Shown: positions 1 to 64,000 of the stretch, in pieces
Layout: the number at the start of each line of letters is the position of its first letter
How positions within the stretch are numbered: the stretch's first letter is position 1
IMG/VR virus record: IMGVR_UViG_3300021962_000060
Coordinates: 26,922-90,921 of that record
Reading direction: 5' to 3' (one strand)
Length of the DNA stretch: 64,000 nt
Origin: a virus
Made by a program: the position numbers and the translations under genes
The notes under the pieces: generated by a model
Database searches by the model: none
Told to the model about the DNA's origin: nothing
The model's input: the letters and a program-made list of their open reading frames with translations, nothing else

Positions 1-105
1 TTCGCTAAGACCTTTGTTCTGGCAACTGTCAGCCATACAATAATTCAAACCAATCTCAGCACGCTCATCTGAATAATCACAGTTACAATAAATGCATTTA
101 GCCAT
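1..105 (-). CDS. Partial small C4 zinc-finger protein (DksA/TraR-like spacing), runs off left edge
   Basis: Hand translation MAKCIYCNCDYSDERAEIGLNYCMADSCQNKGLSE; ATG overlaps TAA of the upstream ORF (TAATG). Confidence 0.6.
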   Translation of the reverse strand, partial: MAKCIYCNCDYSDERAEIGLNYCMADSCQNKGLSE

Positions 106-284
106 TACTCCCAACTCTTTCTCTCAAAGTTGCCATCAAACGATTCAATAATCAAAGCAAGCATCTTGGCCATTGACTTAAACTTTTCTTTTTCCCAAAA
201 ATCAAGAGAAGCACTTGTGCTCCAATAATGGCAAGATTCATACTCACTTTTCAATTTGTTAAGAATTTGTTCTGCGGAAGCCAT
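105..284 (-). CDS. Hypothetical protein (59 aa)
   Basis: Track ORF 105..305; start moved to the ATG in the TGATG overlap at 284. Confidence 0.6.
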   Translation of the reverse strand: MASAEQILNKLKSEYESCHYWSTSASLDFWEKEKFKSMAKMLALIIESFDGNFERKSWE

Positions 285-502
285 CACAGCCATTCTTTCA
301 TCCAAGCAATATCTTCTTCCTTAATACCACGAACAAAATCTGAAACAAAAGACATATAGAATCTAAGTTCACTCACAGTAATAGTTCCATCATGAATTTG
401 ATTCAAAAGATAATTCAACTCTTTTGTAACAAAAGCAAGCTGCATCCTTTCGACCAAATCAAAACGAGAAGCATAATCTGTGTAGTTATTCACTGGCTTC
501 AT
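284..502 (-). CDS. Hypothetical protein
   Basis: TGATG coupling at both ends. Confidence 0.65.
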   Translation of the reverse strand: MKPVNNYTDYASRFDLVERMQLAFVTKELNYLLNQIHDGTITVSELRFYMSFVSDFVRGIKEEDIAWMKEWL

Positions 503-687
503 CAAACCCTCGCTTTTGGCTTGTCTTCATCATTAATCCAAACAGAATTCATGGTTTTCTCAAATGCTTCACTATGAGAATGACCATTGTAAACTCTTTC
601 CATATAATATTCACGACAAAAAGCTTTTGACCATCCAAGATTCATTAGTAAATTAATTGCATTTTCATAGTTTTCTTTTTTGGACAT
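502..687 (-). CDS. Hypothetical protein, paralog of 665..877
   Basis: AAGGAG RBS; shared GWS..F..EY......G.S...AF.K.MNS motif. Confidence 0.75.
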   Translation of the reverse strand: MSKKENYENAINLLMNLGWSKAFCREYYMERVYNGHSHSEAFEKTMNSVWINDEDKPKARV

Positions 688-877
688 TAGATTTATCTCC
701 TTTTGGTTTTTTTGAATTAGGAATATAAGGTGAATTCATTGCTTTTTTGAAAGCTCTTTCACTAGAAAGACCATCAAAACGCTTTGCGATAAAATACTCT
801 ATTGCGAATGGATAAGACCAACCAAACTTCACAACAAGTTCTTCGATTTCTTTTCTGTACAGTGGATTAGAAAGCAT
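665..877 (-). CDS. Hypothetical protein, paralog of 502..687
   Basis: AGGAG RBS before ATG 877; motif shared with neighbour. Confidence 0.75.
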   Translation of the reverse strand: MLSNPLYRKEIEELVVKFGWSYPFAIEYFIAKRFDGLSSERAFKKAMNSPYIPNSKKPKGDKSNVQKRKL

Positions 878-879
878 AA

Positions 880-1074
880 TCAATCTCCTACATACCACCA
901 AAGATCGCCAAAGTATTCGGAAAGATTATTCCAATCTTCCTTTGTAATAATACCGGCAGCAACAGCACTTTGGCAATAACTAGCTCTACTATTATAATTA
1001 AATGTATCAGGAACATTCACTCTTGCCCATTCAGCAGCAATATTGAATACTTCTTTCATTTTAGCTCTGTCCAT
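880..1074 (-). CDS. Hypothetical protein (64 aa)
   Basis: GGAG RBS before ATG 1074, 1 nt after the upstream stop; the track extension to 1242 overlaps the upstream gene. Confidence 0.65.
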   Translation of the reverse strand: MDRAKMKEVFNIAAEWARVNVPDTFNYNSRASYCQSAVAAGIITKEDWNNLSEYFGDLWWYVGD

Positions 1075-1075
1075 T

Positions 1076-1552
1076 TCAGTTCTCCGTTTCTTTGTATTCT
1101 TCTTCCAAATTACAGGCAATACACATACACAAACCATCTTCCTCAATCCACAATTCATCATTTGGATATTCTTCATCACAGAAGTAGCAGAAGAAAGTTT
1201 GAAATTCTTCTTCTGTATCTTCTTCACAATCCTCATTGTCAATGATTACAACATCTTCAACAACATCTTCATCTTCAACATCAGAGACATTGGTGAAAAC
1301 CGACTCAAGAGCAATCTCATAAAGCCATCTACCCTCAAGATACTTATCGTAAGGATTCTCCTTGCCAGAACCCTTATTCCTTCTCTCCCACATACGATAA
1401 AGAGTAAGATAGTGTCGAGTCTCATCTTTACCGTCACACAAACGAAAAGCACCAATAACCCACCTATCTCTAGGCTTGCGATTGCGTCGAGTTGTCTGAA
1501 CAGAATCAGAATCAATAATCACAAAGTCATCATTCACATCAGTCATAATCAC
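1076..1552 (-). CDS. Hypothetical acidic protein with C-terminal CxxC...CxxC
   Basis: Track ORF; D/E-rich linker; CYFC and CIAC. Confidence 0.7.
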   Translation of the reverse strand: MIMTDVNDDFVIIDSDSVQTTRRNRKPRDRWVIGAFRLCDGKDETRHYLTLYRMWERRNKGSGKENPYDKYLEGRWLYEIALESVFTNVSDVEDEDVVEDVVIIDNEDCEEDTEEEFQTFFCYFCDEEYPNDELWIEEDGLCMCIACNLEEEYKETEN

Positions 1553-1872
1553 TTGCCTTTCTGTACGGGGAAATAAGCAACATTCTTGATAGTAGAACCA
1601 AAGAAAGAACCACCGTTATGATTATGCTTTGCCCTACGGCCGGCTCGCAGTTTCATAACATAATCAGTACCTTGAGGATAATGAATCTTCTTCTTGATGT
1701 AATCAAACAAGGAGTTTGCCTCAACTCGTTTGCCAGAACTAAACACAAAGACGTAATAATCTTTGCCATCTTTGCTGACGATTTCCCAAGACATAATGCG
1801 ACCGTAATCAACACCATTTACATCATAGGAAATACCAACAATAGCATTACATTTATCTTCCATCTCAGACAT
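1549..1872 (-). CDS. Hypothetical protein, first gene of the small-ORF operon
   Basis: GAAAGGGA RBS; GTGA overlap with next gene. Confidence 0.7.
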   Translation of the reverse strand: MSEMEDKCNAIVGISYDVNGVDYGRIMSWEIVSKDGKDYYVFVFSSGKRVEANSLFDYIKKKIHYPQGTDYVMKLRAGRRAKHNHNGGSFFGSTIKNVAYFPVQKGK

Positions 1873-1919
1873 AACTGTTTCCCTTTCTATGATTTATCTT
1901 GCCCAATACCTGAACACTT

Positions 1920-2050
1920 GCGAGATAATACGCAGAGATAATACCAAACAAACACTTACAGAAATAGTAAGCAATACTCTCGCATTTGACTCGCCCATTG
2001 CTTTCCACAAATACGAGACTATCATAGGGACAAACCCAGGGAAAACTGAA
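1920..2050 (-). promoter_or_regulatory. Putative tandem sigma70-type promoters for the small-ORF region
   Basis: Minus strand TGG-TATTAT and TGA-TAGTCT extended -10-like boxes; direct repeat GAGATAATAC at 1922 and 1935. Confidence 0.4.
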
Positions 2051-2109
2051 CAGTAATTTTGTTTTTTGGCGAGAAAAGATTTGCACAAACGCAAGGAAAT
2101 GCGTCGAGA

Positions 2110-2189
2110 CCGGCCCTCTAACGTTAGAGGGGTTCTAACGTTACAGATGCTCTAACGTTACAGAGGAAATACATCAAAGATAGGGCCGG
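2110..2189. repeat. Three TCTAACGTTA units at 17-bp period, enclosed by the inverted repeat CCGGCCCT/AGGGCCGG
   Basis: Units at 2117, 2134, 2151; 18-bp perfect palindrome CCCTCTAACGTTAGAGGG at 2114-2131. Confidence 0.9.
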
Positions 2190-2306
2190 CTTTTAGAAAG
2201 AACAAGCTCGAGATTTTACATCGTCTTGGTATGTAAAACATAAGGTAATGAACACCACGCATTCTTTTACTCAATTCATACAAAAATTGAGTATGCGGCA
2301 GAGCGA

Positions 2307-3176
2307 CTATTTTTTCTTCTTAGAATTTTTGGATTTTGAAACTGAATTGACTGGATTACCATCATCATCAAGCACAGTTGCGTTATCGACAATCCAATCA
2401 ATAAGCCGGCCCTTATACTCAAACCGACCTAGGTGAGTTAACTCAATAGAAGGATCCACCCAAACCTCTCCGCCAATCTTCTGCCAATACCTTCCAAATC
2501 CATAGTCCTCAGACAAGAATCTTCCATCTTCATCGACATAACTATTGAACAGAGCATAAGAATAATCTCTTTCTGGACCCTTTAATGCACCAGTATCATC
2601 AACATACTTTAACTCAGGATAGGCTTCAAACAACTTCTCAAAAGCAGAACGCTTGATCAACATAAATCCTGTGCCGGCATCATAAATGGAAAGAGCACCA
2701 TTTTCCATTCTAATCTTATTGTCGCCCTTAGTCGCAGGATTGACCACAAATCTTGTGCTCTTTTCGGCAATCTTATCTTTGTCAAAATCATTTTTAGCTA
2801 GATGGACGACTTTATCCCACAAAATTTCTTTGATCGGATAAGCACCTGTCATAATTTCTTTATCATGCCATAGCATCTTGAGAATATCTTCATAATTGTA
2901 ACCAAGATCAACATCAATGAAAAGAAGATGCGTAAACATTGGATTAGCCATAAACTTAGCAACTAATTGATTTCGCGCTCTAGAGATTAGAGAATCACTA
3001 ATAGTGCTAATACCAAACTTCATACCGTATTCCTTAAAAGCCATAGCTGCCTTTATGGTGGACATAAAAAAAGGCTCAGTGATTTGCCTATCATAACAAG
3101 GAAGGCAAATAAGAGGATGCCAAGATTGAATTTGATCGGCAGAAATTTCAATATTTTGTTCGGTGGTTTCAAGCAT
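2307..3176 (-). CDS. GT-A fold (GT2-like) glycosyltransferase
   Basis: SRARN, LLFIDVD (DxD), GTGFMLIKR, LSEDYGF and HLG motifs; TGG-TATACT 6 nt before ATG 3176 (leaderless start). Confidence 0.75.
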   Translation of the reverse strand: MLETTEQNIEISADQIQSWHPLICLPCYDRQITEPFFMSTIKAAMAFKEYGMKFGISTISDSLISRARNQLVAKFMANPMFTHLLFIDVDLGYNYEDILKMLWHDKEIMTGAYPIKEILWDKVVHLAKNDFDKDKIAEKSTRFVVNPATKGDNKIRMENGALSIYDAGTGFMLIKRSAFEKLFEAYPELKYVDDTGALKGPERDYSYALFNSYVDEDGRFLSEDYGFGRYWQKIGGEVWVDPSIELTHLGRFEYKGRLIDWIVDNATVLDDDGNPVNSVSKSKNSKKKK

Positions 3177-3191
3177 GAAACAAGTATACCA

Positions 3192-3234
3192 AAACAAAAA
3201 ACCCTACGGTGTGAAACCGTAGGGTTTTTTGTTT
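3192..3234. terminator. Intrinsic terminator, potentially bidirectional
   Basis: AAACAAAAAACCCTACGGT-gtgaa-ACCGTAGGGTTTTTTGTTT. Confidence 0.85.
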
Positions 3235-3251
3235 GATTATTTTAATGAAGA

Positions 3252-3608
3252 TTACTTGCTGGAAGCCTTAGCATTGCTAGTCTTGATCGCCTTGATATCA
3301 GAAGTCTTTACTTCGGTAGTAGTGTTACGCTCAACACTATCAGCACCCATACGAGTAGCCTTGAAGTAGAGTTTCTGCTCAGTAGCATCAAAACGAATAA
3401 TAACCTTGTAATTCAACTTCTTAGCCTGTGCGCGAATACGCTGTTGCATTGAATTATAAGCCTTACCAGGCTGAACGCCAGACAAAGCAAAACGCTCTCC
3501 GTTATTAGCAGACTCAGTTAAAGCGCTAATAATTGCCTGAAGTTCTTCACTAACACGACCGGAACGAGTAAGTTCGGGGAAAGTGTCCACTTTGCTCAGA
3601 TTAATCAT
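3252..3608 (-). CDS. Hypothetical basic protein, possibly DNA-binding, with own promoter and terminator
   Basis: AAGGAG RBS before ATG 3608; GTG-TATAGT upstream. Confidence 0.75.
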   Translation of the reverse strand: MINLSKVDTFPELTRSGRVSEELQAIISALTESANNGERFALSGVQPGKAYNSMQQRIRAQAKKLNYKVIIRFDATEQKLYFKATRMGADSVERNTTTEVKTSDIKAIKTSNAKASSK

Positions 3609-3718
3609 TTGTATTCTCCTTGATAGTGGGCGGTTGCCCTTGACGGAAAACACTATACACGCCCCATAGGGCAGGCGTTGCGAAAAGGCAAGAAATGTTA
3701 TTTCTCTCGAAAAGAAAT

Positions 3719-3907
3719 TTAATTCTTGGTCTTATTCCTCGTCAAGGGCGTATCGGGAGGAGTAGAGAAATCGTCGGTATTACCAGATGCAATCTTCTCC
3801 AATTTTGTGATATAAATCCTTGCAACAGCCAGTTCAAAATTCAAAGTAGCTATTTGATTATTAAGCACAGAAATAATCTCACTAGGCTCGATCTCTATAT
3901 TGCTCAT
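3719..3907 (-). CDS. Small coiled-coil hypothetical protein
   Basis: ATGA overlap with the terminase stop. Confidence 0.65.
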   Translation of the reverse strand: MSNIEIEPSEIISVLNNQIATLNFELAVARIYITKLEKIASGNTDDFSTPPDTPLTRNKTKN

Positions 3908-5646
3908 ATTGATTCTATCCATTTCTCATTATTAATATAGTCAACATTGTGTTGACCATACCCTGGTGTAAACTCACCAAGATCTCTATTGTACACCTTT
4001 ACAGTGCCAAAATCTTCCATTTCCTCTTCATAATCCCATACTTTGTCAGGTGTCAATATTTCAATATCAACTTCTGTATCGTAGGCCATATTTTGAATAC
4101 AATTAAATACAGCGCCGGCTAATGCATCTGCTAAGTCTTTAGAACCACTACTTGGGTGATCTATCTTGTTATTATTAAACAACCTTAACTTCAAGAGCTC
4201 TTCTTCAACAAGAAGTTCATTCCAATATCCGCGAAGTCGAGTATCGTATATTGAAGTCATAAGAGTATCATAATCTGACTTTTTAACAGAATGGAAGTCG
4301 GCATTAATACCTTGAGATCTTAATGATTGAATCATTTCTACAGACTGCCATCTATCAAAAGTTACTAATCCAACTTGAAATTTACGACAAAGATCAACAA
4401 CCATCTGTCTTACAGAAGCAAAGTTAATTTCCGCACCAACACTTGCTTCCCAAGAATGAACTAGATCAACATTAACCACAGGTAGTGTTTCAACACCCAT
4501 AGAAGTTTTAACTTCTTTAAAGCCGGCCCCATGAGCCATGCATAAAGCAGCCCTATCTCGTTTTAAACCCAAGTCAATATGTATAAACCTTGTGTGACCG
4601 TCAGTACCATTAAACCACTTCTTAAAGTTGCCATCCTCTTCATCAATAGGATCCTCACCATAAGTAAAAGCTTTTCTAACAAGATCAGCATCTCTAAAAT
4701 ATGCGTCTTCCATATTCGGCGGTTCACACTCAAAACGCGCTCTTGCCTCAATAGGATTTCTAATAAACTCAGACTCAAGATCACTACGCTTAATCGTAGG
4801 ATTAACTTCCCAAGTTGCAGCTTTGATAAACCAAGTTTTTGGTTCTTTATTCTTCTCAGCACCAAAATATCTTTGCTGAATAAAGTCACCTTTGTACCGA
4901 GGGAAAGACAATAGAATTACCTTACCAACTTCTGGGAAACGTGACATTACAGATAATTTACTCATGTTATAAATAGCAGAAGCGGAGCCTTTAGATCTTG
5001 TTTCTCCACGTAATTCAGCATCAGTTTTGAAAGCAGAAATTTCGTCTAAAATCACAGACATAACCTCATAACCTTCCCATCCTTCACTTTCAGAGTGACC
5101 AGAGAAACACCTTACAGGTCTAGAGAAGAAAAAGATTTCCGATACTCTTGGCTCAAATCCAACTTCATTGAAGAAAGGTGAAGATAGCAAAAGATTTTTT
5201 AAAGGCTCAAAGAAAACTCTCTGAGCTTGCTGAGCGTTCACTGCAAGGTTTAATAGATCTATATACACACCAGTAGCTTTGCCGTAATAAGCCAATGGAT
5301 CCCTTAAGCAGTGTAACAAATATGCTGTATAAGCAATAGAGATTCTGGCACAGTGATCCTTACCGGATCCCTTTCCAAGCATGCATATAACCTCATTGTC
5401 AGTATATTTGTTATACCACTCTTCACCGGCCTGTTCACCCATAATCTTTTGTAACGTATGTTTTTTTAAAATTTGTGTGGAATGGCGCACAATTTCCAAT
5501 TGGATGGGCGATAATGGTGGTAGCCCAAGGTATTTTTTGTCTTGCACAAAAACTTCAATAGGAACAGGTTCTGTGGACAATTCATCTTGCTTTAATAATC
5601 TATCAAAATCTTTAAACTCAAGATTCATTCCAATAAAATCTGACAT
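3904..5646 (-). CDS. terL: Terminase large subunit
   Basis: Walker A GKGSGKD, Walker B VILDE, RNase H-like HIDLG and DLADA. Confidence 0.9.
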   Translation of the reverse strand: MSDFIGMNLEFKDFDRLLKQDELSTEPVPIEVFVQDKKYLGLPPLSPIQLEIVRHSTQILKKHTLQKIMGEQAGEEWYNKYTDNEVICMLGKGSGKDHCARISIAYTAYLLHCLRDPLAYYGKATGVYIDLLNLAVNAQQAQRVFFEPLKNLLLSSPFFNEVGFEPRVSEIFFFSRPVRCFSGHSESEGWEGYEVMSVILDEISAFKTDAELRGETRSKGSASAIYNMSKLSVMSRFPEVGKVILLSFPRYKGDFIQQRYFGAEKNKEPKTWFIKAATWEVNPTIKRSDLESEFIRNPIEARARFECEPPNMEDAYFRDADLVRKAFTYGEDPIDEEDGNFKKWFNGTDGHTRFIHIDLGLKRDRAALCMAHGAGFKEVKTSMGVETLPVVNVDLVHSWEASVGAEINFASVRQMVVDLCRKFQVGLVTFDRWQSVEMIQSLRSQGINADFHSVKKSDYDTLMTSIYDTRLRGYWNELLVEEELLKLRLFNNNKIDHPSSGSKDLADALAGAVFNCIQNMAYDTEVDIEILTPDKVWDYEEEMEDFGTVKVYNRDLGEFTPGYGQHNVDYINNEKWIESI

Positions 5647-5756
5647 TATAAACCATCTCCTATACGCAACATGATTCCTCTGACTTTATGTGAGCTAATT
5701 TTTGAGTCCGAATGAATGACTTTATGAGAGCTCAATTTTACGTCCGAATGAATCAT
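5646..5756 (-). CDS. Putative 36-aa peptide with a 12-aa tandem repeat, also a 2x36-bp DNA repeat at 5681-5752
   Basis: MIHSDVKLSSHKVIHSDSKISSHKVRGIMLRIGDGL; TAA overlaps terL ATG. Confidence 0.45.
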   Translation of the reverse strand: MIHSDVKLSSHKVIHSDSKISSHKVRGIMLRIGDGL

Positions 5757-5762
5757 TTTTTA

Positions 5763-6377
5763 CTATTCAACAATTTCTGCATCGTCAATGTCGGTAGTAT
5801 TATAAGTATCTGGATCAGACGCTGATTCAGCGTTACCGTTCATTATTTCAAATGCGAGAGCAAGTTCTTTTCTAACTTCTTCAGCAATTTCTGGATATTT
5901 TGATATAACATCTCTCAAAATTTTTGAGAGAATTTGATTGACACTCTCTGCTTTTTGCATTCGTGCAATGTAGTCACTGTCAGTAGAATTTCCTCCACTA
6001 ATCAATTTATGGAGTTGAGCCTTTTTGCCGGCAATATCTGACGCAAGTTTTAAAGCCTGGATTCTAACAGCAACCATGCCATGATCAGTAGCGATATTAA
6101 CAGTCTCCCAGGCTTCTTTGCTTATTTGATCAAATTCCTGCAGCGCTTTGATAGTATTAAACTGTATTTTTTCTAGGAAGTAAGGATCTTCATCAGCCTT
6201 TTTTTGCAAGAAATTTTTATACTGTTGAACATACTCTTTTGCCTTAGTGGAAGATACAGATAAAAGAGATCCTATCTCGCTGTAAGAGTAGCCTTTAATA
6301 TGCAGAATACCAGCATCCTCTATATCTTTAAGTTCAGATAAAATATCTTTACTGTTTGACTTTTCTATTTCAGTCAT
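5763..6377 (-). CDS. Probable terminase small subunit
   Basis: N-terminal HTH-like GYSYSEIGSLLSVS, helical body, position upstream of terL. Confidence 0.6.
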   Translation of the reverse strand: MTEIEKSNSKDILSELKDIEDAGILHIKGYSYSEIGSLLSVSSTKAKEYVQQYKNFLQKKADEDPYFLEKIQFNTIKALQEFDQISKEAWETVNIATDHGMVAVRIQALKLASDIAGKKAQLHKLISGGNSTDSDYIARMQKAESVNQILSKILRDVISKYPEIAEEVRKELALAFEIMNGNAESASDPDTYNTTDIDDAEIVE

Positions 6378-7420
6378 ACAAGTTCCATCAACCTCTGTTT
6401 ATAAGGTAAGACAACATTATCCCAAGAATAACGGTTATGAATGTAATGCGACCCATGTTTTGTCTTTTCTAATATCATGTCATAATTATTAATGACATAT
6501 AACATTTTATCACAAACATCATCAATTTTTGGGTCAGCCCAGTCACCATTTTCATAAATTCCAAACTGGTAAGCACTTGACATATCAGCCTCCAGAGGCA
6601 CGGAGAGGTACGCAAATTCGCTACAGGCTGTTCTATTTGTACAGATGGTCGGTAGCCCCGTAGCAATTGATTGAAAAGGAGCCATGCCCCACCCTTCACC
6701 TCTGGTTGGGTACACCATACAATGACACCTATTAAACAAAGCAGCAAGTTCTTCGTCTGTTAGATAGTAATCAATGATTTCAATATTAGAGATATCATAA
6801 AGACCACCTATATTTTGACCGTCAACAATGACTCTAGCATCAGGCTGACCATTGCTTTTTAAAACTAACTTATAATTAGGATTATCTTTAAAAAGTCTAA
6901 GAAATGCATTAACAACAAGTTGCGTATTTTTTCTTGTAGACGGGCTGCCTACATGAATAAAGGTAAATGGGCCAACACAGTTTGAGCGATTAAAATAAGA
7001 AAAAACATTTGTATCAACACCAAGATCAAAACCATACACAGGAACACTTACACCACTATTTAAAAATACATCAACAGCCCAAGACGATGTAGTCCACACC
7101 TCATCACACAAATTTATTCTTTCAACCCAGTCAGGCGGCAACATTGTTGTTTCCCAGTATGTAAAACCTATAGTGTAATCTTGATCATATGAGTAATCTG
7201 TTGGAAGACAATTATTCACCACAATATCAATATTCTCTGGTTGGGGAATAAGACGTATCCCATCAATTTCTGAGATAGAAATGCTATATGTATCGCTACA
7301 AGAAATATCCTCAAGACTTAGAACATTCATAGATCTAAGCCTTGAGGATATATTCATAGACGCATAGGAATAACCGTCAGCCTTCGCTTTCGTCAGTGTT
7401 CTCCAATATACGCTCTTCAT
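6374..7420 (-). CDS. GT4 (GT-B) glycosyltransferase
   Basis: YWET, DEVWTTS, RKN, YPTRGEGWGMAPFQSIATGLP. Confidence 0.9.
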   Translation of the reverse strand: MKSVYWRTLTKAKADGYSYASMNISSRLRSMNVLSLEDISCSDTYSISISEIDGIRLIPQPENIDIVVNNCLPTDYSYDQDYTIGFTYWETTMLPPDWVERINLCDEVWTTSSWAVDVFLNSGVSVPVYGFDLGVDTNVFSYFNRSNCVGPFTFIHVGSPSTRKNTQLVVNAFLRLFKDNPNYKLVLKSNGQPDARVIVDGQNIGGLYDISNIEIIDYYLTDEELAALFNRCHCMVYPTRGEGWGMAPFQSIATGLPTICTNRTACSEFAYLSVPLEADMSSAYQFGIYENGDWADPKIDDVCDKMLYVINNYDMILEKTKHGSHYIHNRYSWDNVVLPYKQRLMELV

Positions 7421-7505
7421 TCTCAATTACCTTATAAAGCTTCACATTGCCAAGATCCGCAATCAGAACCTCTTCCTGTTCCACTTTCTCAATTTTAACA
7501 GACAT
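7377..7505 (-). CDS. Unannotated acidic 42-aa peptide overlapping the GT start
   Basis: AAAGGAGG RBS, ATG 7505, MSVKIEKVEQEEVLIADLGNVKLYKVIENEERILENTDESEG. Confidence 0.6.
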   Translation of the reverse strand: MSVKIEKVEQEEVLIADLGNVKLYKVIENEERILENTDESEG

Positions 7506-7551
7506 ACTACCTCCTTTCTTCAATAAAATTAAAAGATATAGTAATACTTAG

Positions 7552-8460
7552 TCAGTCTTCAGTTGAATTACTAAATTCGCAAGTTGAGCATAAATCTCCA
7601 ACTTGTAAATTCGCTTTATGCTTTATATTTTTCTCACTGCCCCATCCCCACTTTTTTCTTTCATCGGGTATGGAATTATTACATTTAACTTTTTCTTCTA
7701 AAGTGTTTAAATATTCAACAAAATCTGGGAAGAAGAATTGCAATTGGTCTTTTTCTCCACGCTTAGCAAATGAACCACACAAGCACTCACCAGACATATG
7801 AATCATATCAGAAACGGGATTCCTAGGGATATCTTTATTAATTTTTCTATACAAATTAATATCGGCTTTTGTCCAATTGACAATCGGAGAAATCCATACA
7901 ACAGATCTATTACGAACAAAAACAGGAGAGTCTTTTCTACGGGAAGACTCATCTCTTCTTTTACCACTTAAAAACACAATTCTTTGCTTTTTTGGTATAT
8001 TATTTTCTTTAACAGCTTTTCTTAAAGCCCTTTCTTTAAGTCTTTGATACATTACAAAATGTTGACTTGGGCCAGGAAATCCATTTTCAATTATTAAATT
8101 TTCATAACTGTCTTTATCATCAGACATATATGTTTTTAAAGGAATATTGAAATTTAAACAAGTATTTTTTACATAATCATACGTTTGAGAAATACCAATC
8201 CCTGTGTTTACATGAATTGCAAAATTTGCTATATCTTTGAATAAATAAAACAATACAGTCGAATCATTACCGCCAGAAAATAAAATGCATGTATTTGACA
8301 ATTCTTTTTTATCATCTAAGATATGACATTGAACTCCAAGATTGTATATCTCATAAGCTTCTTGAATCAATAAATTCAATCTTAATAAAGCATCATCATC
8401 ACTTAAAAGTAAGACTTCTTTATTAGTCATTTTTAAGTTTTGAAACTTGTCTAAGTCCAT
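7552..8460 (-). CDS. PAPS reductase/DndC-like PP-loop family protein
   Basis: ILFSGGNDS PP-loop, GKRRDESSRR, SPIVNWT, SGECLCG. Confidence 0.8.
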   Translation of the reverse strand: MDLDKFQNLKMTNKEVLLLSDDDALLRLNLLIQEAYEIYNLGVQCHILDDKKELSNTCILFSGGNDSTVLFYLFKDIANFAIHVNTGIGISQTYDYVKNTCLNFNIPLKTYMSDDKDSYENLIIENGFPGPSQHFVMYQRLKERALRKAVKENNIPKKQRIVFLSGKRRDESSRRKDSPVFVRNRSVVWISPIVNWTKADINLYRKINKDIPRNPVSDMIHMSGECLCGSFAKRGEKDQLQFFFPDFVEYLNTLEEKVKCNNSIPDERKKWGWGSEKNIKHKANLQVGDLCSTCEFSNSTED

Positions 8461-8463
8461 AAA

Positions 8464-9216
8464 TCAACTCCATTGAAAAGCAATCGGTATACCGGATTCC
8501 GAGGATTCCTTTTCAAGTTTCTCTTTTTCATACCCATGAATTTTAGTAAACTCAACTCTATAGTTGAACCAGCCAATAACGCCATTCCAAAACTTATCTT
8601 CTGTTGTATCGCGAAGTTTAATCAATTCCTCGTCTGTTAATAAAAAGCTTAAAACACCAAGAGGCATGTAAACTGTCAAATCATAGTTAACATCTTTATC
8701 AGCAGAATACTTTTTTAGAAGCATCTGATAGTCTTCAACTATCCTTTTAACAGCAGGGCCGGCATAGTGATCAATTGCATCATTTTCATTTCTTATTCTT
8801 GGACAAAAATCATCAACACTTGTTATGGTTCCAAAAGATCTACAAACAAGCGGTCTATAACCATATATACTGCATCCACCTTTATAGAAGGCACAATGAC
8901 GTTCAGTTTCTCCACCAGGCTTCCAGTCATCATCATGCATTGCATCAATTAAATCCTGAATGACACCGCCAATCCACTCATTAGCAAAGTCTTCACCTTT
9001 GCTTTCCATGAGGCGATAGCATTCCTGCTTCAAACTAAAAGCAATATTCGCACATTCCATCATGGGAATGGTCAAACCAATTTTACAACAATTACCAGAG
9101 CCAAGACACTTGTATTTTGTTTGATTTTGTTTGGCTTCTAAAACACGAACTTGATTGTAAATCATATCAAGATGTGCAAAAGTAGTAATATCTTTAATAT
9201 CGACACTTCTTCTCAT
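8464..9216 (-). CDS. YkgJ/FliB-like cysteine-cluster (Fe-S or Zn) protein
   Basis: YKCLGSGNCC...CAFY...CSIYGYRPLVCRSF. Confidence 0.75.
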   Translation of the reverse strand: MRRSVDIKDITTFAHLDMIYNQVRVLEAKQNQTKYKCLGSGNCCKIGLTIPMMECANIAFSLKQECYRLMESKGEDFANEWIGGVIQDLIDAMHDDDWKPGGETERHCAFYKGGCSIYGYRPLVCRSFGTITSVDDFCPRIRNENDAIDHYAGPAVKRIVEDYQMLLKKYSADKDVNYDLTVYMPLGVLSFLLTDEELIKLRDTTEDKFWNGVIGWFNYRVEFTKIHGYEKEKLEKESSESGIPIAFQWS

Positions 9217-9512
9217 CTAAGTTTCTTACCCTTTTTTTTCAAAGCATTTGCTTTACGCATTTCTCGTCTTTTTCTTTCGACCATCTCTTGCATTGGCGAT
9301 TTAGGTCTCCTGAGAGTTGTACTCTTCAGATTACGACCTTTTCCTCTATACTTTAAAAGATCATACTTTTTAACCCAGTTGTACAAAGCCTGAGGTGTGA
9401 CTTTAATGTTATAGGTCTTTTCAAGATGCTTACAGATATCAGTCAAATTCATACGGCGTTTAACATACATCTCGTAAAGAAACTGCTTATCTTTATATGG
9501 TTCTAAAGCCAT
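9213..9512 (-). CDS. HTH DNA-binding protein
   Basis: LTDICKHL...VTPQALYNWVKKY; basic tail. Confidence 0.65.
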   Translation of the reverse strand: MALEPYKDKQFLYEMYVKRRMNLTDICKHLEKTYNIKVTPQALYNWVKKYDLLKYRGKGRNLKSTTLRRPKSPMQEMVERKRREMRKANALKKKGKKLR

Positions 9513-10083
9513 GAGTAATACCATACCACATCCCGATGCCTATTGCGTCGGTAATATCACTATCAAGCCCTTCAGAAACAAAATTTTCTATTTTTTGATC
9601 CAAAATATCCTTGACGCGCTGTTTTCTTTCATTACTTAGTCTTTGCTGAATTCCCTTTTTACCGAATTCTTTTTCTATCGATGCAGCCTCTTTTTTAGAA
9701 ACATTCTTATACCCAATTCCAGATTTCCAAGTTAAAGGATTTACATCAGTTACATTCTTACAATAATCATCAAGAATGCCCCATGTAAAACCAATAATAT
9801 ATGAAATAATACGACTTGATTGAAAGTTCTGAATAAATACAGATTGCTCAATCACGCAAGCATCGGGCTTGTAGTTACCACATATTGCCGGCAATTCATT
9901 CTTTATTATTGTAAATTTACGACTCATTTCAGGAGTTGATGCAAGATGTATCTTGCCATAATCTACAACAGTGATATTGTTTTCACTTATATCAAGGACA
10001 GACCAAGCGAGCGAATGAGATGCAGGATCTATGGAAAGAACACGACAGTTTTTTACTTTAGAAACAAGAGAAGATATACTCAT
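9493..10083 (-). CDS. RuvC-like Holliday junction resolvase
   Basis: VLSIDP, CVIE, P..WK, DITDAIGIG. Confidence 0.8.
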   Translation of the reverse strand: MSISSLVSKVKNCRVLSIDPASHSLAWSVLDISENNITVVDYGKIHLASTPEMSRKFTIIKNELPAICGNYKPDACVIEQSVFIQNFQSSRIISYIIGFTWGILDDYCKNVTDVNPLTWKSGIGYKNVSKKEAASIEKEFGKKGIQQRLSNERKQRVKDILDQKIENFVSEGLDSDITDAIGIGMWYGITHGFRTI

Positions 10084-10406
10084 TGATCTTCACTCCTTAG
10101 TTTGGCTTCATCCCAACCCCAAGAAACAAGTCTTTGAATAAATCTCTCTTTTTTGCACCTTTCGCAAATCTTTTCTTTATTATATCTAGATAGTACTGTT
10201 GAACAATTCGGCGTAGAACAAACTCTTTTCTTTTTTCTATTACTTTTTGTTGTATAGTATTTTTCTAAAAGTTTTTTATTTGTAACTATTTTTCTACACT
10301 CGGCTGAGCAATATATACCGTTATAAGTTTTTGGTATAAAGCTTACTGAACAATCAGTATTTGCACAAAACCTTTCTTTAAAAAGGTTCAAGTCCTTTTT
10401 CGTCAT
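10080..10406 (-). CDS. Zinc-finger protein with two Cys clusters
   Basis: CANTDC...YCSAEC and CSTPNC...CERC. Confidence 0.7.
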   Translation of the reverse strand: MTKKDLNLFKERFCANTDCSVSFIPKTYNGIYCSAECRKIVTNKKLLEKYYTTKSNRKKKRVCSTPNCSTVLSRYNKEKICERCKKERFIQRLVSWGWDEAKLRSEDQ

Positions 10407-11136
10407 TTGTATCCGACCAGCATTGAGAATACAAATCGCAACCCGAACAATTCTTAGAAGTTTTCTTATAAGGCTGGTCGGGTATTGTACCCTCTGTGAA
10501 GTTTTTATAAAACTTCCTATATTTAGTAAACAATTTATCTATAAAATCATCATCTTTATCTATAAGAATCGGAAGAATCTGCTGATTGTTCTTATTTTCA
10601 TAAATAACAAAAGCCTGATCAAGTTCTAGACAGCGCATATAGATTTGAGCCTGTCTATAGTGATCATCTTTAGGCTTATTATAGATTCTACGATACTCAA
10701 AACCCTCATTAGAAATTGACTTTAGTTCAATAAGTTTATGGCCATAAAAATCAATAATACCATCAGCAGTACCTTCAATCGGCGGATCAGAATAAGTAAC
10801 AGGGATTTCTTCTGCTACGAGTATGCCCATATTTTTCAGATAACTATATATTCTTTCATGCACAGCATGACCATTATCAAAAATACGATATGTCTGAGGA
10901 CTAAAAGAGGATTCAACATCAACCCCATTAAAAAGATAGTACCAGTATCTAGCACATTGATTTGTGTAACTAGGATGGAAACCACCAACCTTTTTGGTCT
11001 GGACAGCATTTCTAGACACAAAAGACTGATCAATTTTTTGGATCAACTCTAGTTCTAGGTCGGCTGAGCTTTTCTTAATTTCATCAGTCTTAGTATTCTC
11101 AGTCTTAGGAGATTTAAGAGCCTGTAGCGACTTCAT
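10378..11136 (-). CDS. Cas4-like PD-(D/E)XK exonuclease
   Basis: HPSY..QC, GTADG, IELKS, QAQIY, C-terminal CSGC....QC. Confidence 0.8.
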   Translation of the reverse strand: MKSLQALKSPKTENTKTDEIKKSSADLELELIQKIDQSFVSRNAVQTKKVGGFHPSYTNQCARYWYYLFNGVDVESSFSPQTYRIFDNGHAVHERIYSYLKNMGILVAEEIPVTYSDPPIEGTADGIIDFYGHKLIELKSISNEGFEYRRIYNKPKDDHYRQAQIYMRCLELDQAFVIYENKNNQQILPILIDKDDDFIDKLFTKYRKFYKNFTEGTIPDQPYKKTSKNCSGCDLYSQCWSDTNDEKGLEPF

Positions 11137-11453
11137 CAGTTATTACCCTTTCCAATAATTTTTAACACATTAATATTTTCAACAAGAGCTTCGTACATAG
11201 TTCTCCAAACATCATTTACAAACTTATCCTGCTCAGTCATCATGCTAGACTTGCGCTTATAGGCCTGAGATTTAACAATCATCATCGTTCTATAACCAGC
11301 AAGAACATTTGCATACTTCAGAGCCTGAGCGCCAACATAAAAATCAGGATTATCTATAATATCCTGAACAATACGCATGCATTCAAGAAACTCTTCAGCC
11401 TTATCGCCCATCTGCTCAGAAAGCCAATCAGGGTCTACAATAATATCTGCCAT
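11136..11453 (-). CDS. Hypothetical protein
   Basis: Track ORF, AAGGA RBS, TGG-TATGAT promoter-like box upstream. Confidence 0.75.
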   Translation of the reverse strand: MADIIVDPDWLSEQMGDKAEEFLECMRIVQDIIDNPDFYVGAQALKYANVLAGYRTMMIVKSQAYKRKSSMMTEQDKFVNDVWRTMYEALVENINVLKIIGKGNN

Positions 11454-11482
11454 ATTTATCCTTTATATCATACCATAGTGAA

Positions 11483-12922
11483 TTACAAATATTCTGTCAT
11501 AACAGAAGCAATCCAAGAAACAACCGGAACAGCAACAGCATTTCCAATCATCTTGTATCGATTAGTGTTAGACACTTCTTTACCATCAGCACCATATCTA
11601 GTGTGATCATCATCAAAACCCATCAGACGCTCGCACTCAATAGGCGTAAGCCTTCTCAAGACCAAATCAGGTGTACAAACACCATGCTGAGAAACGGTAT
11701 CAAGAGTATAGGACGGGTCATTTGGCTCACCAAAACCCCTACCAGCAGGACCGGCAGAATCAGAACGCCCAATGATAGTACCCTGAATCGGAATAGCAGT
11801 AGGATCGCCAATCATAGGAACATTATTACCACCAGTACCCATCCTAGCTTTCAAAGTTGGCATAATACCATCATCATAAACACGAACATCATTGACTCTA
11901 GTACCATCCAAAATAAGAACAGTAGAACGAGATTCACTGTTATTATCAAAAGCATTCAAAGTGGGACTAACAGACTCATTAGCCCAAACTTCAGGCGGTA
12001 AATTGCCTTCAGCATCACGGGCACCTGACCTAATCACCTTGACAAACGATTCAACATTAGAATGCAAAACAAAGTTTTCATCAGGACGCTTATGACTAGT
12101 AGCCCTAAACGTAGAACCACCTTCCTTGTAATTACCAAAACCAGTCTTCCCATACAAGACAGGCTGGGCCACAGCGTTACCAGTACTCTCACGCCTCATC
12201 GGTGGAAAAGCATCAAAAGAAGGTTGACAATCAATACCATTCTTGTGGTTAAAACCTATTGCTTCTCCGCCAACAAGTCCAGCGCTTTCTTCAGAGCCGG
12301 CGGAAGAGCGTTGCCTCTTCTTTCTGACCTTCTTAAGATTCCCACTGCTGTCTTCGGGGACAGGTAGTATTTGGTTTCCACTTCTTCCAACGATTGCAGG
12401 ATCGAAACAAGCAATGAGGAAGACTCTACGCCTTCTGTGTGGGATTCCAAACCATTGTGCATCCAACACGTGCCATTCAATTGCCAATGCCCCGATGTTT
12501 GCCATTTCGTCAAGGACTGCTGCGAAGTCGTTTCCTTTATTACTTGTGAGGGCACCTGGGACGTTTTCCCAAATAGCGACTCTTGGATATGTATTTCCTG
12601 TTGCATTTCTCATCTCCTTAATAATTCTGGTTGCTTCAAAAAACATAGACGATCTCTCGCCATCTAAACCGGCACGCTTACCAGCAACAGACAAGTCCTG
12701 ACAAGGCGAACCAAAACTAACAACATCAACAGGCTTAATATCAGCACCATTGACACCACAAACATCCAAATACTTATCAGTATCTGGCCAATGATAACTC
12801 AACACATTCTGGCAATGCTTATCCCATTCAATTTGCCAAGAACACTCCCAGCCGGCAGACTCAAAACCACGATCAAAACCGCCGATACCAGCAAACATAC
12901 TACCAAAAGTAATCTTATTCAT
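11483..12922 (-). CDS. C5 cytosine DNA methyltransferase (large subunit)
   Basis: Motifs I FAGIGG, IV GSPCQ, VI WENV, VIII HRRRRVF, RRLTPIECERLMGF, X GNAV. Confidence 0.92.
   Translation of the reverse strand: MNKITFGSMFAGIGGFDRGFESAGWECSWQIEWDKHCQNVLSYHWPDTDKYLDVCGVNGADIKPVDVVSFGSPCQDLSVAGKRAGLDGERSSMFFEATRIIKEMRNATGNTYPRVAIWENVPGALTSNKGNDFAAVLDEMANIGALAIEWHVLDAQWFGIPHRRRRVFLIACFDPAIVGRSGNQILPVPEDSSGNLKKVRKKRQRSSAGSEESAGLVGGEAIGFNHKNGIDCQPSFDAFPPMRRESTGNAVAQPVLYGKTGFGNYKEGGSTFRATSHKRPDENFVLHSNVESFVKVIRSGARDAEGNLPPEVWANESVSPTLNAFDNNSESRSTVLILDGTRVNDVRVYDDGIMPTLKARMGTGGNNVPMIGDPTAIPIQGTIIGRSDSAGPAGRGFGEPNDPSYTLDTVSQHGVCTPDLVLRRLTPIECERLMGFDDDHTRYGADGKEVSNTNRYKMIGNAVAVPVVSWIASVMTEYL
12256..12606 (-). 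CDS. Nested alternative-frame methyltransferase small subunit (M.EcoHK31I beta-like)
   Basis: AAGGAG 8 nt before ATG; SLLVSILQ...KYYLSPKTAVGILRRS...LPPALKKAL. Confidence 0.7.
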   Translation of the reverse strand: MQQEIHIQESLFGKTSQVPSQVIKETTSQQSLTKWQTSGHWQLNGTCWMHNGLESHTEGVESSSLLVSILQSLEEVETKYYLSPKTAVGILRRSERRGNALPPALKKALDLLAEKQ

Positions 12923-13214
12923 AATCACTACCTTTAATCAAATCGTTGAAAACATCCCAATCAATAATTGCTACCTTGGTATCAGAATCCTCACCAAGAA
13001 CAACAGAAATACAAGGATACTTGTAATTAGATCTCCAAGCATCCTTTCTCATCTTGATCCAAGCGTCACGACTTAAAGTAAAAGACGATCCATTATGCTT
13101 ATAATCAAGTAAGAACTTATGGTAAGTAGCGTCACCTTTGTTGACACCCCGACCCGAATTTTTGACAGCCTTTGCCTTATCACGCTTAATTTCTTCTTTC
13201 TCAGTACGCTTCAT
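12915..13214 (-). CDS. Small PD-(D/E)XK nuclease (Hjc-like resolvase)
   Basis: E..., NSGRG..KGD, LDYK pattern. Confidence 0.55.
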   Translation of the reverse strand: MKRTEKEEIKRDKAKAVKNSGRGVNKGDATYHKFLLDYKHNGSSFTLSRDAWIKMRKDAWRSNYKYPCISVVLGEDSDTKVAIIDWDVFNDLIKGSDYE

Positions 13215-13618
13215 TCTACCGGCCAGACATACTCAAGATCAACAGGATCATTGAAGAACTGCGAGTAATACTCAAAATTCTTACGCAACAAATTAGAACG
13301 ATGAGACCTATGAAAATCATAGTTGCCAAACCAAGAAGGCATAACAACATTAGACTCATCAACAACCTCAAAAGACATGGTATTCTTATAACCACGCTTT
13401 ACCCACTCTGCAATCGTCAAATTCTGATATACCTTCATGGCTTCCTCATAACCCCTCCACATACGAGTAACAGGATGATTCCTCCAGCCTTGACTATCAG
13501 TACGACCAAGAAGTACGTTCAAAACTTGAAAAGTCTCAACACGTTGCTTCCCCAGCCGTCTATAATCCAAAACCTCAACAGACTTCTTAAAGTCATCAAA
13601 AGGTAAAAAAGTTTGCAT
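13211..13618 (-). CDS. MSMEG_6728-family pyrimidine-dimer DNA glycosylase-like protein
   Basis: MQTFLP, LDYRRLGKQRVE, HPVTRMW, SHRSNLLRK; GGAGG RBS before ATG 13618. Confidence 0.8.
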   Translation of the reverse strand: MQTFLPFDDFKKSVEVLDYRRLGKQRVETFQVLNVLLGRTDSQGWRNHPVTRMWRGYEEAMKVYQNLTIAEWVKRGYKNTMSFEVVDESNVVMPSWFGNYDFHRSHRSNLLRKNFEYYSQFFNDPVDLEYVWPVE

Positions 13619-13692
13619 ATATCCTCCAATCGGTTTTGCACAGTGTACCACACCAGCAACCAAAATTTCCCAATTGCAGATTTATCACAAAA

Positions 13693-14925
13693 TTATTTAT
13701 CAACAAAAGTTAGCTCTTCGTCCGACAAAGCACGAAACTGACTCTGCGACAACAAAGAAGTATATAGTTTTTCGTCCACAGCCTGGATACGATGATCTGA
13801 ATCAAATGTTATACCAGTATTTGTTGAATAACTCCCATTGCCTGAATAGTATAAATACAGAGATGAATTTTTATACCCTTCAATTTCATTGAACATCTTA
13901 ATACCTACACGGCGTATTAGCGATTTTAACATAAAATCACATCTAGACTTCCAGTTGTATTCTGCATACACAGAATCCGCCTGATTATAAAAATATGAAC
14001 ATTCAGAAGATATATTGTTATACACTTTTTTCATTAGTTCAATCATTGAATCAAAATTAGCTAAAACAACATCTCCTTCAAAATATCCAGTATAAGTAGT
14101 AGGCCCAATTGTTGAATCTATTACATTATCACCAAGATATTTTTCATAAGAACACCATCTACCTGTCGATATTACCGGCATACCTGTAGCAAGAGCCTGA
14201 AGAGGTATGAATCCAAAACCTTCGCCTTCCGATGGATAAACCAAAACATCATGAGAATAAAAAAGATCAATCATTTCTTCATGAGAAAGTGTTTTATAAA
14301 TTTTCCGAATATTAGGAAGAAGAATTGATAAACCTTGATTGGAACTTCCTTCATGAGTGTGATACTTAAGAGTTAGTTCAACATTTGGATTATTTCCAAA
14401 AAGAATAATAAATGCTTGCTCAACCAGATCAGCACGCTTTCTTGGTGAACCGGAGTCAACATGCAAGAATCTAATCTTATCTCCTTGACCACGAAGCTTT
14501 GGTTTCCACATATCATCAATGCCATGTTCAAAAACATAAGTAGGAGTTTTAACTCCTGAATTCAAAACAGCGTCAGCCGCAAATTGGTTGCCAACCCATA
14601 TTTCATCAACACGATTCATTGGCTCAACCCAATGACTCCAAACTTTTGTAGCTTCTAAGTGAGTACCATATATTTTATATTGATGATCATGGAACTTTTT
14701 AAAACCAGGTGCTCTTAAGTCCTGCATGTTTTTTAAGTTATACCACTCTGGTTCCATATAAAACATTTGTATTGGCGACTGGCCACCATTCTGAACAACC
14801 TGCATTGTTTTATTTCTGTAGGTGAATTCAGAAAAATGTTTGCATATACGATTATACCCGTATGCATAACCAAAAATATCAACAGCATCCTTAATATGCT
14901 GATCTGTATGCATTGAAAATATCAT
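13693..14925 (-). CDS. GT4 glycosyltransferase with an extra C-terminal ~55-aa domain
   Basis: DEIWV, PRKR, YPSEGEGFGFIPLQALATGMP; tail aligns to the 54874..55173 product. Confidence 0.9.
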   Translation of the reverse strand: MIFSMHTDQHIKDAVDIFGYAYGYNRICKHFSEFTYRNKTMQVVQNGGQSPIQMFYMEPEWYNLKNMQDLRAPGFKKFHDHQYKIYGTHLEATKVWSHWVEPMNRVDEIWVGNQFAADAVLNSGVKTPTYVFEHGIDDMWKPKLRGQGDKIRFLHVDSGSPRKRADLVEQAFIILFGNNPNVELTLKYHTHEGSSNQGLSILLPNIRKIYKTLSHEEMIDLFYSHDVLVYPSEGEGFGFIPLQALATGMPVISTGRWCSYEKYLGDNVIDSTIGPTTYTGYFEGDVVLANFDSMIELMKKVYNNISSECSYFYNQADSVYAEYNWKSRCDFMLKSLIRRVGIKMFNEIEGYKNSSLYLYYSGNGSYSTNTGITFDSDHRIQAVDEKLYTSLLSQSQFRALSDEELTFVDK

Positions 14926-15842
14926 CAGGAATTCAAAATAATATTATAGATGTCCTGTCTATCAGACTCAGAAAGTTCTATAGAAGACAGACCATTCCAT
15001 TTCTTATCTCCATAAGCATACCAAGCGCCTCTGCGCTCAATTATATTTGACTCAACAGCCATGTCAATTAGTTCTCTATCTTGGTCAATACGACCTTCAT
15101 CAGGTAGAACATAGTAATAACCAGTAGTCCCAATAGTAGGCAACTGCTTAGTCTTCTCAATAGTCCATGTAGCACGCTGACTTAGGATACGGCTTGACTC
15201 ATCGCGCTCCATTTCTTTTTGCGACATGGAAAGAAAAAGCTTTACAATATTATGCATATTATGATGAACAGTATTACCCATCTTAGCTTTTGTAACAGCA
15301 TACATACCGCTCAAGTCAATAGTCTGATGGGCAATAAAAAGCATTATATTCTTTTCTTTATGAAGATGATTTACAAGCTTCTGCAAGAAGTAACCCTGAG
15401 AACGAGCCTGAAGTCCCATAGCTTTACCACCGTCAGGCTTATCATAAAACTCTTCTTTGATAATATTAGAAAGACTATCAAATAAGAAAATATGCTTTTC
15501 ATCAGGATGATTCAAATATGGAACAAGGTTCTTTAAAATCTCTTCAACAATAGTTGACTGAATAACTACAATATCATCAATATCGATACCGCACTTTTCC
15601 GCATAACTATCAGAGTAAGAATACTCTGAATCAATAATTACCGGCCTATACCCCATCTTTTGTGCCTCAGAAATAATCCTAAAGCACATAGTTGTCTTAC
15701 CTACGGACGGAGTACCCCAGAATAAATGAGTAGCACCAGTATTCAGTCCACCACCAAGTGCTTTATTCAAACCCAAACTAGGAGTCGGAATAATATCGTG
15801 AGTGGGCATTTTATCGCCCTTACGCTTATCAACAAATAACAT
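14925..15842 (-). CDS. recA: RecA-like recombinase
   Basis: LNKALGGG, GTPSVGKT, IDSE, FDSL, IERRGAWY. Confidence 0.88.
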   Translation of the reverse strand: MLFVDKRKGDKMPTHDIIPTPSLGLNKALGGGLNTGATHLFWGTPSVGKTTMCFRIISEAQKMGYRPVIIDSEYSYSDSYAEKCGIDIDDIVVIQSTIVEEILKNLVPYLNHPDEKHIFLFDSLSNIIKEEFYDKPDGGKAMGLQARSQGYFLQKLVNHLHKEKNIMLFIAHQTIDLSGMYAVTKAKMGNTVHHNMHNIVKLFLSMSQKEMERDESSRILSQRATWTIEKTKQLPTIGTTGYYYVLPDEGRIDQDRELIDMAVESNIIERRGAWYAYGDKKWNGLSSIELSESDRQDIYNIILNS

Positions 15843-16348
15843 TAGTTAACCTTTCTTAAAACAATCATTGTTCTTAAATTATAAACTGGGAATCCATCAA
15901 CTTCAACATTTGGAAGATTTAAAATAAACTTAGCTTCTCTTACAAAAGAAAAGCTTAAATCCATAATTAAACGATTCAATTGATTAGCCGATGGCCCAAA
16001 CTCGCTAGCACATTCTACTACTAAAACATCAACTTTGCTCAAAAAACGAACTAAATAATCCCATTCATTTTGATTATCTTCAAAATCAAAACCAAGAAGA
16101 GCCATGCCAACACTACCATGAATATATGGATTAGAATCGACCCATTCACTAAAAGTTCCATGAAAAGAATTATTTATTGTTTTCAATGGATCAATTGTAT
16201 AAACAGTAGCATTATGTTTAATAGGCAGCTTTTTTCTAAAAGCACCTACGTCAATAATTGTTTCACAGTCATGCAAATAATGACACGCAATAACTTTTCT
16301 AATTTCAAATTCAGAAGAGACCAGATACTCCCATTTCTTTGTATCCAT
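15842..16348 (-). CDS. Methyltransferase-like Rossmann protein
   Basis: IIDVGA, TIDP, LVVE; GGAGG RBS. Confidence 0.55.
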   Translation of the reverse strand: MDTKKWEYLVSSEFEIRKVIACHYLHDCETIIDVGAFRKKLPIKHNATVYTIDPLKTINNSFHGTFSEWVDSNPYIHGSVGMALLGFDFEDNQNEWDYLVRFLSKVDVLVVECASEFGPSANQLNRLIMDLSFSFVREAKFILNLPNVEVDGFPVYNLRTMIVLRKVN

Positions 16349-16937
16349 TTTCAACCTCCTTTGGCATTATCAAGCCAGTACCACAACCAATATAAAAATT
16401 AATATAATATAAATTATTAGAATCAGCATAATCCTTCATAGCATGAAAAGATCCAATTTCTGGATGATTGCCATTAGAATTATTCCAAGTATCATGAACA
16501 GTTATAGCCCAATCGCCTGACATCTTTGCACCATAATTATTTAAATCATCTAAAACTTGATTGTAAGAATGATCAGCATCTACATGTAGATAATTTATAG
16601 AGTCAAACATTTCAACAGCATCATTTGTAAGTTTTTTAATTACAGTGACTTCAGGATAGTTTTCAATATTATTTGTATATTCAGGCCTACCCCAAGGGCC
16701 CACATCTGCATCGACCAAATAAACTTCTGTATTTTCTATGCAGCCTTCTTTGATAAGAGTCCGCTGTGCTTCTGCCATTAATTTAGGGACAAAGCCTGCG
16801 CCAGAACCAAGACACACACACCTTTGTGATTTCAGCATGTATGGCAATATAAAATAAAGACTTCCAGCCCCAAGATGCAATCCATCAGCACCATGAGAAT
16901 TAGCATATGGGGATGTACTAATTACATTATCAAACAT
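16311..16937 (-). CDS. Class I SAM methyltransferase (Methyltransf_24-like)
   Basis: CLGSGAG, YLHVDADHSY, TVHD. Confidence 0.75.
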   Translation of the reverse strand: MFDNVISTSPYANSHGADGLHLGAGSLYFILPYMLKSQRCVCLGSGAGFVPKLMAEAQRTLIKEGCIENTEVYLVDADVGPWGRPEYTNNIENYPEVTVIKKLTNDAVEMFDSINYLHVDADHSYNQVLDDLNNYGAKMSGDWAITVHDTWNNSNGNHPEIGSFHAMKDYADSNNLYYINFYIGCGTGLIMPKEVENGYKEMGVSGLF

Positions 16938-19900
16938 AAGTATCTTTCACCAAATTTTTTCTAGCAATATAATCTTCAATACAGATAATTGAACTGTCAC
17001 TAGCAAGTTTATACGAATCCAGTCGCGTCAATGACTCTTTTTCAATAATCTTTGACATTTTTATAGCAAACCATCCAGTCTTTGAAATAATATGCTTAAC
17101 TTTGCCATAAACAGCTGGGAAGATAACAATCTTTATAATCTTCACACCATCCCAAGCGTAAATATTAGCCATGCTTTTACCTTTGGCTGTTACAAATGTT
17201 CTCATGCTAAAAACATGAACAAGACTTTTTTCGCTCTCTGATGTACCCATCTCTTCATTATAAAGCCATGAATATTCATGATCCATTCCTTTATCCATCA
17301 TTTCAATTAAAGACATCAAATCAGAAGAGTGACACTCATAAGCATCGCAAAAAGTATGCAAAGTTCTATCACCAATTAATGCATAAATTAACTGTCTATT
17401 TGCTATCTCCGCATTCCGATCACAGAATATCGTGGTTGACCCAGATTGATCTTCTATTTCCACCCGTAGGTATTGAGGCGTTTTCTTTGTAGAACGCACC
17501 ACAGCCTTCACCACGGTCAAAGGCGAGTTGATTTCATGGAAGTCCGCCAATGGCTGAACGTACTTATCTATCTCATTTTCATCTTGATTTAGATTAATAG
17601 CAAAACCCAAGATTGGCAAGTAGTATTTTTCATGATCATAGGCAGATACATGATTTAAACTTTTATAAGCTCCTACTTTATCAAGAGTATCCCTCAATTT
17701 AGAATTGATACTTCTTTTGCTACATTTGGCATAAAACTCATCAATTGAATGAAAAGGCCTAAGAGAAAGTATTTCGGTAATCGCAGTATTACCACAGCCC
17801 GATACATTTCTTAAACCAAATCTAATTCCTTCATCGTCAATTGTAAAAGATTCATCAGACAAGTTGATATCCGGTGGATTTATCTTGATACCAAGACGAT
17901 TTGCTTCCATTAGATATGCAGTAATTCTGTCTTGAGCATCCTCATTGTACAATAATGACCAGATGTATTCCATTGGGTAGTGTACTTTCAACCACATTGT
18001 CTGGTAAGACACCATAGAATACGCTACGGCATGAGATTTATTAAACATATATAGAGCCGCCATTTCAAACTCAGACCACATTTTTTCAGCAGCCTGTCTT
18101 GAAATAATTGCATTACTAATAAACTTATCACGATACTGATCAAATTCAGCAGCATCACGCTTTTTACCAATGATCTTACGAAGTTTGTCAGCCTCAGCCC
18201 AACTAAACCCAGCAATACTCACAGCCATCTGCATTAGTTGCTCTTGAAAAATCACAGCACCGTATGTTTCAGATAAAATCTCTTCAACAGATGGATGGGG
18301 ATACTTTGCTTTTTCAATACCTTTTTTACAATTAATATACTTTTCACCTTGTGAAAGTAATGCACCAGGTCGAACAAGCGCATTACTTACAGCAAGATCA
18401 CTAAAGTTATTAATACCCATTCTTTCAATAAGATTACGATATGCCGCAGCATCTACTTGGAAAATACCTACTGTATTTCCCTCATCAAAGTTTTTATAAA
18501 CTAAGTCGTCATCAAGTAAAAGAGATAGACTACTAACATCAACACCATGACGCGCATTTATTTTCTCCAAACAGTCTTTTATAACAGAAACAGCCTTAAG
18601 ACCCAAGATGTCAACTTTAATTAAGCCGACAGCCTCAGCGTCTTCCATATCAAATGCAGTAACAACTGATCTACCATTATCATCATTACCACGCCTAGTT
18701 TCTACTGGGCATACTTCACTTAGCGGAACAGAAGAAACAACCATTCCGGCAGCATGAATGCCAGCAGTACGAACTCTATTTTCAAGTTTACGTGCAATCG
18801 GAATAATATCAGGATATTTAGAGTTGAACACCTTACCCTTAGGAGATGACTCTAGTTCATCAAGAGTTTCAAAGAACGGTGTAATATTATTAATTTCTTC
18901 AAATGGAACTTGATATACTCTAGCAATATCCTTAATAACACTTTTTGCTTTAAATGTACCATAAATAGAAATAGCCGCAACATTATTGCTACCCCATCTT
19001 TCACGAAGATACTGCTTGACCTTATCACGTTGCTTATCTTCAAAGTCTAAGTCAATATCTGGATAGTCATTTCTTTCTGGATTCAAGAATCTAGAGAAGA
19101 GAAGGCCATACTTGATTGGATCTACTTTGGATATATCAAGCAAATACGCCAATAAACTTCCACCAACAGAACCTCGACCAGGGCCACGACCAACTGAATT
19201 ATTATCAGCCCATTTAATCAAATCCCAAACCATAAGGAAATAATCAGAGAAACCAAGTTTGGCAATAATCTGTAGTTCTTCATCAAGGCGATCTCGGTAT
19301 TCAAGACCAAGACCACGACGATCTAATTCGTAAGTTGATATTTCTTTTAAGTATGAATCCGAATCAAGTGACTTTAAATACTTAGGTAATAACTTTTGTT
19401 TTACCGGTATCTGTGCTGTACACTTTTCAGCAATTTCCATTGAAGAATCAAATATGTCAGTTCTATCAATACCAACAGTTTGAAACCAAGATTGGATTTC
19501 ATCAGCAGATGCTATATATGGATTAATTTGATCAAATCTCAAAAATCTATCAGGATACATAGCATTCATTTTTTCAATGATGCTACCCTCATGCCTCATA
19601 TTCTCTTTTGCTTTTCTAATGTCACCAGCATTTAAAGATGGGTACTGAGATATCATAAGCAAGACTTCTTCATGACCATGATCTTCATGAGTAGGGAAAT
19701 GACAGTCGGCAGTCGCTACAGGCTTCTTGTTAAAAGAAGATGCTAAATCAAATAAACCGCTGTTAATCTTTGACGGATTCCAAGCTTGAACTTCATAGTA
19801 AAAGTCGTCACCAAATATCTTGATAAAACGCTCAGATAGATATTCTGCTCTACTAGTGTTGCCGGCCTCTATAGCCTTGCATATTGCACCCCCAAGACAG

Positions 19901-20313
19901 CCTGAAAGGGCGACAATATCATTGTCAACCATATCTTCAAGTAATGCAAAATCAATACGAGGTTTATAGTAAAAATTATCAGTCCATCCCGTTTGAGATG
20001 CTTTAAACAGTTTCTTTAACCCATCGTTATTTTTAGCCAAAAGAATAAGATGAAATCTCTCATGTCTCCCATCACCATCAGAATCAACCGAATCAACAAA
20101 ATAAGCTTCAACACCAAAAATAGGCTTAACACTAGTTTTTTTGCAAGCATCTTGGAATTTAAGAACTCCACCCATAGTGCCATGATCAGTAATAGAAGCA
20201 GCATACTGCCCATTAACAGAAGCAATAGATGCAATATCCAATGGGGTTGACATCCCATCAAGCAATGAGTATTCGGAGTGACAATGTAGGTGTACAAAAT
20301 CTTGCACTTTCAT
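16930..20313 (-). CDS. dnaE: DNA polymerase III alpha subunit
   Basis: PHP HLHCHSEYSLLDG, GRGSVGGS, PDIDLDF, HAAG, KVDILGL, FNKSHA. Confidence 0.95.
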   Translation of the reverse strand: MKVQDFVHLHCHSEYSLLDGMSTPLDIASIASVNGQYAASITDHGTMGGVLKFQDACKKTSVKPIFGVEAYFVDSVDSDGDGRHERFHLILLAKNNDGLKKLFKASQTGWTDNFYYKPRIDFALLEDMVDNDIVALSGCLGGAICKAIEAGNTSRAEYLSERFIKIFGDDFYYEVQAWNPSKINSGLFDLASSFNKKPVATADCHFPTHEDHGHEEVLLMISQYPSLNAGDIRKAKENMRHEGSIIEKMNAMYPDRFLRFDQINPYIASADEIQSWFQTVGIDRTDIFDSSMEIAEKCTAQIPVKQKLLPKYLKSLDSDSYLKEISTYELDRRGLGLEYRDRLDEELQIIAKLGFSDYFLMVWDLIKWADNNSVGRGPGRGSVGGSLLAYLLDISKVDPIKYGLLFSRFLNPERNDYPDIDLDFEDKQRDKVKQYLRERWGSNNVAAISIYGTFKAKSVIKDIARVYQVPFEEINNITPFFETLDELESSPKGKVFNSKYPDIIPIARKLENRVRTAGIHAAGMVVSSVPLSEVCPVETRRGNDDNGRSVVTAFDMEDAEAVGLIKVDILGLKAVSVIKDCLEKINARHGVDVSSLSLLLDDDLVYKNFDEGNTVGIFQVDAAAYRNLIERMGINNFSDLAVSNALVRPGALLSQGEKYINCKKGIEKAKYPHPSVEEILSETYGAVIFQEQLMQMAVSIAGFSWAEADKLRKIIGKKRDAAEFDQYRDKFISNAIISRQAAEKMWSEFEMAALYMFNKSHAVAYSMVSYQTMWLKVHYPMEYIWSLLYNEDAQDRITAYLMEANRLGIKINPPDINLSDESFTIDDEGIRFGLRNVSGCGNTAITEILSLRPFHSIDEFYAKCSKRSINSKLRDTLDKVGAYKSLNHVSAYDHEKYYLPILGFAINLNQDENEIDKYVQPLADFHEINSPLTVVKAVVRSTKKTPQYLRVEIEDQSGSTTIFCDRNAEIANRQLIYALIGDRTLHTFCDAYECHSSDLMSLIEMMDKGMDHEYSWLYNEEMGTSESEKSLVHVFSMRTFVTAKGKSMANIYAWDGVKIIKIVIFPAVYGKVKHIISKTGWFAIKMSKIIEKESLTRLDSYKLASDSSIICIEDYIARKNLVKDTYV

Positions 20314-20846
20314 CCAATCTTCATGTCAGTTAAGTTTTTAACCGAATCAAATTTTTCTATTAAGTGACTATTGTACCATGTCTCCATCACTGCGACAGTG
20401 GTATTTGTCATAGAACTTACTTTTTTTATTTCGCGAGGATTATCATCAATAAAAAATATTGGTTTAATCTTATCTATAATTTCATATTTATGATACATGT
20501 CAGCAACAACAACATCATTATACTGAACGCACCATCCATCAAGCCAAGGATGTATCTCATTTTGTGAGATATCAGAGCGACGAGATGTTATGAATATAAT
20601 ATCAAATCCATTACTAAACCAATCATTTATACAATGCCATGACTCTTTGATTGGCAAAAGATTCTTCCAAAATAAAGGATCTTTATATATGTATTCGACT
20701 TCTTCAACACCATCGGGTGTTAATAAAGAATCACTAACTAGATTAAGGTTGTATTCAATACTAGAATTAGCTTTTATGTAATTTAAAACTTGTGATCCGA
20801 TATCGGTAATAATACCATCCAGATCTAAACATATTGTTTTGTTCAT
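20310..20846 (-). CDS. HAD-family 5'(3')-nucleotidase-like protein
   Basis: DLDG, ITSR, FIDD. Confidence 0.75.
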   Translation of the reverse strand: MNKTICLDLDGIITDIGSQVLNYIKANSSIEYNLNLVSDSLLTPDGVEEVEYIYKDPLFWKNLLPIKESWHCINDWFSNGFDIIFITSRRSDISQNEIHPWLDGWCVQYNDVVVADMYHKYEIIDKIKPIFFIDDNPREIKKVSSMTNTTVAVMETWYNSHLIEKFDSVKNLTDMKIG

Positions 20847-20854
20847 AATGAATA

Positions 20855-20884
20855 GTGCCGGCAGGCGTAAGATCCTGCCGGCAC
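20855..20884 (-). terminator. Hairpin/terminator after SSB
   Basis: GTGCCGGCAGG-8nt-CCTGCCGGCAC. Confidence 0.65.
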
Positions 20885-20894
20885 CACTCCTTTC

Positions 20895-21533
20895 TCACCA
20901 AGAATCTTTGGCGAGTTCACCAGTCGTCAAATACTTTTCCTGATCGGCATAAGGAAGAGTCTTGTAGATATTATCAAGATCATGCATCGGCAGAGACTTG
21001 ATATTATCAGGCATAGGCGACTGATCCAAGGGGATCAAAGTATAATTTGTATCCTGAGGACCAGATCCAGTGCGTGAGCACTTATAGTAACGATCAGTAA
21101 TCGTACCAAACTCCTTAGCATACTCAATTAAAATCAAAGCCATATGGCGCTGATTGTAAGTGGTATCCATAACTCTAGGCTCCCAAGTGCCAGGCTCAAC
21201 TTCAACAGCAATGTTGACAAGCAAGTGCGGCTTCGGTCTCCAACGAGTATCCTTAGCAATCTGCTCACTAGCCCAGCATCTATAGTTGAAGTCCGGTAAC
21301 TCACGTGTAGAAGCAACTCTCCACTTCCAGTTAATTGGCGAAGTAACAACGGGCACTGTTATGGCAGTACCAACTGCTTCGTCAAAATTCTTTGAGTCTT
21401 GTGCAAGTTCTTGACGAAAACGAATCTTAAAAGTATCTCCCGATTGTATTGAGAAAAACTTATTTTTGCTTACGCCTCCGCTTGACGGTATATTTTTTTC
21501 TAAGTCTTTAAGTGATTTTACTGAATTAAACAT
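20895..21533 (-). CDS. Single-stranded DNA-binding protein (gp32-like)
   Basis: KIRF, RTGSGPQDTNYTLIP; GGAGG RBS; follows primase. Confidence 0.7.
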   Translation of the reverse strand: MFNSVKSLKDLEKNIPSSGGVSKNKFFSIQSGDTFKIRFRQELAQDSKNFDEAVGTAITVPVVTSPINWKWRVASTRELPDFNYRCWASEQIAKDTRWRPKPHLLVNIAVEVEPGTWEPRVMDTTYNQRHMALILIEYAKEFGTITDRYYKCSRTGSGPQDTNYTLIPLDQSPMPDNIKSLPMHDLDNIYKTLPYADQEKYLTTGELAKDSW

Positions 21534-21536
21534 TTC

Positions 21537-22520
21537 CTACCTACCTCCAATGATTGGTTCTTTATATGTGTATGATTTTTGTATTTCCTGCTCAGACATT
21601 TCACCTGGATCTTTAAGATTGTCAGGTATGACCATCTTAAACAGTTCTTTGCCTTCGCAAGAATCTATTATAGCATGACGCATGGCATCGCCAGCATCAT
21701 CTTTATCTGAAAAAATGATTATTCTGTCGAACCATTTTTTCAACATTGACACTTGATTAGCTGATACTTTTGCACCAAGTGTTGCTACACAATTTACATA
21801 ACCGGCTTGAATTACTTTTGCACAGTCTAGACTTCCTTCAACAACAATACACTCATCAAATCTCTTAGCATTTTGAATATTGAAGAGCACATCCGCACGC
21901 TTGAATCCCTTATTATATAAATAACGAGGATCTTGCCAGTCGTGAACTGCACGACCGATAAGGCCAACTATTTCATACTGTGTATTTCTAACAGGAATTA
22001 CAACACGATCTTTAACTTTAGAGTATCCTATTTCAAGGAATGATAATGTTTCCTTAGTAAAGCCTCTTTCAATCAAAGATTGCAAGTTTAACAACTCTTC
22101 ACTATTATAATTAATCCTTATTGAATCAAGAGTCAACTCTTCCTCTTTTGGTGGATTTAGTGACATTTCAAGTTGATACTGTAAATTGACAGGATCAACA
22201 ATATTTTCACGACCATAAGATTTGCCAGTAATATGCTTATATAACTGCCTAAAGTTACCTTTTTTATCACAAGATGGATTGAAGCACTGCCATAATCCTG
22301 TTTTAAGATTTATATAAAATGCAGGACTATGAGTGTTTTTGTGAAAAGGGCAGTATATCGTAGCTTCTTTTCCAGTTTCAGTTTGAATATTTATATTAAA
22401 AGAATCAAACAGGCTTCTAATATCTTGCTCTAAGTTATTTGATGAATACAATTTTAAACTCAAAAGTTTCAGTTTCTTGCTTATAATCAGTATAAAGCTT
22501 TGTTGTTGTAAAGTCACCAA
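21537..22520 (-). CDS. dnaG: DNA primase (CHC2 zinc finger + TOPRIM); start may be ~22460
   Basis: CPFH...CFNPSC, GLIGR, VVEGSLD, DKDDAG. Confidence 0.88.
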   Translation of the reverse strand: MVTLQQQSFILIISKKLKLLSLKLYSSNNLEQDIRSLFDSFNINIQTETGKEATIYCPFHKNTHSPAFYINLKTGLWQCFNPSCDKKGNFRQLYKHITGKSYGRENIVDPVNLQYQLEMSLNPPKEEELTLDSIRINYNSEELLNLQSLIERGFTKETLSFLEIGYSKVKDRVVIPVRNTQYEIVGLIGRAVHDWQDPRYLYNKGFKRADVLFNIQNAKRFDECIVVEGSLDCAKVIQAGYVNCVATLGAKVSANQVSMLKKWFDRIIIFSDKDDAGDAMRHAIIDSCEGKELFKMVIPDNLKDPGEMSEQEIQKSYTYKEPIIGGR

Positions 22521-22629
22521 TTGATGATCTTATTTCATCTTCGATCCAAGGTCTTAGTCTAATGATTGTTTCAACATCACGACTAGTCCCATGTGATACA
22601 TGAATAATTGAATCATTTTTAGTACTCAT
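22435..22629 (-). CDS. Hypothetical protein
   Basis: TGATG coupling to the helicase stop. Confidence 0.65.
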   Translation of the reverse strand: MSTKNDSIIHVSHGTSRDVETIIRLRPWIEDEIRSSIGDFTTTKLYTDYKQETETFEFKIVFIK

Positions 22630-23846
22630 CACAGATCCCATTCCTCACTCCACTTTCCTGTTTCAAGATTCCATCTAAGATAGAATCCAAAATGTGTAGC
22701 TCTTCTAACTTTTCTAGAAACAACCTGAAATAGATCAGAGTTATATTCGCGATGGATGGCCAAAACCAAGTCAGCATCATAAGCCAACTGCTTAGACCAA
22801 GCAACTTCTTCAAGCTCCGGTGGTCTTTCACTATGACCTTCACTCATCGTAACAGCCGCAACGTCAATAATCGGAATATTGTTCTTTACAGCAATACGCT
22901 TGAAAGCTTTAGATAGATTCTTGGCCTTCTCAGTTTCATTCCTAGCACCACTAGAGTCATCAAAAAGACCATGATAATCAAGAATCACCATGTCGGGTTG
23001 GTACTGATCAATCTTAGCCTGCACCATGTTCTGGTCTGCTGTCTCTAGCCCCTCCGAGGTGATAAGATAAATAGGTTGCTTTCCTTCAAATGTTTTAGCA
23101 GCCCATTGTTCATATCTACCAACAATACTGGCATTAGCCTTTACTAAATCAGTATTTGTAAAGTTACCTTCGCCATTATTTAGTAAAGTATCAAGCCTTT
23201 GACCTTCTTGAAGTTTATTCATCTCCAAAGAAATAATCATTGGTCGATAGCCTGCTCTCCAAGCATTAGCAGCAAATAATCTTGCTATAAATGATTTACC
23301 AACACCTGTCCAGCCAAGCAAAACAATAAAGTCTCCAGCCTGCCAACCACCAAAGACCTTATCAATAACAGAAATACCGCTAGGAATGCCTACAATATCT
23401 TTGTCGGGATTGAGTGATCTTTCTTTTAATTCATTGAAACGGTCACGCCATTCACCGGCTAAGTCTGTATCTTTTAAATTGCTAGAATACTTATATAGTT
23501 TAGAAGTATTCTCCATTAAAAAAGACAAGGCTTCTTTAGGACCAAGTTCACCAAGCATTGAATGGGCCTGAGCAACTATTCTACGTGTTTGTAGTGCTAA
23601 CGATTCACGCTTTGCTTGTTCAATATAATAACTTAAAGGCTCAGAAGAATTGATAAATTCAAAATCACCAAAATGAGATTTAATCGTATCTTTTGATGGA
23701 ACCTTGCTGTGCTTATCATAGTGACCAAGAATAAAATTCCAAATATCACGGTATTCAGAAAATACACCATCAACTCCCTCGTTAACTGCGGAAACCATGT
23801 CACCGCTTTCAACAATAGAGTTTATTAATCTCATCTCATAGTTCAT
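22629..23846 (-). CDS. dnaB: DnaB-like replicative helicase
   Basis: GWTGVGKS, SLEM, ILDY, YDAD, KVR. Confidence 0.9.
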   Translation of the reverse strand: MNYEMRLINSIVESGDMVSAVNEGVDGVFSEYRDIWNFILGHYDKHSKVPSKDTIKSHFGDFEFINSSEPLSYYIEQAKRESLALQTRRIVAQAHSMLGELGPKEALSFLMENTSKLYKYSSNLKDTDLAGEWRDRFNELKERSLNPDKDIVGIPSGISVIDKVFGGWQAGDFIVLLGWTGVGKSFIARLFAANAWRAGYRPMIISLEMNKLQEGQRLDTLLNNGEGNFTNTDLVKANASIVGRYEQWAAKTFEGKQPIYLITSEGLETADQNMVQAKIDQYQPDMVILDYHGLFDDSSGARNETEKAKNLSKAFKRIAVKNNIPIIDVAAVTMSEGHSERPPELEEVAWSKQLAYDADLVLAIHREYNSDLFQVVSRKVRRATHFGFYLRWNLETGKWSEEWDL

Positions 23847-24144
23847 CTTCAAGCAACTTTCTCGTATCTGCTACAACCTGTTTAAATTTATTTATTGAAC
23901 TCTGCTCTCTTTTTATCTTGTCAACCAAATTTCTTGATTCAAGAGCAAAGTTGAATACAAGAATCGGGCCATCATTAGTATCAATGTACCATTTGATGGC
24001 CATCAACAAATCATCGCTATCATAATGCTTTGCTAAACTATCTGCAACATCATCTTGCCTAGGAGAATCTGGAAGAAACAATTTCCCTTTTTCTTCACAA
24101 AAAACTCTAAAAGCAGATACAACATCACTCCCAATTATTGTCAT
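23836..24144 (-). CDS. Hypothetical protein
   Basis: Track ORF overlapping neighbours in operon. Confidence 0.7.
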   Translation of the reverse strand: MTIIGSDVVSAFRVFCEEKGKLFLPDSPRQDDVADSLAKHYDSDDLLMAIKWYIDTNDGPILVFNFALESRNLVDKIKREQSSINKFKQVVADTRKLLEDEL

Positions 24145-24370
24145 TTACATCCTCAACTTTTTTCCATTTTGACATTAAACGATCAAACTCTGTTGTGCCG
24201 GCTACAACTCCAATAACTTCTTCTAATTCAGAATTATATAATATACATTCGTTAACGACAGTACATTTTTTGCACCCATTAACAGCATACTCAATTTTTT
24301 CTAAATTATAAGAAACCCAATGGGAGTGATGATTGTCATTGGCACAAATAGCTTGATTTCGCCAATTCAC
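24125..24370 (-). CDS. whiB: WhiB-family Fe-S transcription factor
   Basis: W...AIC, CKKCTVVNEC, GVVAG (variant of GVWGG). Confidence 0.75.
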   Translation of the reverse strand: MNWRNQAICANDNHHSHWVSYNLEKIEYAVNGCKKCTVVNECILYNSELEEVIGVVAGTTEFDRLMSKWKKVEDVNDNNWE

Positions 24371-24561
24371 TTATCTAACTCTTTAAGCTTTGCTTCAATC
24401 TGCTCATCAAGAGATGCCCAAAGCTTTTGCCAAGAGGATTCATCATCTAAAGACGAAGCCAAAATCTTTGCCCCTGCATCTAAACGAAGTGACTCATAGT
24501 TTCCAAGATTTTTGGTGATTCCAATGGAAGCCCAAATTTCTGCTTTGTCATTATCAATCAT
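24367..24561 (-). CDS. Conserved phage hypothetical protein
   Basis: GITKNLGNYESLRLD motif. Confidence 0.75.
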   Translation of the reverse strand: MIDNDKAEIWASIGITKNLGNYESLRLDAGAKILASSLDDESSWQKLWASLDEQIEAKLKELDK

Positions 24562-24992
24562 AGGTTATCCACCTTTTGTTTAAGAGAAACAATGCTGTTT
24601 CTAATGTTGTTATTTTTTACGCTGACAGGTCTACCAGGTGACCTGCCAGAGAAGAATGCTACCACATCAAGAACCTCAGATTCGCTGTAGAAGCGCCAAT
24701 TTTTATAACAATTTTGCTCATCATCAATAACAAAAGATGGTTTTGGAAGCAAACCATTCTTTTCATACTTTCTTATTGTGTCAGAGCGTTTGTTTGTAAT
24801 TTTAGATAACTCACCAATTGTATACAAACGACTAAGTAAAATTTCAGATCCAGCAAGAGGCACCACTTCTTCTACTTCTATATTAACAAATCTAACAATA
24901 ATGCTATTAGAAGATTTGTGAATTTTTTTGACTTTTACAAGTTGTGCTTTGTATAAATAAAATTTATTTTCTATAATTTTATTTGTTATCAT
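24558..24992 (-). CDS. MerR-like HTH protein
   Basis: YTIGELSKITNKRSDTIRKYEKNGLLP...WRFYS. Confidence 0.8.
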   Translation of the reverse strand: MITNKIIENKFYLYKAQLVKVKKIHKSSNSIIVRFVNIEVEEVVPLAGSEILLSRLYTIGELSKITNKRSDTIRKYEKNGLLPKPSFVIDDEQNCYKNWRFYSESEVLDVVAFFSGRSPGRPVSVKNNNIRNSIVSLKQKVDNL

Positions 24993-25182
24993 TTTGAATC
25001 TTCTTTTGAGTTTGTTCAATAAACTTTTCAAGTTTAGCAACTTCAATATCTACAGAATGAGCACACTGAATACAGGTGACATCAACCCATAACTCACCTA
25101 GACTATAATATTGTTCACCAATATATTTAGTACCACCGCATCTTTTACATATCCAATTTATTGGCGGAAACTTAATCACCAT
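24979..25182 (-). CDS. Small zinc-ribbon protein
   Basis: CKRCGG...CIQC. Confidence 0.65.
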   Translation of the reverse strand: MVIKFPPINWICKRCGGTKYIGEQYYSLGELWVDVTCIQCAHSVDIEVAKLEKFIEQTQKKIQNDNK

Positions 25183-25378
25183 ACACCGCCTGTTCAAATG
25201 CTTCAATTTCTGGTGTAGTCATATGTTCACCGATTATCCTTATAGATAAACCATAGAGATCATTGGCAATATTACGCCAACGGTCACGATCTGCTCGCAT
25301 CTTTTCAAACATCACTCTTAGGATGTCAAAATCGTTTTCACAGTCTTCTAGTTTATATGCAAAACTCTCAGTCACCAC
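25172..25378 (-). CDS. Hypothetical protein
   Basis: Track ORF in operon. Confidence 0.6.
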   Translation of the reverse strand: MVTESFAYKLEDCENDFDILRVMFEKMRADRDRWRNIANDLYGLSIRIIGEHMTTPEIEAFEQAVYGD

Positions 25379-25387
25379 GCACCGCCA

Positions 25388-26548
25388 TTACAACCAGCAG
25401 TTATACTCAGCAGTAACAATGCCCTTTTCAGGATGGACAAACATCAAAGGTTGTGAGGGCTGACCAATTGCAGCCAAACGTTCCATAGCGTATGTGTTTG
25501 TAGACTCAGGGCTACCAGAGATTCTGAATTGAACCGTATTAAAAGTAAACTTAGTAGGGGTATGGAAATGTCCGCAATAAACATCATTAAACTCTTCAGG
25601 GACAGCACCAATCTTCCATCCATAAACTTTTTTCTGGAATGCATATAAAGTAGAAAGCGTACCAAACTGATCGCCATGAATTAGCATTGATTTGTAATTG
25701 CCAATCTCATCTACAGCATACCAATTCCTATCACCTTTACCGTCTGGAATATTAAATGATATGCGCTTTTCATTCTCATACATCAACTGAACGATACGAT
25801 ATAGCATTCTATCGGCATTGGTTTCAGGATCATGATCTCGGCGCGATCTACCGCCAATAGCACCGTGATTACCAATAACACCGACAAAGACAACTTTTTC
25901 AAAGTTCTGTAGCATCTTGTCAATAAACTTACGCATAATTCTAGGCCCATCAACAGTCACTTGACGATATAAGCCTCCATCGACCAAGAAGCTTTGACCT
26001 GGAAAAATAAGTTCACCTTCAACAATGTCTCCAAGACACCAGATATGAATCTCATTAACAGGATGATCTGCTCTTTGAATATTTGTTAAATCAACAACTT
26101 TCTCTGCAAATCTTTCAATTCTTTCTTCACAAACAGAAGAGTTGTAGTCAGGAGTGACTTTTGCCAACTGCCAATCGGCAAGGACTGCTACAGCAACCTC
26201 TTGATTCTTGTTAGCTTTCTTAGATTTAATACCAACAAAATTTCTTTCAACAGGAGGCAGTGGATTCTGAGAAACAACATCTTTAACGGCCATATAAACA
26301 GCATTAACAATCTCATCTTGTTTAGACTTTATCTTTTCATATTCAGAAAGTAGTTTTGCATATGCGACCTTGAGTTCGGGTCTGTCGGAATCCAAATCAA
26401 CAGGAACGTTCACAAGACCGTTTTCCTTCCTAAATTTACAAAGACCCAATGAATCTATAGATTTACGGCAGCTAGGATGGGCGTACCTTTGATTAGCGGA
26501 GTTAGGCTCAAACTCTAAATCGCAATTATTTCCTTCACATTTTTTCAC
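25388..26548 (-). CDS. Calcineurin-like metallophosphoesterase with N-terminal zinc finger and coiled coil
   Basis: ADWQ, LGDIVEG, GNHG, IHGD, GHFH; AAGGAGG RBS. Confidence 0.85.
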   Translation of the reverse strand: MKKCEGNNCDLEFEPNSANQRYAHPSCRKSIDSLGLCKFRKENGLVNVPVDLDSDRPELKVAYAKLLSEYEKIKSKQDEIVNAVYMAVKDVVSQNPLPPVERNFVGIKSKKANKNQEVAVAVLADWQLAKVTPDYNSSVCEERIERFAEKVVDLTNIQRADHPVNEIHIWCLGDIVEGELIFPGQSFLVDGGLYRQVTVDGPRIMRKFIDKMLQNFEKVVFVGVIGNHGAIGGRSRRDHDPETNADRMLYRIVQLMYENEKRISFNIPDGKGDRNWYAVDEIGNYKSMLIHGDQFGTLSTLYAFQKKVYGWKIGAVPEEFNDVYCGHFHTPTKFTFNTVQFRISGSPESTNTYAMERLAAIGQPSQPLMFVHPEKGIVTAEYNCWL

Positions 26549-26598
26549 GGTGCCTCCTTCAGGCTTCCGTCTATCGTATCACACCTGAGGGGAAGGAA

Positions 26599-27042
26599 TC
26601 AGTCATTAGGAATATTTTTTTGAATAATTCTTTTTCGTGAAATATCACGTTTTTTTGTATGGGGCTTAGTGCTTTTAACAGTTTCTCTCTGTTTATCTCT
26701 TTGAGCTTGGGTGGGCTTTCTGCCTTCCATGTGTATGGCACTATGTTCTTTATGAAGACATAGAAAAAAATTTTCTATTCTATTATCTGTTTTAATTTCA
26801 TTTATATGATGCACTGTCTCCCAAGGCTGTAAATATCGACCAAGATAATTTTCCATGACCAATCTATGCTCATAAACATAACCACGAATATTACGTGGAT
26901 GGTCTGGCAGGAGGACTCTCACATATCCTTTATCATCAATATACTTACCGCCAGCAAAATTAGGATTACTAGCTCCACTATTGTTTTTTGAAGACCATTG
27001 AATATCTTTACGCTTAGACGCTAACTCTCTACGAGCAGACAA
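26599..27042 (-). CDS. HNH endonuclease
   Basis: YEHRLVM...VHHINEIKTDNRIEN....H...H. Confidence 0.85.
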   Translation of the reverse strand: MSARRELASKRKDIQWSSKNNSGASNPNFAGGKYIDDKGYVRVLLPDHPRNIRGYVYEHRLVMENYLGRYLQPWETVHHINEIKTDNRIENFFLCLHKEHSAIHMEGRKPTQAQRDKQRETVKSTKPHTKKRDISRKRIIQKNIPND

Positions 27043-27044
27043 TT

Positions 27045-27722
27045 TTAGACACCGCCAGCGTCTTCGACATAAATCTGAATAGGAGCACTAGCATTACCTT
27101 CAATTCTCCAGTTAGGAGCATTATTCGTATTAGCGCCAGCAGTGCGTGCAACAGTTAAAAAGAAACTCTGGTTAGTTAAAGCAGATCCAGTAGTCTTAAG
27201 CACGCTATACGTGCCTAAACCTATTTTGCTTGGATAAGTATTAGACTTTACTGCTTCATTAGCAATATTAGCAGGTAATCCCGTAGATACGTTAAGGAGC
27301 GAATACGTATGGGGAGTTACTTCCCAGTACGCCAGTTTCTGCTTGCCAGAGTCTGCTAGGCTAGTGCCATTATACACAGTTATAACATACTTGGAATCCT
27401 CCGCGCCGGCAGAAAGCACAGAAATTGCTGGAATGTTTACAGTTATTTTATAATATCTATTTTCGGCAATAGTAACTCGTCTATCCGAGCCGCCAGTACC
27501 GCTTTCGTCTTTAAGATAAATAATTTCTGTTTCAGCAAACGTAGAATAGCCAGTCGAGTTAGGAACTTGAGATGTTAACTCGTTCATTCTAATAACGCCA
27601 GTTGCTTTATCATCAATAACATCTTTAACTTGCTCAATATTGGTAGACATCTGAGCAAGGCGAGCTCCGGTTATAGGAGTTCCATCAGTCCAAGAAACAA
27701 AATTATAGTTTTCGTAAGCCAT
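27045..27722 (-). CDS. Minor tail/virion protein
   Basis: WTDGTPITGARL..M N-terminus, beta-rich body. Confidence 0.6.
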   Translation of the reverse strand: MAYENYNFVSWTDGTPITGARLAQMSTNIEQVKDVIDDKATGVIRMNELTSQVPNSTGYSTFAETEIIYLKDESGTGGSDRRVTIAENRYYKITVNIPAISVLSAGAEDSKYVITVYNGTSLADSGKQKLAYWEVTPHTYSLLNVSTGLPANIANEAVKSNTYPSKIGLGTYSVLKTTGSALTNQSFFLTVARTAGANTNNAPNWRIEGNASAPIQIYVEDAGGV

Positions 27723-27748
27723 ATATCTCCATTATACTACAAAAATGA

Positions 27749-28498
27749 TTAAAAATGTATTGTGCCTCTATACTGGTAGTTTAATAGTTTACCCTCAATC
27801 CAAGACTCAAAAAGAGGAGTGATATTCGGGACTCCGGCCGGTCTGTTTTGTGCATCAGGATTTCCCTGTAAATAGAGAGCAACATGAGTATCTGGGAAAG
27901 ATTCAAGAATTTCCTGCTTAACCAATTCTGGCATCTCTAATTTTTCAAGAATAATTTTACTAAGTTTTGCAGCAGGTTCCTGATTATTAAATGGCTCATC
28001 TGCAACCATACTCCATTCAATTATTAATTTAAAAAGTTCACCAAGAGTTCTTGCATGTCTTTGCGGATGAAGTTTAATAAGTTCATTTTCAACCCATTCA
28101 GAATGAATTTTTTTATCAGAGCCTGGTGCCCATCCGTTATCTATGGCATCACGCTGCCATTTTGGTAATGAGTCATATTGACGCTTTAAAATATCAGATT
28201 CTGACTCTTTCCATTCCGAATAGAGTATATAAAAGTGTGGAGAAAAGTCAATTATTGGAGTTAAAAATTGTATATTTTCAATCTTCATTCCTAGTGGTAA
28301 TCTGTATGGATTACTAGGGTTCCAATCTAAACATACCGGTCCATATGTATTGTTATCGCACCTAGACTCGGATTGGTTGTATCTACTGATTTCAACCACG
28401 GATGTAAAAGAAAAAACTCCAACATTGTCATCTTGGTCTACTATTTTATCGTAGTAACCAATATTAGCTTTACTTGAACCATAATTTTTAAGCCCCAT
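27749..28498 (-). CDS. Unknown protein, paralog of 48732..49454, coupled behind the tail spike gene
   Basis: Shared VEIS, RCD, HARTL.E.F.L..EW blocks. Confidence 0.75.
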   Translation of the reverse strand: MGLKNYGSSKANIGYYDKIVDQDDNVGVFSFTSVVEISRYNQSESRCDNNTYGPVCLDWNPSNPYRLPLGMKIENIQFLTPIIDFSPHFYILYSEWKESESDILKRQYDSLPKWQRDAIDNGWAPGSDKKIHSEWVENELIKLHPQRHARTLGELFKLIIEWSMVADEPFNNQEPAAKLSKIILEKLEMPELVKQEILESFPDTHVALYLQGNPDAQNRPAGVPNITPLFESWIEGKLLNYQYRGTIHF

Positions 28499-30110
28499 TA
28501 CTCATTACTCCTTCAATATTTTCAATTTTGATTATAAGCTCTTGAACAGCTTTTGTTAATATACTAACTATACCATTTATATCATAAGATGAAGCAACAA
28601 AATTAGATGGATTGTCAAAATCAGAATCATTTACAGGTCCATTTTCGTATACATGGTCGTAGTTAATAAGCCCTCTATCTACAGATTCCACATCTTCAAC
28701 AATAAAACCAGTCTTAATGTCATTATCTTTTAAATATTTTATAATATTAGAGCTATTTTCATTAACTCTAAATTTAAAAGTAACTGGATTTAATAATTTT
28801 ACTTTATTTATTGCATTCTCTACAGATTGTATGTCGTATTTGTACTCTCTTCTTGAAACTGCTCTTACAAATTGACCTGAGCTATATAAAATATTTGATC
28901 CAGTTCCAGTTGGTAATTGTGCAAACATGGATACATTAGATCCACCATTGTAGATGTAAAATAGTGGACTTGCATCAAAAAAATTAGAGCCAGTATGTGT
29001 TATTGTTCTAATTCCTAGAAATGGATCAACACCGCCAGCAATAGAGCCGGCGTTAACACCAGTATATTTAAAATACACAATTCCACCACTAATATCTGTT
29101 AAACGAGTTCCATCATCAACTTTGACACTATTTCGCAGCGTCACGCTTCCCTGTACAAAACTATTTGTACCCAATGCAAAACTTGCAAGATTACCTAAAA
29201 TACTTTTTATATAGCCATTAGCATTGAATGCCGAAGCTCCAGCATTAATATTTGCGTCAGTAATTGAACCTCCACCATAAGATGCACTAGTAAACGAAGA
29301 ACCAGTAGCAACAATATAGCCATTAGAGTATAAAGTAGTAGAACCACCAGAAAGCGTTGTGCTTGAAATAGACCAACCACCAATATTCCCGCTATTGGCG
29401 GTTAAAGCACCACCATTTGTAACCCTAAAAGGCGCTGAAAGGAATGTTCCATTACCCAAAGACATACTGCCGTTTGAATAAACTTTAAAAACATTAGGAT
29501 CAGTACCAATTGTCAAACTACCACCAGTAATCGCTCCATTAGAAACAGAACCATTAGCAAAAGTACCACCAGCATTTATAGTTCCAGTAAAGTTTCCAGA
29601 AGTAGCCTCAATCTGGCCTCTGACAATAATATTATTGTTAAATTCAGCACTGCCATTGCTTCTAATTTGCCATCCAGTAGTTCCTAAAACATAGTTATTA
29701 CTGCTAATTGTGTCTCCAACTTGGACAACATTAATTGCTAGTTCAGCAGCAGTAATTGTATTAGATGCTATCTCATTAGCAGTAATTGTATTTGCAGCTA
29801 TATTGTTTGCAGTAATTTCGTTAGCACCAATATGTACACCCCTAACAGAATTCTCTAGCAATTCGATGCCGGCCGGCGCTAATATCTGGGTTGATATAAA
29901 ATTAGCAATATATTGATTAAATCTATTTTGATTATTTTGTCTAGTTATATCTCTTTGGGCATCCTGACCAGATGTTGTATTATCAGTACCAAAGTCAAAA
30001 ATGCTGTATTTACTAAAATCAATAAGTGACGAAGAAACTCCATCATGTTTATGGCCGCCAGATCTAAAAAATCTTATTGCTGACTCAGATGTGCTAGTGT
30101 TTGCTGGCAT
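28488..30110 (-). CDS. Tail spike/fibre with C-terminal S74-type intramolecular chaperone
   Basis: ANxIT repeats, G/S/T-rich shaft, SRREYKYDI...GFIVEDV...KAVQEL. Confidence 0.8.
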   Translation of the reverse strand: MPANTSTSESAIRFFRSGGHKHDGVSSSLIDFSKYSIFDFGTDNTTSGQDAQRDITRQNNQNRFNQYIANFISTQILAPAGIELLENSVRGVHIGANEITANNIAANTITANEIASNTITAAELAINVVQVGDTISSNNYVLGTTGWQIRSNGSAEFNNNIIVRGQIEATSGNFTGTINAGGTFANGSVSNGAITGGSLTIGTDPNVFKVYSNGSMSLGNGTFLSAPFRVTNGGALTANSGNIGGWSISSTTLSGGSTTLYSNGYIVATGSSFTSASYGGGSITDANINAGASAFNANGYIKSILGNLASFALGTNSFVQGSVTLRNSVKVDDGTRLTDISGGIVYFKYTGVNAGSIAGGVDPFLGIRTITHTGSNFFDASPLFYIYNGGSNVSMFAQLPTGTGSNILYSSGQFVRAVSRREYKYDIQSVENAINKVKLLNPVTFKFRVNENSSNIIKYLKDNDIKTGFIVEDVESVDRGLINYDHVYENGPVNDSDFDNPSNFVASSYDINGIVSILTKAVQELIIKIENIEGVMSNGA

Positions 30111-33100
30111 TACACGACCTTCCTTAGTGTCATACTTTGAGAGTAATCAGATCCAACAGATGTAGAAATAGAAACAATCCAATAATCACCATTAATTATA
30201 TCAAATTGATCAAATGAAGTTATTCTAATTCGATCACCAACCTGCAAAGTTGGAATTAAAACAGTTCTAACCTCAATAATCGGGATAGGTTCGGATAATT
30301 TTTCTATAATAAAATCGGCAAGCGCCTGGGCTTGAAGAGTGTCTGTTATATAAGGGCTGTCAATAACAACCTCTTTAAGACCATATTTTCTTCTATTTTC
30401 AGAATTAATAGCTTTTTGTTCAATAATTTGTGATTTGTTTTCACTAACCTCAATGGGTATTCCGGCTATGGATGTAAAAGCAACTTTTTCTGTTATTGGA
30501 TTTGTACCTTCTGCAAAAACAATTGAATCGGATTCAATATTTTCTGACGCAGATATAATCAAATTCCCCTTGAATGGCGAAGCCGACCAGTGAAGTATGT
30601 TAATCTCATCTGGATCTTCAAACAAAATACCTGTAATAAAAGGATTTTTTACGTTCAAAGAAGGGGATTTATCATATTCAAAATTAAAATACCTAACCTC
30701 CCTAATCAAAGCATTTGCATTGTGAGAAGCAATAGTTGTCCCCAGCGCCCCTCTTTCAATTGAAAGAAAATTAAGTTTATCTTTATTATTGTATTTAATA
30801 ATTTCATTATCTATAATAATATATCCCGCATTGGAGAAAGGAACAAAATCAAAACCACTACACGGAATTGAAGTAACAGCATTAGAATTACTTACAGCAC
30901 TAGTCAGCGTAATAACACCAAGAGTAGTATTATCAGGCGCTCTCCAGATTGGCTGAGTCTGTGTAGTATTTGAAGCAATACCTGATACTTTAACAATAAC
31001 ACTATTAACTTGAAGATTTTTATCTATTGAAGCCTCAGATATAAAGGTTGTGTCGGCAATTTCTTTTTGAACGTTTGCATGTTGATCAATAGAGCTTTCA
31101 AAAAAAGCATAATAATGATCATACTTTATAAAATCTTTTTCATCAATAAATACTCTACCTAATTCAGCAAATGAAATATCTTGAATTGTTTGATATATGG
31201 ATTGATTTATGCCGTACAAAAAAGGAAATTTTTTAACTTCTTTAATTTGTGTTTCGCGATATCTTTTTAAAACATCAGAAGATGACATTGCCTTAGGATA
31301 AATAATAAACTCATCAATTCCAAGTTGCACCCCTTTTGAATCAACCGAGTTGGTCGGTTTCACAACCCCAGTGCCATTAACAAAACTTACACCTCTTCCG
31401 CCAAACGCAAGATCGTTTTGACCAAATTCTGGGTAAACATTAGCGGCCAAAGTGGTATTACCATGCTTAACACCATCAACATAATAAGTTAAAACTTTAC
31501 TGTCATTATCATATGTTGTAATAAAATGATTCCAACCATTCGGATCTGGAAGAATAGTTGTACTCGTTATTGTTGCAGTACCAACGGCATTGTTGGAAGA
31601 ATTTAATGTTTTAAGCTTAACACCATGACTTGTTGAGTTAGAATGAAAAAATTCAATCCCAGCAGTAGAGCTAGCATTTGACCAACTACTAATATATTCA
31701 CCGCCAACATTCGCAAAAGAAACAATATGTTCTATACTCCAGTTGCGATATGGATTAATAGAATCATCAGTTATATCCCATGAAGAGTTATATGGAAGTC
31801 TAATAAAAGAATCAACCGTAGCGCTATTTGCAATAGGTTCAAGTTCAACACTTTTATCGGTAAGATCCCATGATATAGATGGAAGTTGTTGAAAAACAAC
31901 GCTTGGTGTCGCTATAGCATTATTTCTTTTATTAAAACTATTAATATTAGTTTTTGATCCAATATGATCTAACACAATATTGGTAACCAACTCATTTGAT
32001 TCTATAACTGTTCTTCCGGCACCAATTGTTAAATTTAAATCAAAAAGATCGTTATTACCAGAATGATAAAATTCCAATCTAATTTTGTATGGCACACCAG
32101 AAGTAAACGACGCTACACCAGAAGCATACGTTAAAACTGTATTTTCATTCCATGCATCAATAACTAAATTATCATCAATATAAAGCCTGGCTCCACCCTC
32201 GTCTATTTCAATACCAATTTCTTCATCAACCACAGTATAAATTGGGACATAGTAACCATCAAAAACACCCTGATAATTTTTATCATTTAAAAGTGCATCA
32301 TCACTAGACAAAGTATATCCACTTAAATAAACATTAGATTTAAAACCGACAAAAGAAGGCGTAACAGAAGAAGCAAGACCAAGAGCCTTGTCTAAATCAG
32401 ACAACTCTTTCTCATTAATATCTAATTGCAAATCTTTTACAGTACTTTCAAACCCATCAGGTGGTTGATACACCCTAAATCTAAGCCCTTCACCAACATA
32501 AATAGGACTTCCGGTATTTTTATTTTCATCATTAAATTTTAAATGCAATATAGCATCATTTAAAACAGCAGAATCTTGAAATCTATCATATTTAATAAAT
32601 TTATTATTTGGAAAATTAGCAAAATATAGTAATTCTTTTAAAGCATCTCCGACAGTTGTGTTTTCTTTAAAAAATCCTTTTTCAATAACTTTGTCATTCA
32701 AGAATTTAAATCTATCACCAAGTTGAAGATTGACTGTCATATCAGCAGAAGAAGACGATATATCCTCAATAAAATATGTTCCTATTTCAACATACTCAAA
32801 TGGATCAAAAGTTATAGTTGCGTTTTGAGAGTGAGAAACTGAATCGGTATTCCCAAAACCTCTTTCTGCAATTTCTAAAGAAACATTATCAATCTTCTTT
32901 TTTACAAGAATTTTTTCTTCAGAAAATTTATCTTTATCAATAGTGACTATGTAATAATTTGACTCAAGGCCTGTGTTAGATACATCCCCACTAGGGAACT
33001 CTGTTGCATTATTAAGATATATGTAAGAAGCACCAGAAGAAGCAAGATTTGCAGTTAAAAAGGATTCTACGGTTAAGCCTTCAGACTCATACGATTTCCA

Positions 33101-33958
33101 GCCATAGCAAACATTAACTTTTAAATCTTTTTCTAAATACTTACCATACTCAGAATTTGTATTAAGAATATTAAATTTTTTATCTGTATTATCAATTACA
33201 AGATCACAGGACGACTGAGATGAGCCGGCGATGGGCAAAGAAGTTTCATGCAGATCTCTGATGCGATTATCGCTTATAGAAACAACATAATCTGATATAT
33301 CTAATTCATAAACAGGAGACACGGACATTATTCTGGAATAATCAGGCGTATTTTTATTTGACACTATAGTAACAACAACTCTTGTAATATCCGTATAAGT
33401 ACTATCAAGATTAACGATTTTTTCAAAACCATTATTATCAAATGATAAAGATTTTGTTAAAACATTAACATTACCACTTCTATAAACATCTATATTAAAA
33501 GCATTAACCTTGCCCAGCTCATTAGATGTCACAATTTTAATTTTATTTGCTACTGTAGCATCAAATGATATATCTAATGTTGGATATGCAGCCCAGTTAA
33601 TATTTTTATCCTTTGATCTCCAACCATATTTAAAATCACCGGACAAATCAGATGGCATAGCATAAAATTTACCATTTGCCGTAATGACTCTTCCTCTAGA
33701 ATCAAGATCCCCAGCAACAGCCCAAGGGAAAGACTCATACTCGGCACCGCTAACAACTTGTGTTTTATCAAAATAATAACCTATTGAGCCAGCAGTGTTG
33801 GTTGTATGATCATTATTTGTAGTAACAACAACATTAGATAAATGCCTACCATCTCTTAATACAATAGTAACTTTAGGTTTTACAAACTGAGAAGGTGCAA
33901 TTGTTGCAGAATTAAAAGCATTACTAAGTGTTTTACCATTAAAGTCAATAGTCTGCAT
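30110..33958 (-). CDS. Large tail tip protein with PA14-like and LamG-like domains
   Basis: GARLYIDDNLVIDAW..YKIRLEF (PA14); WNHFITTYD..YYVDG..IDEFIIY (LamG); PTLQVGDRI hub-type C-terminus. Confidence 0.8.
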   Translation of the reverse strand: MQTIDFNGKTLSNAFNSATIAPSQFVKPKVTIVLRDGRHLSNVVVTTNNDHTTNTAGSIGYYFDKTQVVSGAEYESFPWAVAGDLDSRGRVITANGKFYAMPSDLSGDFKYGWRSKDKNINWAAYPTLDISFDATVANKIKIVTSNELGKVNAFNIDVYRSGNVNVLTKSLSFDNNGFEKIVNLDSTYTDITRVVVTIVSNKNTPDYSRIMSVSPVYELDISDYVVSISDNRIRDLHETSLPIAGSSQSSCDLVIDNTDKKFNILNTNSEYGKYLEKDLKVNVCYGWKSYESEGLTVESFLTANLASSGASYIYLNNATEFPSGDVSNTGLESNYYIVTIDKDKFSEEKILVKKKIDNVSLEIAERGFGNTDSVSHSQNATITFDPFEYVEIGTYFIEDISSSSADMTVNLQLGDRFKFLNDKVIEKGFFKENTTVGDALKELLYFANFPNNKFIKYDRFQDSAVLNDAILHLKFNDENKNTGSPIYVGEGLRFRVYQPPDGFESTVKDLQLDINEKELSDLDKALGLASSVTPSFVGFKSNVYLSGYTLSSDDALLNDKNYQGVFDGYYVPIYTVVDEEIGIEIDEGGARLYIDDNLVIDAWNENTVLTYASGVASFTSGVPYKIRLEFYHSGNNDLFDLNLTIGAGRTVIESNELVTNIVLDHIGSKTNINSFNKRNNAIATPSVVFQQLPSISWDLTDKSVELEPIANSATVDSFIRLPYNSSWDITDDSINPYRNWSIEHIVSFANVGGEYISSWSNASSTAGIEFFHSNSTSHGVKLKTLNSSNNAVGTATITSTTILPDPNGWNHFITTYDNDSKVLTYYVDGVKHGNTTLAANVYPEFGQNDLAFGGRGVSFVNGTGVVKPTNSVDSKGVQLGIDEFIIYPKAMSSSDVLKRYRETQIKEVKKFPFLYGINQSIYQTIQDISFAELGRVFIDEKDFIKYDHYYAFFESSIDQHANVQKEIADTTFISEASIDKNLQVNSVIVKVSGIASNTTQTQPIWRAPDNTTLGVITLTSAVSNSNAVTSIPCSGFDFVPFSNAGYIIIDNEIIKYNNKDKLNFLSIERGALGTTIASHNANALIREVRYFNFEYDKSPSLNVKNPFITGILFEDPDEINILHWSASPFKGNLIISASENIESDSIVFAEGTNPITEKVAFTSIAGIPIEVSENKSQIIEQKAINSENRRKYGLKEVVIDSPYITDTLQAQALADFIIEKLSEPIPIIEVRTVLIPTLQVGDRIRITSFDQFDIINGDYWIVSISTSVGSDYSQSMTLRKVV

Positions 33959-34474
33959 TTATACCTCTTGAAAACTTATAGAACAATTCCAATAGTATTC
34001 ATCATTGTTCAAATCCCTTCTAACAAGTTCTTCAGAATAATTTGTCACTAAAACAGTATAGCTTGTTTCTGTATAAGAAGTAAGACCATTGGCATCTAGA
34101 TTTCTAATTTTTAAAGTATGAGATCTGGGATCTAGTGCTATTTTTTTAACATAATCCCGACCGGCCTTTAGGTCAACGGTGTTTTGCTGTTTTCCAGGCA
34201 GAAATGACCAATCAATATTTATAATTCTTTTATTATTTGCAATATTAAAATAAACACCTTTTCGACCATTAGCTCTTTCATTTGTTACATAGTTAATATT
34301 ATTAGAAAAAGATGTTTTTCTATTGTGCTCTGAAAGCGGGATGGAATCAACAGAAAACATCGGTTTAATATCCGATGTATCCTCCAGAAAAGCAGATTTT
34401 AAAACATCTACGGAACTAACAAGAAAAGATGAAGATCCGCCAGTAGAAAAAGAAGTAATGGATACAGTAGCCAT
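33959..34474 (-). CDS. Minor tail protein, paralog of 34474..34872
   Basis: EHNR, W..LP....TVD...GRD shared. Confidence 0.75.
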   Translation of the reverse strand: MATVSITSFSTGGSSSFLVSSVDVLKSAFLEDTSDIKPMFSVDSIPLSEHNRKTSFSNNINYVTNERANGRKGVYFNIANNKRIINIDWSFLPGKQQNTVDLKAGRDYVKKIALDPRSHTLKIRNLDANGLTSYTETSYTVLVTNYSEELVRRDLNNDEYYWNCSISFQEV

Positions 34475-34872
34475 CAGATTTCCTCTAGCACCATGTCTAC
34501 ATCAAAATACCTGCATTGACTTTGTATAACATTTTTTAACATAGTTTCATTATATGAGGATAAAAGACAGGTATAGTTGTTCCATTCATCTTTTCTATCA
34601 TTTTGTATAGATAATGTAACAAGTGAGCCGGCTGTAACAAGTGAATACAAAAAGTCCCTACCAACTCTGGTATCAACAGTTTTTGCGGCTTTATCTGGTA
34701 GATATTTCCAAGAAAAAGAAAAAGAGTTTTTAGCCGGCTTATAAAATCTTTTCATAGAACCAGATGCAATACTGATATCAGTATTTTGATATATTGGTGA
34801 ATCTGAAAATGCTCTATTATGCTCTGTGATTTCAGTATTATTAATTTTTATTAAAGCATTCAAAGTCATCAC
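34474..34872 (-). CDS. Minor tail (distal tail-like) protein
   Basis: Directly after tape measure; paralogy to neighbour. Confidence 0.75.
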   Translation of the reverse strand: MMTLNALIKINNTEITEHNRAFSDSPIYQNTDISIASGSMKRFYKPAKNSFSFSWKYLPDKAAKTVDTRVGRDFLYSLVTAGSLVTLSIQNDRKDEWNNYTCLLSSYNETMLKNVIQSQCRYFDVDMVLEEI

Positions 34873-37800
34873 ATACCCCTAGATAGACCAGAGTAAGTTG
34901 TTACAACCCTATTCTCCATACCAGCAGACTTTTGTTTAGCCGGCAAAACATTCATATTGTATTGCTTAAGCATAGAATTAAACCACTCATCTTCACCAAT
35001 AAAGTTTTCAACATAAATATTAGTTGTAGTAGTTGAGGAAGAAGTACTAGCATATTCAGGTGTTCTAGTCTGAGGCGTAGCAAATCTCATCTTATTAAGA
35101 TTTTCTAATGCAGCATAGCCAATGTTTTTGACAGCATTTGAATTAATAACATACTCACCACCATGCAACATGGCCGGAATACCCTGCGAACCAAACCCAG
35201 GAACAACATAACCACCAGCCCCAAATTTCGGAACACGACCACCATATCTTAGTGAATAGTGAATCTGGAAAAGACCAGCAACGCCGTTATCGCCAGCATC
35301 TTTTAATTTTTGAAGCTCCAATCCAGCTTTTGCATGTTTTTGTTGAGCAGTTCTACCCATCTGACTCATATCAAATTGAAAAATATAATTAGCTGCTTTT
35401 TTAATTAAAGCTTCTTTTTCTTGAGCGTTAAGTCTCCTCAATGTTTCAGAATTTTTATTCTTTTCAAAATTTGCCCTAGTTTGTCTTAATATAGCATTAT
35501 AAGTTTCTGATGACGGCGCACCCCTAGTGGGCGTTGTGCTAGGTTCGTTATCACCAGCACCATCATCACCAGCAGCATCTTCTGCTTGATTCGCCAAATA
35601 ATTAGCAACAGAAAGCCTAGCAAGCATCACATCAATTCTAGTAGCAAGACCATCAACCATACTACCAACAGCACCAACTGTTCCTGTAATTTCTCTAATC
35701 AAAGTTGTATTAGCAATTCTTATAGCCTCTTCAAACACAGTGAAAGGATTGTTTTCTTCTAAAATAGCAGCAATAGACTGCATCGCCGGTAAGAATATTG
35801 ACTCTCCAATAGTTGAAAAACCAGCCGCTAAATCAAAAACATTATCAACAATTCCAGCAAAAGCAGCACTAATAGACTCTTGACTACCAACCATTTGACC
35901 TTCAATACCAGTCAACATCGCAACAGTTGCGCCAACAACTGAATTTTGATCAGATGCATCAGTTAAACCATATTTAGCCTGTGCAGTAGTAATCAATTGA
36001 TCCAAAGAAGTTGCAAAAACACCAACAGCCTCATTGGGAAGAGCAATATTTTCAGTCATGCTGTTAAGCATTTCTTCAAATATTTGAGAATTTTCTTGAG
36101 CAACCCCAGAAGCAGCCGTGTTCAACTGATCCAGCATTGATCTATATTCTTCAATTGTTTGCGGCGGGAATTGTGTTATCTTTTTAGCAGCATCCTCAAA
36201 GCCCTTTATTTGCTCATCAAAAAACTTTCCCGCCTCATCTTTAGCAGCACTAATTGCATCTTTAAGAGCTTGCAAGTTCTCTTCAGCAAGATCTTTTCTT
36301 CTGCTCTCGTCAAGTTTGGCAAGATCCTTTGTGTAATCAAGACTGTTCTTCTGATCTTCAAGAGCCAAGACTCTTGCGTCATCAATACGGCCTTCATAAA
36401 TAGCAAGAGCTCGTTCTCTCTGGTAGTTTTGCATTTGCAAGGCGCGTTCATCAATCATCCGCCTACGTTCAACTTGATACTCTTTTTCTTTAGTTAGTGA
36501 TTCTTCTGCTTTAGCAAGCTTATCTAATGTTTCAATCTGGGTATCATAAACAGCCAAAGCAGCATCTTTTTGACTCTGAAGGGCATCGTTTAAGCCTTCA
36601 ACAACATCCTGAACTTTCTTAGAAACCTCATCAAGAACTAAGTCAACAAATCTTTGTTTTAAATCATTCAAGAACTTTGCAAGCTCACCGTCGGCTTCGT
36701 TATACACCTTATCCAAGCCAGCAGCAATCGGATCTGTAAAAGCATCAGCATATTCTTTACCATAATCATTTGCGTCCTCAACAATATTCTTTCCAGTACT
36801 ATCCATTAAAGACTTAGTGCTTTCAATAATCTTATCAAGCATGCCTTGACCCCATTGACCAAGTTTTTCAATTGCTTTGACACCAAAACCAAATCCAATG
36901 TCAATGGCTTTATTTACAACTTTGCCTAAACCATCAACACCATCAGCAGCAAGCTTCACAGCACCGGAGACACTCTTGCCGAAAACCTCAACGGTCTTTT
37001 TTAAACCATCAGCAATATTGTCTATACCCAGTAGTTTTCCAAGTCTTGATCGTCCAATAGAACCTACAGTTTTATCAATTAGCTTTATAAACATTCCGGT
37101 AATAAAATCAATGGCTTTAGCAAAAATTCTTATCATTCCAGAAGCAACACCAGTAATACCTTTAACTATAGCCTTATATACACCAGCCATAATCTTAAGC
37201 CAAGTTGTAGCAATTTTAACTACAATTTTAAGAATAACATTGGCAAATAAAGCTATTCCTTGAGCCATTTGACCAAGCCCCTTTTTCCAGTCACCCTTGA
37301 ATATATTAATTAAACCTTGAATAAACTTTGTGACTCCACGAATAATATTTATTGCACCAACAAGCATAAACTTTAATGCTGGCACAACATACTTTTCAAA
37401 AAAGTCTTTTACAGCACTAGCTACTTTCATTAGAGTATCGCCTAGACTACTAAACTGACTTTTGGCATCAGAAGCACCAGTCATCATGGTTAAAATAGTA
37501 TGAATAGCGTCTTTGATTGGTTTAATAACCATTTTTACAACTTGAGCTAAAATTCCAAAAGCAGCAGAGAACTTCTTCTTAATATCATCTCCACCTTTAC
37601 CCATAGTTCTAAAACCATTAATTAAGTAAATAACAGCAGCGGAAATTGCAAGAATAACAGCAGTAATACCCATGCTCATAAATACAATTTTAACCAATTT
37701 CATGATATTCATAGATTTCAACAAACTCATAGTAAATGCTTTAACAGATTTAGCCATCATTACAAAAGCATTTTGTTTTCCACCAAAAGCCGCTTGTGTT

Positions 37801-40800
37801 GTTTGATACTGCAAAGCCGCAAACTGAGCTTCGTAAATAGCCTTTTTAATGGCTTTGTATCCAGTAATCTCAAGAGCAAAATTGGTTACTCTTGCAACCT
37901 TACCACCAATATTTGTAGTAGCAAGTTTGGCATTTAATGCTTGAATTTGAGCAATTCGTGCTTTCAATACAGTAACAGCTTGTTTTGTTCTGGCTTTAAT
38001 CACTGTAACAAAACTAGTAAGTGCTTGTTTAGGATCAGTAAATAGTGTATGAAAAGCCTGACCTAGTTTACTACTTTTAATTGCAGTACCAACTTTAACC
38101 AATCCGGCTTTAGCAGTTAAAGCCATCTTCTTAAAGCCATTACCAATCATATTAGTCGTATTTAAAATACCATTCTTTATTGCGGTAAGTCTTTGACCTT
38201 TTGTGAATAAACCTTGGAATCCATCCATAAACTTATCCATCGCCAGCCCAATAGAGTTACCCATTCTTTTTATTGCTGGAACCATTGCATTAAATCCATT
38301 TACAACAGCATTCTTTACAGCCTTTGCGCCTCGTATAGCATTTCTCTTCATGGCTTCATAAGTAGGTGTTAAACGAAGCTTCATTTTCTGCAAAGCACCT
38401 AAAATACCACCCTCAACAATTCTTCTTTCTTGATTGGGTGTTAAAGCAACGCTCCTGTAGTAATCGCCAGCAAACTTTCCGCTTTTTTGTTTAAACAAAG
38501 AAGCCATCTTATAGTTTGCCTGAGCAACAGGCGCTCCGGGTCCAGAAATAGGAGACTTATCATAAATAAGCCCCTTAGCAACGCCTCCTGTAAATCTTCT
38601 ATCAACAGCCTGCCTGAACATACGAGTTCTTGTAGTCCCAAACCTTTTCATGGCTCGTTTCTCAGCATCAGGATCAAAACCAGGACTTGTTGGCATAATA
38701 TTCACAAGACTTTGATCTAAACCAAGACGAGCCGCTCTACGCATAGCAACTTTAGTTATTGTTTGTTCACGTGCTATTCTCGCAGCAGACATTCTTGATG
38801 ATATTGGTCGAGAACCTTGATCTAAAAGCCTTTGGTTGGTAGCTGCGCTAACTGCTGAACCTATATCTCTCTGGAACATTGTTGGTGGTAAACCGAGAGC
38901 CTGTGATTGAGCAAGAGGCTTTGCAATTGCTACATCTCTACTACCTTTCATAATACTATCTATAGTTTTTTGATTAGTTATTCCACTTTTTGCAATATAT
39001 GCTTCTCTTACTGCATCATCAATAACAGGTCTTTTTGCAACACCCAAGCCAGTAATATTTCCCGCCCCTAGAGCAACACCAGTACCTCTAGTGACATTGA
39101 GAGCAGCAACTGCCGCTTGTACTTCTTTAGCAGCCGTTGCTTCTCTCTTAAGCATTCCTGTCATAAGCCCAATCCGTCTAGCCGCAGCGCCAATCGGACC
39201 ATTCATAGAAGCAAGGCGGGCTGTGAGGAGTGCAGTTCTAGATGCACTTGTTGTCATAGCATTACCAACCATAACAACAGGACTAGATAATCTCATCAGA
39301 GCAGGGGAGGCTGCAAGGGAAGCGGCGTTTAAACTGGTGAGGCCAGGAACAACGCGAAGAAGACCTTGAGCCAAGACTCCAATGGCAGACTTGGCAAGTC
39401 CAAAAGCATAGATGAGTGGTCCGAGAGCCGCCATGCCAGCAATTGCTACGCTTATGGCAATTTTGGCGGCAGGACTCATATCTCTAAATCCTTGAGCAAT
39501 TCTTTGCATTGCTCTATCAATAAATTCAATTACAGGTCTAAAACCTTTAATTAATTCTGCTGCTATTAATTGAAAATTAACTTTTATTCTTGTCAACGAA
39601 GAGCTAACAGATTTCAAAGCAATGTCAACTTCTTGCTGTGCTAGTTCAGCAGCAGTGCTGACACCGACCAACTGAGCAACCATCACCTTGCCAGTTTGAG
39701 TTTTAATACTTGCAATTAGGTCTTCACCTTGAGCTCTTTGGGCAAGAACTTCATCTCCAACTTGTTGTCTTATTTGTTTTGCAAGATCAACATCTGCTTG
39801 AGTTACGGTTTTTGTAACAGTCTTGCCATTTTCAATAACATCAATAACATTCTTTGTAACATCTTCACTAATATTCATTGTTGATATGCGAGCTATATTT
39901 CCTAAATCACTAAAAGATTTAATTAAAGGAACAGCCGAGTCCTGCGCTCTTTCCACTCCATTGGCTAGATCAACAATTGTTTTTAATGATTCATCAATAC
40001 CAGTACCACCAAAATTAATTTTTGCTATATCCTCATTAAGTTTGGCAATATCAGCAATAGACTCAGCCATTCTTGGCCCCTGCCGGAGAACGAATAACTG
40101 AGTCATGAACTCCATTGCGCCTTCGGCTCCAGCTGCGCTCTCCTGAACTTTATTGAAAGCTTGTGCTAAAAAGTCAATAGAGTTAATACCAATATGTGTT
40201 GCCTGTGAAAAATCAAAGCCTAAAACACCATTTAATTTTTCAATCATCTCACGGCTTTCATTAGTAGGATCGTTCAATCTCTGCAAAGAAACCTTGATTG
40301 CGTTAGCAGAAGATGCAACATCAAAACCGGCCGCTTTCATTGGTGCAAGCAAAGCCATTGTTTCAGACATTGACAAACCAAACTGAGTTGCAGCAGCACC
40401 AGCCTCAGGAAGAGCTCTAGCCATATCCTTTAGACTCAAAACAGTCGTGTTTTCAATCAAGTTAAACTGCGCTAGTGTTCCATTTACAATGGCAAGAGCC
40501 GCATTTTCTCTTTCAAGTGCAGTCTTTACATCGTCATGGGCTTTGGCATTATAGTCAAGCGCCTTGTTTGCTTGGAAATAAATAGTTTGAACAAAGTCTT
40601 TTGCCTGACCAATATCAACATCACCGAGCTTTTCAGCCATTAAAACTGCATCAGTTAAGGCAGAAATTGTTTCATTGGCCTGAAGACCCAACTGAGCAAA
40701 ATCCGAACCGAGGCTTATAACTAGTGCTCTATTAGCAGCATAAGTGGTAGAAAGATCAGTAAATGCTTGCTCAAGCCTCCTGTATCTTTCCATATTCTCT

Positions 40801-41438
40801 TCAGCGTGCTTTTTTTGCTCCGCATTAGCCGTTTCTGCGGACACACCCATTTTCATGTAGGCTTTTTCAGCTGTAGAAGAAATATTTTCAACAATCTTTT
40901 CGATCATTGTCAGTTCTTTATCAACAGCGGAAAAAGTGGTAAGAGCAATCCTGCCAAATGCTAGCATTGGCAAAGTAAGACCAGTTATCAACTGGCGACC
41001 AGTCCACTGAGTTTCTTTACCGGTTCGCTTCATTTCGTAAGCAAGGGAGCGTAAATCGCTAACCAATGCTTTTGCTTTAATACCCTTTAAAGCAGTATTA
41101 TACTGTCTTAATTGAGTAGTTGCGGTAGCAGTACTAGAGGTCGCAAAATATTGCGATTTAGTCATGTTTTTAAGATCAGTTGACGACCTTCTAATTTCAT
41201 TACTTAATGCGCTTTGATTCGCAATAAGCTGAGAGATGCTTTTTGCATGTTGATTTACACCAGAGGAACCATAGCCAATAGCCTGATTTAATGCTTTTTG
41301 ATTAGCATCAAGATTTCTTACGGCTTTAGCATTTCCTGCTAAAGCGGCATTAACTTGTCTAAGACCATTACTTAATGCATTTAATTGATTCAAGTTATTA
41401 ACTTGAAGGTTAATTATAATGTCATTAGGATTACTCAT
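34869..41438 (-). CDS. Tape measure protein
   Basis: ~2190 aa, helical and Ala-rich, AMLHGGEYVI C-terminal motif, follows tail chaperones. Confidence 0.93.
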   Translation of the reverse strand: MSNPNDIIINLQVNNLNQLNALSNGLRQVNAALAGNAKAVRNLDANQKALNQAIGYGSSGVNQHAKSISQLIANQSALSNEIRRSSTDLKNMTKSQYFATSSTATATTQLRQYNTALKGIKAKALVSDLRSLAYEMKRTGKETQWTGRQLITGLTLPMLAFGRIALTTFSAVDKELTMIEKIVENISSTAEKAYMKMGVSAETANAEQKKHAEENMERYRRLEQAFTDLSTTYAANRALVISLGSDFAQLGLQANETISALTDAVLMAEKLGDVDIGQAKDFVQTIYFQANKALDYNAKAHDDVKTALERENAALAIVNGTLAQFNLIENTTVLSLKDMARALPEAGAAATQFGLSMSETMALLAPMKAAGFDVASSANAIKVSLQRLNDPTNESREMIEKLNGVLGFDFSQATHIGINSIDFLAQAFNKVQESAAGAEGAMEFMTQLFVLRQGPRMAESIADIAKLNEDIAKINFGGTGIDESLKTIVDLANGVERAQDSAVPLIKSFSDLGNIARISTMNISEDVTKNVIDVIENGKTVTKTVTQADVDLAKQIRQQVGDEVLAQRAQGEDLIASIKTQTGKVMVAQLVGVSTAAELAQQEVDIALKSVSSSLTRIKVNFQLIAAELIKGFRPVIEFIDRAMQRIAQGFRDMSPAAKIAISVAIAGMAALGPLIYAFGLAKSAIGVLAQGLLRVVPGLTSLNAASLAASPALMRLSSPVVMVGNAMTTSASRTALLTARLASMNGPIGAAARRIGLMTGMLKREATAAKEVQAAVAALNVTRGTGVALGAGNITGLGVAKRPVIDDAVREAYIAKSGITNQKTIDSIMKGSRDVAIAKPLAQSQALGLPPTMFQRDIGSAVSAATNQRLLDQGSRPISSRMSAARIAREQTITKVAMRRAARLGLDQSLVNIMPTSPGFDPDAEKRAMKRFGTTRTRMFRQAVDRRFTGGVAKGLIYDKSPISGPGAPVAQANYKMASLFKQKSGKFAGDYYRSVALTPNQERRIVEGGILGALQKMKLRLTPTYEAMKRNAIRGAKAVKNAVVNGFNAMVPAIKRMGNSIGLAMDKFMDGFQGLFTKGQRLTAIKNGILNTTNMIGNGFKKMALTAKAGLVKVGTAIKSSKLGQAFHTLFTDPKQALTSFVTVIKARTKQAVTVLKARIAQIQALNAKLATTNIGGKVARVTNFALEITGYKAIKKAIYEAQFAALQYQTTQAAFGGKQNAFVMMAKSVKAFTMSLLKSMNIMKLVKIVFMSMGITAVILAISAAVIYLINGFRTMGKGGDDIKKKFSAAFGILAQVVKMVIKPIKDAIHTILTMMTGASDAKSQFSSLGDTLMKVASAVKDFFEKYVVPALKFMLVGAINIIRGVTKFIQGLINIFKGDWKKGLGQMAQGIALFANVILKIVVKIATTWLKIMAGVYKAIVKGITGVASGMIRIFAKAIDFITGMFIKLIDKTVGSIGRSRLGKLLGIDNIADGLKKTVEVFGKSVSGAVKLAADGVDGLGKVVNKAIDIGFGFGVKAIEKLGQWGQGMLDKIIESTKSLMDSTGKNIVEDANDYGKEYADAFTDPIAAGLDKVYNEADGELAKFLNDLKQRFVDLVLDEVSKKVQDVVEGLNDALQSQKDAALAVYDTQIETLDKLAKAEESLTKEKEYQVERRRMIDERALQMQNYQRERALAIYEGRIDDARVLALEDQKNSLDYTKDLAKLDESRRKDLAEENLQALKDAISAAKDEAGKFFDEQIKGFEDAAKKITQFPPQTIEEYRSMLDQLNTAASGVAQENSQIFEEMLNSMTENIALPNEAVGVFATSLDQLITTAQAKYGLTDASDQNSVVGATVAMLTGIEGQMVGSQESISAAFAGIVDNVFDLAAGFSTIGESIFLPAMQSIAAILEENNPFTVFEEAIRIANTTLIREITGTVGAVGSMVDGLATRIDVMLARLSVANYLANQAEDAAGDDGAGDNEPSTTPTRGAPSSETYNAILRQTRANFEKNKNSETLRRLNAQEKEALIKKAANYIFQFDMSQMGRTAQQKHAKAGLELQKLKDAGDNGVAGLFQIHYSLRYGGRVPKFGAGGYVVPGFGSQGIPAMLHGGEYVINSNAVKNIGYAALENLNKMRFATPQTRTPEYASTSSSTTTTNIYVENFIGEDEWFNSMLKQYNMNVLPAKQKSAGMENRVVTTYSGLSRGM

Positions 41439-41488
41439 AGGCTGTACCAAATACAATTATGTCATTAAAACAACATAAAAGCAATAAT

Positions 41489-42111
41489 TTAACCTTCATA
41501 ACCCAATCCAATTGGAATAAATCTAAGATCACTACCTTGAATTGGTTTAGGAGGTTCAATGGGTGCTGGGTCATACCAATCATCATCAAATGAGGTTTCA
41601 CCGCCCCAAGCCATAGCACTTATTTGAACTTGCTTGTTAAATTCATTACTACAAGCTCTATATAGCAAAAATAATTCTTCTAAATTCAAATTATCTTCTA
41701 ATTCAAAAATATTCTTCCAAGCACCAACTTGGACAAAAACTTCTGATTCATATTTCAGCAAAGGGAGGTCATCCCAAGGCACAGCCTCGGCATTCCCCCC
41801 TTCACCACTAATCAGTTTGGGTCGTTACCCATTGCAGCAGACATGAGTTCGCCATAAGAGCGAAGATCTAAAATGTCTTCTAACGCATCACGGTCAGCAG
41901 ACAATTCGGGATCAGTAGCAGCCAAAGCGATACTGGCAGAGTCAATCATCTTATCAATATCTTCATCAGTCATCTGACCGTCATCGCCGGGCTTCATGTT
42001 ATTGGCAATCTTCATAAACTTTCTTAACTGACGAATAGTGAGAGGTCTAATCGTTCGCTTCTTGCCGTCAGCGAAAGTGATCTCAACACCACCATGAATA
42101 TCCTTGTTCAA
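41489..42111 (-). CDS. Tail assembly chaperone, -1 frameshift-extended form (gpGT-like)
   Basis: Slippery C CCA AAC at 41821-41815 just before TGA; -1 frame open into VPWDDLPLLK. Confidence 0.85.
41812..42111 (-). CDS. Tail assembly chaperone (gpG-like)
   Basis: AAGGAG RBS, between major tail and tape measure. Confidence 0.85.
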   Translation of the reverse strand: MNKDIHGGVEITFADGKKRTIRPLTIRQLRKFMKIANNMKPGDDGQMTDEDIDKMIDSASIALAATDPELSADRDALEDILDLRSYGELMSAAMGNDPN

Positions 42112-42136
42112 AATAATCTCCTTTTAGATAGGCAAA

Positions 42137-42168
42137 AGCCTCAGGTATATTTTACCATACCTGAGGCT
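42137..42168 (-). terminator. 12-bp hairpin after the major tail gene, loop holding a promoter-like -10
   Basis: Minus strand AGCCTCAGGTAT-GGTAAAAT-ATACCTGAGGCT then TTTG. Confidence 0.65.
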
Positions 42169-42193
42169 CTTGCACATTAAAATTTTAACTATT

Positions 42194-42784
42194 TCACACT
42201 TCGTCAATAATCTTGCCGTACTCATATCCAACGTCAGCGCTGACGGGCAGAATGCGGAACGACACTGCGAAAACAGTAGCCTCAGCACGCTTCATCGAAA
42301 TCGTGGACGATTCCATCGAAATTGCACGCTTCGTGTTGAACTTACGAGTCTTGGTCGTAGCGGCATCCGAACCAGGGGCGTTTCCAACAATCTGGATAGC
42401 CTTCTCAAACGGATACACATTCTGAACACCGAACAAGAACGTCTTCGTGTTAGCACCATCGTTGTTGTTGATAACATCCGAGCCGCCAGTTGCGCTGTCA
42501 TAGCTCCAAGCAAGAGCAAGGTTGTTCAGCGTAGCCTCAGCCAAGGTCGTCTTGACCATGACCTTAACTTTGGACTGAATAACCTTGGCAGCATCACCGT
42601 ACTGGTCAACTTCAATGTCAACCATGTCAGGCTCCCAAGAGATCTCAACACCACCCTGAGTACCTCCAACCGAGGTCAGGCTGTTGAAATCGCTATTGGT
42701 CATCGTCGTATTAGACGCGCCAATCTTAACTTCTGCTTCGCCAACAACAATGTTAGCAGTAGTAACTGTATTTGCACCGGGCAT
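42194..42784 (-). CDS. Major tail protein
   Basis: VGGTQGGV..., TTLAEATL.NL; AGGAGG RBS; GC-rich codon bias; synteny. Confidence 0.88.
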   Translation of the reverse strand: MPGANTVTTANIVVGEAEVKIGASNTTMTNSDFNSLTSVGGTQGGVEISWEPDMVDIEVDQYGDAAKVIQSKVKVMVKTTLAEATLNNLALAWSYDSATGGSDVINNNDGANTKTFLFGVQNVYPFEKAIQIVGNAPGSDAATTKTRKFNTKRAISMESSTISMKRAEATVFAVSFRILPVSADVGYEYGKIIDEV

Positions 42785-42795
42785 ATTTCTTCCTC

Positions 42796-42990
42796 CTATT
42801 CACAGACAAAAATTCTTTTGCCTCGCTTATCTCGCCATTTGGCAATTTTTTTGGCATGCTCGGGTCTGACACTTCCAGACTTCCGACCAATACCTAAACC
42901 TTTATTCCATTCAAACTCATAAATCGAATTATCGACCTTAGCGGTATAGCCAGAGTTTTTTCCAACATAAGTAATTGTAACATAATCCAT
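42796..42990 (-). CDS. Small basic virion-module protein
   Basis: TGG-TATCAT 6 nt before ATG 42990 (leaderless). Confidence 0.7.
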   Translation of the reverse strand: MDYVTITYVGKNSGYTAKVDNSIYEFEWNKGLGIGRKSGSVRPEHAKKIAKWRDKRGKRIFVCE

Positions 42991-43007
42991 ATTTATATGA
43001 TACCACA

Positions 43008-43427
43008 CTATTTTTTTACATGATGAATAACGAACTCCAAATTCAGGTTGTACCAGCCATCTCTTTCGTCAGGCGGTTCCAAAGAAGTATCCGTTATTTC
43101 AGTAGAGAGAATCCTAAAGTCAGTGCCTTCGGCACCTCCTGATTGAGAAATCTGATCGCCCTTGCCTAGTAACTCGATTATTCTTTCTCCAATATTCATC
43201 ATTCTTTCCATATCAATATCGTAGATAGAATAAAGAACAGAATCTTTTCTATACCAAAAAGCTTCTACATCGGGAATGACAGGGGAATAGTAATAAACAA
43301 TAAATGGCGGGGTAGCATCACCATAACCAATTGTCGGGAAAATGTCTATTGTAGAACCGACAAGCGACGTTATATTAGAATCATTTTTTATAAAAGTATT
43401 AATGTCGTAAACGCTTATAGTAGTCAT
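43008..43427 (-). CDS. Tail terminator-like protein
   Basis: Acidic 139 aa, PPFIVY, synteny. Confidence 0.65.
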   Translation of the reverse strand: MTTISVYDINTFIKNDSNITSLVGSTIDIFPTIGYGDATPPFIVYYYSPVIPDVEAFWYRKDSVLYSIYDIDMERMMNIGERIIELLGKGDQISQSGGAEGTDFRILSTEITDTSLEPPDERDGWYNLNLEFVIHHVKK

Positions 43428-43431
43428 ATAA

Positions 43432-44007
43432 TCACAATCTCACATTTTTATATTTTTTACTTAATTCTTGAACGGCAATTCTTCTACTCATAGTAGAAAT
43501 TTTTTCTCGTTTCATACCATTCTTTGCACTGAAATGGAATGGGCCAACTTGAGGTATCTTCAAAGGACCGAGCATTTTTGTACCCTTCTTCCATCGACCA
43601 CTAGTTCTAGATATCACATAGCGTCGAGTTCCACCACTCTTGCCCCTTCTTGGCCCTTGGACAGTCGCCCTTCTACCAACCTTCCCTTCTTCAGAATTTA
43701 AAAATATTCTAGTAGCCCATATAACGCTATATTGCCTCTTATGACCACCAGAGCCTCTTCGACCACCGCGTCCTCTTGGATCGTTTTGAATAACCAATTT
43801 CACGCCAACTTTTCCAACTCTCCTGTAGTACACGGCAACAAATCTGCCGGCACCACCTCTTCTTTTCAAATTGTCTTCAATTAAAAGTGCAGAACTAAAA
43901 ACTGCCTTTTCATTAGCTTTTGCAATTCTATTTGGAAAAGAGTTAACTTTTTCTTCTAAATTTTTAATATTATTAAAAGCTGTTTTATTAATTGTGACAT
44001 TAAGCAT
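43432..44007 (-). CDS. Highly basic head-tail/tail completion protein
   Basis: R/K/G-rich; HK97 gp10-like position. Confidence 0.6.
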   Translation of the reverse strand: MLNVTINKTAFNNIKNLEEKVNSFPNRIAKANEKAVFSSALLIEDNLKRRGGAGRFVAVYYRRVGKVGVKLVIQNDPRGRGGRRGSGGHKRQYSVIWATRIFLNSEEGKVGRRATVQGPRRGKSGGTRRYVISRTSGRWKKGTKMLGPLKIPQVGPFHFSAKNGMKREKISTMSRRIAVQELSKKYKNVRL

Positions 44008-44374
44008 CTTCAACCACCTTTTTGGTGCCAACGACTATATGATGTACTTTACCACTAAATTGCATTTTTTTCTGAATAGCAATAATTTCAAAAAAAGAAG
44101 AATCAATAATATTACCATATCTGTCTTTTAAGTTTTTTAATCTAATTGAATATGAAATATCATCAATGTAATTTTTAGGAACAAACAGATCTAACTGTTC
44201 AAAGTTTGCTACATAAGGTTGGTTTAAACTTTCAGAGGATGACTGCTGTGCAAATACAGGTATAGTCCTACTGTATCCAAAAGTCACAAACCTCTGACCG
44301 GCGGCGTTAATGGTCGTTACTTTAGAATAAATATCAATTTGATGATGAAATTTTATAAAAGTTCCGTATGACAT
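44000..44374 (-). CDS. Head-tail stopper/connector
   Basis: Size and synteny. Confidence 0.65.
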   Translation of the reverse strand: MSYGTFIKFHHQIDIYSKVTTINAAGQRFVTFGYSRTIPVFAQQSSSESLNQPYVANFEQLDLFVPKNYIDDISYSIRLKNLKDRYGNIIDSSFFEIIAIQKKMQFSGKVHHIVVGTKKVVEDA

Positions 44375-45300
44375 CAGACAATATAATCCATCACAAACAT
44401 CATGTAGTCCATCAGCAAGACATCTGCTTCAATATTACCTGTAGACTCGTAGAAGTTGGGAGACATATTAAAACTAGTAGTATCCATGCTAATACTTGAA
44501 ATACCATGCCTTCTGTATTCAGAATCGTCATTCATTAAATCTGCAATTATAAGATTAGCGGCTTGCTTGATGTTACTGGGTACAAATCTCCAACCAAAAT
44601 CTCCTTCAACTTTGTAATCAGAATCATTTCTAAATTTTTTATTATAAATTCTAGTTGACTCAGTTTGAATAATATTGGCTTTATATCTTAAATAATAAGA
44701 AGATTCAAAATTGCCTGCTTGACGAACTCTCTCGATATTCAACAAAGTAGAATCACTATAGTCATGAATAATTTCCGAATCAGCATCGCCATAATTCATA
44801 GTAACTTTTCTAAGAGTATTAATTGGATATGGCAAATGTAAATTATTGTGATTATTTCCATCTATAGTAAATGATTTATTAGGATAATAATCAAATGTTT
44901 GACCACAATATGTGTTAATAATATTTCTTGCTCTTAGTTCATACTTTTCAAAAACATCTTCATGAGTATCAATTAATTCAGGATATTCGTCAAAAAAATC
45001 ATCCGATGTTGTGTATGGTACATAAACATTAATATATTTAGATTGTGTGTACTCAGTAGAACTAATAGTGTAAGTAAAGTCTGCTCTGTGTGTTCCACAA
45101 GAACTTAGTACATATATTCCAGATGCTTCCTGACCAAAAGTTACTGTATAAACACCAGAACTAGATCTTGTTGCAGACACGTTAGCTTTAACAATATCAC
45201 CAAATTCATGATACAAATTCACAATTACACTATTTGATGCAGGATCAGAAGGTAGTGTAAGAGTTAAAGTTTTACTTGTATCTATTTTTACGCTATCCAT
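44374..45300 (-). CDS. Head-tail adaptor with N-terminal Ig-like extension
   Basis: INTYCGQTF, GW..VP.NIKQA, TGNIEAD.LL. Confidence 0.75.
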   Translation of the reverse strand: MDSVKIDTSKTLTLTLPSDPASNSVIVNLYHEFGDIVKANVSATRSSSGVYTVTFGQEASGIYVLSSCGTHRADFTYTISSTEYTQSKYINVYVPYTTSDDFFDEYPELIDTHEDVFEKYELRARNIINTYCGQTFDYYPNKSFTIDGNNHNNLHLPYPINTLRKVTMNYGDADSEIIHDYSDSTLLNIERVRQAGNFESSYYLRYKANIIQTESTRIYNKKFRNDSDYKVEGDFGWRFVPSNIKQAANLIIADLMNDDSEYRRHGISSISMDTTSFNMSPNFYESTGNIEADVLLMDYMMFVMDYIV

Positions 45301-45308
45301 TTAGACTC

Positions 45309-45398
45309 CTAGCAGTCGCATTCTTCGCAACCACAATCGCAATGCTCTACACATTCACAACCACAATCGCAAGCTTTAGTTCTTTTTTGTATATCCAT
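45309..45398 (-). CDS. Unannotated 29-aa Cys-rich metallothionein-like peptide
   Basis: MDIQKRTKACDCGCECVEHCDCGCEECDC; ATG 1 nt after the lysin TGA; TAG overlaps the next RBS. Confidence 0.7.
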   Translation of the reverse strand: MDIQKRTKACDCGCECVEHCDCGCEECDC

Positions 45399-45399
45399 G

Positions 45400-46146
45400 T
45401 CAGCCAAACATTTTTTTCCAAGTAGTGGGTCCAGCAACACCATCAGCCTTCAAGCCATTTGCAGTCTGCCAGGCTTTCAAAGCGGCATCAGACTTGGCAC
45501 CAAAATCACCGTCTGGAGTAGCCCCGATAATTGCCTGAACTAGCTTGGCAGCATCACCTTTGGAGCCGAGTTTTACGGGCGTTCCTGGGTATTCAAATTT
45601 CAAACCGCCCGAAGTGCCTCCTCCGGCAGTAGAGGAAGCCTGAGCGGGCGCTGAGGGGGCAGGAGCGGGCGATCCAGAGCCAATAGCAGCCAAGGCATTC
45701 CTTACAGCATCGGGGTTGTCAGCCATAGCTGGGCTAATTTCATAATGCACCCATTTACCACCAGGCGAGCCAATCCGATTTCTGTCATACACAGTCCATT
45801 TATCTTTATCGCATCTATACCCAGCACCCCAGCCCAAAGGGTTTGGCATGTATGCGCTTGAATAATCGTGGATTTCTTCAATGCCTAAAGCATCACGATT
45901 ATCATACAAAAATCCAATAACAGCCTTTAATTGATCTGGGTTTCCACCAAGATCAACAGCACGCCATGTAGCATGTACAGATTTAGGCGGATTAGGATTG
46001 CTTGAACCCTTAACTGGGCGATCAGCAAATATTCCTAAATTTTTAAGCCCAAATTTTGCCATAAGAGCATCTGCTAAAACTTTGGTGCCCTCTCTTTTTG
46101 CTGCGTGAACAGCGTCTTTGTTTCCCGTATAAGGTCTAACGGCCAT
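45400..46146 (-). CDS. Endolysin (M15/LAS-type Zn peptidase + PG-binding domain)
   Basis: SVHATWRAVD and VHYE zinc-type motifs; DGDFG..S..ALKAWQ...GL.ADGVAGPTTW. Confidence 0.85.
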   Translation of the reverse strand: MAVRPYTGNKDAVHAAKREGTKVLADALMAKFGLKNLGIFADRPVKGSSNPNPPKSVHATWRAVDLGGNPDQLKAVIGFLYDNRDALGIEEIHDYSSAYMPNPLGWGAGYRCDKDKWTVYDRNRIGSPGGKWVHYEISPAMADNPDAVRNALAAIGSGSPAPAPSAPAQASSTAGGGTSGGLKFEYPGTPVKLGSKGDAAKLVQAIIGATPDGDFGAKSDAALKAWQTANGLKADGVAGPTTWKKMFG

Positions 46147-46216
46147 TTTGCCTCCTATTAATATTTATTTATTAGTACCAATATCATTATACTCTATTTG
46201 AAAGTAGTAAACAAAA

Positions 46217-46468
46217 TCATTTCGTGTTAGAAACGTTTTTTTCTACACCAGTAAATGCCTCGTTAATTTCTTCCATTGTTAATTCTCCATCAAGCGAAGC
46301 CCTAGCCAGCTTGATAAAAACCTCTGTGCAGGCCGTGAATCCAGCCAAAAGAGCAGCCTTCCAGACGGGTATATCACCCAGCATTGAGGCACCACCAATA
46401 ATTGGCAAAGAATTAACAATAAAAACAGCGATAACTCTTTGTATAATTGATTTAAATTTATTACTCAT
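46217..46468 (-). CDS. Holin-like membrane protein
   Basis: Two hydrophobic segments; AAGGAGG RBS before ATG 46468; adjacent to lysin. Confidence 0.7.
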   Translation of the reverse strand: MSNKFKSIIQRVIAVFIVNSLPIIGGASMLGDIPVWKAALLAGFTACTEVFIKLARASLDGELTMEEINEAFTGVEKNVSNTK

Positions 46469-46638
46469 TTCCCATCCTCCTTGGCAAGCATTGCACCAAT
46501 ATAATGAACTGCTAGTGCTATACCCGTTATCCATATAGCCTTTTGTAATACTGTACCAGATAGCGTTATCAAAACCATTGCACTTCCTGCGACAGTCCAA
46601 ATTAACCCATAACTTTCTTTAATAAACTTTTTAAACAT
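46465..46638 (-). CDS. Unannotated 57-aa two-TM protein
   Basis: MFKKFIKESYGLIWTVAGSAMVLITLSGTVLQKAIWITGIALAVHYIGAMLAKEDGK; AGGAG RBS; ATGA overlap. Confidence 0.75.
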   Translation of the reverse strand: MFKKFIKESYGLIWTVAGSAMVLITLSGTVLQKAIWITGIALAVHYIGAMLAKEDGK

Positions 46639-46646
46639 ATAATCTC

Positions 46647-48011
46647 CTATTTTCTTCTTCTTGCCGAATTAGACCCCTGCGCAGCAGCACCAGAAGGCAT
46701 TGTGAATGCAACAGCGGTAGCGGCAATCAAAACTCTTCTTTGACCAACATTTATATTTGAACCAATTGGAACGTAAACATCAAATTGACCACTAAAAATA
46801 TTAATTTGGTCTTCAAATTCTTCTTTAACCTCAATTGGCGCATCCGAAAGCGCCTCGGCAATGGCCTCGGCTTGCTCATCGGTTAAATCAGATTCAGAAA
46901 TATTCTCAATCAACTGAGAAACTTCCTCACTAGACAAATCTTCTAGATTATCTGGGCTTAGTACTTCTAATATCTCATCCGAAGATAACTCAGATACGAT
47001 TGCCGATTCTGGATCAGGAGGAAGGGTCTCTACTGGATCTGTCTCTGGAGGTAACGGCTCCGTCACCACCGGCGGTTCTGTTGTAATATCCACTATTGTC
47101 GTTGACGTAGTTTCCGTGACAGGGGCAACTGTTGTCGGGACAGAAGTAGTACTGGTCGTCGTCGTAGTTGTGGATGTTGTAGTAGCCGGCCATGTTGTCG
47201 TTGTCTCTGGGACTATTATAACAGGTAATGTTGTAGTAGTTGTTGATGTAGTCGTAGTACTTGTGGTGGTAGTAGTTGTAGTAGGCGGTAGAGCCGTTAT
47301 TACAGAAACAACATCGCTCCAGCTAGAATAAATGCCAAGTGTGTCATTGTCTGCTCTAACTTTAAATTGGTACTCTTTACCAGAATCTAAATTTTCAACG
47401 ATACCAGTTGTCGTATTTGAAGAAATTGCCCACCCTGAAGAAAAATTATCTTCTGACCAGAAAATAGCATATCTTTCAACAGATACATTTGATTGCTCTG
47501 GCTCATCCCATGATAAATAAACTTTAGAATCATTAAAAGATGTGACAGTCAAACCCCTAGGCGGATTCAAAATCAACGGGATAGTTGTCGTAGTTGTGCT
47601 AGTTGTAGTGGTAGTTGTCGTTGTACCGCCTACGACAACACCCGAAACATTCGTTTCAACACGATATGACACCCCATACCAAGCGTCAGGATTACCACAG
47701 CAAACTCCAGCACGAAGTCGATATGTACCAGGCTGTAAGTTTATGTTTAAATAAGAATCAAGACCATAATGATCATCATTGGCAGCTACCAGATTATTAT
47801 TTGAATCATACAACCATAAATGACTATCTATACCATACTCTTGAGCATATGTTCTTATATTTAAATTTTGTAAAGAATCAAGAGTTATTGTTATATCAGT
47901 AGGCTGAAGAACAATAAATGTATCAGCTTTTGCTTGAGAAGCAAAAGGAAGAGAAAAACACCATATACCAACAGGTAGAAATCTAATTAACTTTTTGGTT
48001 ATACTTTTCAT
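46647..48011 (-). CDS. Secreted mucin-like surface protein (signal peptide, PPC-like domain, FN3, poly-Thr tracts)
   Basis: AKA signal site; DSHLWLYD..LVAANDD; LSWDEP...YQFKVRA; long Thr runs; hydrophobic segment and RRRK end. Confidence 0.8.
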   Translation of the reverse strand: MKSITKKLIRFLPVGIWCFSLPFASQAKADTFIVLQPTDITITLDSLQNLNIRTYAQEYGIDSHLWLYDSNNNLVAANDDHYGLDSYLNINLQPGTYRLRAGVCCGNPDAWYGVSYRVETNVSGVVVGGTTTTTTTTSTTTTTIPLILNPPRGLTVTSFNDSKVYLSWDEPEQSNVSVERYAIFWSEDNFSSGWAISSNTTTGIVENLDSGKEYQFKVRADNDTLGIYSSWSDVVSVITALPPTTTTTTTSTTTTSTTTTTLPVIIVPETTTTWPATTTSTTTTTTSTTSVPTTVAPVTETTSTTIVDITTEPPVVTEPLPPETDPVETLPPDPESAIVSELSSDEILEVLSPDNLEDLSSEEVSQLIENISESDLTDEQAEAIAEALSDAPIEVKEEFEDQINIFSGQFDVYVPIGSNINVGQRRVLIAATAVAFTMPSGAAAQGSNSARRRK

Positions 48012-48040
48012 ATAACCAATTATAAACGAAAAAGTTTTAT

Positions 48041-48766
48041 TTAGAAATCATTAGTGTTCTCATGATGTGTATGAACATTGTCATCACTATCATTATGAGT
48101 ATGGTCATCGGGGTGAGATGGGGGCTGTCCGTTTGACCACTGATCATTTACAATAAAAGTTGAAATAATCCATTTATCATCTGTTATAGGAACACAAGAC
48201 TCATGAGGATGAGTCCACGAAGCAGGAAATAATGCAATCCTACCAGCTTTTGGTTTTATCTTAACACTATGCAATGGAAAATTTGTTTCTCCACCATACT
48301 CTACATCGTTAAGATAAACAACACATCCTAAAACTCTATTATTAATACTTGAATTTAGAACTGGGAAAGAGTCTACGTGAGGTCTGTAGAAACCAAAATT
48401 TTTAGAATATTTCTGCACCTGAAAACCAGTGTCAGCAACTTGCACCCATGAATCAAGATGACGATAGTTTTGTTTATATATTGAGACAGCAGAAATTAAA
48501 GCATCAGCAAAATGCATTTCAAGAGAATACCAAGATTCATCCCAAGCTATACCAAGTTCTCTGAATGCAAATTCAGAAACATGAATATCCTCGGTAGTTT
48601 TGCTTTCTATATTAACACCACCAAGTGTTTTGCCAAGGTGTGATTTATCCCAAACAGTTTTTAATTTTTCAATAAAGTTAAAACATTTGGACTCGTCTAT
48701 CAGCCCATCAAGTGTCATAATTAAACTGGAATCACCCGCCGGCTGCGTCGTTTCTATCTGCATCAT
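48041..48766 (-). CDS. 2OG-Fe(II) oxygenase (prolyl hydroxylase-like) with His-rich tail
   Basis: HVD, YLND..GGETNF, FPASWTHPH; GGAG RBS before ATG 48766. Confidence 0.85.
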   Translation of the reverse strand: MMQIETTQPAGDSSLIMTLDGLIDESKCFNFIEKLKTVWDKSHLGKTLGGVNIESKTTEDIHVSEFAFRELGIAWDESWYSLEMHFADALISAVSIYKQNYRHLDSWVQVADTGFQVQKYSKNFGFYRPHVDSFPVLNSSINNRVLGCVVYLNDVEYGGETNFPLHSVKIKPKAGRIALFPASWTHPHESCVPITDDKWIISTFIVNDQWSNGQPPSHPDDHTHNDSDDNVHTHHENTNDF

Positions 48767-49454
48767 ATGCTCCAATTGATCTAGTGTTAGAAATTTTATC
48801 ATAAAGCCATTCGCTAAATTCATCACTCAGTGCTGGAATTTGAGAAACATCGCCTCTTTGCTGAGCATTATCGGAGCCTGATAGGAATCTACCGACCTTT
48901 TCCATAGGAACTTCATTGATAATCCAATCCTTAATTGATTCAGGTATATTCAATACCTCAACCATTCCATGAGAAACAATAGCAATTTCTTCACGACTAT
49001 TAAGTTCTGTATATGCAAAATCCCATTCTAAAAGTAGTCTAAATATTTCTTGTAGAGTTCTAGCATGTTCTGTATGAAAACCTTCAATTGTTTTAATTTC
49101 ATCAATTTGGTTATCTAATTCAAAATACATTATATGGCCATAAGGCAGCGCTTCGATAATGGGGAAAATAGCCAACATATTGTCAAAACGAACATGGTGA
49201 TGTCCAGTTAAGCCATGAGGTTTCTCAAGACTACCACAAGTGCATTTTTCACCTAACCATTTGTGAAAACCCTGCGGCCCTTTAATAGAATTAGCGTCAC
49301 AGCGCAAATAGATTTTATCTTCTGTTTCAACTTGAATATTTGAAATCTCTACATGTTGTGCAATAGCAAAAAATCCAGGTACATCATTAATGCCAGGAAT
49401 TTTTTCCCAGAATCCAATTCGACCATGCTCTTTGGAACAATCACTAAGTTTCAT
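48732..49454 (-). CDS. Unknown protein, paralog of 27749..28498, coupled behind the fibre gene
   Basis: TAATG overlap with fibre stop; shared blocks; CTC/HHH insert. Confidence 0.75.
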   Translation of the reverse strand: MKLSDCSKEHGRIGFWEKIPGINDVPGFFAIAQHVEISNIQVETEDKIYLRCDANSIKGPQGFHKWLGEKCTCGSLEKPHGLTGHHHVRFDNMLAIFPIIEALPYGHIMYFELDNQIDEIKTIEGFHTEHARTLQEIFRLLLEWDFAYTELNSREEIAIVSHGMVEVLNIPESIKDWIINEVPMEKVGRFLSGSDNAQQRGDVSQIPALSDEFSEWLYDKISNTRSIGAYDADRNDAAGG

Positions 49455-52069
49455 TATGTAGCCCTAATAATAAATAAAATATTTGTAACTGGCGTTGTAT
49501 GAGTATGAGCCAAAGTAGAAGCATTAACAGTACTTGCTGTACCAGCTGTAAAGGTTGAGTTAACACCAGTTGTGGAGTTGTTATTAGCAGCAGCATTAGC
49601 GCCAGTTCTTCCACCTTCATTAGACAAATAGTGAACATGGTAAACATCAGCAACACCATTAGGACCAACTTGACTTCCGGTGCCAAAGTTTGCATTATAG
49701 TTGTGCGAGTGAGATCCTTCTCCGCCGGTATTGTTATTAGCACCAGAGTTTGGCTTAAAATAAACGTGCGTATGGTTTCCAACGTTTCCAGTATTAAAGT
49801 TTACATTGGCAAAATGGTGGTGCAAAGTAGATTCATTTGTTGTGCTTCCACTAAGAGGATGAGTATGAGCAGTAGCATTGCCAGCAGTAAAAGAGGAGTT
49901 TACTGTATGAGTGTGTGCATCAACGGCCGACGATGCGCTACTAGTTACCGTATCTGGAACCGTAGGTGTCCCAGTAATGCCCTCTGGAACTCTACCGGCG
50001 AAATCAGGAACTCTGAATGTTCCAGCACCTGCCGATCCATAGCGAGTACCAATAACATTTGACAATGAAGTATATGAACTTGTATTATACGCAGTACCAT
50101 CACACAGCAACCATCCTGCTGGGATTGTAGCAGTATTACCAGACCACATGATCACTCCGCCAATAGGCGTAAAGCCAGCGTATGCAGTGTCAACCGCAAC
50201 AGTAGCAGTCGAACCTTCAGCCGGAGTATGAGTGACACTAATACCTGTTCCGGCAGAAACATTTGACATATAATTACCTGTAGTATCAGTACCAAGTGCA
50301 ACTGAATTAGCAGCAATAGTTGCTACACCTGTATCAGAAATACTAATATCACCACTAATTGTAGTGTATGTAGGAACTCCTGAACTATTGGCAACAATAA
50401 CTTGCCCTGATGAACCGGATGCTAATTTTGAAAGAGCAACAGCTGCTGAAGAACTTATGTCGCCGTTTACAATGGTTCCATCAGCAATCATTGCTGACGT
50501 AACCGTACCGGAGTCAGAAGCTGTAATAATATTACCGTATGTGGAGCCATCATTTGTTAACTCCCATTTATCATTTGTTTCATTCCAGCGAATAAGCACA
50601 TTAGTAGATGTTCCACGCTCAACTTCAATGCCGGCATCTTCTGTTGGAGATCCAGTAGCATTATTATTAAGAATAATAATATTGTCATCAACTGTTAATG
50701 TTTCTGTGTTTACAGAAGTTGTTGTACCAGAAACTGTTAGGTTTCCAGTTACAACTAAATTGTCATCAACTGTAACTGTTCCACCGGATGAATCAATAGT
50801 TAAATTACCACTTGCAGTATCAATCTCATTTGATGCAGTAACTCCAATTTGAATGGCATCTAATGTAGCTCCAGCAAATGTAGGATTTGCTGAAGTATGA
50901 ATATCCTGTGGAAGAGAGAGTGTTACAGCGGCAGTTTCAGATCCCGATCCAGAGACAGTGATTTGATTGGCTGTTCCAGAAATTGTTGCAACATAATTGC
51001 CCGATGTATCAGTACCTAAATCAATAGCATCAGCAACCCATAAAGATCCATTATATTTTAAAAATTCACCGGAGCTAGGTGAAGGTAAACTTACATTATG
51101 TAGTTCATCAAGCTCATAACCATTCTGAGTAGCAACATAAATAATTCCATTATTAGTTGCTCTTACAACTACACCTATAAAAACAAGATGATCTGGAGCT
51201 GTTGGCTTAGTCTTAGTGAATGCACCATTCTCGCCAAGCCATAAAACATCACCAGCAGTATATCCAGTAGATAAATCAATACCATCAACATATCCACGTG
51301 TAATTACTGGACCATTTTGGCTAGCGGCTATGCTTGCACCAACAACACCAATAGTTTTAGATGATGTACTATCATTATTATTGTCAGCTCGTTTTACAGT
51401 AGCATGGTCTCCAGTTGCACCAAATAAATAAACACATGTGCCAGTAGTTAAAGTGTTAGCTTCGGCATTTTGAACATAAGAAACTAATGGAATATAACCA
51501 TTTATCCAAGATGTTCCATTATATGATAAAGACTGGAATTCTTCTGGCGAAGTTATAACAACATCTGTTAGACCATCTAAAGTAGTTGCACCACCACCGC
51601 CAGAAAGAAGATTAGTCCCCGCACCGCTAGCGCATGCGGTTAAGTCAATATAAGCACCTCTAGCGGAACCACCTTGCTCAAAAAATCTAATTTTATTTTG
51701 ATATGCATCAATTGTTATACCACCATCTAGAGTGGTATTCGCCTGAGGCTTTGCTAAAAAAAATTCACCACCTTCATCACCAGATGAATAATTTGATATA
51801 ATTTTTCCATTAACAGTTATACTATTAGAAATAGTAACATCACTTGGTAAACTAATCGTAAACACACCAGATGACTCACTAACGGATATCTGATTGGTAG
51901 TGCCAGCAATATTGCTTATCAACCTTGTGTTTACTACAATATTTGACGTATTTTTATAAAATAGTCTACCATCAGCATAATTTATTGCTAGTTCACCATG
52001 CTCTAAATTGTTTGATGCAGGGACATTGGAGGATGTACCACTATTTTTAATTTTTATAGTATTAGACAT
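49454..52069 (-). CDS. Fibre protein with tail-collar domain and HxH-rich tip
   Basis: GELAINYADG N-terminus; PIGGVIMW..IPAGWLLCDG..FRVPDF.GR collar; repeated HTH/HSH/HVH. Confidence 0.85.
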   Translation of the reverse strand: MSNTIKIKNSGTSSNVPASNNLEHGELAINYADGRLFYKNTSNIVVNTRLISNIAGTTNQISVSESSGVFTISLPSDVTISNSITVNGKIISNYSSGDEGGEFFLAKPQANTTLDGGITIDAYQNKIRFFEQGGSARGAYIDLTACASGAGTNLLSGGGGATTLDGLTDVVITSPEEFQSLSYNGTSWINGYIPLVSYVQNAEANTLTTGTCVYLFGATGDHATVKRADNNNDSTSSKTIGVVGASIAASQNGPVITRGYVDGIDLSTGYTAGDVLWLGENGAFTKTKPTAPDHLVFIGVVVRATNNGIIYVATQNGYELDELHNVSLPSPSSGEFLKYNGSLWVADAIDLGTDTSGNYVATISGTANQITVSGSGSETAAVTLSLPQDIHTSANPTFAGATLDAIQIGVTASNEIDTASGNLTIDSSGGTVTVDDNLVVTGNLTVSGTTTSVNTETLTVDDNIIILNNNATGSPTEDAGIEVERGTSTNVLIRWNETNDKWELTNDGSTYGNIITASDSGTVTSAMIADGTIVNGDISSSAAVALSKLASGSSGQVIVANSSGVPTYTTISGDISISDTGVATIAANSVALGTDTTGNYMSNVSAGTGISVTHTPAEGSTATVAVDTAYAGFTPIGGVIMWSGNTATIPAGWLLCDGTAYNTSSYTSLSNVIGTRYGSAGAGTFRVPDFAGRVPEGITGTPTVPDTVTSSASSAVDAHTHTVNSSFTAGNATAHTHPLSGSTTNESTLHHHFANVNFNTGNVGNHTHVYFKPNSGANNNTGGEGSHSHNYNANFGTGSQVGPNGVADVYHVHYLSNEGGRTGANAAANNNSTTGVNSTFTAGTASTVNASTLAHTHTTPVTNILFIIRAT

Positions 52070-52080
52070 CTAAACTCCTA

Positions 52081-53817
52081 TTAGAAAGTTCCTCCATCTA
52101 TTGTAACAAGATCAAGCGTGATACTGCTGATATTTCCACCAGTAATTGACACATTATTAGCATTTTGAGTAGCCATAGTGCCAAGCCCCAAAGTGGTTCT
52201 AGCGGCTGAAGCATCAGCATCATCAAGCAAAGTTCTTGCATATGAAGTTAAAGTTGCAACATCGAAAGTATCTAGGCCAGTAGCATAAATTAGACTATTA
52301 GCGGCAGTTGTGACATTAGCCAGCGCCGCTAAAGTTGCATCATAAGCCTGGACATTCGTGCCTATAGCAAGACCAAGATTAGTTCTCGCAGTACCAGCAT
52401 CAGTTGCGCCAGTGCCTCCGTATGCGACAGCGATAGCAGTGCCCTGCCAAACACCAGTACCGATTGTTCCAACCGATGTTAGGCTAGAACCAGTTACACC
52501 AGAGCCAAGAGTGGTTCCCGACAAAACAGTAACTCCATTAATCTTATACTCTTTACCAGTTAAAAGATTAAGGTGTTCCGAAGAAGTCCAAGAGTCAGTA
52601 GCATCAACCCAGTTGAATGTCTTATCAGTTGTACCCTTCAGAGTAATACCACCGCCATCAGCGCCAGCATCAGACGGAGTGTAAGAATCGGAAGCAGAAC
52701 CTAATTCAAGATTCTTATCATCAACAGTGATAGTAGTAGAATTAATTGTAGTAACTGTTCCATTAACAGTTAAGTTGCCTGTAACAGTAGCATTACCGCC
52801 AACAGACAGATCGGTTGTAATAGTAACACTAGACGGCAATCCAATAGTCACAGAGCCGGTAGAGTTATTAACCTCAACCTCATTTGCGGTTCCAGTAATC
52901 GAAGTAACACCGGCGTTAGTAACGGTAAAAGTACCGCCTTCAGTACCCGTATTAGACAGACTGATCCCAGTTCCTGCCGAAATAGAACCAACATAATCAC
53001 CAGTAGTATCGGTGCCAAGAGCAACCGAGTTAGCAGCAACAGTCGCATTTAAAGTAGCACTACCAAGATTTGTAATAGTAACATTACCAGTAAGATCACC
53101 ACCAAGGGTTATTGTGAAGTCAGCAACATCTAAGTTAAGTTTTGAATTAGCATCATCATAAGTAGCTCCAATACCACTATGGGTTCCATTAGTAAAAAGA
53201 GCAGCAGCGGCATCTTGGGCATCTTCAGTAAATCCACTAATTTGACCGGCATTGATTGAAATAGTTGTATTCCCAGCAGCGGTCAAACGACCATACGAAT
53301 CAACAGTAAAAGTAGCAACAGTGCCGGCTCCACCATACGATCCAAGAGTAACACCTGTAGTAGTTAAGGAAAGATCAATAGCGCCATCGCCAGCATCATC
53401 ATAAGAAGCAGATATACCAGTATGACTACCATTAGTAACAAATTGACCGCCAACAACATCCTGCACCTGCTCGGAACTAACAGTAGCTCCAGAAACAGCA
53501 GCGTCAACATAAGCAGTAGTAGCTACCGCAGTTGAATTATTATTAGGACTTTTAGTTGCAGCAATAGCGCTTGAACCAAGATCAACCGTTCCAGAAAAAG
53601 TCTTATTACCAGTAATGGTCTGGACACCGGACAGGGTTAAGAATGCACCACTGCCTCCAATGGAAATGACAGTATTCGCATCGCCATTGATATCAGTTCC
53701 AAAACCATAATATAAAACATTATCGACTTCATTAAATGCCAGTTCAGCATTCTTCAAAGAAGCGGGTGCGCCAGAAGCACCACTAGCCCTTCTTTTGATT
53801 CTAATTGTATTAGACAT
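52081..53817 (-). CDS. Fibre protein
   Basis: AELAFN N-terminus, G/T/A-rich repeats, GGTGAT..ARTNLGL, IDGGTF end. Confidence 0.8.
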   Translation of the reverse strand: MSNTIRIKRRASGASGAPASLKNAELAFNEVDNVLYYGFGTDINGDANTVISIGGSGAFLTLSGVQTITGNKTFSGTVDLGSSAIAATKSPNNNSTAVATTAYVDAAVSGATVSSEQVQDVVGGQFVTNGSHTGISASYDDAGDGAIDLSLTTTGVTLGSYGGAGTVATFTVDSYGRLTAAGNTTISINAGQISGFTEDAQDAAAALFTNGTHSGIGATYDDANSKLNLDVADFTITLGGDLTGNVTITNLGSATLNATVAANSVALGTDTTGDYVGSISAGTGISLSNTGTEGGTFTVTNAGVTSITGTANEVEVNNSTGSVTIGLPSSVTITTDLSVGGNATVTGNLTVNGTVTTINSTTITVDDKNLELGSASDSYTPSDAGADGGGITLKGTTDKTFNWVDATDSWTSSEHLNLLTGKEYKINGVTVLSGTTLGSGVTGSSLTSVGTIGTGVWQGTAIAVAYGGTGATDAGTARTNLGLAIGTNVQAYDATLAALANVTTAANSLIYATGLDTFDVATLTSYARTLLDDADASAARTTLGLGTMATQNANNVSITGGNISSITLDLVTIDGGTF

Positions 53818-54110
53818 TAATAATTACCTCCATTAACGGTGTGACCTGTTGATGGATGAACATGATCAGACCTAGATGCTGTTATCGCAACCCCAGCGCT
53901 ACCTGTATTGGCTAACTCTGTAGGTATTGAATCACTAAATTGTAAACTTGCTGGTACAGTAATTGTAGCAGAAGAAGTATTCAAAATAGTAATTTCTGAA
54001 TTTGTACTTGTATTTGTACCAGATTGTATGATTGTTACATCATTGGTTGAAACAGTAAGGATCGTTGAATCGTTACCAATGACTGTTAAAGTAGTTATGT
54101 CACCCGGCAC
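53817..54110 (-). CDS. Small virion fibre-associated protein
   Basis: ASRSDHVHP motif, NGGNY end. Confidence 0.6.
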   Translation of the reverse strand: MPGDITTLTVIGNDSTILTVSTNDVTIIQSGTNTSTNSEITILNTSSATITVPASLQFSDSIPTELANTGSAGVAITASRSDHVHPSTGHTVNGGNY

Positions 54111-54438
54111 GTGTAACCTCTCCTTGTACCGTAGCCTTACCTGCTATTAAAGTGGTAATAACAGTACCATTAGTTTCTTGAAGATCATAATAGTAAACAC
54201 CGCTTCTAATATTGGATGTGACATTTGGTAACAAAGAGAATTGCAAAACCCCGTTTGGGCCATCAGTTATTGACGTTGTGAACGTAGCAACAATGGTATC
54301 AGAAGTCTTTGTTTTTCTAACTTGGCCCGAATAAGTCCTAGTTGATATATTAATATTGGCATTAGCGCTATTACGTAACTTAACTTCATGTAAGTATGTA
54401 TCTCCTTGATAAATAATAATATTTCTTTCAGCAGCCAT
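54100..54438 (-). CDS. Ig-like (BppU-N-like) virion protein
   Basis: IYQGDT...QVR...YYYDLQ...G. Confidence 0.65.
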   Translation of the reverse strand: MAAERNIIIYQGDTYLHEVKLRNSANANINISTRTYSGQVRKTKTSDTIVATFTTSITDGPNGVLQFSLLPNVTSNIRSGVYYYDLQETNGTVITTLIAGKATVQGEVTRAG

Positions 54439-54487
54439 ATCTAATCCTCATAATATGATACACCAAATATTGTTATAAACGCATAAA

Positions 54488-54871
54488 TCAATCTAAAGTA
54501 ACTGTCAAATTGCCAGATGATATAGAAACGGTATCGCCAGAACTTACGCTTCGACTAGATGCCAAAGTCCCCCAGTACAATAAATTTCCAGATGTTAAAC
54601 TATCAAGAACGCCTATTGCAGTCACAACACATGTTGGCATTGTTGTAAAATTGACATTCACATTGCTACTTGCTGAGCCAGAAGAGGCAGCAGAAAAAGT
54701 TACAACCTGTCTAGAGTAAGAACCACCAGTTACTTCTACACCACCACCAGTATCAGATGGTGATGTGGTATATAGTGCTACATAAACAGCACTAGGTTTA
54801 GTATATGTAGTTGTACCTAAAGAATGATCTATAAGTTTATTTTCTAAATAATTTGATGCGGAACCCGCCAT
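54488..54871 (-). CDS. Virion structural protein
   Basis: SNYLENKL, VYVALYT, EVTGGSYSRQ, GNLLYWG. Confidence 0.7.
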   Translation of the reverse strand: MAGSASNYLENKLIDHSLGTTTYTKPSAVYVALYTTSPSDTGGGVEVTGGSYSRQVVTFSAASSGSASSNVNVNFTTMPTCVVTAIGVLDSLTSGNLLYWGTLASSRSVSSGDTVSISSGNLTVTLD

Positions 54872-54873
54872 GA

Positions 54874-55173
54874 TCAACTCTTTTTCAAATACTCTTCAAG
54901 CTCAATCTGATCTAGCAACCTGAAGTTATCGAGTTTTAATAGACGATCCGCCTCTTCATTCGGAATTAAATGAATAGGGTCTTCTCTTGAAAAGATATAT
55001 CCATTAGCAGTAATGTAAGCAGCGCCGCAAGAAAAATAAATATATTTAAATCCTTCATTGGACTTAACAATAGATGATTCCACATCTTTTTTAGGCTTAG
55101 GAGTTGTTTTCGCAGTAGTTTTTTTTGCAGGCTTGGGATCAACTGCATCAGAAGTAATAATATTTTCAGTCAT
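54874..55173 (-). CDS. Small capsid-adjacent protein (Lys/Pro linker + YqbF-like domain)
   Basis: Follows MCP; TGA-TACAAT 6 nt before ATG; domain aligns to the GT C-terminus. Confidence 0.75.
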   Translation of the reverse strand: MTENIITSDAVDPKPAKKTTAKTTPKPKKDVESSIVKSNEGFKYIYFSCGAAYITANGYIFSREDPIHLIPNEEADRLLKLDNFRLLDQIELEEYLKKS

Positions 55174-55210
55174 AATATAATTGTATCACAATTTAACTTA
55201 TACAAAGCAA

Positions 55211-55234
55211 AAGCCCCAGTTTTCACTGGGGCTT
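55211..55234 (-). terminator. Intrinsic terminator after major capsid
   Basis: AAGCCCCAGT-GAAA-ACTGGGGCTT followed by TTGCTTT on the minus strand. Confidence 0.85.
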
Positions 55235-55272
55235 CCACCGAACATTATGTGTAACTATAACGTCCTAAGGTA

Positions 55273-56304
55273 TCAGAGGCTACGAAGCTTAACGTTCTTA
55301 GCAATCACATACGAATCAGCATTCTCAATGTTGGAAGCAACTCGCATATACTGCGTATACTCAATAGTGTCAGTCTTCGGCTTGAACTGGCGGTACACCG
55401 TGATGTCACGATGGATACCAATCACACGGTTATTCGGGAACGTAAGCTCCACATAACCATGCGAACCAGCAGCACCCGAGTAGTCACCGCTAACAGCCTC
55501 AGGCATCAACGGAACCTCAACCAACGGAATACCGAAGGGGGCGATTCCAGTAGCACCCGCACCACCATTCGCACGCATCGCACCCGTCAAGAACGCAGTG
55601 TCGCCAATCATAGAGCCAGGCGAAGGCGCACCAGCAGTAGCAGCAGTAGCGCTGTTGGGATTAGACAGGCTGAAGATGGTGTCCTGAACAACGCCAGCAC
55701 CAGAGAAGAACTTCAACTCGTTGCGACGCTGCAGGTACTTAGCCGGCAAGTTACGAAGAATGCGATCATAAGTCGCACGCGACACGTTGTTGCCAGCCTC
55801 ATCAACGGTACGACCGTCAGTGATAGCCAACTTGACAAAGCCATTAAGAGCCTTAAGCAAGGTGTTGTTGGACGAGGTGTTGCCATTGATGAAAAGATCG
55901 TCCATGTCATTCGCCGTCTGACGGGCCATGACCTGAGCGATGTGATCCTCAAGCGAGGCTCCCTCAATATTGTCCTCAAGGGACTCGGTGCTGATCGCCC
56001 AGTCAAGACGAAGCTTGACGGTGCTCAAAGACACCTTAGTAAAGGTAACGGCGGCATTAGCGCCGGTGTCAGTCGCCTCGGTAGCTTTTGCAAGCAAACG
56101 GGTTCCAACGGAGAGCTTGTCAATCTCCATCTGGGGGGTACGCATGCGAACCACTCGCGAGTTCTGCATAAGAACCGACTGATCAATAACGAAGTCAATA
56201 AAACGATTCGACTGCGCCGGCTTCATCAAACCACCACTATCGTTGTTCACAACGCTAGTGGTGACTTCATCTGCCTTGGATAAAATTTCATTCTGAGTTG
56301 CCAT
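55273..56304 (-). CDS. Major capsid protein (HK97 fold)
   Basis: GGLM.P.Q..RFID, ESLEDNIEG, DLFING; AGGAGG RBS; strong codon bias. Confidence 0.9.
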   Translation of the reverse strand: MATQNEILSKADEVTTSVVNNDSGGLMKPAQSNRFIDFVIDQSVLMQNSRVVRMRTPQMEIDKLSVGTRLLAKATEATDTGANAAVTFTKVSLSTVKLRLDWAISTESLEDNIEGASLEDHIAQVMARQTANDMDDLFINGNTSSNNTLLKALNGFVKLAITDGRTVDEAGNNVSRATYDRILRNLPAKYLQRRNELKFFSGAGVVQDTIFSLSNPNSATAATAGAPSPGSMIGDTAFLTGAMRANGGAGATGIAPFGIPLVEVPLMPEAVSGDYSGAAGSHGYVELTFPNNRVIGIHRDITVYRQFKPKTDTIEYTQYMRVASNIENADSYVIAKNVKLRSL

Positions 56305-56319
56305 ATTTAATTCCTCCTA

Positions 56320-58047
56320 TTATGACTCATAACCAAGGGCAGTGATCAAGCCCTGGGGTAAATAAACGTTGTTCCAGATAGAAGCCGGAGCCGACTTGAC
56401 AATAACCTCGTCATCCTCTTCTTCCACATCAACACTCTTCTTGATAGCACCAGAAGCGGCAATTGCCTTAACAGTCTCTTCCTGCTCAGCCAAAGCCTTC
56501 TCAGTTGCGCTCAACTTCTCTTCAAGTTCAGTCTTCTGAACTTCAAAACTCTTTGAAATGCTGTCAATCTTTTCCTGAACAGCAACTTCAACCTCTTCCT
56601 TAATCGAAGTAGCGAAGTTAGCCAGTTTCTCGTCAACTACAGCACCAAGAGCATCCTTAAGGATTTCAATATCCATTTCTTCCTCCAATGTGTTCTCAGT
56701 TACTTCAACTTTAGATTCTGTTGAAGCTGTCTCTTCTACATCTTGAACAAGCCAATTAACAAAACGCTTAAGAAGCGAAAGTTTCTTATACTCTTGCTCA
56801 TCCATGTTTAAGATCGTATCATATTCTACATCATTTTGCAATGACTGGTCTTGCGTTTTAAAGATTTCTTTGCTCTCATCTAATTCAACAGAATCTTGCA
56901 TTTCTAAAATCTCATTCAACAATTCAATAATATCATTTTCACTAGCATCTAGTTTATTATTTTCAATATTTATACTATCTAGATCCAAAGTAACAGAATC
57001 ATCTTTTATCATATTTGACTCCCTTTTAACTTTAATCTTCTTTCTTCTTCTGGGCTTCATAGCTGAAGGTTCCTGAGTATATCCCTGAGTAGGATTGGCA
57101 ATTCCAGATCCCATTGATCCAGTAGAAATCTCGCCCTCTTTTTCAACAGAACATCCGCAAGAGCATTCCTGCTTTTCAATATCAAAATCAGACTCAGACT
57201 TGGTAGTGCAATTATTTAAAGTTTCAGTTTTTGATCTAGCCCAAGCCCATCCAGCATCTCCACCCCATAGATTCCAAGCAATACGACCATTTGATGGGTA
57301 TCCTTCTTCACCAGGGTTCCAGCCTTTACCTTGCTTATCAACTTCATGGCGCGGAAAGTATTTAGCAACTTTCCTTACAAACTCAGGAGTTGCCTTACCA
57401 CCAGCTGCAAGCCTACGAGCAGATCCAAGACCGACACTAGTACCACCTCGACCATGCTCTTTTCTTTGATTAAGACCAGCCTGAGCCGCCTTCCTAACAG
57501 CATCGGGAATTGTAAGATCAATATCATTGCAATCAACTTTTAATATATAATCCAATTCACCATCATTTGACATCTTAACTATATCAATAACAGCAATTTG
57601 ATTTGCAGGATTGTCAACTAAACTTAATTCACCAAGTTCATATCTTTTAATCACATTAGCCGGCTTTCCTCTAAAAACTTTTTTAGTATCAACTTCTTTT
57701 TCAAGAATACGACCGCCTATAGAAAAAGCACGTAAAGTGCCATCAAGAACTTTTTCCCAAGTATCTTGAGCACCTTTAGAAATATAAGCCTCTACTCTGA
57801 TAGCATTAAACTCTTCACCGTCAGCATTTTTAATTTTTACTGGTTCATAATTAATAGCTTTGCCAACAGCAATCGGAGAATGCATTTCTCTTATATTGCC
57901 GGCCCAGTTCTTAAAAGCAAGCAAAGATGCGTTAAAATCAACAATATCTCCGGCTTTATCAATATTGTCAGCAGTAGCAATACCAACAACAATTCTTTCT
58001 TCTTTTTTCACCATAGAAATGGGAAACATTAAATTAAAATTTTCCAT
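56320..58047 (-). CDS. Prohead protease/scaffold fusion with inserted domain
   Basis: IREMH, AFSIGG, ELSLVDNPAN; central PSNGRIAWNLWGGDAG domain; acidic coiled-coil C-terminus. Confidence 0.88.
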   Translation of the reverse strand: MENFNLMFPISMVKKEERIVVGIATADNIDKAGDIVDFNASLLAFKNWAGNIREMHSPIAVGKAINYEPVKIKNADGEEFNAIRVEAYISKGAQDTWEKVLDGTLRAFSIGGRILEKEVDTKKVFRGKPANVIKRYELGELSLVDNPANQIAVIDIVKMSNDGELDYILKVDCNDIDLTIPDAVRKAAQAGLNQRKEHGRGGTSVGLGSARRLAAGGKATPEFVRKVAKYFPRHEVDKQGKGWNPGEEGYPSNGRIAWNLWGGDAGWAWARSKTETLNNCTTKSESDFDIEKQECSCGCSVEKEGEISTGSMGSGIANPTQGYTQEPSAMKPRRRKKIKVKRESNMIKDDSVTLDLDSINIENNKLDASENDIIELLNEILEMQDSVELDESKEIFKTQDQSLQNDVEYDTILNMDEQEYKKLSLLKRFVNWLVQDVEETASTESKVEVTENTLEEEMDIEILKDALGAVVDEKLANFATSIKEEVEVAVQEKIDSISKSFEVQKTELEEKLSATEKALAEQEETVKAIAASGAIKKSVDVEEEDDEVIVKSAPASIWNNVYLPQGLITALGYES

Positions 58048-58087
58048 ATAGACCTCTATAATAATGTATTTTTATTTAAAATACAAA

Positions 58088-58348
58088 TTAACCTATTGCA
58101 TACACAGCTAAAGTTACATTCGCAGTAAGGATTTCAAACTTTGTGAAATCTCCAATGATCTCTGTGTACCCACCACCATGAACTGCATGCGGAATCAAAA
58201 CAGTATGCGGACCACCATTCAACCTTACAGTTGCATTGTTATTGACATCCGTGTTGTAAAAATATATAGCATCAGTATGATGATTGGTTGATACAGCGCC
58301 ATTTGCACTAGTAACACCGGTTGCGGAATAAACAATTCCAGTTGCCAT
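58088..58348 (-). CDS. Small beta-rich protein in the head module
   Basis: GGAGG RBS, between portal and protease. Confidence 0.7.
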   Translation of the reverse strand: MATGIVYSATGVTSANGAVSTNHHTDAIYFYNTDVNNNATVRLNGGPHTVLIPHAVHGGGYTEIIGDFTKFEILTANVTLAVYAIG

Positions 58349-58350
58349 TA

Positions 58351-59973
58351 TTAAACCTCCTCGTTACGACCAGCATCTTGTTGCTGACCTCTTTCTGATC
58401 TTTCTCCATTAGCATTTATATCACTTGCCCCTGCTGGGGTATCGGCTCTTGCTCTTGGAGGATTAGAAGATTGATTATTGCTATTCATAGGAGGGGCACC
58501 GGGCCCCTCTTTTTTAATTTTAGTCGGGAAAGGAAGGACAACATCCCCATCCTCTCTTTCAGGAAGCCCAAGTTCACTTCTAACTTCATTAGGACTAACA
58601 ACTTCAGTACGAAGATATCTATCAAATATTCTTGACTGAATATCTTCATCGACAAGATCAATTCTTTTGAATCTCAATACAACAAGATCAGAGAACTCTT
58701 GAATAATTTTATTTATTCTTTTTTCGATAACAGCCTGATCTGGCCCAATAACTTGTGTCTTGAAAGTCTTATCAGCATCTCTAGAGACAGCCAAGTTTGC
58801 ATTATCATAAACGCCAACCTTGGGAGCAGGAACCCTGTTGGCTACAAGTATTTCATCTCTATTTGATTTTCTAAACTTATCAAAAGAAGAATCTTGGACA
58901 TTTGCTTCAAGTTTCTCAAACTTGATATCAGCATCTGAACCAATCGAAGACGGAATCGGAATTACCAAAGTTCCATGATTTCTTCCTTTAACCTCATTTC
59001 TAAAATAATTAACTAGTTCTTGTTTTGATTTAGCACTTAGTTTTGCACCCTTTAATATAATTGCATATCTAGGAATTGCTTTATTTTCAAAATAGTCAAT
59101 ATTGTATTCTTTTGCATATTTATCGCCAACAATTGCAGCAGCAGCAGATACCGATGCAGGAATTCCATAATAGGTATTGTTTGGAGAATAAACTTTAAAA
59201 TGAATTATTTCATTCGGGTTAGGATCTCCATTTATTGGATCAACAGTTTCAGTATCTTGAAAATTTCTAAAGAAGACTGCCTGTATCTTATTACTTTTTG
59301 CAATTTGCACATAACCATCGCGCTTTCTTCTAACTCTAACAAGAGTAGCTGGAACATGACCTATATATCCAATTTGACCAGACTTGGTTCTTCCAATCTC
59401 AAGATATCCATTTCCAACAGACATAGCATCAAGCCAGACTTTAATCATAGTCTCAAGAAAAGTCTCTTCATCATTAAGTTCTTCAAAAATATCTTCTAAT
59501 TTTTGTTTTTCATTATGAATAAGTTTTCTAGCTCTAGAAAGTTTCTCGGGAGATGATTGACTCTTTTCAAGAATTCTTCTTGCTTTTGTAGTTTCAATAA
59601 ACTCGTAACCAAGGCCAACAGTGTTCATAACTCTTGCATTAACAGATGCATTATGAATAGCACTTTGATCGTATAGACCAGCAAGAGTGTCTTGGTCATA
59701 CGGAGGCGTTACAACGTCATACAGCGAGTAACCATCAATTTGCTCAGGATCAACATATTTAGTACCAATAGAATCCGGCTGACCGGTAAATTTCTTTTGA
59801 AGATTATAAAATCTTCTTTTCATTTTAGGTGATAAATTAGATGATTTAATTTTCTTAAAAGGATCATCCGATTCTAGTTTTGTAAGAACCTGATCATATG
59901 TAACTTCATCTATTTCAATACCGTCTTTAAACGGATCATCTTCATCAATATGCGATATAACCGGTACGCTCAT
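58351..59973 (-). CDS. Portal protein
   Basis: GNGYLE, EIIHFK..YYGIP, YFEN.AIP, SPNEVRSELGL. Confidence 0.92.
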   Translation of the reverse strand: MSVPVISHIDEDDPFKDGIEIDEVTYDQVLTKLESDDPFKKIKSSNLSPKMKRRFYNLQKKFTGQPDSIGTKYVDPEQIDGYSLYDVVTPPYDQDTLAGLYDQSAIHNASVNARVMNTVGLGYEFIETTKARRILEKSQSSPEKLSRARKLIHNEKQKLEDIFEELNDEETFLETMIKVWLDAMSVGNGYLEIGRTKSGQIGYIGHVPATLVRVRRKRDGYVQIAKSNKIQAVFFRNFQDTETVDPINGDPNPNEIIHFKVYSPNNTYYGIPASVSAAAAIVGDKYAKEYNIDYFENKAIPRYAIILKGAKLSAKSKQELVNYFRNEVKGRNHGTLVIPIPSSIGSDADIKFEKLEANVQDSSFDKFRKSNRDEILVANRVPAPKVGVYDNANLAVSRDADKTFKTQVIGPDQAVIEKRINKIIQEFSDLVVLRFKRIDLVDEDIQSRIFDRYLRTEVVSPNEVRSELGLPEREDGDVVLPFPTKIKKEGPGAPPMNSNNQSSNPPRARADTPAGASDINANGERSERGQQQDAGRNEEV

Positions 59974-60296
59974 ATTTTAAACAACCTCTTATAAGTATCT
60001 TCATACGGATCTGGCGTAAGACCATTCAATAGTCTTTCTCTTTGGTCATCATGCTCTGAATTCGTCACTTTTCTAGCGCCAGGAACCCAAGCTATATGTC
60101 CATCTTCTTTGCCAGTCCAATACTTTGCAGCCTCAGCAACTCTTTTTTCTACACCAGGATCATGCATCATGCCTTCCGCCGAGAGGACTCCATCACCATC
60201 AGATAACGGTAAACCATCAGGCATAATCCAAATACAAACCCCAAAAGCAGATTCGGGAACCCAAATCTTTTTACTATCAACAATTCCGTTTTCCAT
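59970..60296 (-). CDS. Hypothetical protein upstream of portal
   Basis: TATTAT 7 nt before ATG; ATGA overlap with portal. Confidence 0.75.
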   Translation of the reverse strand: MENGIVDSKKIWVPESAFGVCIWIMPDGLPLSDGDGVLSAEGMMHDPGVEKRVAEAAKYWTGKEDGHIAWVPGARKVTNSEHDDQRERLLNGLTPDPYEDTYKRLFKI

Positions 60297-60341
60297 TCTA
60301 AATATAATACACCATGTTGACTAAAAAAGCATAAATAAATA

Positions 60342-60372
60342 CAAAAAGCGTACACAGCGTGTACGCTTTTTG
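60342..60372. terminator. Intrinsic terminator, potentially bidirectional
   Basis: CAAAAAGCGTACAC-agc-GTGTACGCTTTTTG. Confidence 0.85.
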
Positions 60373-60394
60373 CACGAATTGAATGTTTATAGAA

Positions 60395-62329
60395 CTACTT
60401 GATTGGACAAGCTCCGCCTTCACATTCAAGACTATCAATAGATAGATCATTTATGGTATCAACAAAATGCACATCATGCTTTATATTGGATAACATTTCA
60501 TAATACTTATCTTCTGATATCTCTTCATACGGTGCTAACATAAAACCATGCTCAGAGTGCAGTAAAAATGATACAGACTTAATCTTATTTGTATAATTCT
60601 TCTTTAACCATTCCTTTATCTCATCTAATTCATTTTTTTTATAGTAAACAGTAACACTAACATTATTGTCAGCCCATTCAGACTGGGCCTTGACAACCCA
60701 TTCCATTTGCTGAACGGCGGTCAATTCAGACGCAAGAGTTGCGTTATCCGGTGTTTTACACGGAAACTCGACGACAAACTTTGTATGGTCAGAAGTCCCA
60801 TCAAACTTAACATCATAGACAACATTGTAACCTTTATCACGACAATACTGAACTAGTGGATCATTACTACCCATTCTAATTCTTCTTATATAAAATTTTG
60901 CATAGGCAGGATGAATACCGGGTGTCACTCCAGCAAGCAAGCTAAGTGTACCACTAGGCTTTACAGTTGTTAGCTTAATAGATGGATTAATCCCAAGAGT
61001 CTTAGACCATTCTTGATCAAACTTTTTTAATGCGGTATAGCAATCAGAAACCCAAGAAAGTTGCTCCTCGGTAGACTGAAGCCAGCCAGTAATGCCTTGA
61101 CCAAGCCGTCTATTTCTGGCGATGACTTCTCTGCTCTTTTGATATGGATAGTACAAAGTAGTAATTGCTTTTTGTGTCTTATATAGAAGTTTACTTAAAT
61201 CAATCAATTCTTCCTTTGAAGAAATATTAGGCAAGAAAATTTCAGCAAGATTACAAGGTTCACCATCTTCTAATCCAATTTCACCACAAGGGTTAGTTCC
61301 AATAACCTTAGAGTCATTAACTTTTTCACCAAGACGGCCGTATTTACGAATAAGTTTTCTATTAATAAGGCCATAAGGTTCACCAGAGCCATCATATCCC
61401 TTCCAAAACTCATTATTCATTTTGTCAACAGAGTCAGCAAATATAGAGTTATTAGAATTAGATCTCCAGTCAGGTATTGTTACAGACTCATCACCCCAGT
61501 TCTTTGCACGCAAGAAATGCGTATCATCAGGATCACCAATAGCGATCTGAGCCGAACGGCGAGCCGAACCTGCTACAACAATCTTGCCAATAATATTCGC
61601 AATATCCAAAGCATCAATAGGTCTCATTTCACTACCGACTCTATTGTTAAGAATATTACAAATTTCGGCTATGCCATCAATAAGCACTTCAGGGCCAGAA
61701 GCAGTACCACCGAATGTTTTTAATGGCGCACCATAGCCTCTAATCAACAACGTGCTATATGTAAAAGACTCTCCAGTCTCAAAGTAACTACGTAAAACTT
61801 TACCAAGCAACTGGGACCAGCCTAGCCGAGAATCAGGAACAATAAAATCTGCATCACTTGTTCTTTCATGTCGAATAAAATCAACACTTCTAACTTCTGG
61901 CATTTTATAAATAAAATGTCTTTCAAGAGAAAAACCGACACCACCGCCAACCATCAAGTGGTCCATCAAGAACTGGAAATCTTCAACAGAAGAAATTTTT
62001 GTCATCCAGCAGTTAACAAGAGATACACCACTCATCTTCTCAACAAGAGGTGTCCCAAGCTGCCATAAGGATCTACCAGCGAATATTCCTTTAAGATTAA
62101 ATATGTAATCAAAAAGTCTTTCAGCTTCTTCCTGTGTGTATCCGGCACCAATAGCCTGAGCACCATTAATACACCTGCCAATTGTTTCATGCCATTCTTC
62201 TTTTCTATTCAGCTCTTCAATATTACGAGCATATGTTCTTTTATAGGTGATTTCACCCATACCATTAAAACCCCAAGGGGCTTTCTTGTTTGCATATGAG
62301 TTAATAAACTCATCAGAAATAATATTCAT
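60395..62329 (-). CDS. nrdJ: Class II (B12-dependent, monomeric type) ribonucleotide reductase
   Basis: AGRSLW, LVNCW, RRSA, TNPCGEI, VKPSGT, C-terminal CEGGACPIK; AGGAGG RBS before ATG 62329. Confidence 0.92.
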   Translation of the reverse strand: MNIISDEFINSYANKKAPWGFNGMGEITYKRTYARNIEELNRKEEWHETIGRCINGAQAIGAGYTQEEAERLFDYIFNLKGIFAGRSLWQLGTPLVEKMSGVSLVNCWMTKISSVEDFQFLMDHLMVGGGVGFSLERHFIYKMPEVRSVDFIRHERTSDADFIVPDSRLGWSQLLGKVLRSYFETGESFTYSTLLIRGYGAPLKTFGGTASGPEVLIDGIAEICNILNNRVGSEMRPIDALDIANIIGKIVVAGSARRSAQIAIGDPDDTHFLRAKNWGDESVTIPDWRSNSNNSIFADSVDKMNNEFWKGYDGSGEPYGLINRKLIRKYGRLGEKVNDSKVIGTNPCGEIGLEDGEPCNLAEIFLPNISSKEELIDLSKLLYKTQKAITTLYYPYQKSREVIARNRRLGQGITGWLQSTEEQLSWVSDCYTALKKFDQEWSKTLGINPSIKLTTVKPSGTLSLLAGVTPGIHPAYAKFYIRRIRMGSNDPLVQYCRDKGYNVVYDVKFDGTSDHTKFVVEFPCKTPDNATLASELTAVQQMEWVVKAQSEWADNNVSVTVYYKKNELDEIKEWLKKNYTNKIKSVSFLLHSEHGFMLAPYEEISEDKYYEMLSNIKHDVHFVDTINDLSIDSLECEGGACPIK

Positions 62330-62398
62330 CTGTCCTCCTAAATGTGTAAATTCAATAGTATCAATCAAGCCTGCATAAACAAAGCAACAATGCTTAGG

Positions 62399-63412
62399 CT
62401 AATTAAAATTTTTTTCAAAATCCGCGAGGCGGGCGATCATCTTATCAGCAATTGAAGCCCAGGACATCTCAGCGTGAATTATTTTTGCAGATTTCAAAGT
62501 ATATTTTTTGAAATCATCGTATTCGTTAACAACATGCTCCATTAAATCAAGTAAGTTATCATAATTAGGAACAGCCCAGTCGCCAACATTACAAGAGTAC
62601 AGATGCTCATGAAAATCTGACTTACCCCATGTTGCTGGAAGAGGTATAGACATCTCAGCAAAGTCGGCACAGCCGGTTAAATTAGTGCAGATTGTTGGCA
62701 AACCTGTTGCAATTGCTTCAAATGGGATCATGCCAAAGCCTTCACCGCTTGTTGGATAAACAAGACAATGTGCTTTGTGATAAAGTCTAACAAGTTGATC
62801 AACACTAAAATTGTCTGGTATGCCAATAATTTGTGGATGGTTGTATGCGGGAACAATATGGCCATCAATATAAACATCCGCAAAACAAAACTTGTTATAT
62901 TTTAGTATAAGTTGATAATCGTCTTGACCTTCATAAAGTTCAAGAAAAGCATCAACAACAAGTTGAGCATTTTTTCTTTTAGAATCTCCACCTATATGAA
63001 GAAAATTAAACTTACCAGTAAGTTCTCTTTCATAAATTTGAAAATCATCTGATATCCCATGAGGTATAACATGAACATTCGGGTGTATGTTATTCTTAAT
63101 GTAAATATCTTTTACAAAATTTGATGTAGCCCATATCTCAGAACATCTAGACATATTGTACTTCCAGCTATCTGGAACAATAGTAGATTCCCAAGGTGTA
63201 TAACCTATATTGTAATCATTATTAAATTGATAATAATGCGGTGGACAAAAATTGATATGGAAAGGTATTTCTTCTCTGTTATAAAATACAGCTATGCCTT
63301 TATCTTGTAGAGCGAGAATAGAACTAACAGCAGCATTATGGTATCCTTGGCTAAACCAATGCTCTCCGCTTAAGTCTGTATTGTTGAGACTAAACCAACT
63401 AACTTTCTTCAT
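62399..63412 (-). CDS. GT4 glycosyltransferase
   Basis: TPWES, EIWATS, PHG, RKN, YPTSGEGFGMIPFEAIATGLP. Confidence 0.9.
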   Translation of the reverse strand: MKKVSWFSLNNTDLSGEHWFSQGYHNAAVSSILALQDKGIAVFYNREEIPFHINFCPPHYYQFNNDYNIGYTPWESTIVPDSWKYNMSRCSEIWATSNFVKDIYIKNNIHPNVHVIPHGISDDFQIYERELTGKFNFLHIGGDSKRKNAQLVVDAFLELYEGQDDYQLILKYNKFCFADVYIDGHIVPAYNHPQIIGIPDNFSVDQLVRLYHKAHCLVYPTSGEGFGMIPFEAIATGLPTICTNLTGCADFAEMSIPLPATWGKSDFHEHLYSCNVGDWAVPNYDNLLDLMEHVVNEYDDFKKYTLKSAKIIHAEMSWASIADKMIARLADFEKNFN

Positions 63413-63638
63413 AGAAACTACTTATATTCTGCTTTTCGATATCTAGACATTGTACACCTTTTTGGATAAGAACTAGAGCATCTTCTTTAGAAATTTCAGA
63501 AGTAATAGGCGTATTACGATAAGCACAACGAGTAGCTGCTATATAAACATCTCCAACCTTCATAATAGAGATAAGTTCAGCATCTGTAATAACGAACGGG
63601 CCGCAATCATCAGATTCGGCAACGGCAATAATTTCCAT
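63399..63638 (-). CDS. Hypothetical protein
   Basis: TATACT 6 nt before ATG 63638; overlaps the GT start. Confidence 0.7.
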   Translation of the reverse strand: MEIIAVAESDDCGPFVITDAELISIMKVGDVYIAATRCAYRNTPITSEISKEDALVLIQKGVQCLDIEKQNISSFYEES

Positions 63639-63644
63639 AATCAA

Positions 63645-63842
63645 AGTATATATCTCTTTCTATAAAAAACATAGTCAACGCTTAGCATGCTTAGCACGCT
63701 AAGCGTGCCTAGATTACTTAGCGTACTATTACTATATATACGCTTTGCTGAGTATAAAGAACTTTATCACAAAAATTCGATGCGCGTGCCTTTTTTGATA
63801 TTTTTTGCACATTCACCATTTATTTGTGATAAAGTGCTCATC
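63645..63842. promoter_or_regulatory. Divergent promoter region with repeats
   Basis: GCTTAGC repeats, GCACGCT-A-AGCGTGC palindrome, 13-bp inverted repeat at 63761-63773 and 63823-63835. Confidence 0.7.
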
Positions 63843-64000
63843 ATGAATGACATTCAATTTAAAATTTTAAACGCTGGAGAAGTTAAGTTACTGGAGTACA
63901 TTGGAGATGATCTAAGCATTGTTAACGCAGCAAAAGTCTCATTTTCGTCTTATGAACATAGCATGTCTGATAAAGCTTCTGGATTAATTAACTACTTAAT
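63843..64000 (+). CDS. thyX: Flavin-dependent thymidylate synthase, N-terminal fragment
   Basis: Hand translation MNDIQFKILNAGEVKLLEYIGDDLSIVNAAKVSF...GLINYL matches the ThyX N-terminal pattern. Confidence 0.75.
   Translation, partial: MNDIQFKILNAGEVKLLEYIGDDLSIVNAAKVSFSSYEHSMSDKASGLINYL

What the first reader, a model, noticed from the sequence alone, without database searches (positions are those of the whole stretch)
1639..57903. Palindrome GCCGGC is heavily over-represented (HIP-like)
Seen: I hand-counted 32 copies (e.g. 1639, 2185, 2405, 2673, 4114, 4522, 6027, 8758, 9887, 12296, 12851, 19861, 20857, 20877, 24197, 27405, 29046, 29868, 33224, 34627, 34733, 34939, 43846, 47185, 48738, 50630, 53323, 55742, 56216, 57659, 57898). 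About 2 are expected at ~35% GC. Other all-GC palindromes (GGGCCC, CCCGGG, GGCGCC) looked rare. Established: phages usually avoid palindromes; cyanobacterial HIP1 and E. coli Dcm/Vsr link site enrichment to methylation and repair. Inference: GCCGGC may be a methylation/modification site actively generated by biased repair, possibly tied to the phage C5-MTase or a host enzyme.
Basis: partly seen in the sequence, partly recalled or inferred. Interest (0 to 1): 0.7.

Follow-up and report, generated by a model that had tools for sequence, protein, structure and literature searches.

The report
Iterated GCCGGC palindrome in freshwater actinophage
This uncultured freshwater actinobacterial phage carries the six-letter palindrome GCCGGC about five times more often than its proteins and codon habits require, and keeps it over long evolutionary time. 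Most of its relatives have deleted the same word completely, so the cause acts on the DNA word itself and is not yet identified.

Summary
The window holds 32 GCCGGC (2.4 expected by composition) and the 91-kb genome holds 47. In coding DNA there are 29 against 5.1 under an amino-acid- and dinucleotide-preserving shuffle (z 11.5), the top outlier of all hexamers.

- **Not a codon effect.** The excess is 4-5-fold in both usable reading frames and about 20-fold in non-coding DNA. Flanks carry no information and spacing is Poisson-like.
- **Clade trait.** It is confined to one clade of a large family related to Streptomyces BE-cluster phages. Most relatives have zero copies. A sub-clade nested inside the rich clade has purged the word, keeping CCGG only inside CCCGG/CCGGG.
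- **Maintained.** Sites are shared in place across saturated synonymous divergence (p 0.006), and new sites arise by several changes inside conserved flanks.
- **No repair signature.** GCTGGC and GTCGGC are not depleted and the phage has no Vsr gene, so Vsr-type repair is not supported.
- **Methylase link is ambiguous.** A 32-residue module in the phage's modular C5-methylase appears with the rich clade. Its loss or alteration coincides with decay or purge. However, methylase-less relatives show a weaker excess.

The closest known case is the 'alternate HIP' rCCGGy of Oscillatoria. This scan has already noted GCCGGC excess in at least 29 other genomes.

The parts
1639..1644 (.). GCCGGC site, in-frame GCC-GGC (Ala-Gly) in minus-strand ORF 1549-1872
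2185..2190 (.). GCCGGC site, intergenic
2405..2410 (.). GCCGGC site, frame 1 (Gly-Arg-Leu) in ORF 2307-3197; GGCGGC in the close relative L126
2673..2678 (.). GCCGGC site, Ala-Gly frame, ORF 2307-3197; shared in place with L126, L142 and G006
4114..4119 (.). GCCGGC site, Ala-Gly frame, ORF 3904-5646 (weak terminase-like match); shared with L126, L142, G006 and L107
4522..4527 (.). GCCGGC site, Ala-Gly frame, ORF 3904-5646; shared with L142, but ACCAGC in L126 and G006
6027..6032 (.). GCCGGC site, Ala-Gly frame, ORF 5763-6377; shared with L126, L142, G006 and L107; AACAGC in purged G001
8758..8763 (.). GCCGGC site, Ala-Gly frame, ORF 8464-9216; private gain. L126, L142, G006, L144 and G001 all read ACCACC, so three changes lie inside the hexamer while flanks are 96% identical to L126
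9887..9892 (.). GCCGGC site, frame 2 (Leu-Pro-Ala) in the RuvC-like gene 9493-10083; GCAGGC in L126
11483..12928 (-). C5 cytosine DNA methyltransferase (P0001, 481 aa) with a roughly 230-residue modular variable region holding four 'PTL'-type TRD-like modules; itself carries sites at 12296 and 12851
12161..12256 (-). Module X of the methylase (residues 225-256, GFNHKNGID...FPPMRRESTGNAVAQP). The PMRRESTGN form is found only in GCCGGC-rich genomes, a TMRVESGGN form in the purged sub-clade, and the module is absent in the decayed L144/L150 lineage and in all outgroup methylases
12296..12301 (.). GCCGGC site, Ala-Gly frame, inside the methylase gene; shared with L126, GCTGGC in L142
12851..12856 (.). 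GCCGGC site, Ala-Gly frame, inside the methylase gene; shared with L126, L142 and G006; GCCAGC in purged G001
19861..19866 (.). GCCGGC site, Ala-Gly frame, DNA polymerase gene 16930-20313; shared with L142
20850..20889 (-). Intergenic hairpin between the SSB gene and the next gene: 16-bp stem, -32.3 kcal/mol, z -7.9. Both arms contain GCCGGC (sites 20857 and 20877). Shared with G006 and L144. The purged G001 keeps the stem as GCTGGC...GCCAGC
24197..24202 (.). GCCGGC site, Ala-Gly frame, small WhiB-family gene 24125-24370; GCCAGC in G001
27405..27410 (.). GCCGGC site, Ala-Gly frame, ORF 27045-27722; GCCAGC in G001
29046..29051 (.). GCCGGC site, Ala-Gly frame, tail-fibre-like gene 28488-30110
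29868..29877 (.). Two overlapping sites (GCCGGCCGGC; 29868 in frame 0, 29872 in frame 2), gene 28488-30110
33224..33229 (.). GCCGGC site, Ala-Gly frame, minor tail gene 30110-33958; ACCAGC in G001 and G002
34627..34632 (.). GCCGGC site, Ala-Gly frame, ORF 34474-34872
34733..34738 (.). GCCGGC site, frame 2 (Lys-Pro-Ala), ORF 34474-34872
34939..34944 (.). GCCGGC site, frame 2, 3' end of the tape-measure gene 34869-41456 (the only site in 6.6 kb)
43846..43851 (.). GCCGGC site, Ala-Gly frame, ORF 43432-44031
47185..47190 (.). GCCGGC site, frame 2 (Trp-Pro-Ala), gene 46647-48011; shared with L004
48738..48743 (.). GCCGGC site, frame 2, 2OG-Fe(II) oxygenase gene 48041-48826
50630..50635 (.). GCCGGC site, Ala-Gly frame, tail gene 49454-52069
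53323..53328 (.). GCCGGC site, Ala-Gly frame, gene 52081-53817; shared with L003
55742..55747 (.). GCCGGC site, frame 2 (Leu-Pro-Ala), major capsid gene; shared with L003 and L004. The other aligned relatives (84 aligned in all) mostly read GTTGGC or CTTGGC, so the gain included a Thr/Ser-to-Ala replacement
56216..56221 (.). GCCGGC site, frame 2 (Lys-Pro-Ala), major capsid gene; shared with L003 and L004; relatives mostly GCTGGC or GCTGGT
57659..57664 (.). GCCGGC site, frame 2, head protease gene 56320-58047; shared with L004; relatives read ACAGGT, ACTGGT and similar
57898..57903 (.). GCCGGC site, Ala-Gly frame, head protease gene; private relative to L004 (ACCAGC, two synonymous changes)

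Best explanation
Shown: GCCGGC is an iterated palindrome of the HIP kind. A force acting on the double-stranded DNA word, not on translation, holds it at about one copy per 1.9 kb in one clade of freshwater actinophages. The pattern fits mutation-selection balance: sites decay by ordinary mutation, leaving a halo of transition neighbours, and are kept or re-created with a fixation bias. Inferred: the most likely reader of the word is a cytosine-5 methylation system for GCCGGC/RCCGGY. The candidates are the phage's own modular, probably multispecific C5-methylase, which gained an extra TRD-like module at the base of the rich clade, and/or a matching host enzyme. On this reading the methylated word is tolerated and favoured while the phage can keep it modified. 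Lineages whose module changed or was lost, or which met CCGG-cutting hosts, lost the word by decay or purged it outright. Why more methylated copies would be better is not known.
For: DNA-level action: the excess has the same fold in frame 0 (24 against 5-6) and frame 2 (12 against 2.4-2.7) and is about 20-fold in non-coding DNA (11 against 0.55). G006 shows the same. There is no flank information, no positional bias within genes, and Poisson-like spacing. Other GC-only words such as GCCGCC are not enriched. Clade trait: the polymerase tree of 80 relatives and the concatenated tree place all strongly rich genomes (G000, L126, L142/G014, G006) in one clade. The purged sub-clade is nested inside it and the sister L151 has 0 copies. 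Maintenance: 5 of 8 sites at conserved Ala-Gly positions are shared by G000 and G006 although four-fold sites are saturated (identity 0.43); Fisher p 0.0056. Six of 12 sites are shared with L142 at 76% nucleotide identity. Directed gains: ACCACC became GCCGGC through three changes inside flanks that are 96% identical, and capsid sites were gained with an amino-acid change. Selection-like, not neighbour-converting: transition neighbours are at or above expectation. Methylase link: the PMRRESTGN form of module X occurs only in rich genomes. The altered form goes with the purge. Deletion in L144/L150, and no module X found in the 20 kb of G015 searched, go with decay to 2-6 sites per 20 kb. ACCGGC/GCCGGT are also mildly enriched and ACCGGT is not, as in the rCCGGy case of Oscillatoria PCC 10802, which carries an rCCGGy methylase. 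In the purged clade every remaining CCGG (35 of 35) lies in CCCGG/CCGGG, which shows that context-specific protection shapes these genomes.
Against: No methylation data exist. The association with module X rests on essentially one gain, one alteration and one loss on a single tree. An unrelated phage with a canonical module X (G012, 51% GC) has 0 GCCGGC against 9.4 expected. Relatives with no C5-methylase gene in the DNA held (G017 80% complete, G016, G002) still show an excess: 14 against 6.7, 7 against 2.0, and 12 against 2.2. The phage methylase is therefore not required for a moderate effect. Module X has no detectable relatives among typical bacterial methylases; only 7 hits turned up in 1.8 billion proteins, all in modular methylases or fragments of them. 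m5C normally makes its own site decay, and no benefit of extra methylated sites is known.
Confidence: 0.38

Rival explanations
1. The word is read by a protein unrelated to methylation, from the phage or the host. Examples would be a recombination, replication or DNA-end-protection signal (a palindromic Chi-like or loading site), or a site that switches off a DNA-tracking defence. Each copy would give a small additive benefit, and the methylase module would be a passenger of the same clade.
For: The signs of selection on the bare hexamer are positional conservation, multi-step gains, no depletion of neighbours, and an excess in all frames and in non-coding DNA. Methylase-less relatives (G017, G016, G002) keep a moderate excess, and other CCGG-core words are enriched elsewhere in the family: CCGGCA at z 7-8 and TCCGGG/CCCGGA at z 9.8. 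The phage runs its own recombination set: RecA-like, RuvC-like, exonuclease and SSB.
Against: No candidate reader was found. No gene is present in rich genomes and absent from purged ones. Spacing is random, with no positional or end bias. The only proteins known to read GCCGGC are restriction-modification enzymes.
Confidence: 0.3
2. This is a repair-driven mutational ratchet in the host. Either a Vsr-type very-short-patch repair linked to a host GCCGGC m5C methylase, or the methyl-directed ratchet proposed by Elhai, would convert T:G mismatches in near-sites into full sites. The excess would then be a by-product with no function.
For: There are precedents: Dcm/Vsr in E. coli (own knowledge), ScmA/VsrA at YGCCGGCR in Caulobacter (PMC12907096), and Elhai's model for rCCGGy and GGCGCC (PMC4390886). 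In purged G001 the sites read GCCAGC/GCTGGC, one transition away. A host process would also explain an excess in methylase-less relatives.
Against: GCTGGC/GCCAGC (31 against 30.7) and GTCGGC/GCCGAC (17 against 11.9) are not depleted in G000, nor in G002. The sum of site plus T-neighbours is raised, not redistributed. Gains include transversions and amino-acid changes. The phage has no Vsr gene. Actinobacteria lack MutS/MutL (own knowledge).
Confidence: 0.12
3. This is a by-product of avoidance. So many other words are forbidden by host restriction (TCCGGA, CCCGGG, GGCGCC, CTGCAG, GCAGG-type words and others) that Ala-Gly and Pro-Ala are pushed into the one safe spelling.
For: Many palindromes are at zero. 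GCA-GGN is under-used, 11 against 32. CCTGCA and CTGCAG are strongly depleted.
Against: GCT-GGT, GCT-GGC and GCT-GGA remain common and are not avoided. The excess is largest in non-coding DNA, where no spelling is forced. Relatives with similar avoidance lists have zero GCCGGC.
Confidence: 0.07
4. This is a translational or codon-pair preference for GCC-GGC.
For: 19 of the 32 window sites are in-frame Ala-Gly, and GCC before Gly codons is generally favoured, 40 against 16.7.
Against: The excess has the same fold in frame 2 and is 20-fold in non-coding DNA. It survives shuffles that preserve amino acids and dinucleotides. Sister genomes with the same proteins have none.
Confidence: 0.03

Closest known systems
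Alternate highly iterated palindrome rCCGGy of Oscillatoria PCC 10802 (Elhai 2015, PMC4390886)
   Same: GCCGGC is grossly over-represented at about 1 per 1-2 kb, with GCCGGT and ACCGGC also raised and ACCGGT not. A C5-methylase is present. Related genomes carrying the orthologous methylase under-represent the same words.
   Different: This is a virus, not a cyanobacterium. The methylase specificity is unknown. The host phylum lacks MutS/MutL, which Elhai's model requires (own knowledge). Relatives purge the word completely. Methylase-less relatives keep a weaker excess.
HIP1 (GCGATCGC) of cyanobacteria
   Same: A GC-rich palindrome spread through coding and non-coding DNA in all frames, conserved in place beyond background, and associated with orphan methylases.
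   Different: A different word and length. HIP1 is reported as quasi-periodic (abstract of PMC13756078), whereas spacing here is Poisson-like.
Dcm/Vsr (CCWGG) skew in E. coli and ScmA/VsrA (YGCCGGCR) in Caulobacter (PMC12907096)
   Same: An m5C target containing GCCGGC, and the idea that repair alters word abundance.
   Different: There is no Vsr gene in the phage, the T-neighbours are not depleted, there is no Y...R flank preference, and the excess is far larger.
Multispecific C5-methyltransferases of Bacillus phages (SPR, phi3T, rho11s, H2; own knowledge)
   Same: One catalytic core carries several short target-recognising modules in tandem, and these are gained, lost and shuffled among relatives.
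   Different: Those enzymes are known only as protection from restriction. No enrichment of their targets is described, and the targets of the modules here are untested.
Restriction-site (palindrome) avoidance in phages
   Same: It applies to most relatives (GCCGGC 0, often CCGG 0) and to many other palindromes in this window.
   Different: For GCCGGC in this clade the sign is reversed.

Membership tests
Highly iterated palindrome (HIP-type element) | A palindromic word far above composition and codon-aware expectation, and the top outlier among words of its length | tested here: met
   32 against 2.4 by composition. Coding DNA 29 against 5.1 (z 11.5). Rank 1 of 4096 hexamers.
Highly iterated palindrome (HIP-type element) | Spread genome-wide through coding DNA (all frames) and non-coding DNA at roughly one per 1-2 kb | tested here: met
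   47 in 91 kb. Frames 24/1/12 and 11 non-coding, each 4-20 times expectation.
Highly iterated palindrome (HIP-type element) | Copies conserved in place among orthologues beyond background divergence | tested here: met
   5 of 8 shared with G006 at saturated synonymous divergence, Fisher p 0.0056. Six of 12 shared with L142.
Highly iterated palindrome (HIP-type element) | A methyltransferase specific for the word is encoded in the same genome | tested here: inconclusive
   A C5-methylase is present and one of its modules tracks the rich state. Its specificity is unknown, G012 is a counter-example, and methylase-less relatives are mildly rich.
Highly iterated palindrome (HIP-type element) | The word is methylated in vivo | not testable with these tools
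   This needs bisulfite, EM-seq or nanopore data.
Vsr-type very-short-patch repair skew | A Vsr endonuclease gene is present | tested here: not met
   PF03852 is absent from the 91-kb phage record. The host genome could not be reached.
Vsr-type very-short-patch repair skew | Depletion of the T-containing deamination neighbours | tested here: not met
   GCTGGC/GCCAGC 31 against 30.7, and GTCGGC/GCCGAC 17 against 11.9.
Codon-pair or translational bias | Excess confined to one reading frame and to the coding strand | tested here: not met
   Frame 2 and non-coding DNA are equally or more enriched.
Restriction-site avoidance | The word is under-represented relative to a codon-aware expectation | tested here: not met
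   The sign is reversed in this genome. It is met in the relatives G001, G004 and G008, in Jay2Jay, and in most of about 150 loci.
Chi-like or uptake-signal words | The same word is over-represented in the host genome | not tested
   No host genome could be reached.

The most novel reading that the evidence does not exclude
Self-mark mimicry. The host marks its own, GC-richer DNA by methylating GCCGGC, and a DNA-tracking defence is switched off when it meets methylated marks. A phage that carries a matching methylase module would then gain with every extra methylated copy, so an AT-rich phage is selected to write the host's mark into its genome at host-like density. Relatives without the matching module must delete the word. 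This would explain the all-or-nothing pattern seen here and in the many AT-rich phages that this scan flagged for the same word.
Probability: 0.12. Interest if true: 0.85.

Novelty: new variant of a known kind. Interest (0 to 1): 0.62.

Why it matters
Phages are expected to avoid short palindromes, and most relatives of this one do so completely. This system shows the reverse, and it also carries a natural switch: a rich clade, a nested purged clade and a decayed lineage all share orthologous genes. The candidate determinant is a 32-residue module in a modular methylase that can be cloned and assayed. That makes the long-open question of how and why iterated palindromes (HIPs) arise testable in a small genome. 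It would also show whether methylase targets can be positively selected rather than merely tolerated. The same word was flagged by this scan in at least 29 other genomes, mostly AT-rich phages, so the cause may be general.

Tried and rejected
- **Codon-pair artefact.** Rejected by the shuffles, the frame counts and the non-coding counts.
- **Longer hidden motif.** Rejected: there is no information in 15 bases on either side, and 8-bp palindromic extension is at chance.
- **Regular spacing or gene-position signal.** Rejected: the coefficient of variation of gaps is 1.0-1.2 and KS p is 0.34. The only feature is a small excess of close pairs, which come from hairpin arms.
- **General GC-rich patches.** Rejected: GCCGCC, GCCCGC and CCCGGC are not enriched.
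- **Vsr or TET genes in the phage.** Absent.
- **A gene present in rich genomes and absent from purged ones.** None found. The PAPS-reductase-like gene, the DenV-like glycosylase and the Methyltransf_24 gene do not separate the two states.
- **Specificity of the methylase from solved structures or a fold model.** Only the catalytic core matches M.HhaI and M.HaeIII, and the AlphaFold model of residues 194-424 is unreliable, with pLDDT below 50.
- **Independent test of module X in unrelated contigs.** Only two were found. One is rich (G011, 64 against 41 by Markov) and one is purged (G012, 0 against 9.4), so the test is inconclusive.
- **Host identification.** Two WhiB genes, and synteny and capsid similarity to Streptomyces BE-cluster phages, indicate an actinobacterial host. 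The host-bias test could therefore not be run.
- **Nearest phage records by DNA.** No match.

Full report
**The observation**

The window (37.1% GC) holds 32 GCCGGC. Composition predicts 2.4. The other GC-only palindromes are absent or at chance: GGCGCC, CCCGGG, CCGCGG, CGCGCG and GCGCGC 0, GGGCCC 2, CGGCCG 6. Many other palindromes are at zero, including TTCGAA, CCATGG, GGTACC, GTCGAC, GTGCAC and TCCGGA. The flanks of the 32 copies differ. Across 93 copies from three rich genomes, no flanking position carries more than 0.05 bit. The window is bases 26922-90921 of a 90,921-base viral contig with 47 copies.

**Not a coding artefact**

Nearly all genes lie on the minus strand.
- Of the 32 sites, 19 are in-frame GCC-GGC (Ala-Gly), 9 are nnG-CCG-GCn, 1 is in the third frame and 3 are intergenic.
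- GCC is 13.5% of Ala codons and GGC is 19.6% of Gly codons, so 3.3 GCC-GGC are expected among 124 Ala-Gly pairs. Nineteen are seen.
- I shuffled synonymous codons within genes. I also shuffled third bases while keeping amino acids and all dinucleotides. Both give 47 observed against about 20 for the genome, of which about 12 sit in unshuffled positions (sd 2.4, z 11). GCCGGC is the top outlier of all 4096 hexamers.
- Coding DNA alone: the window has 29 against 5.1 (z 11.5), G000 has 37 against 8.2.
- By frame in G000: 24 against 5-6, 1 against 0.2-0.5, and 12 against 2.4-2.7. Non-coding DNA has 11 against 0.55.

The same fold in both usable frames, and the largest excess where nothing is translated, point to a force on the DNA word. 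Four of the non-coding copies are the arms of two GC-clamped hairpins. The one in the window is at 20850-20889, with a 16-bp stem, -32.3 kcal/mol and z -7.9. Sites show no bias along genes, and gaps are Poisson-like with a coefficient of variation of 1.0.

**What the phage is**

It is a siphovirus. It encodes portal, protease, capsid and a 2195-aa tape measure. Its replication set comprises a 1127-aa DNA polymerase, DnaB-type helicase, DnaG-type primase, SSB, RecA-like protein, RuvC-like protein and exonuclease. It also has ribonucleotide reductase, three GT4 glycosyltransferases and two WhiB genes. The capsid is 49% identical to that of Streptomyces BE-cluster phages such as Jay2Jay, and the structural module is syntenic. 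An actinobacterial host is therefore very likely. The host genome could not be reached.

**Relatives**

- Eighty contigs with capsids 82-100% identical hold 27 copies in 844 kb against 63 expected by composition. Eighteen of the 27 sit in four contigs; 3 and 7 are in the two nearest relatives (L003, L004), 6 in L054 and 2 in L038. Most contigs have none.
- Eighty contigs found through the polymerase show three states: all CCGG removed (0 against about 25), only GCCGGC absent, or GCCGGC-rich.
- Jay2Jay has 0 in 41 kb at 48% GC, where 7.8 are expected.
- On the polymerase tree, the strongly rich genomes fall in one clade: G006 (33 in 63 kb), G000, and L145/L191 (= L142/G014, 17 in 18 kb). Two more rich contigs are not on that tree. 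L126 (6 in 11 kb) has a methylase 95% identical to that of G000, and L004 (7 in 12.7 kb) is the nearest relative by capsid. The sister L151 has none.
- A sub-clade with zero copies (G001, G008 and five more contigs) is nested inside the rich clade, next to L142. The concatenated replication-protein tree agrees, with all nodes at 97/96 or better.
- That sub-clade avoids CCGG altogether (22 against 76). Every remaining CCGG in G001 and G008 (35 of 35) lies in CCCGG or CCGGG.
- At the G000 sites, G001 mostly reads GCCAGC, GCTGGC or ACCAGC, and these words are in excess there, 34 against 22.

The simplest history is one origin of the rich state, long retention, and a later purge under CCGG-type restriction.

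**Maintenance and gain**

G000 and G006 are saturated at four-fold sites (identity 0.43). Even so, 5 of the 8 sites lying at conserved Ala-Gly positions are shared. Among 37 conserved Ala-Gly pairs the expected overlap is 1.7 (Fisher p 0.0056). Six of 12 sites are shared with L142 at 76% nucleotide identity, and L142 has ten more of its own.

Against the close relative L126 (88% identity), the site at 8758 differs by three changes inside the hexamer. Its flanks are 96% identical and five other relatives agree with L126. L126 in turn has a private site four changes away from the G000 sequence. Capsid sites were gained partly through amino-acid replacement at variable residues. G002, rich by 13 in 45 kb, shares no site position with G000, so gains are independent.

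**Against Vsr-type repair**

The phage has no Vsr or TET gene. The deamination neighbours are not depleted: 31 against 30.7 and 17 against 11.9. Transition neighbours are at or above expectation and several transversion neighbours are below it. This is the halo expected around abundant sites that decay by mutation. It is not a pool being converted into sites.

**The methylase**

P0001 has the C5 catalytic core and a variable region of about 230 residues. That region holds four modules with a 'PTL'-type signature. Relatives delete, duplicate or move these modules.

| State of module X (residues 225-256) | Genomes | GCCGGC content |
|---|---|---|
| PMRRESTGN form | G000, L126, L142, G006 | rich |
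| TMRVESGGN form | the whole purged sub-clade | 0 |
| missing | L144/L150; none found in the 20 kb of G015 searched | 2-6 per 20 kb |
| missing | all outgroup methylases | 0-1 (3 in L215/L216) |

This fits a target-recognising module for GCCGGC or RCCGGY, but the evidence is thin.
- The association rests on few independent events.
- The module has only seven distant relatives in 1.8 billion proteins, all in modular methylases or fragments of them.
- Of two unrelated contigs carrying the canonical form, one is rich and one is purged.
- Relatives with no C5-methylase gene in the DNA held still show a 2-3.5-fold codon-aware excess of GCCGGC, and a stronger excess of CCGGCA/TGCCGG at z 7-8.
- Other lineages enrich other CCGG-core words: TCCGGG/CCCGGA in G005 (41 against 11) and TCCGGC/GCCGGA in G003.

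The family therefore seems to have a wider tendency to either purge or multiply CCGG-core words. The G000 clade is the strongest and the palindromic case.

**Comparison with the known**

The nearest described case is Elhai's 'alternate HIP' rCCGGy in Oscillatoria PCC 10802. There GCCGGC, GCCGGT and ACCGGC are over-represented, ACCGGT is not, and an rCCGGy m5C methylase is present. Other genomes with the same methylase under-represent these words (PMC4390886). G000 shows the same sub-pattern: ACCGGC/GCCGGT 34 against 21.9, and ACCGGT 7 against 11.3. Elhai's mechanism needs methyl-directed MutS/MutL repair, which Actinobacteria lack (own knowledge). Caulobacter ScmA/VsrA shows that solitary GCCGGC methylases paired with Vsr exist (PMC12907096).

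Earlier notes of this scan report the same word in excess in at least 29 other genomes, mostly AT-rich phages, with purging in close relatives. I confirmed that pattern independently for this family.

**Verdict**

The excess is real, strong and acts at DNA level. It is heritable and is maintained like a selected feature. Its link to cytosine methylation is the best lead but is unproven (0.38). Vsr-type repair and codon effects are not supported.

Noticed in passing
relatives G001 (65 kb; loci L087-L090) and G008 (36 kb; L115-L116): In the purged sister clade, all 22 and all 13 remaining CCGG lie in CCCGG or CCGGG (35 of 35; chance is about 0.34 each). In G000 these contexts are instead under-used. 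This suggests CCGG restriction combined with CCSGG/CCNGG-type protection, possibly from the altered methylase module.
   Followed up: partly
relative G005 (100 kb; L117-L121): The non-palindromic pair TCCGGG/CCCGGA occurs 47 times. In coding DNA it is 41 against 11 by dicodon shuffle (z 9.8), on both strands and in several frames, in a 96%-complete genome with no C5-methylase gene. TCCGGA is also raised there (23 against 13.5), while it is 0 in G000, G006, G002, L142 and G001.
   Followed up: partly
relatives G017 (L235-L239) and G016 (L240-L242): The top hexamer in both methylase-less genomes is CCGGCA/TGCCGG (53 against 21 and 30 against 8.7; z 7-8). An earlier scan note reports TGCCGGCA multiplied in a Streptomyces phage.
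   Followed up: no
window, whole length: Many 6-bp palindromes are at zero against 7-21 expected by composition: TTCGAA, CCATGG, GGTACC, GTCGAC, GTGCAC, TCCGGA, GACGTC, CGTACG, CGATCG and ACGCGT. CTGCAG has 2 copies and ATCGAT 3. The lists differ between close relatives.
   Followed up: partly
window 11483-12928 (-): The C5-methylase has four short 'PTL'-type modules, and relatives show deletions, duplications and relocation of these modules. It resembles the multispecific methylases of Bacillus phages. A lysine/arginine-rich linker (KKVRKKRQR) precedes the variable region.
   Followed up: partly
window 20845-20895 (-): A 13-codon GTG-started mini-ORF runs through the GCCGGC hairpin. It follows an AAAGGAG box and ends in ATGA, which overlaps the start codon of the next gene.
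   Followed up: no
window 7552-9216 (-) and genome 20124-21029 (L123:124-1029, -): A PAPS-reductase-like gene, an adjacent CxxCxxCC iron/zinc-domain gene and a ParB/DndB-like DUF6551 gene could form a DNA-modification set. The PAPS-reductase gene is present in G000, G006 and G008 but not in G001, G003, G004 or G005. It does not track the GCCGGC state.
   Followed up: partly
window 48041-48826 (-): A 2OG-Fe(II) oxygenase of the prolyl-hydroxylase type sits in the tail-fibre module. It is not of the TET/JBP type.
   Followed up: no
genome 1-27000 (L122, L123), outside the window: AACGTT occurs 81 times in the genome but only 10 times in the window, so it is concentrated in the early cassette region. 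GCCGGC there forms hairpin arms next to a CGTTAGAG box (5249/5261, 2588, 8362).
   Followed up: no
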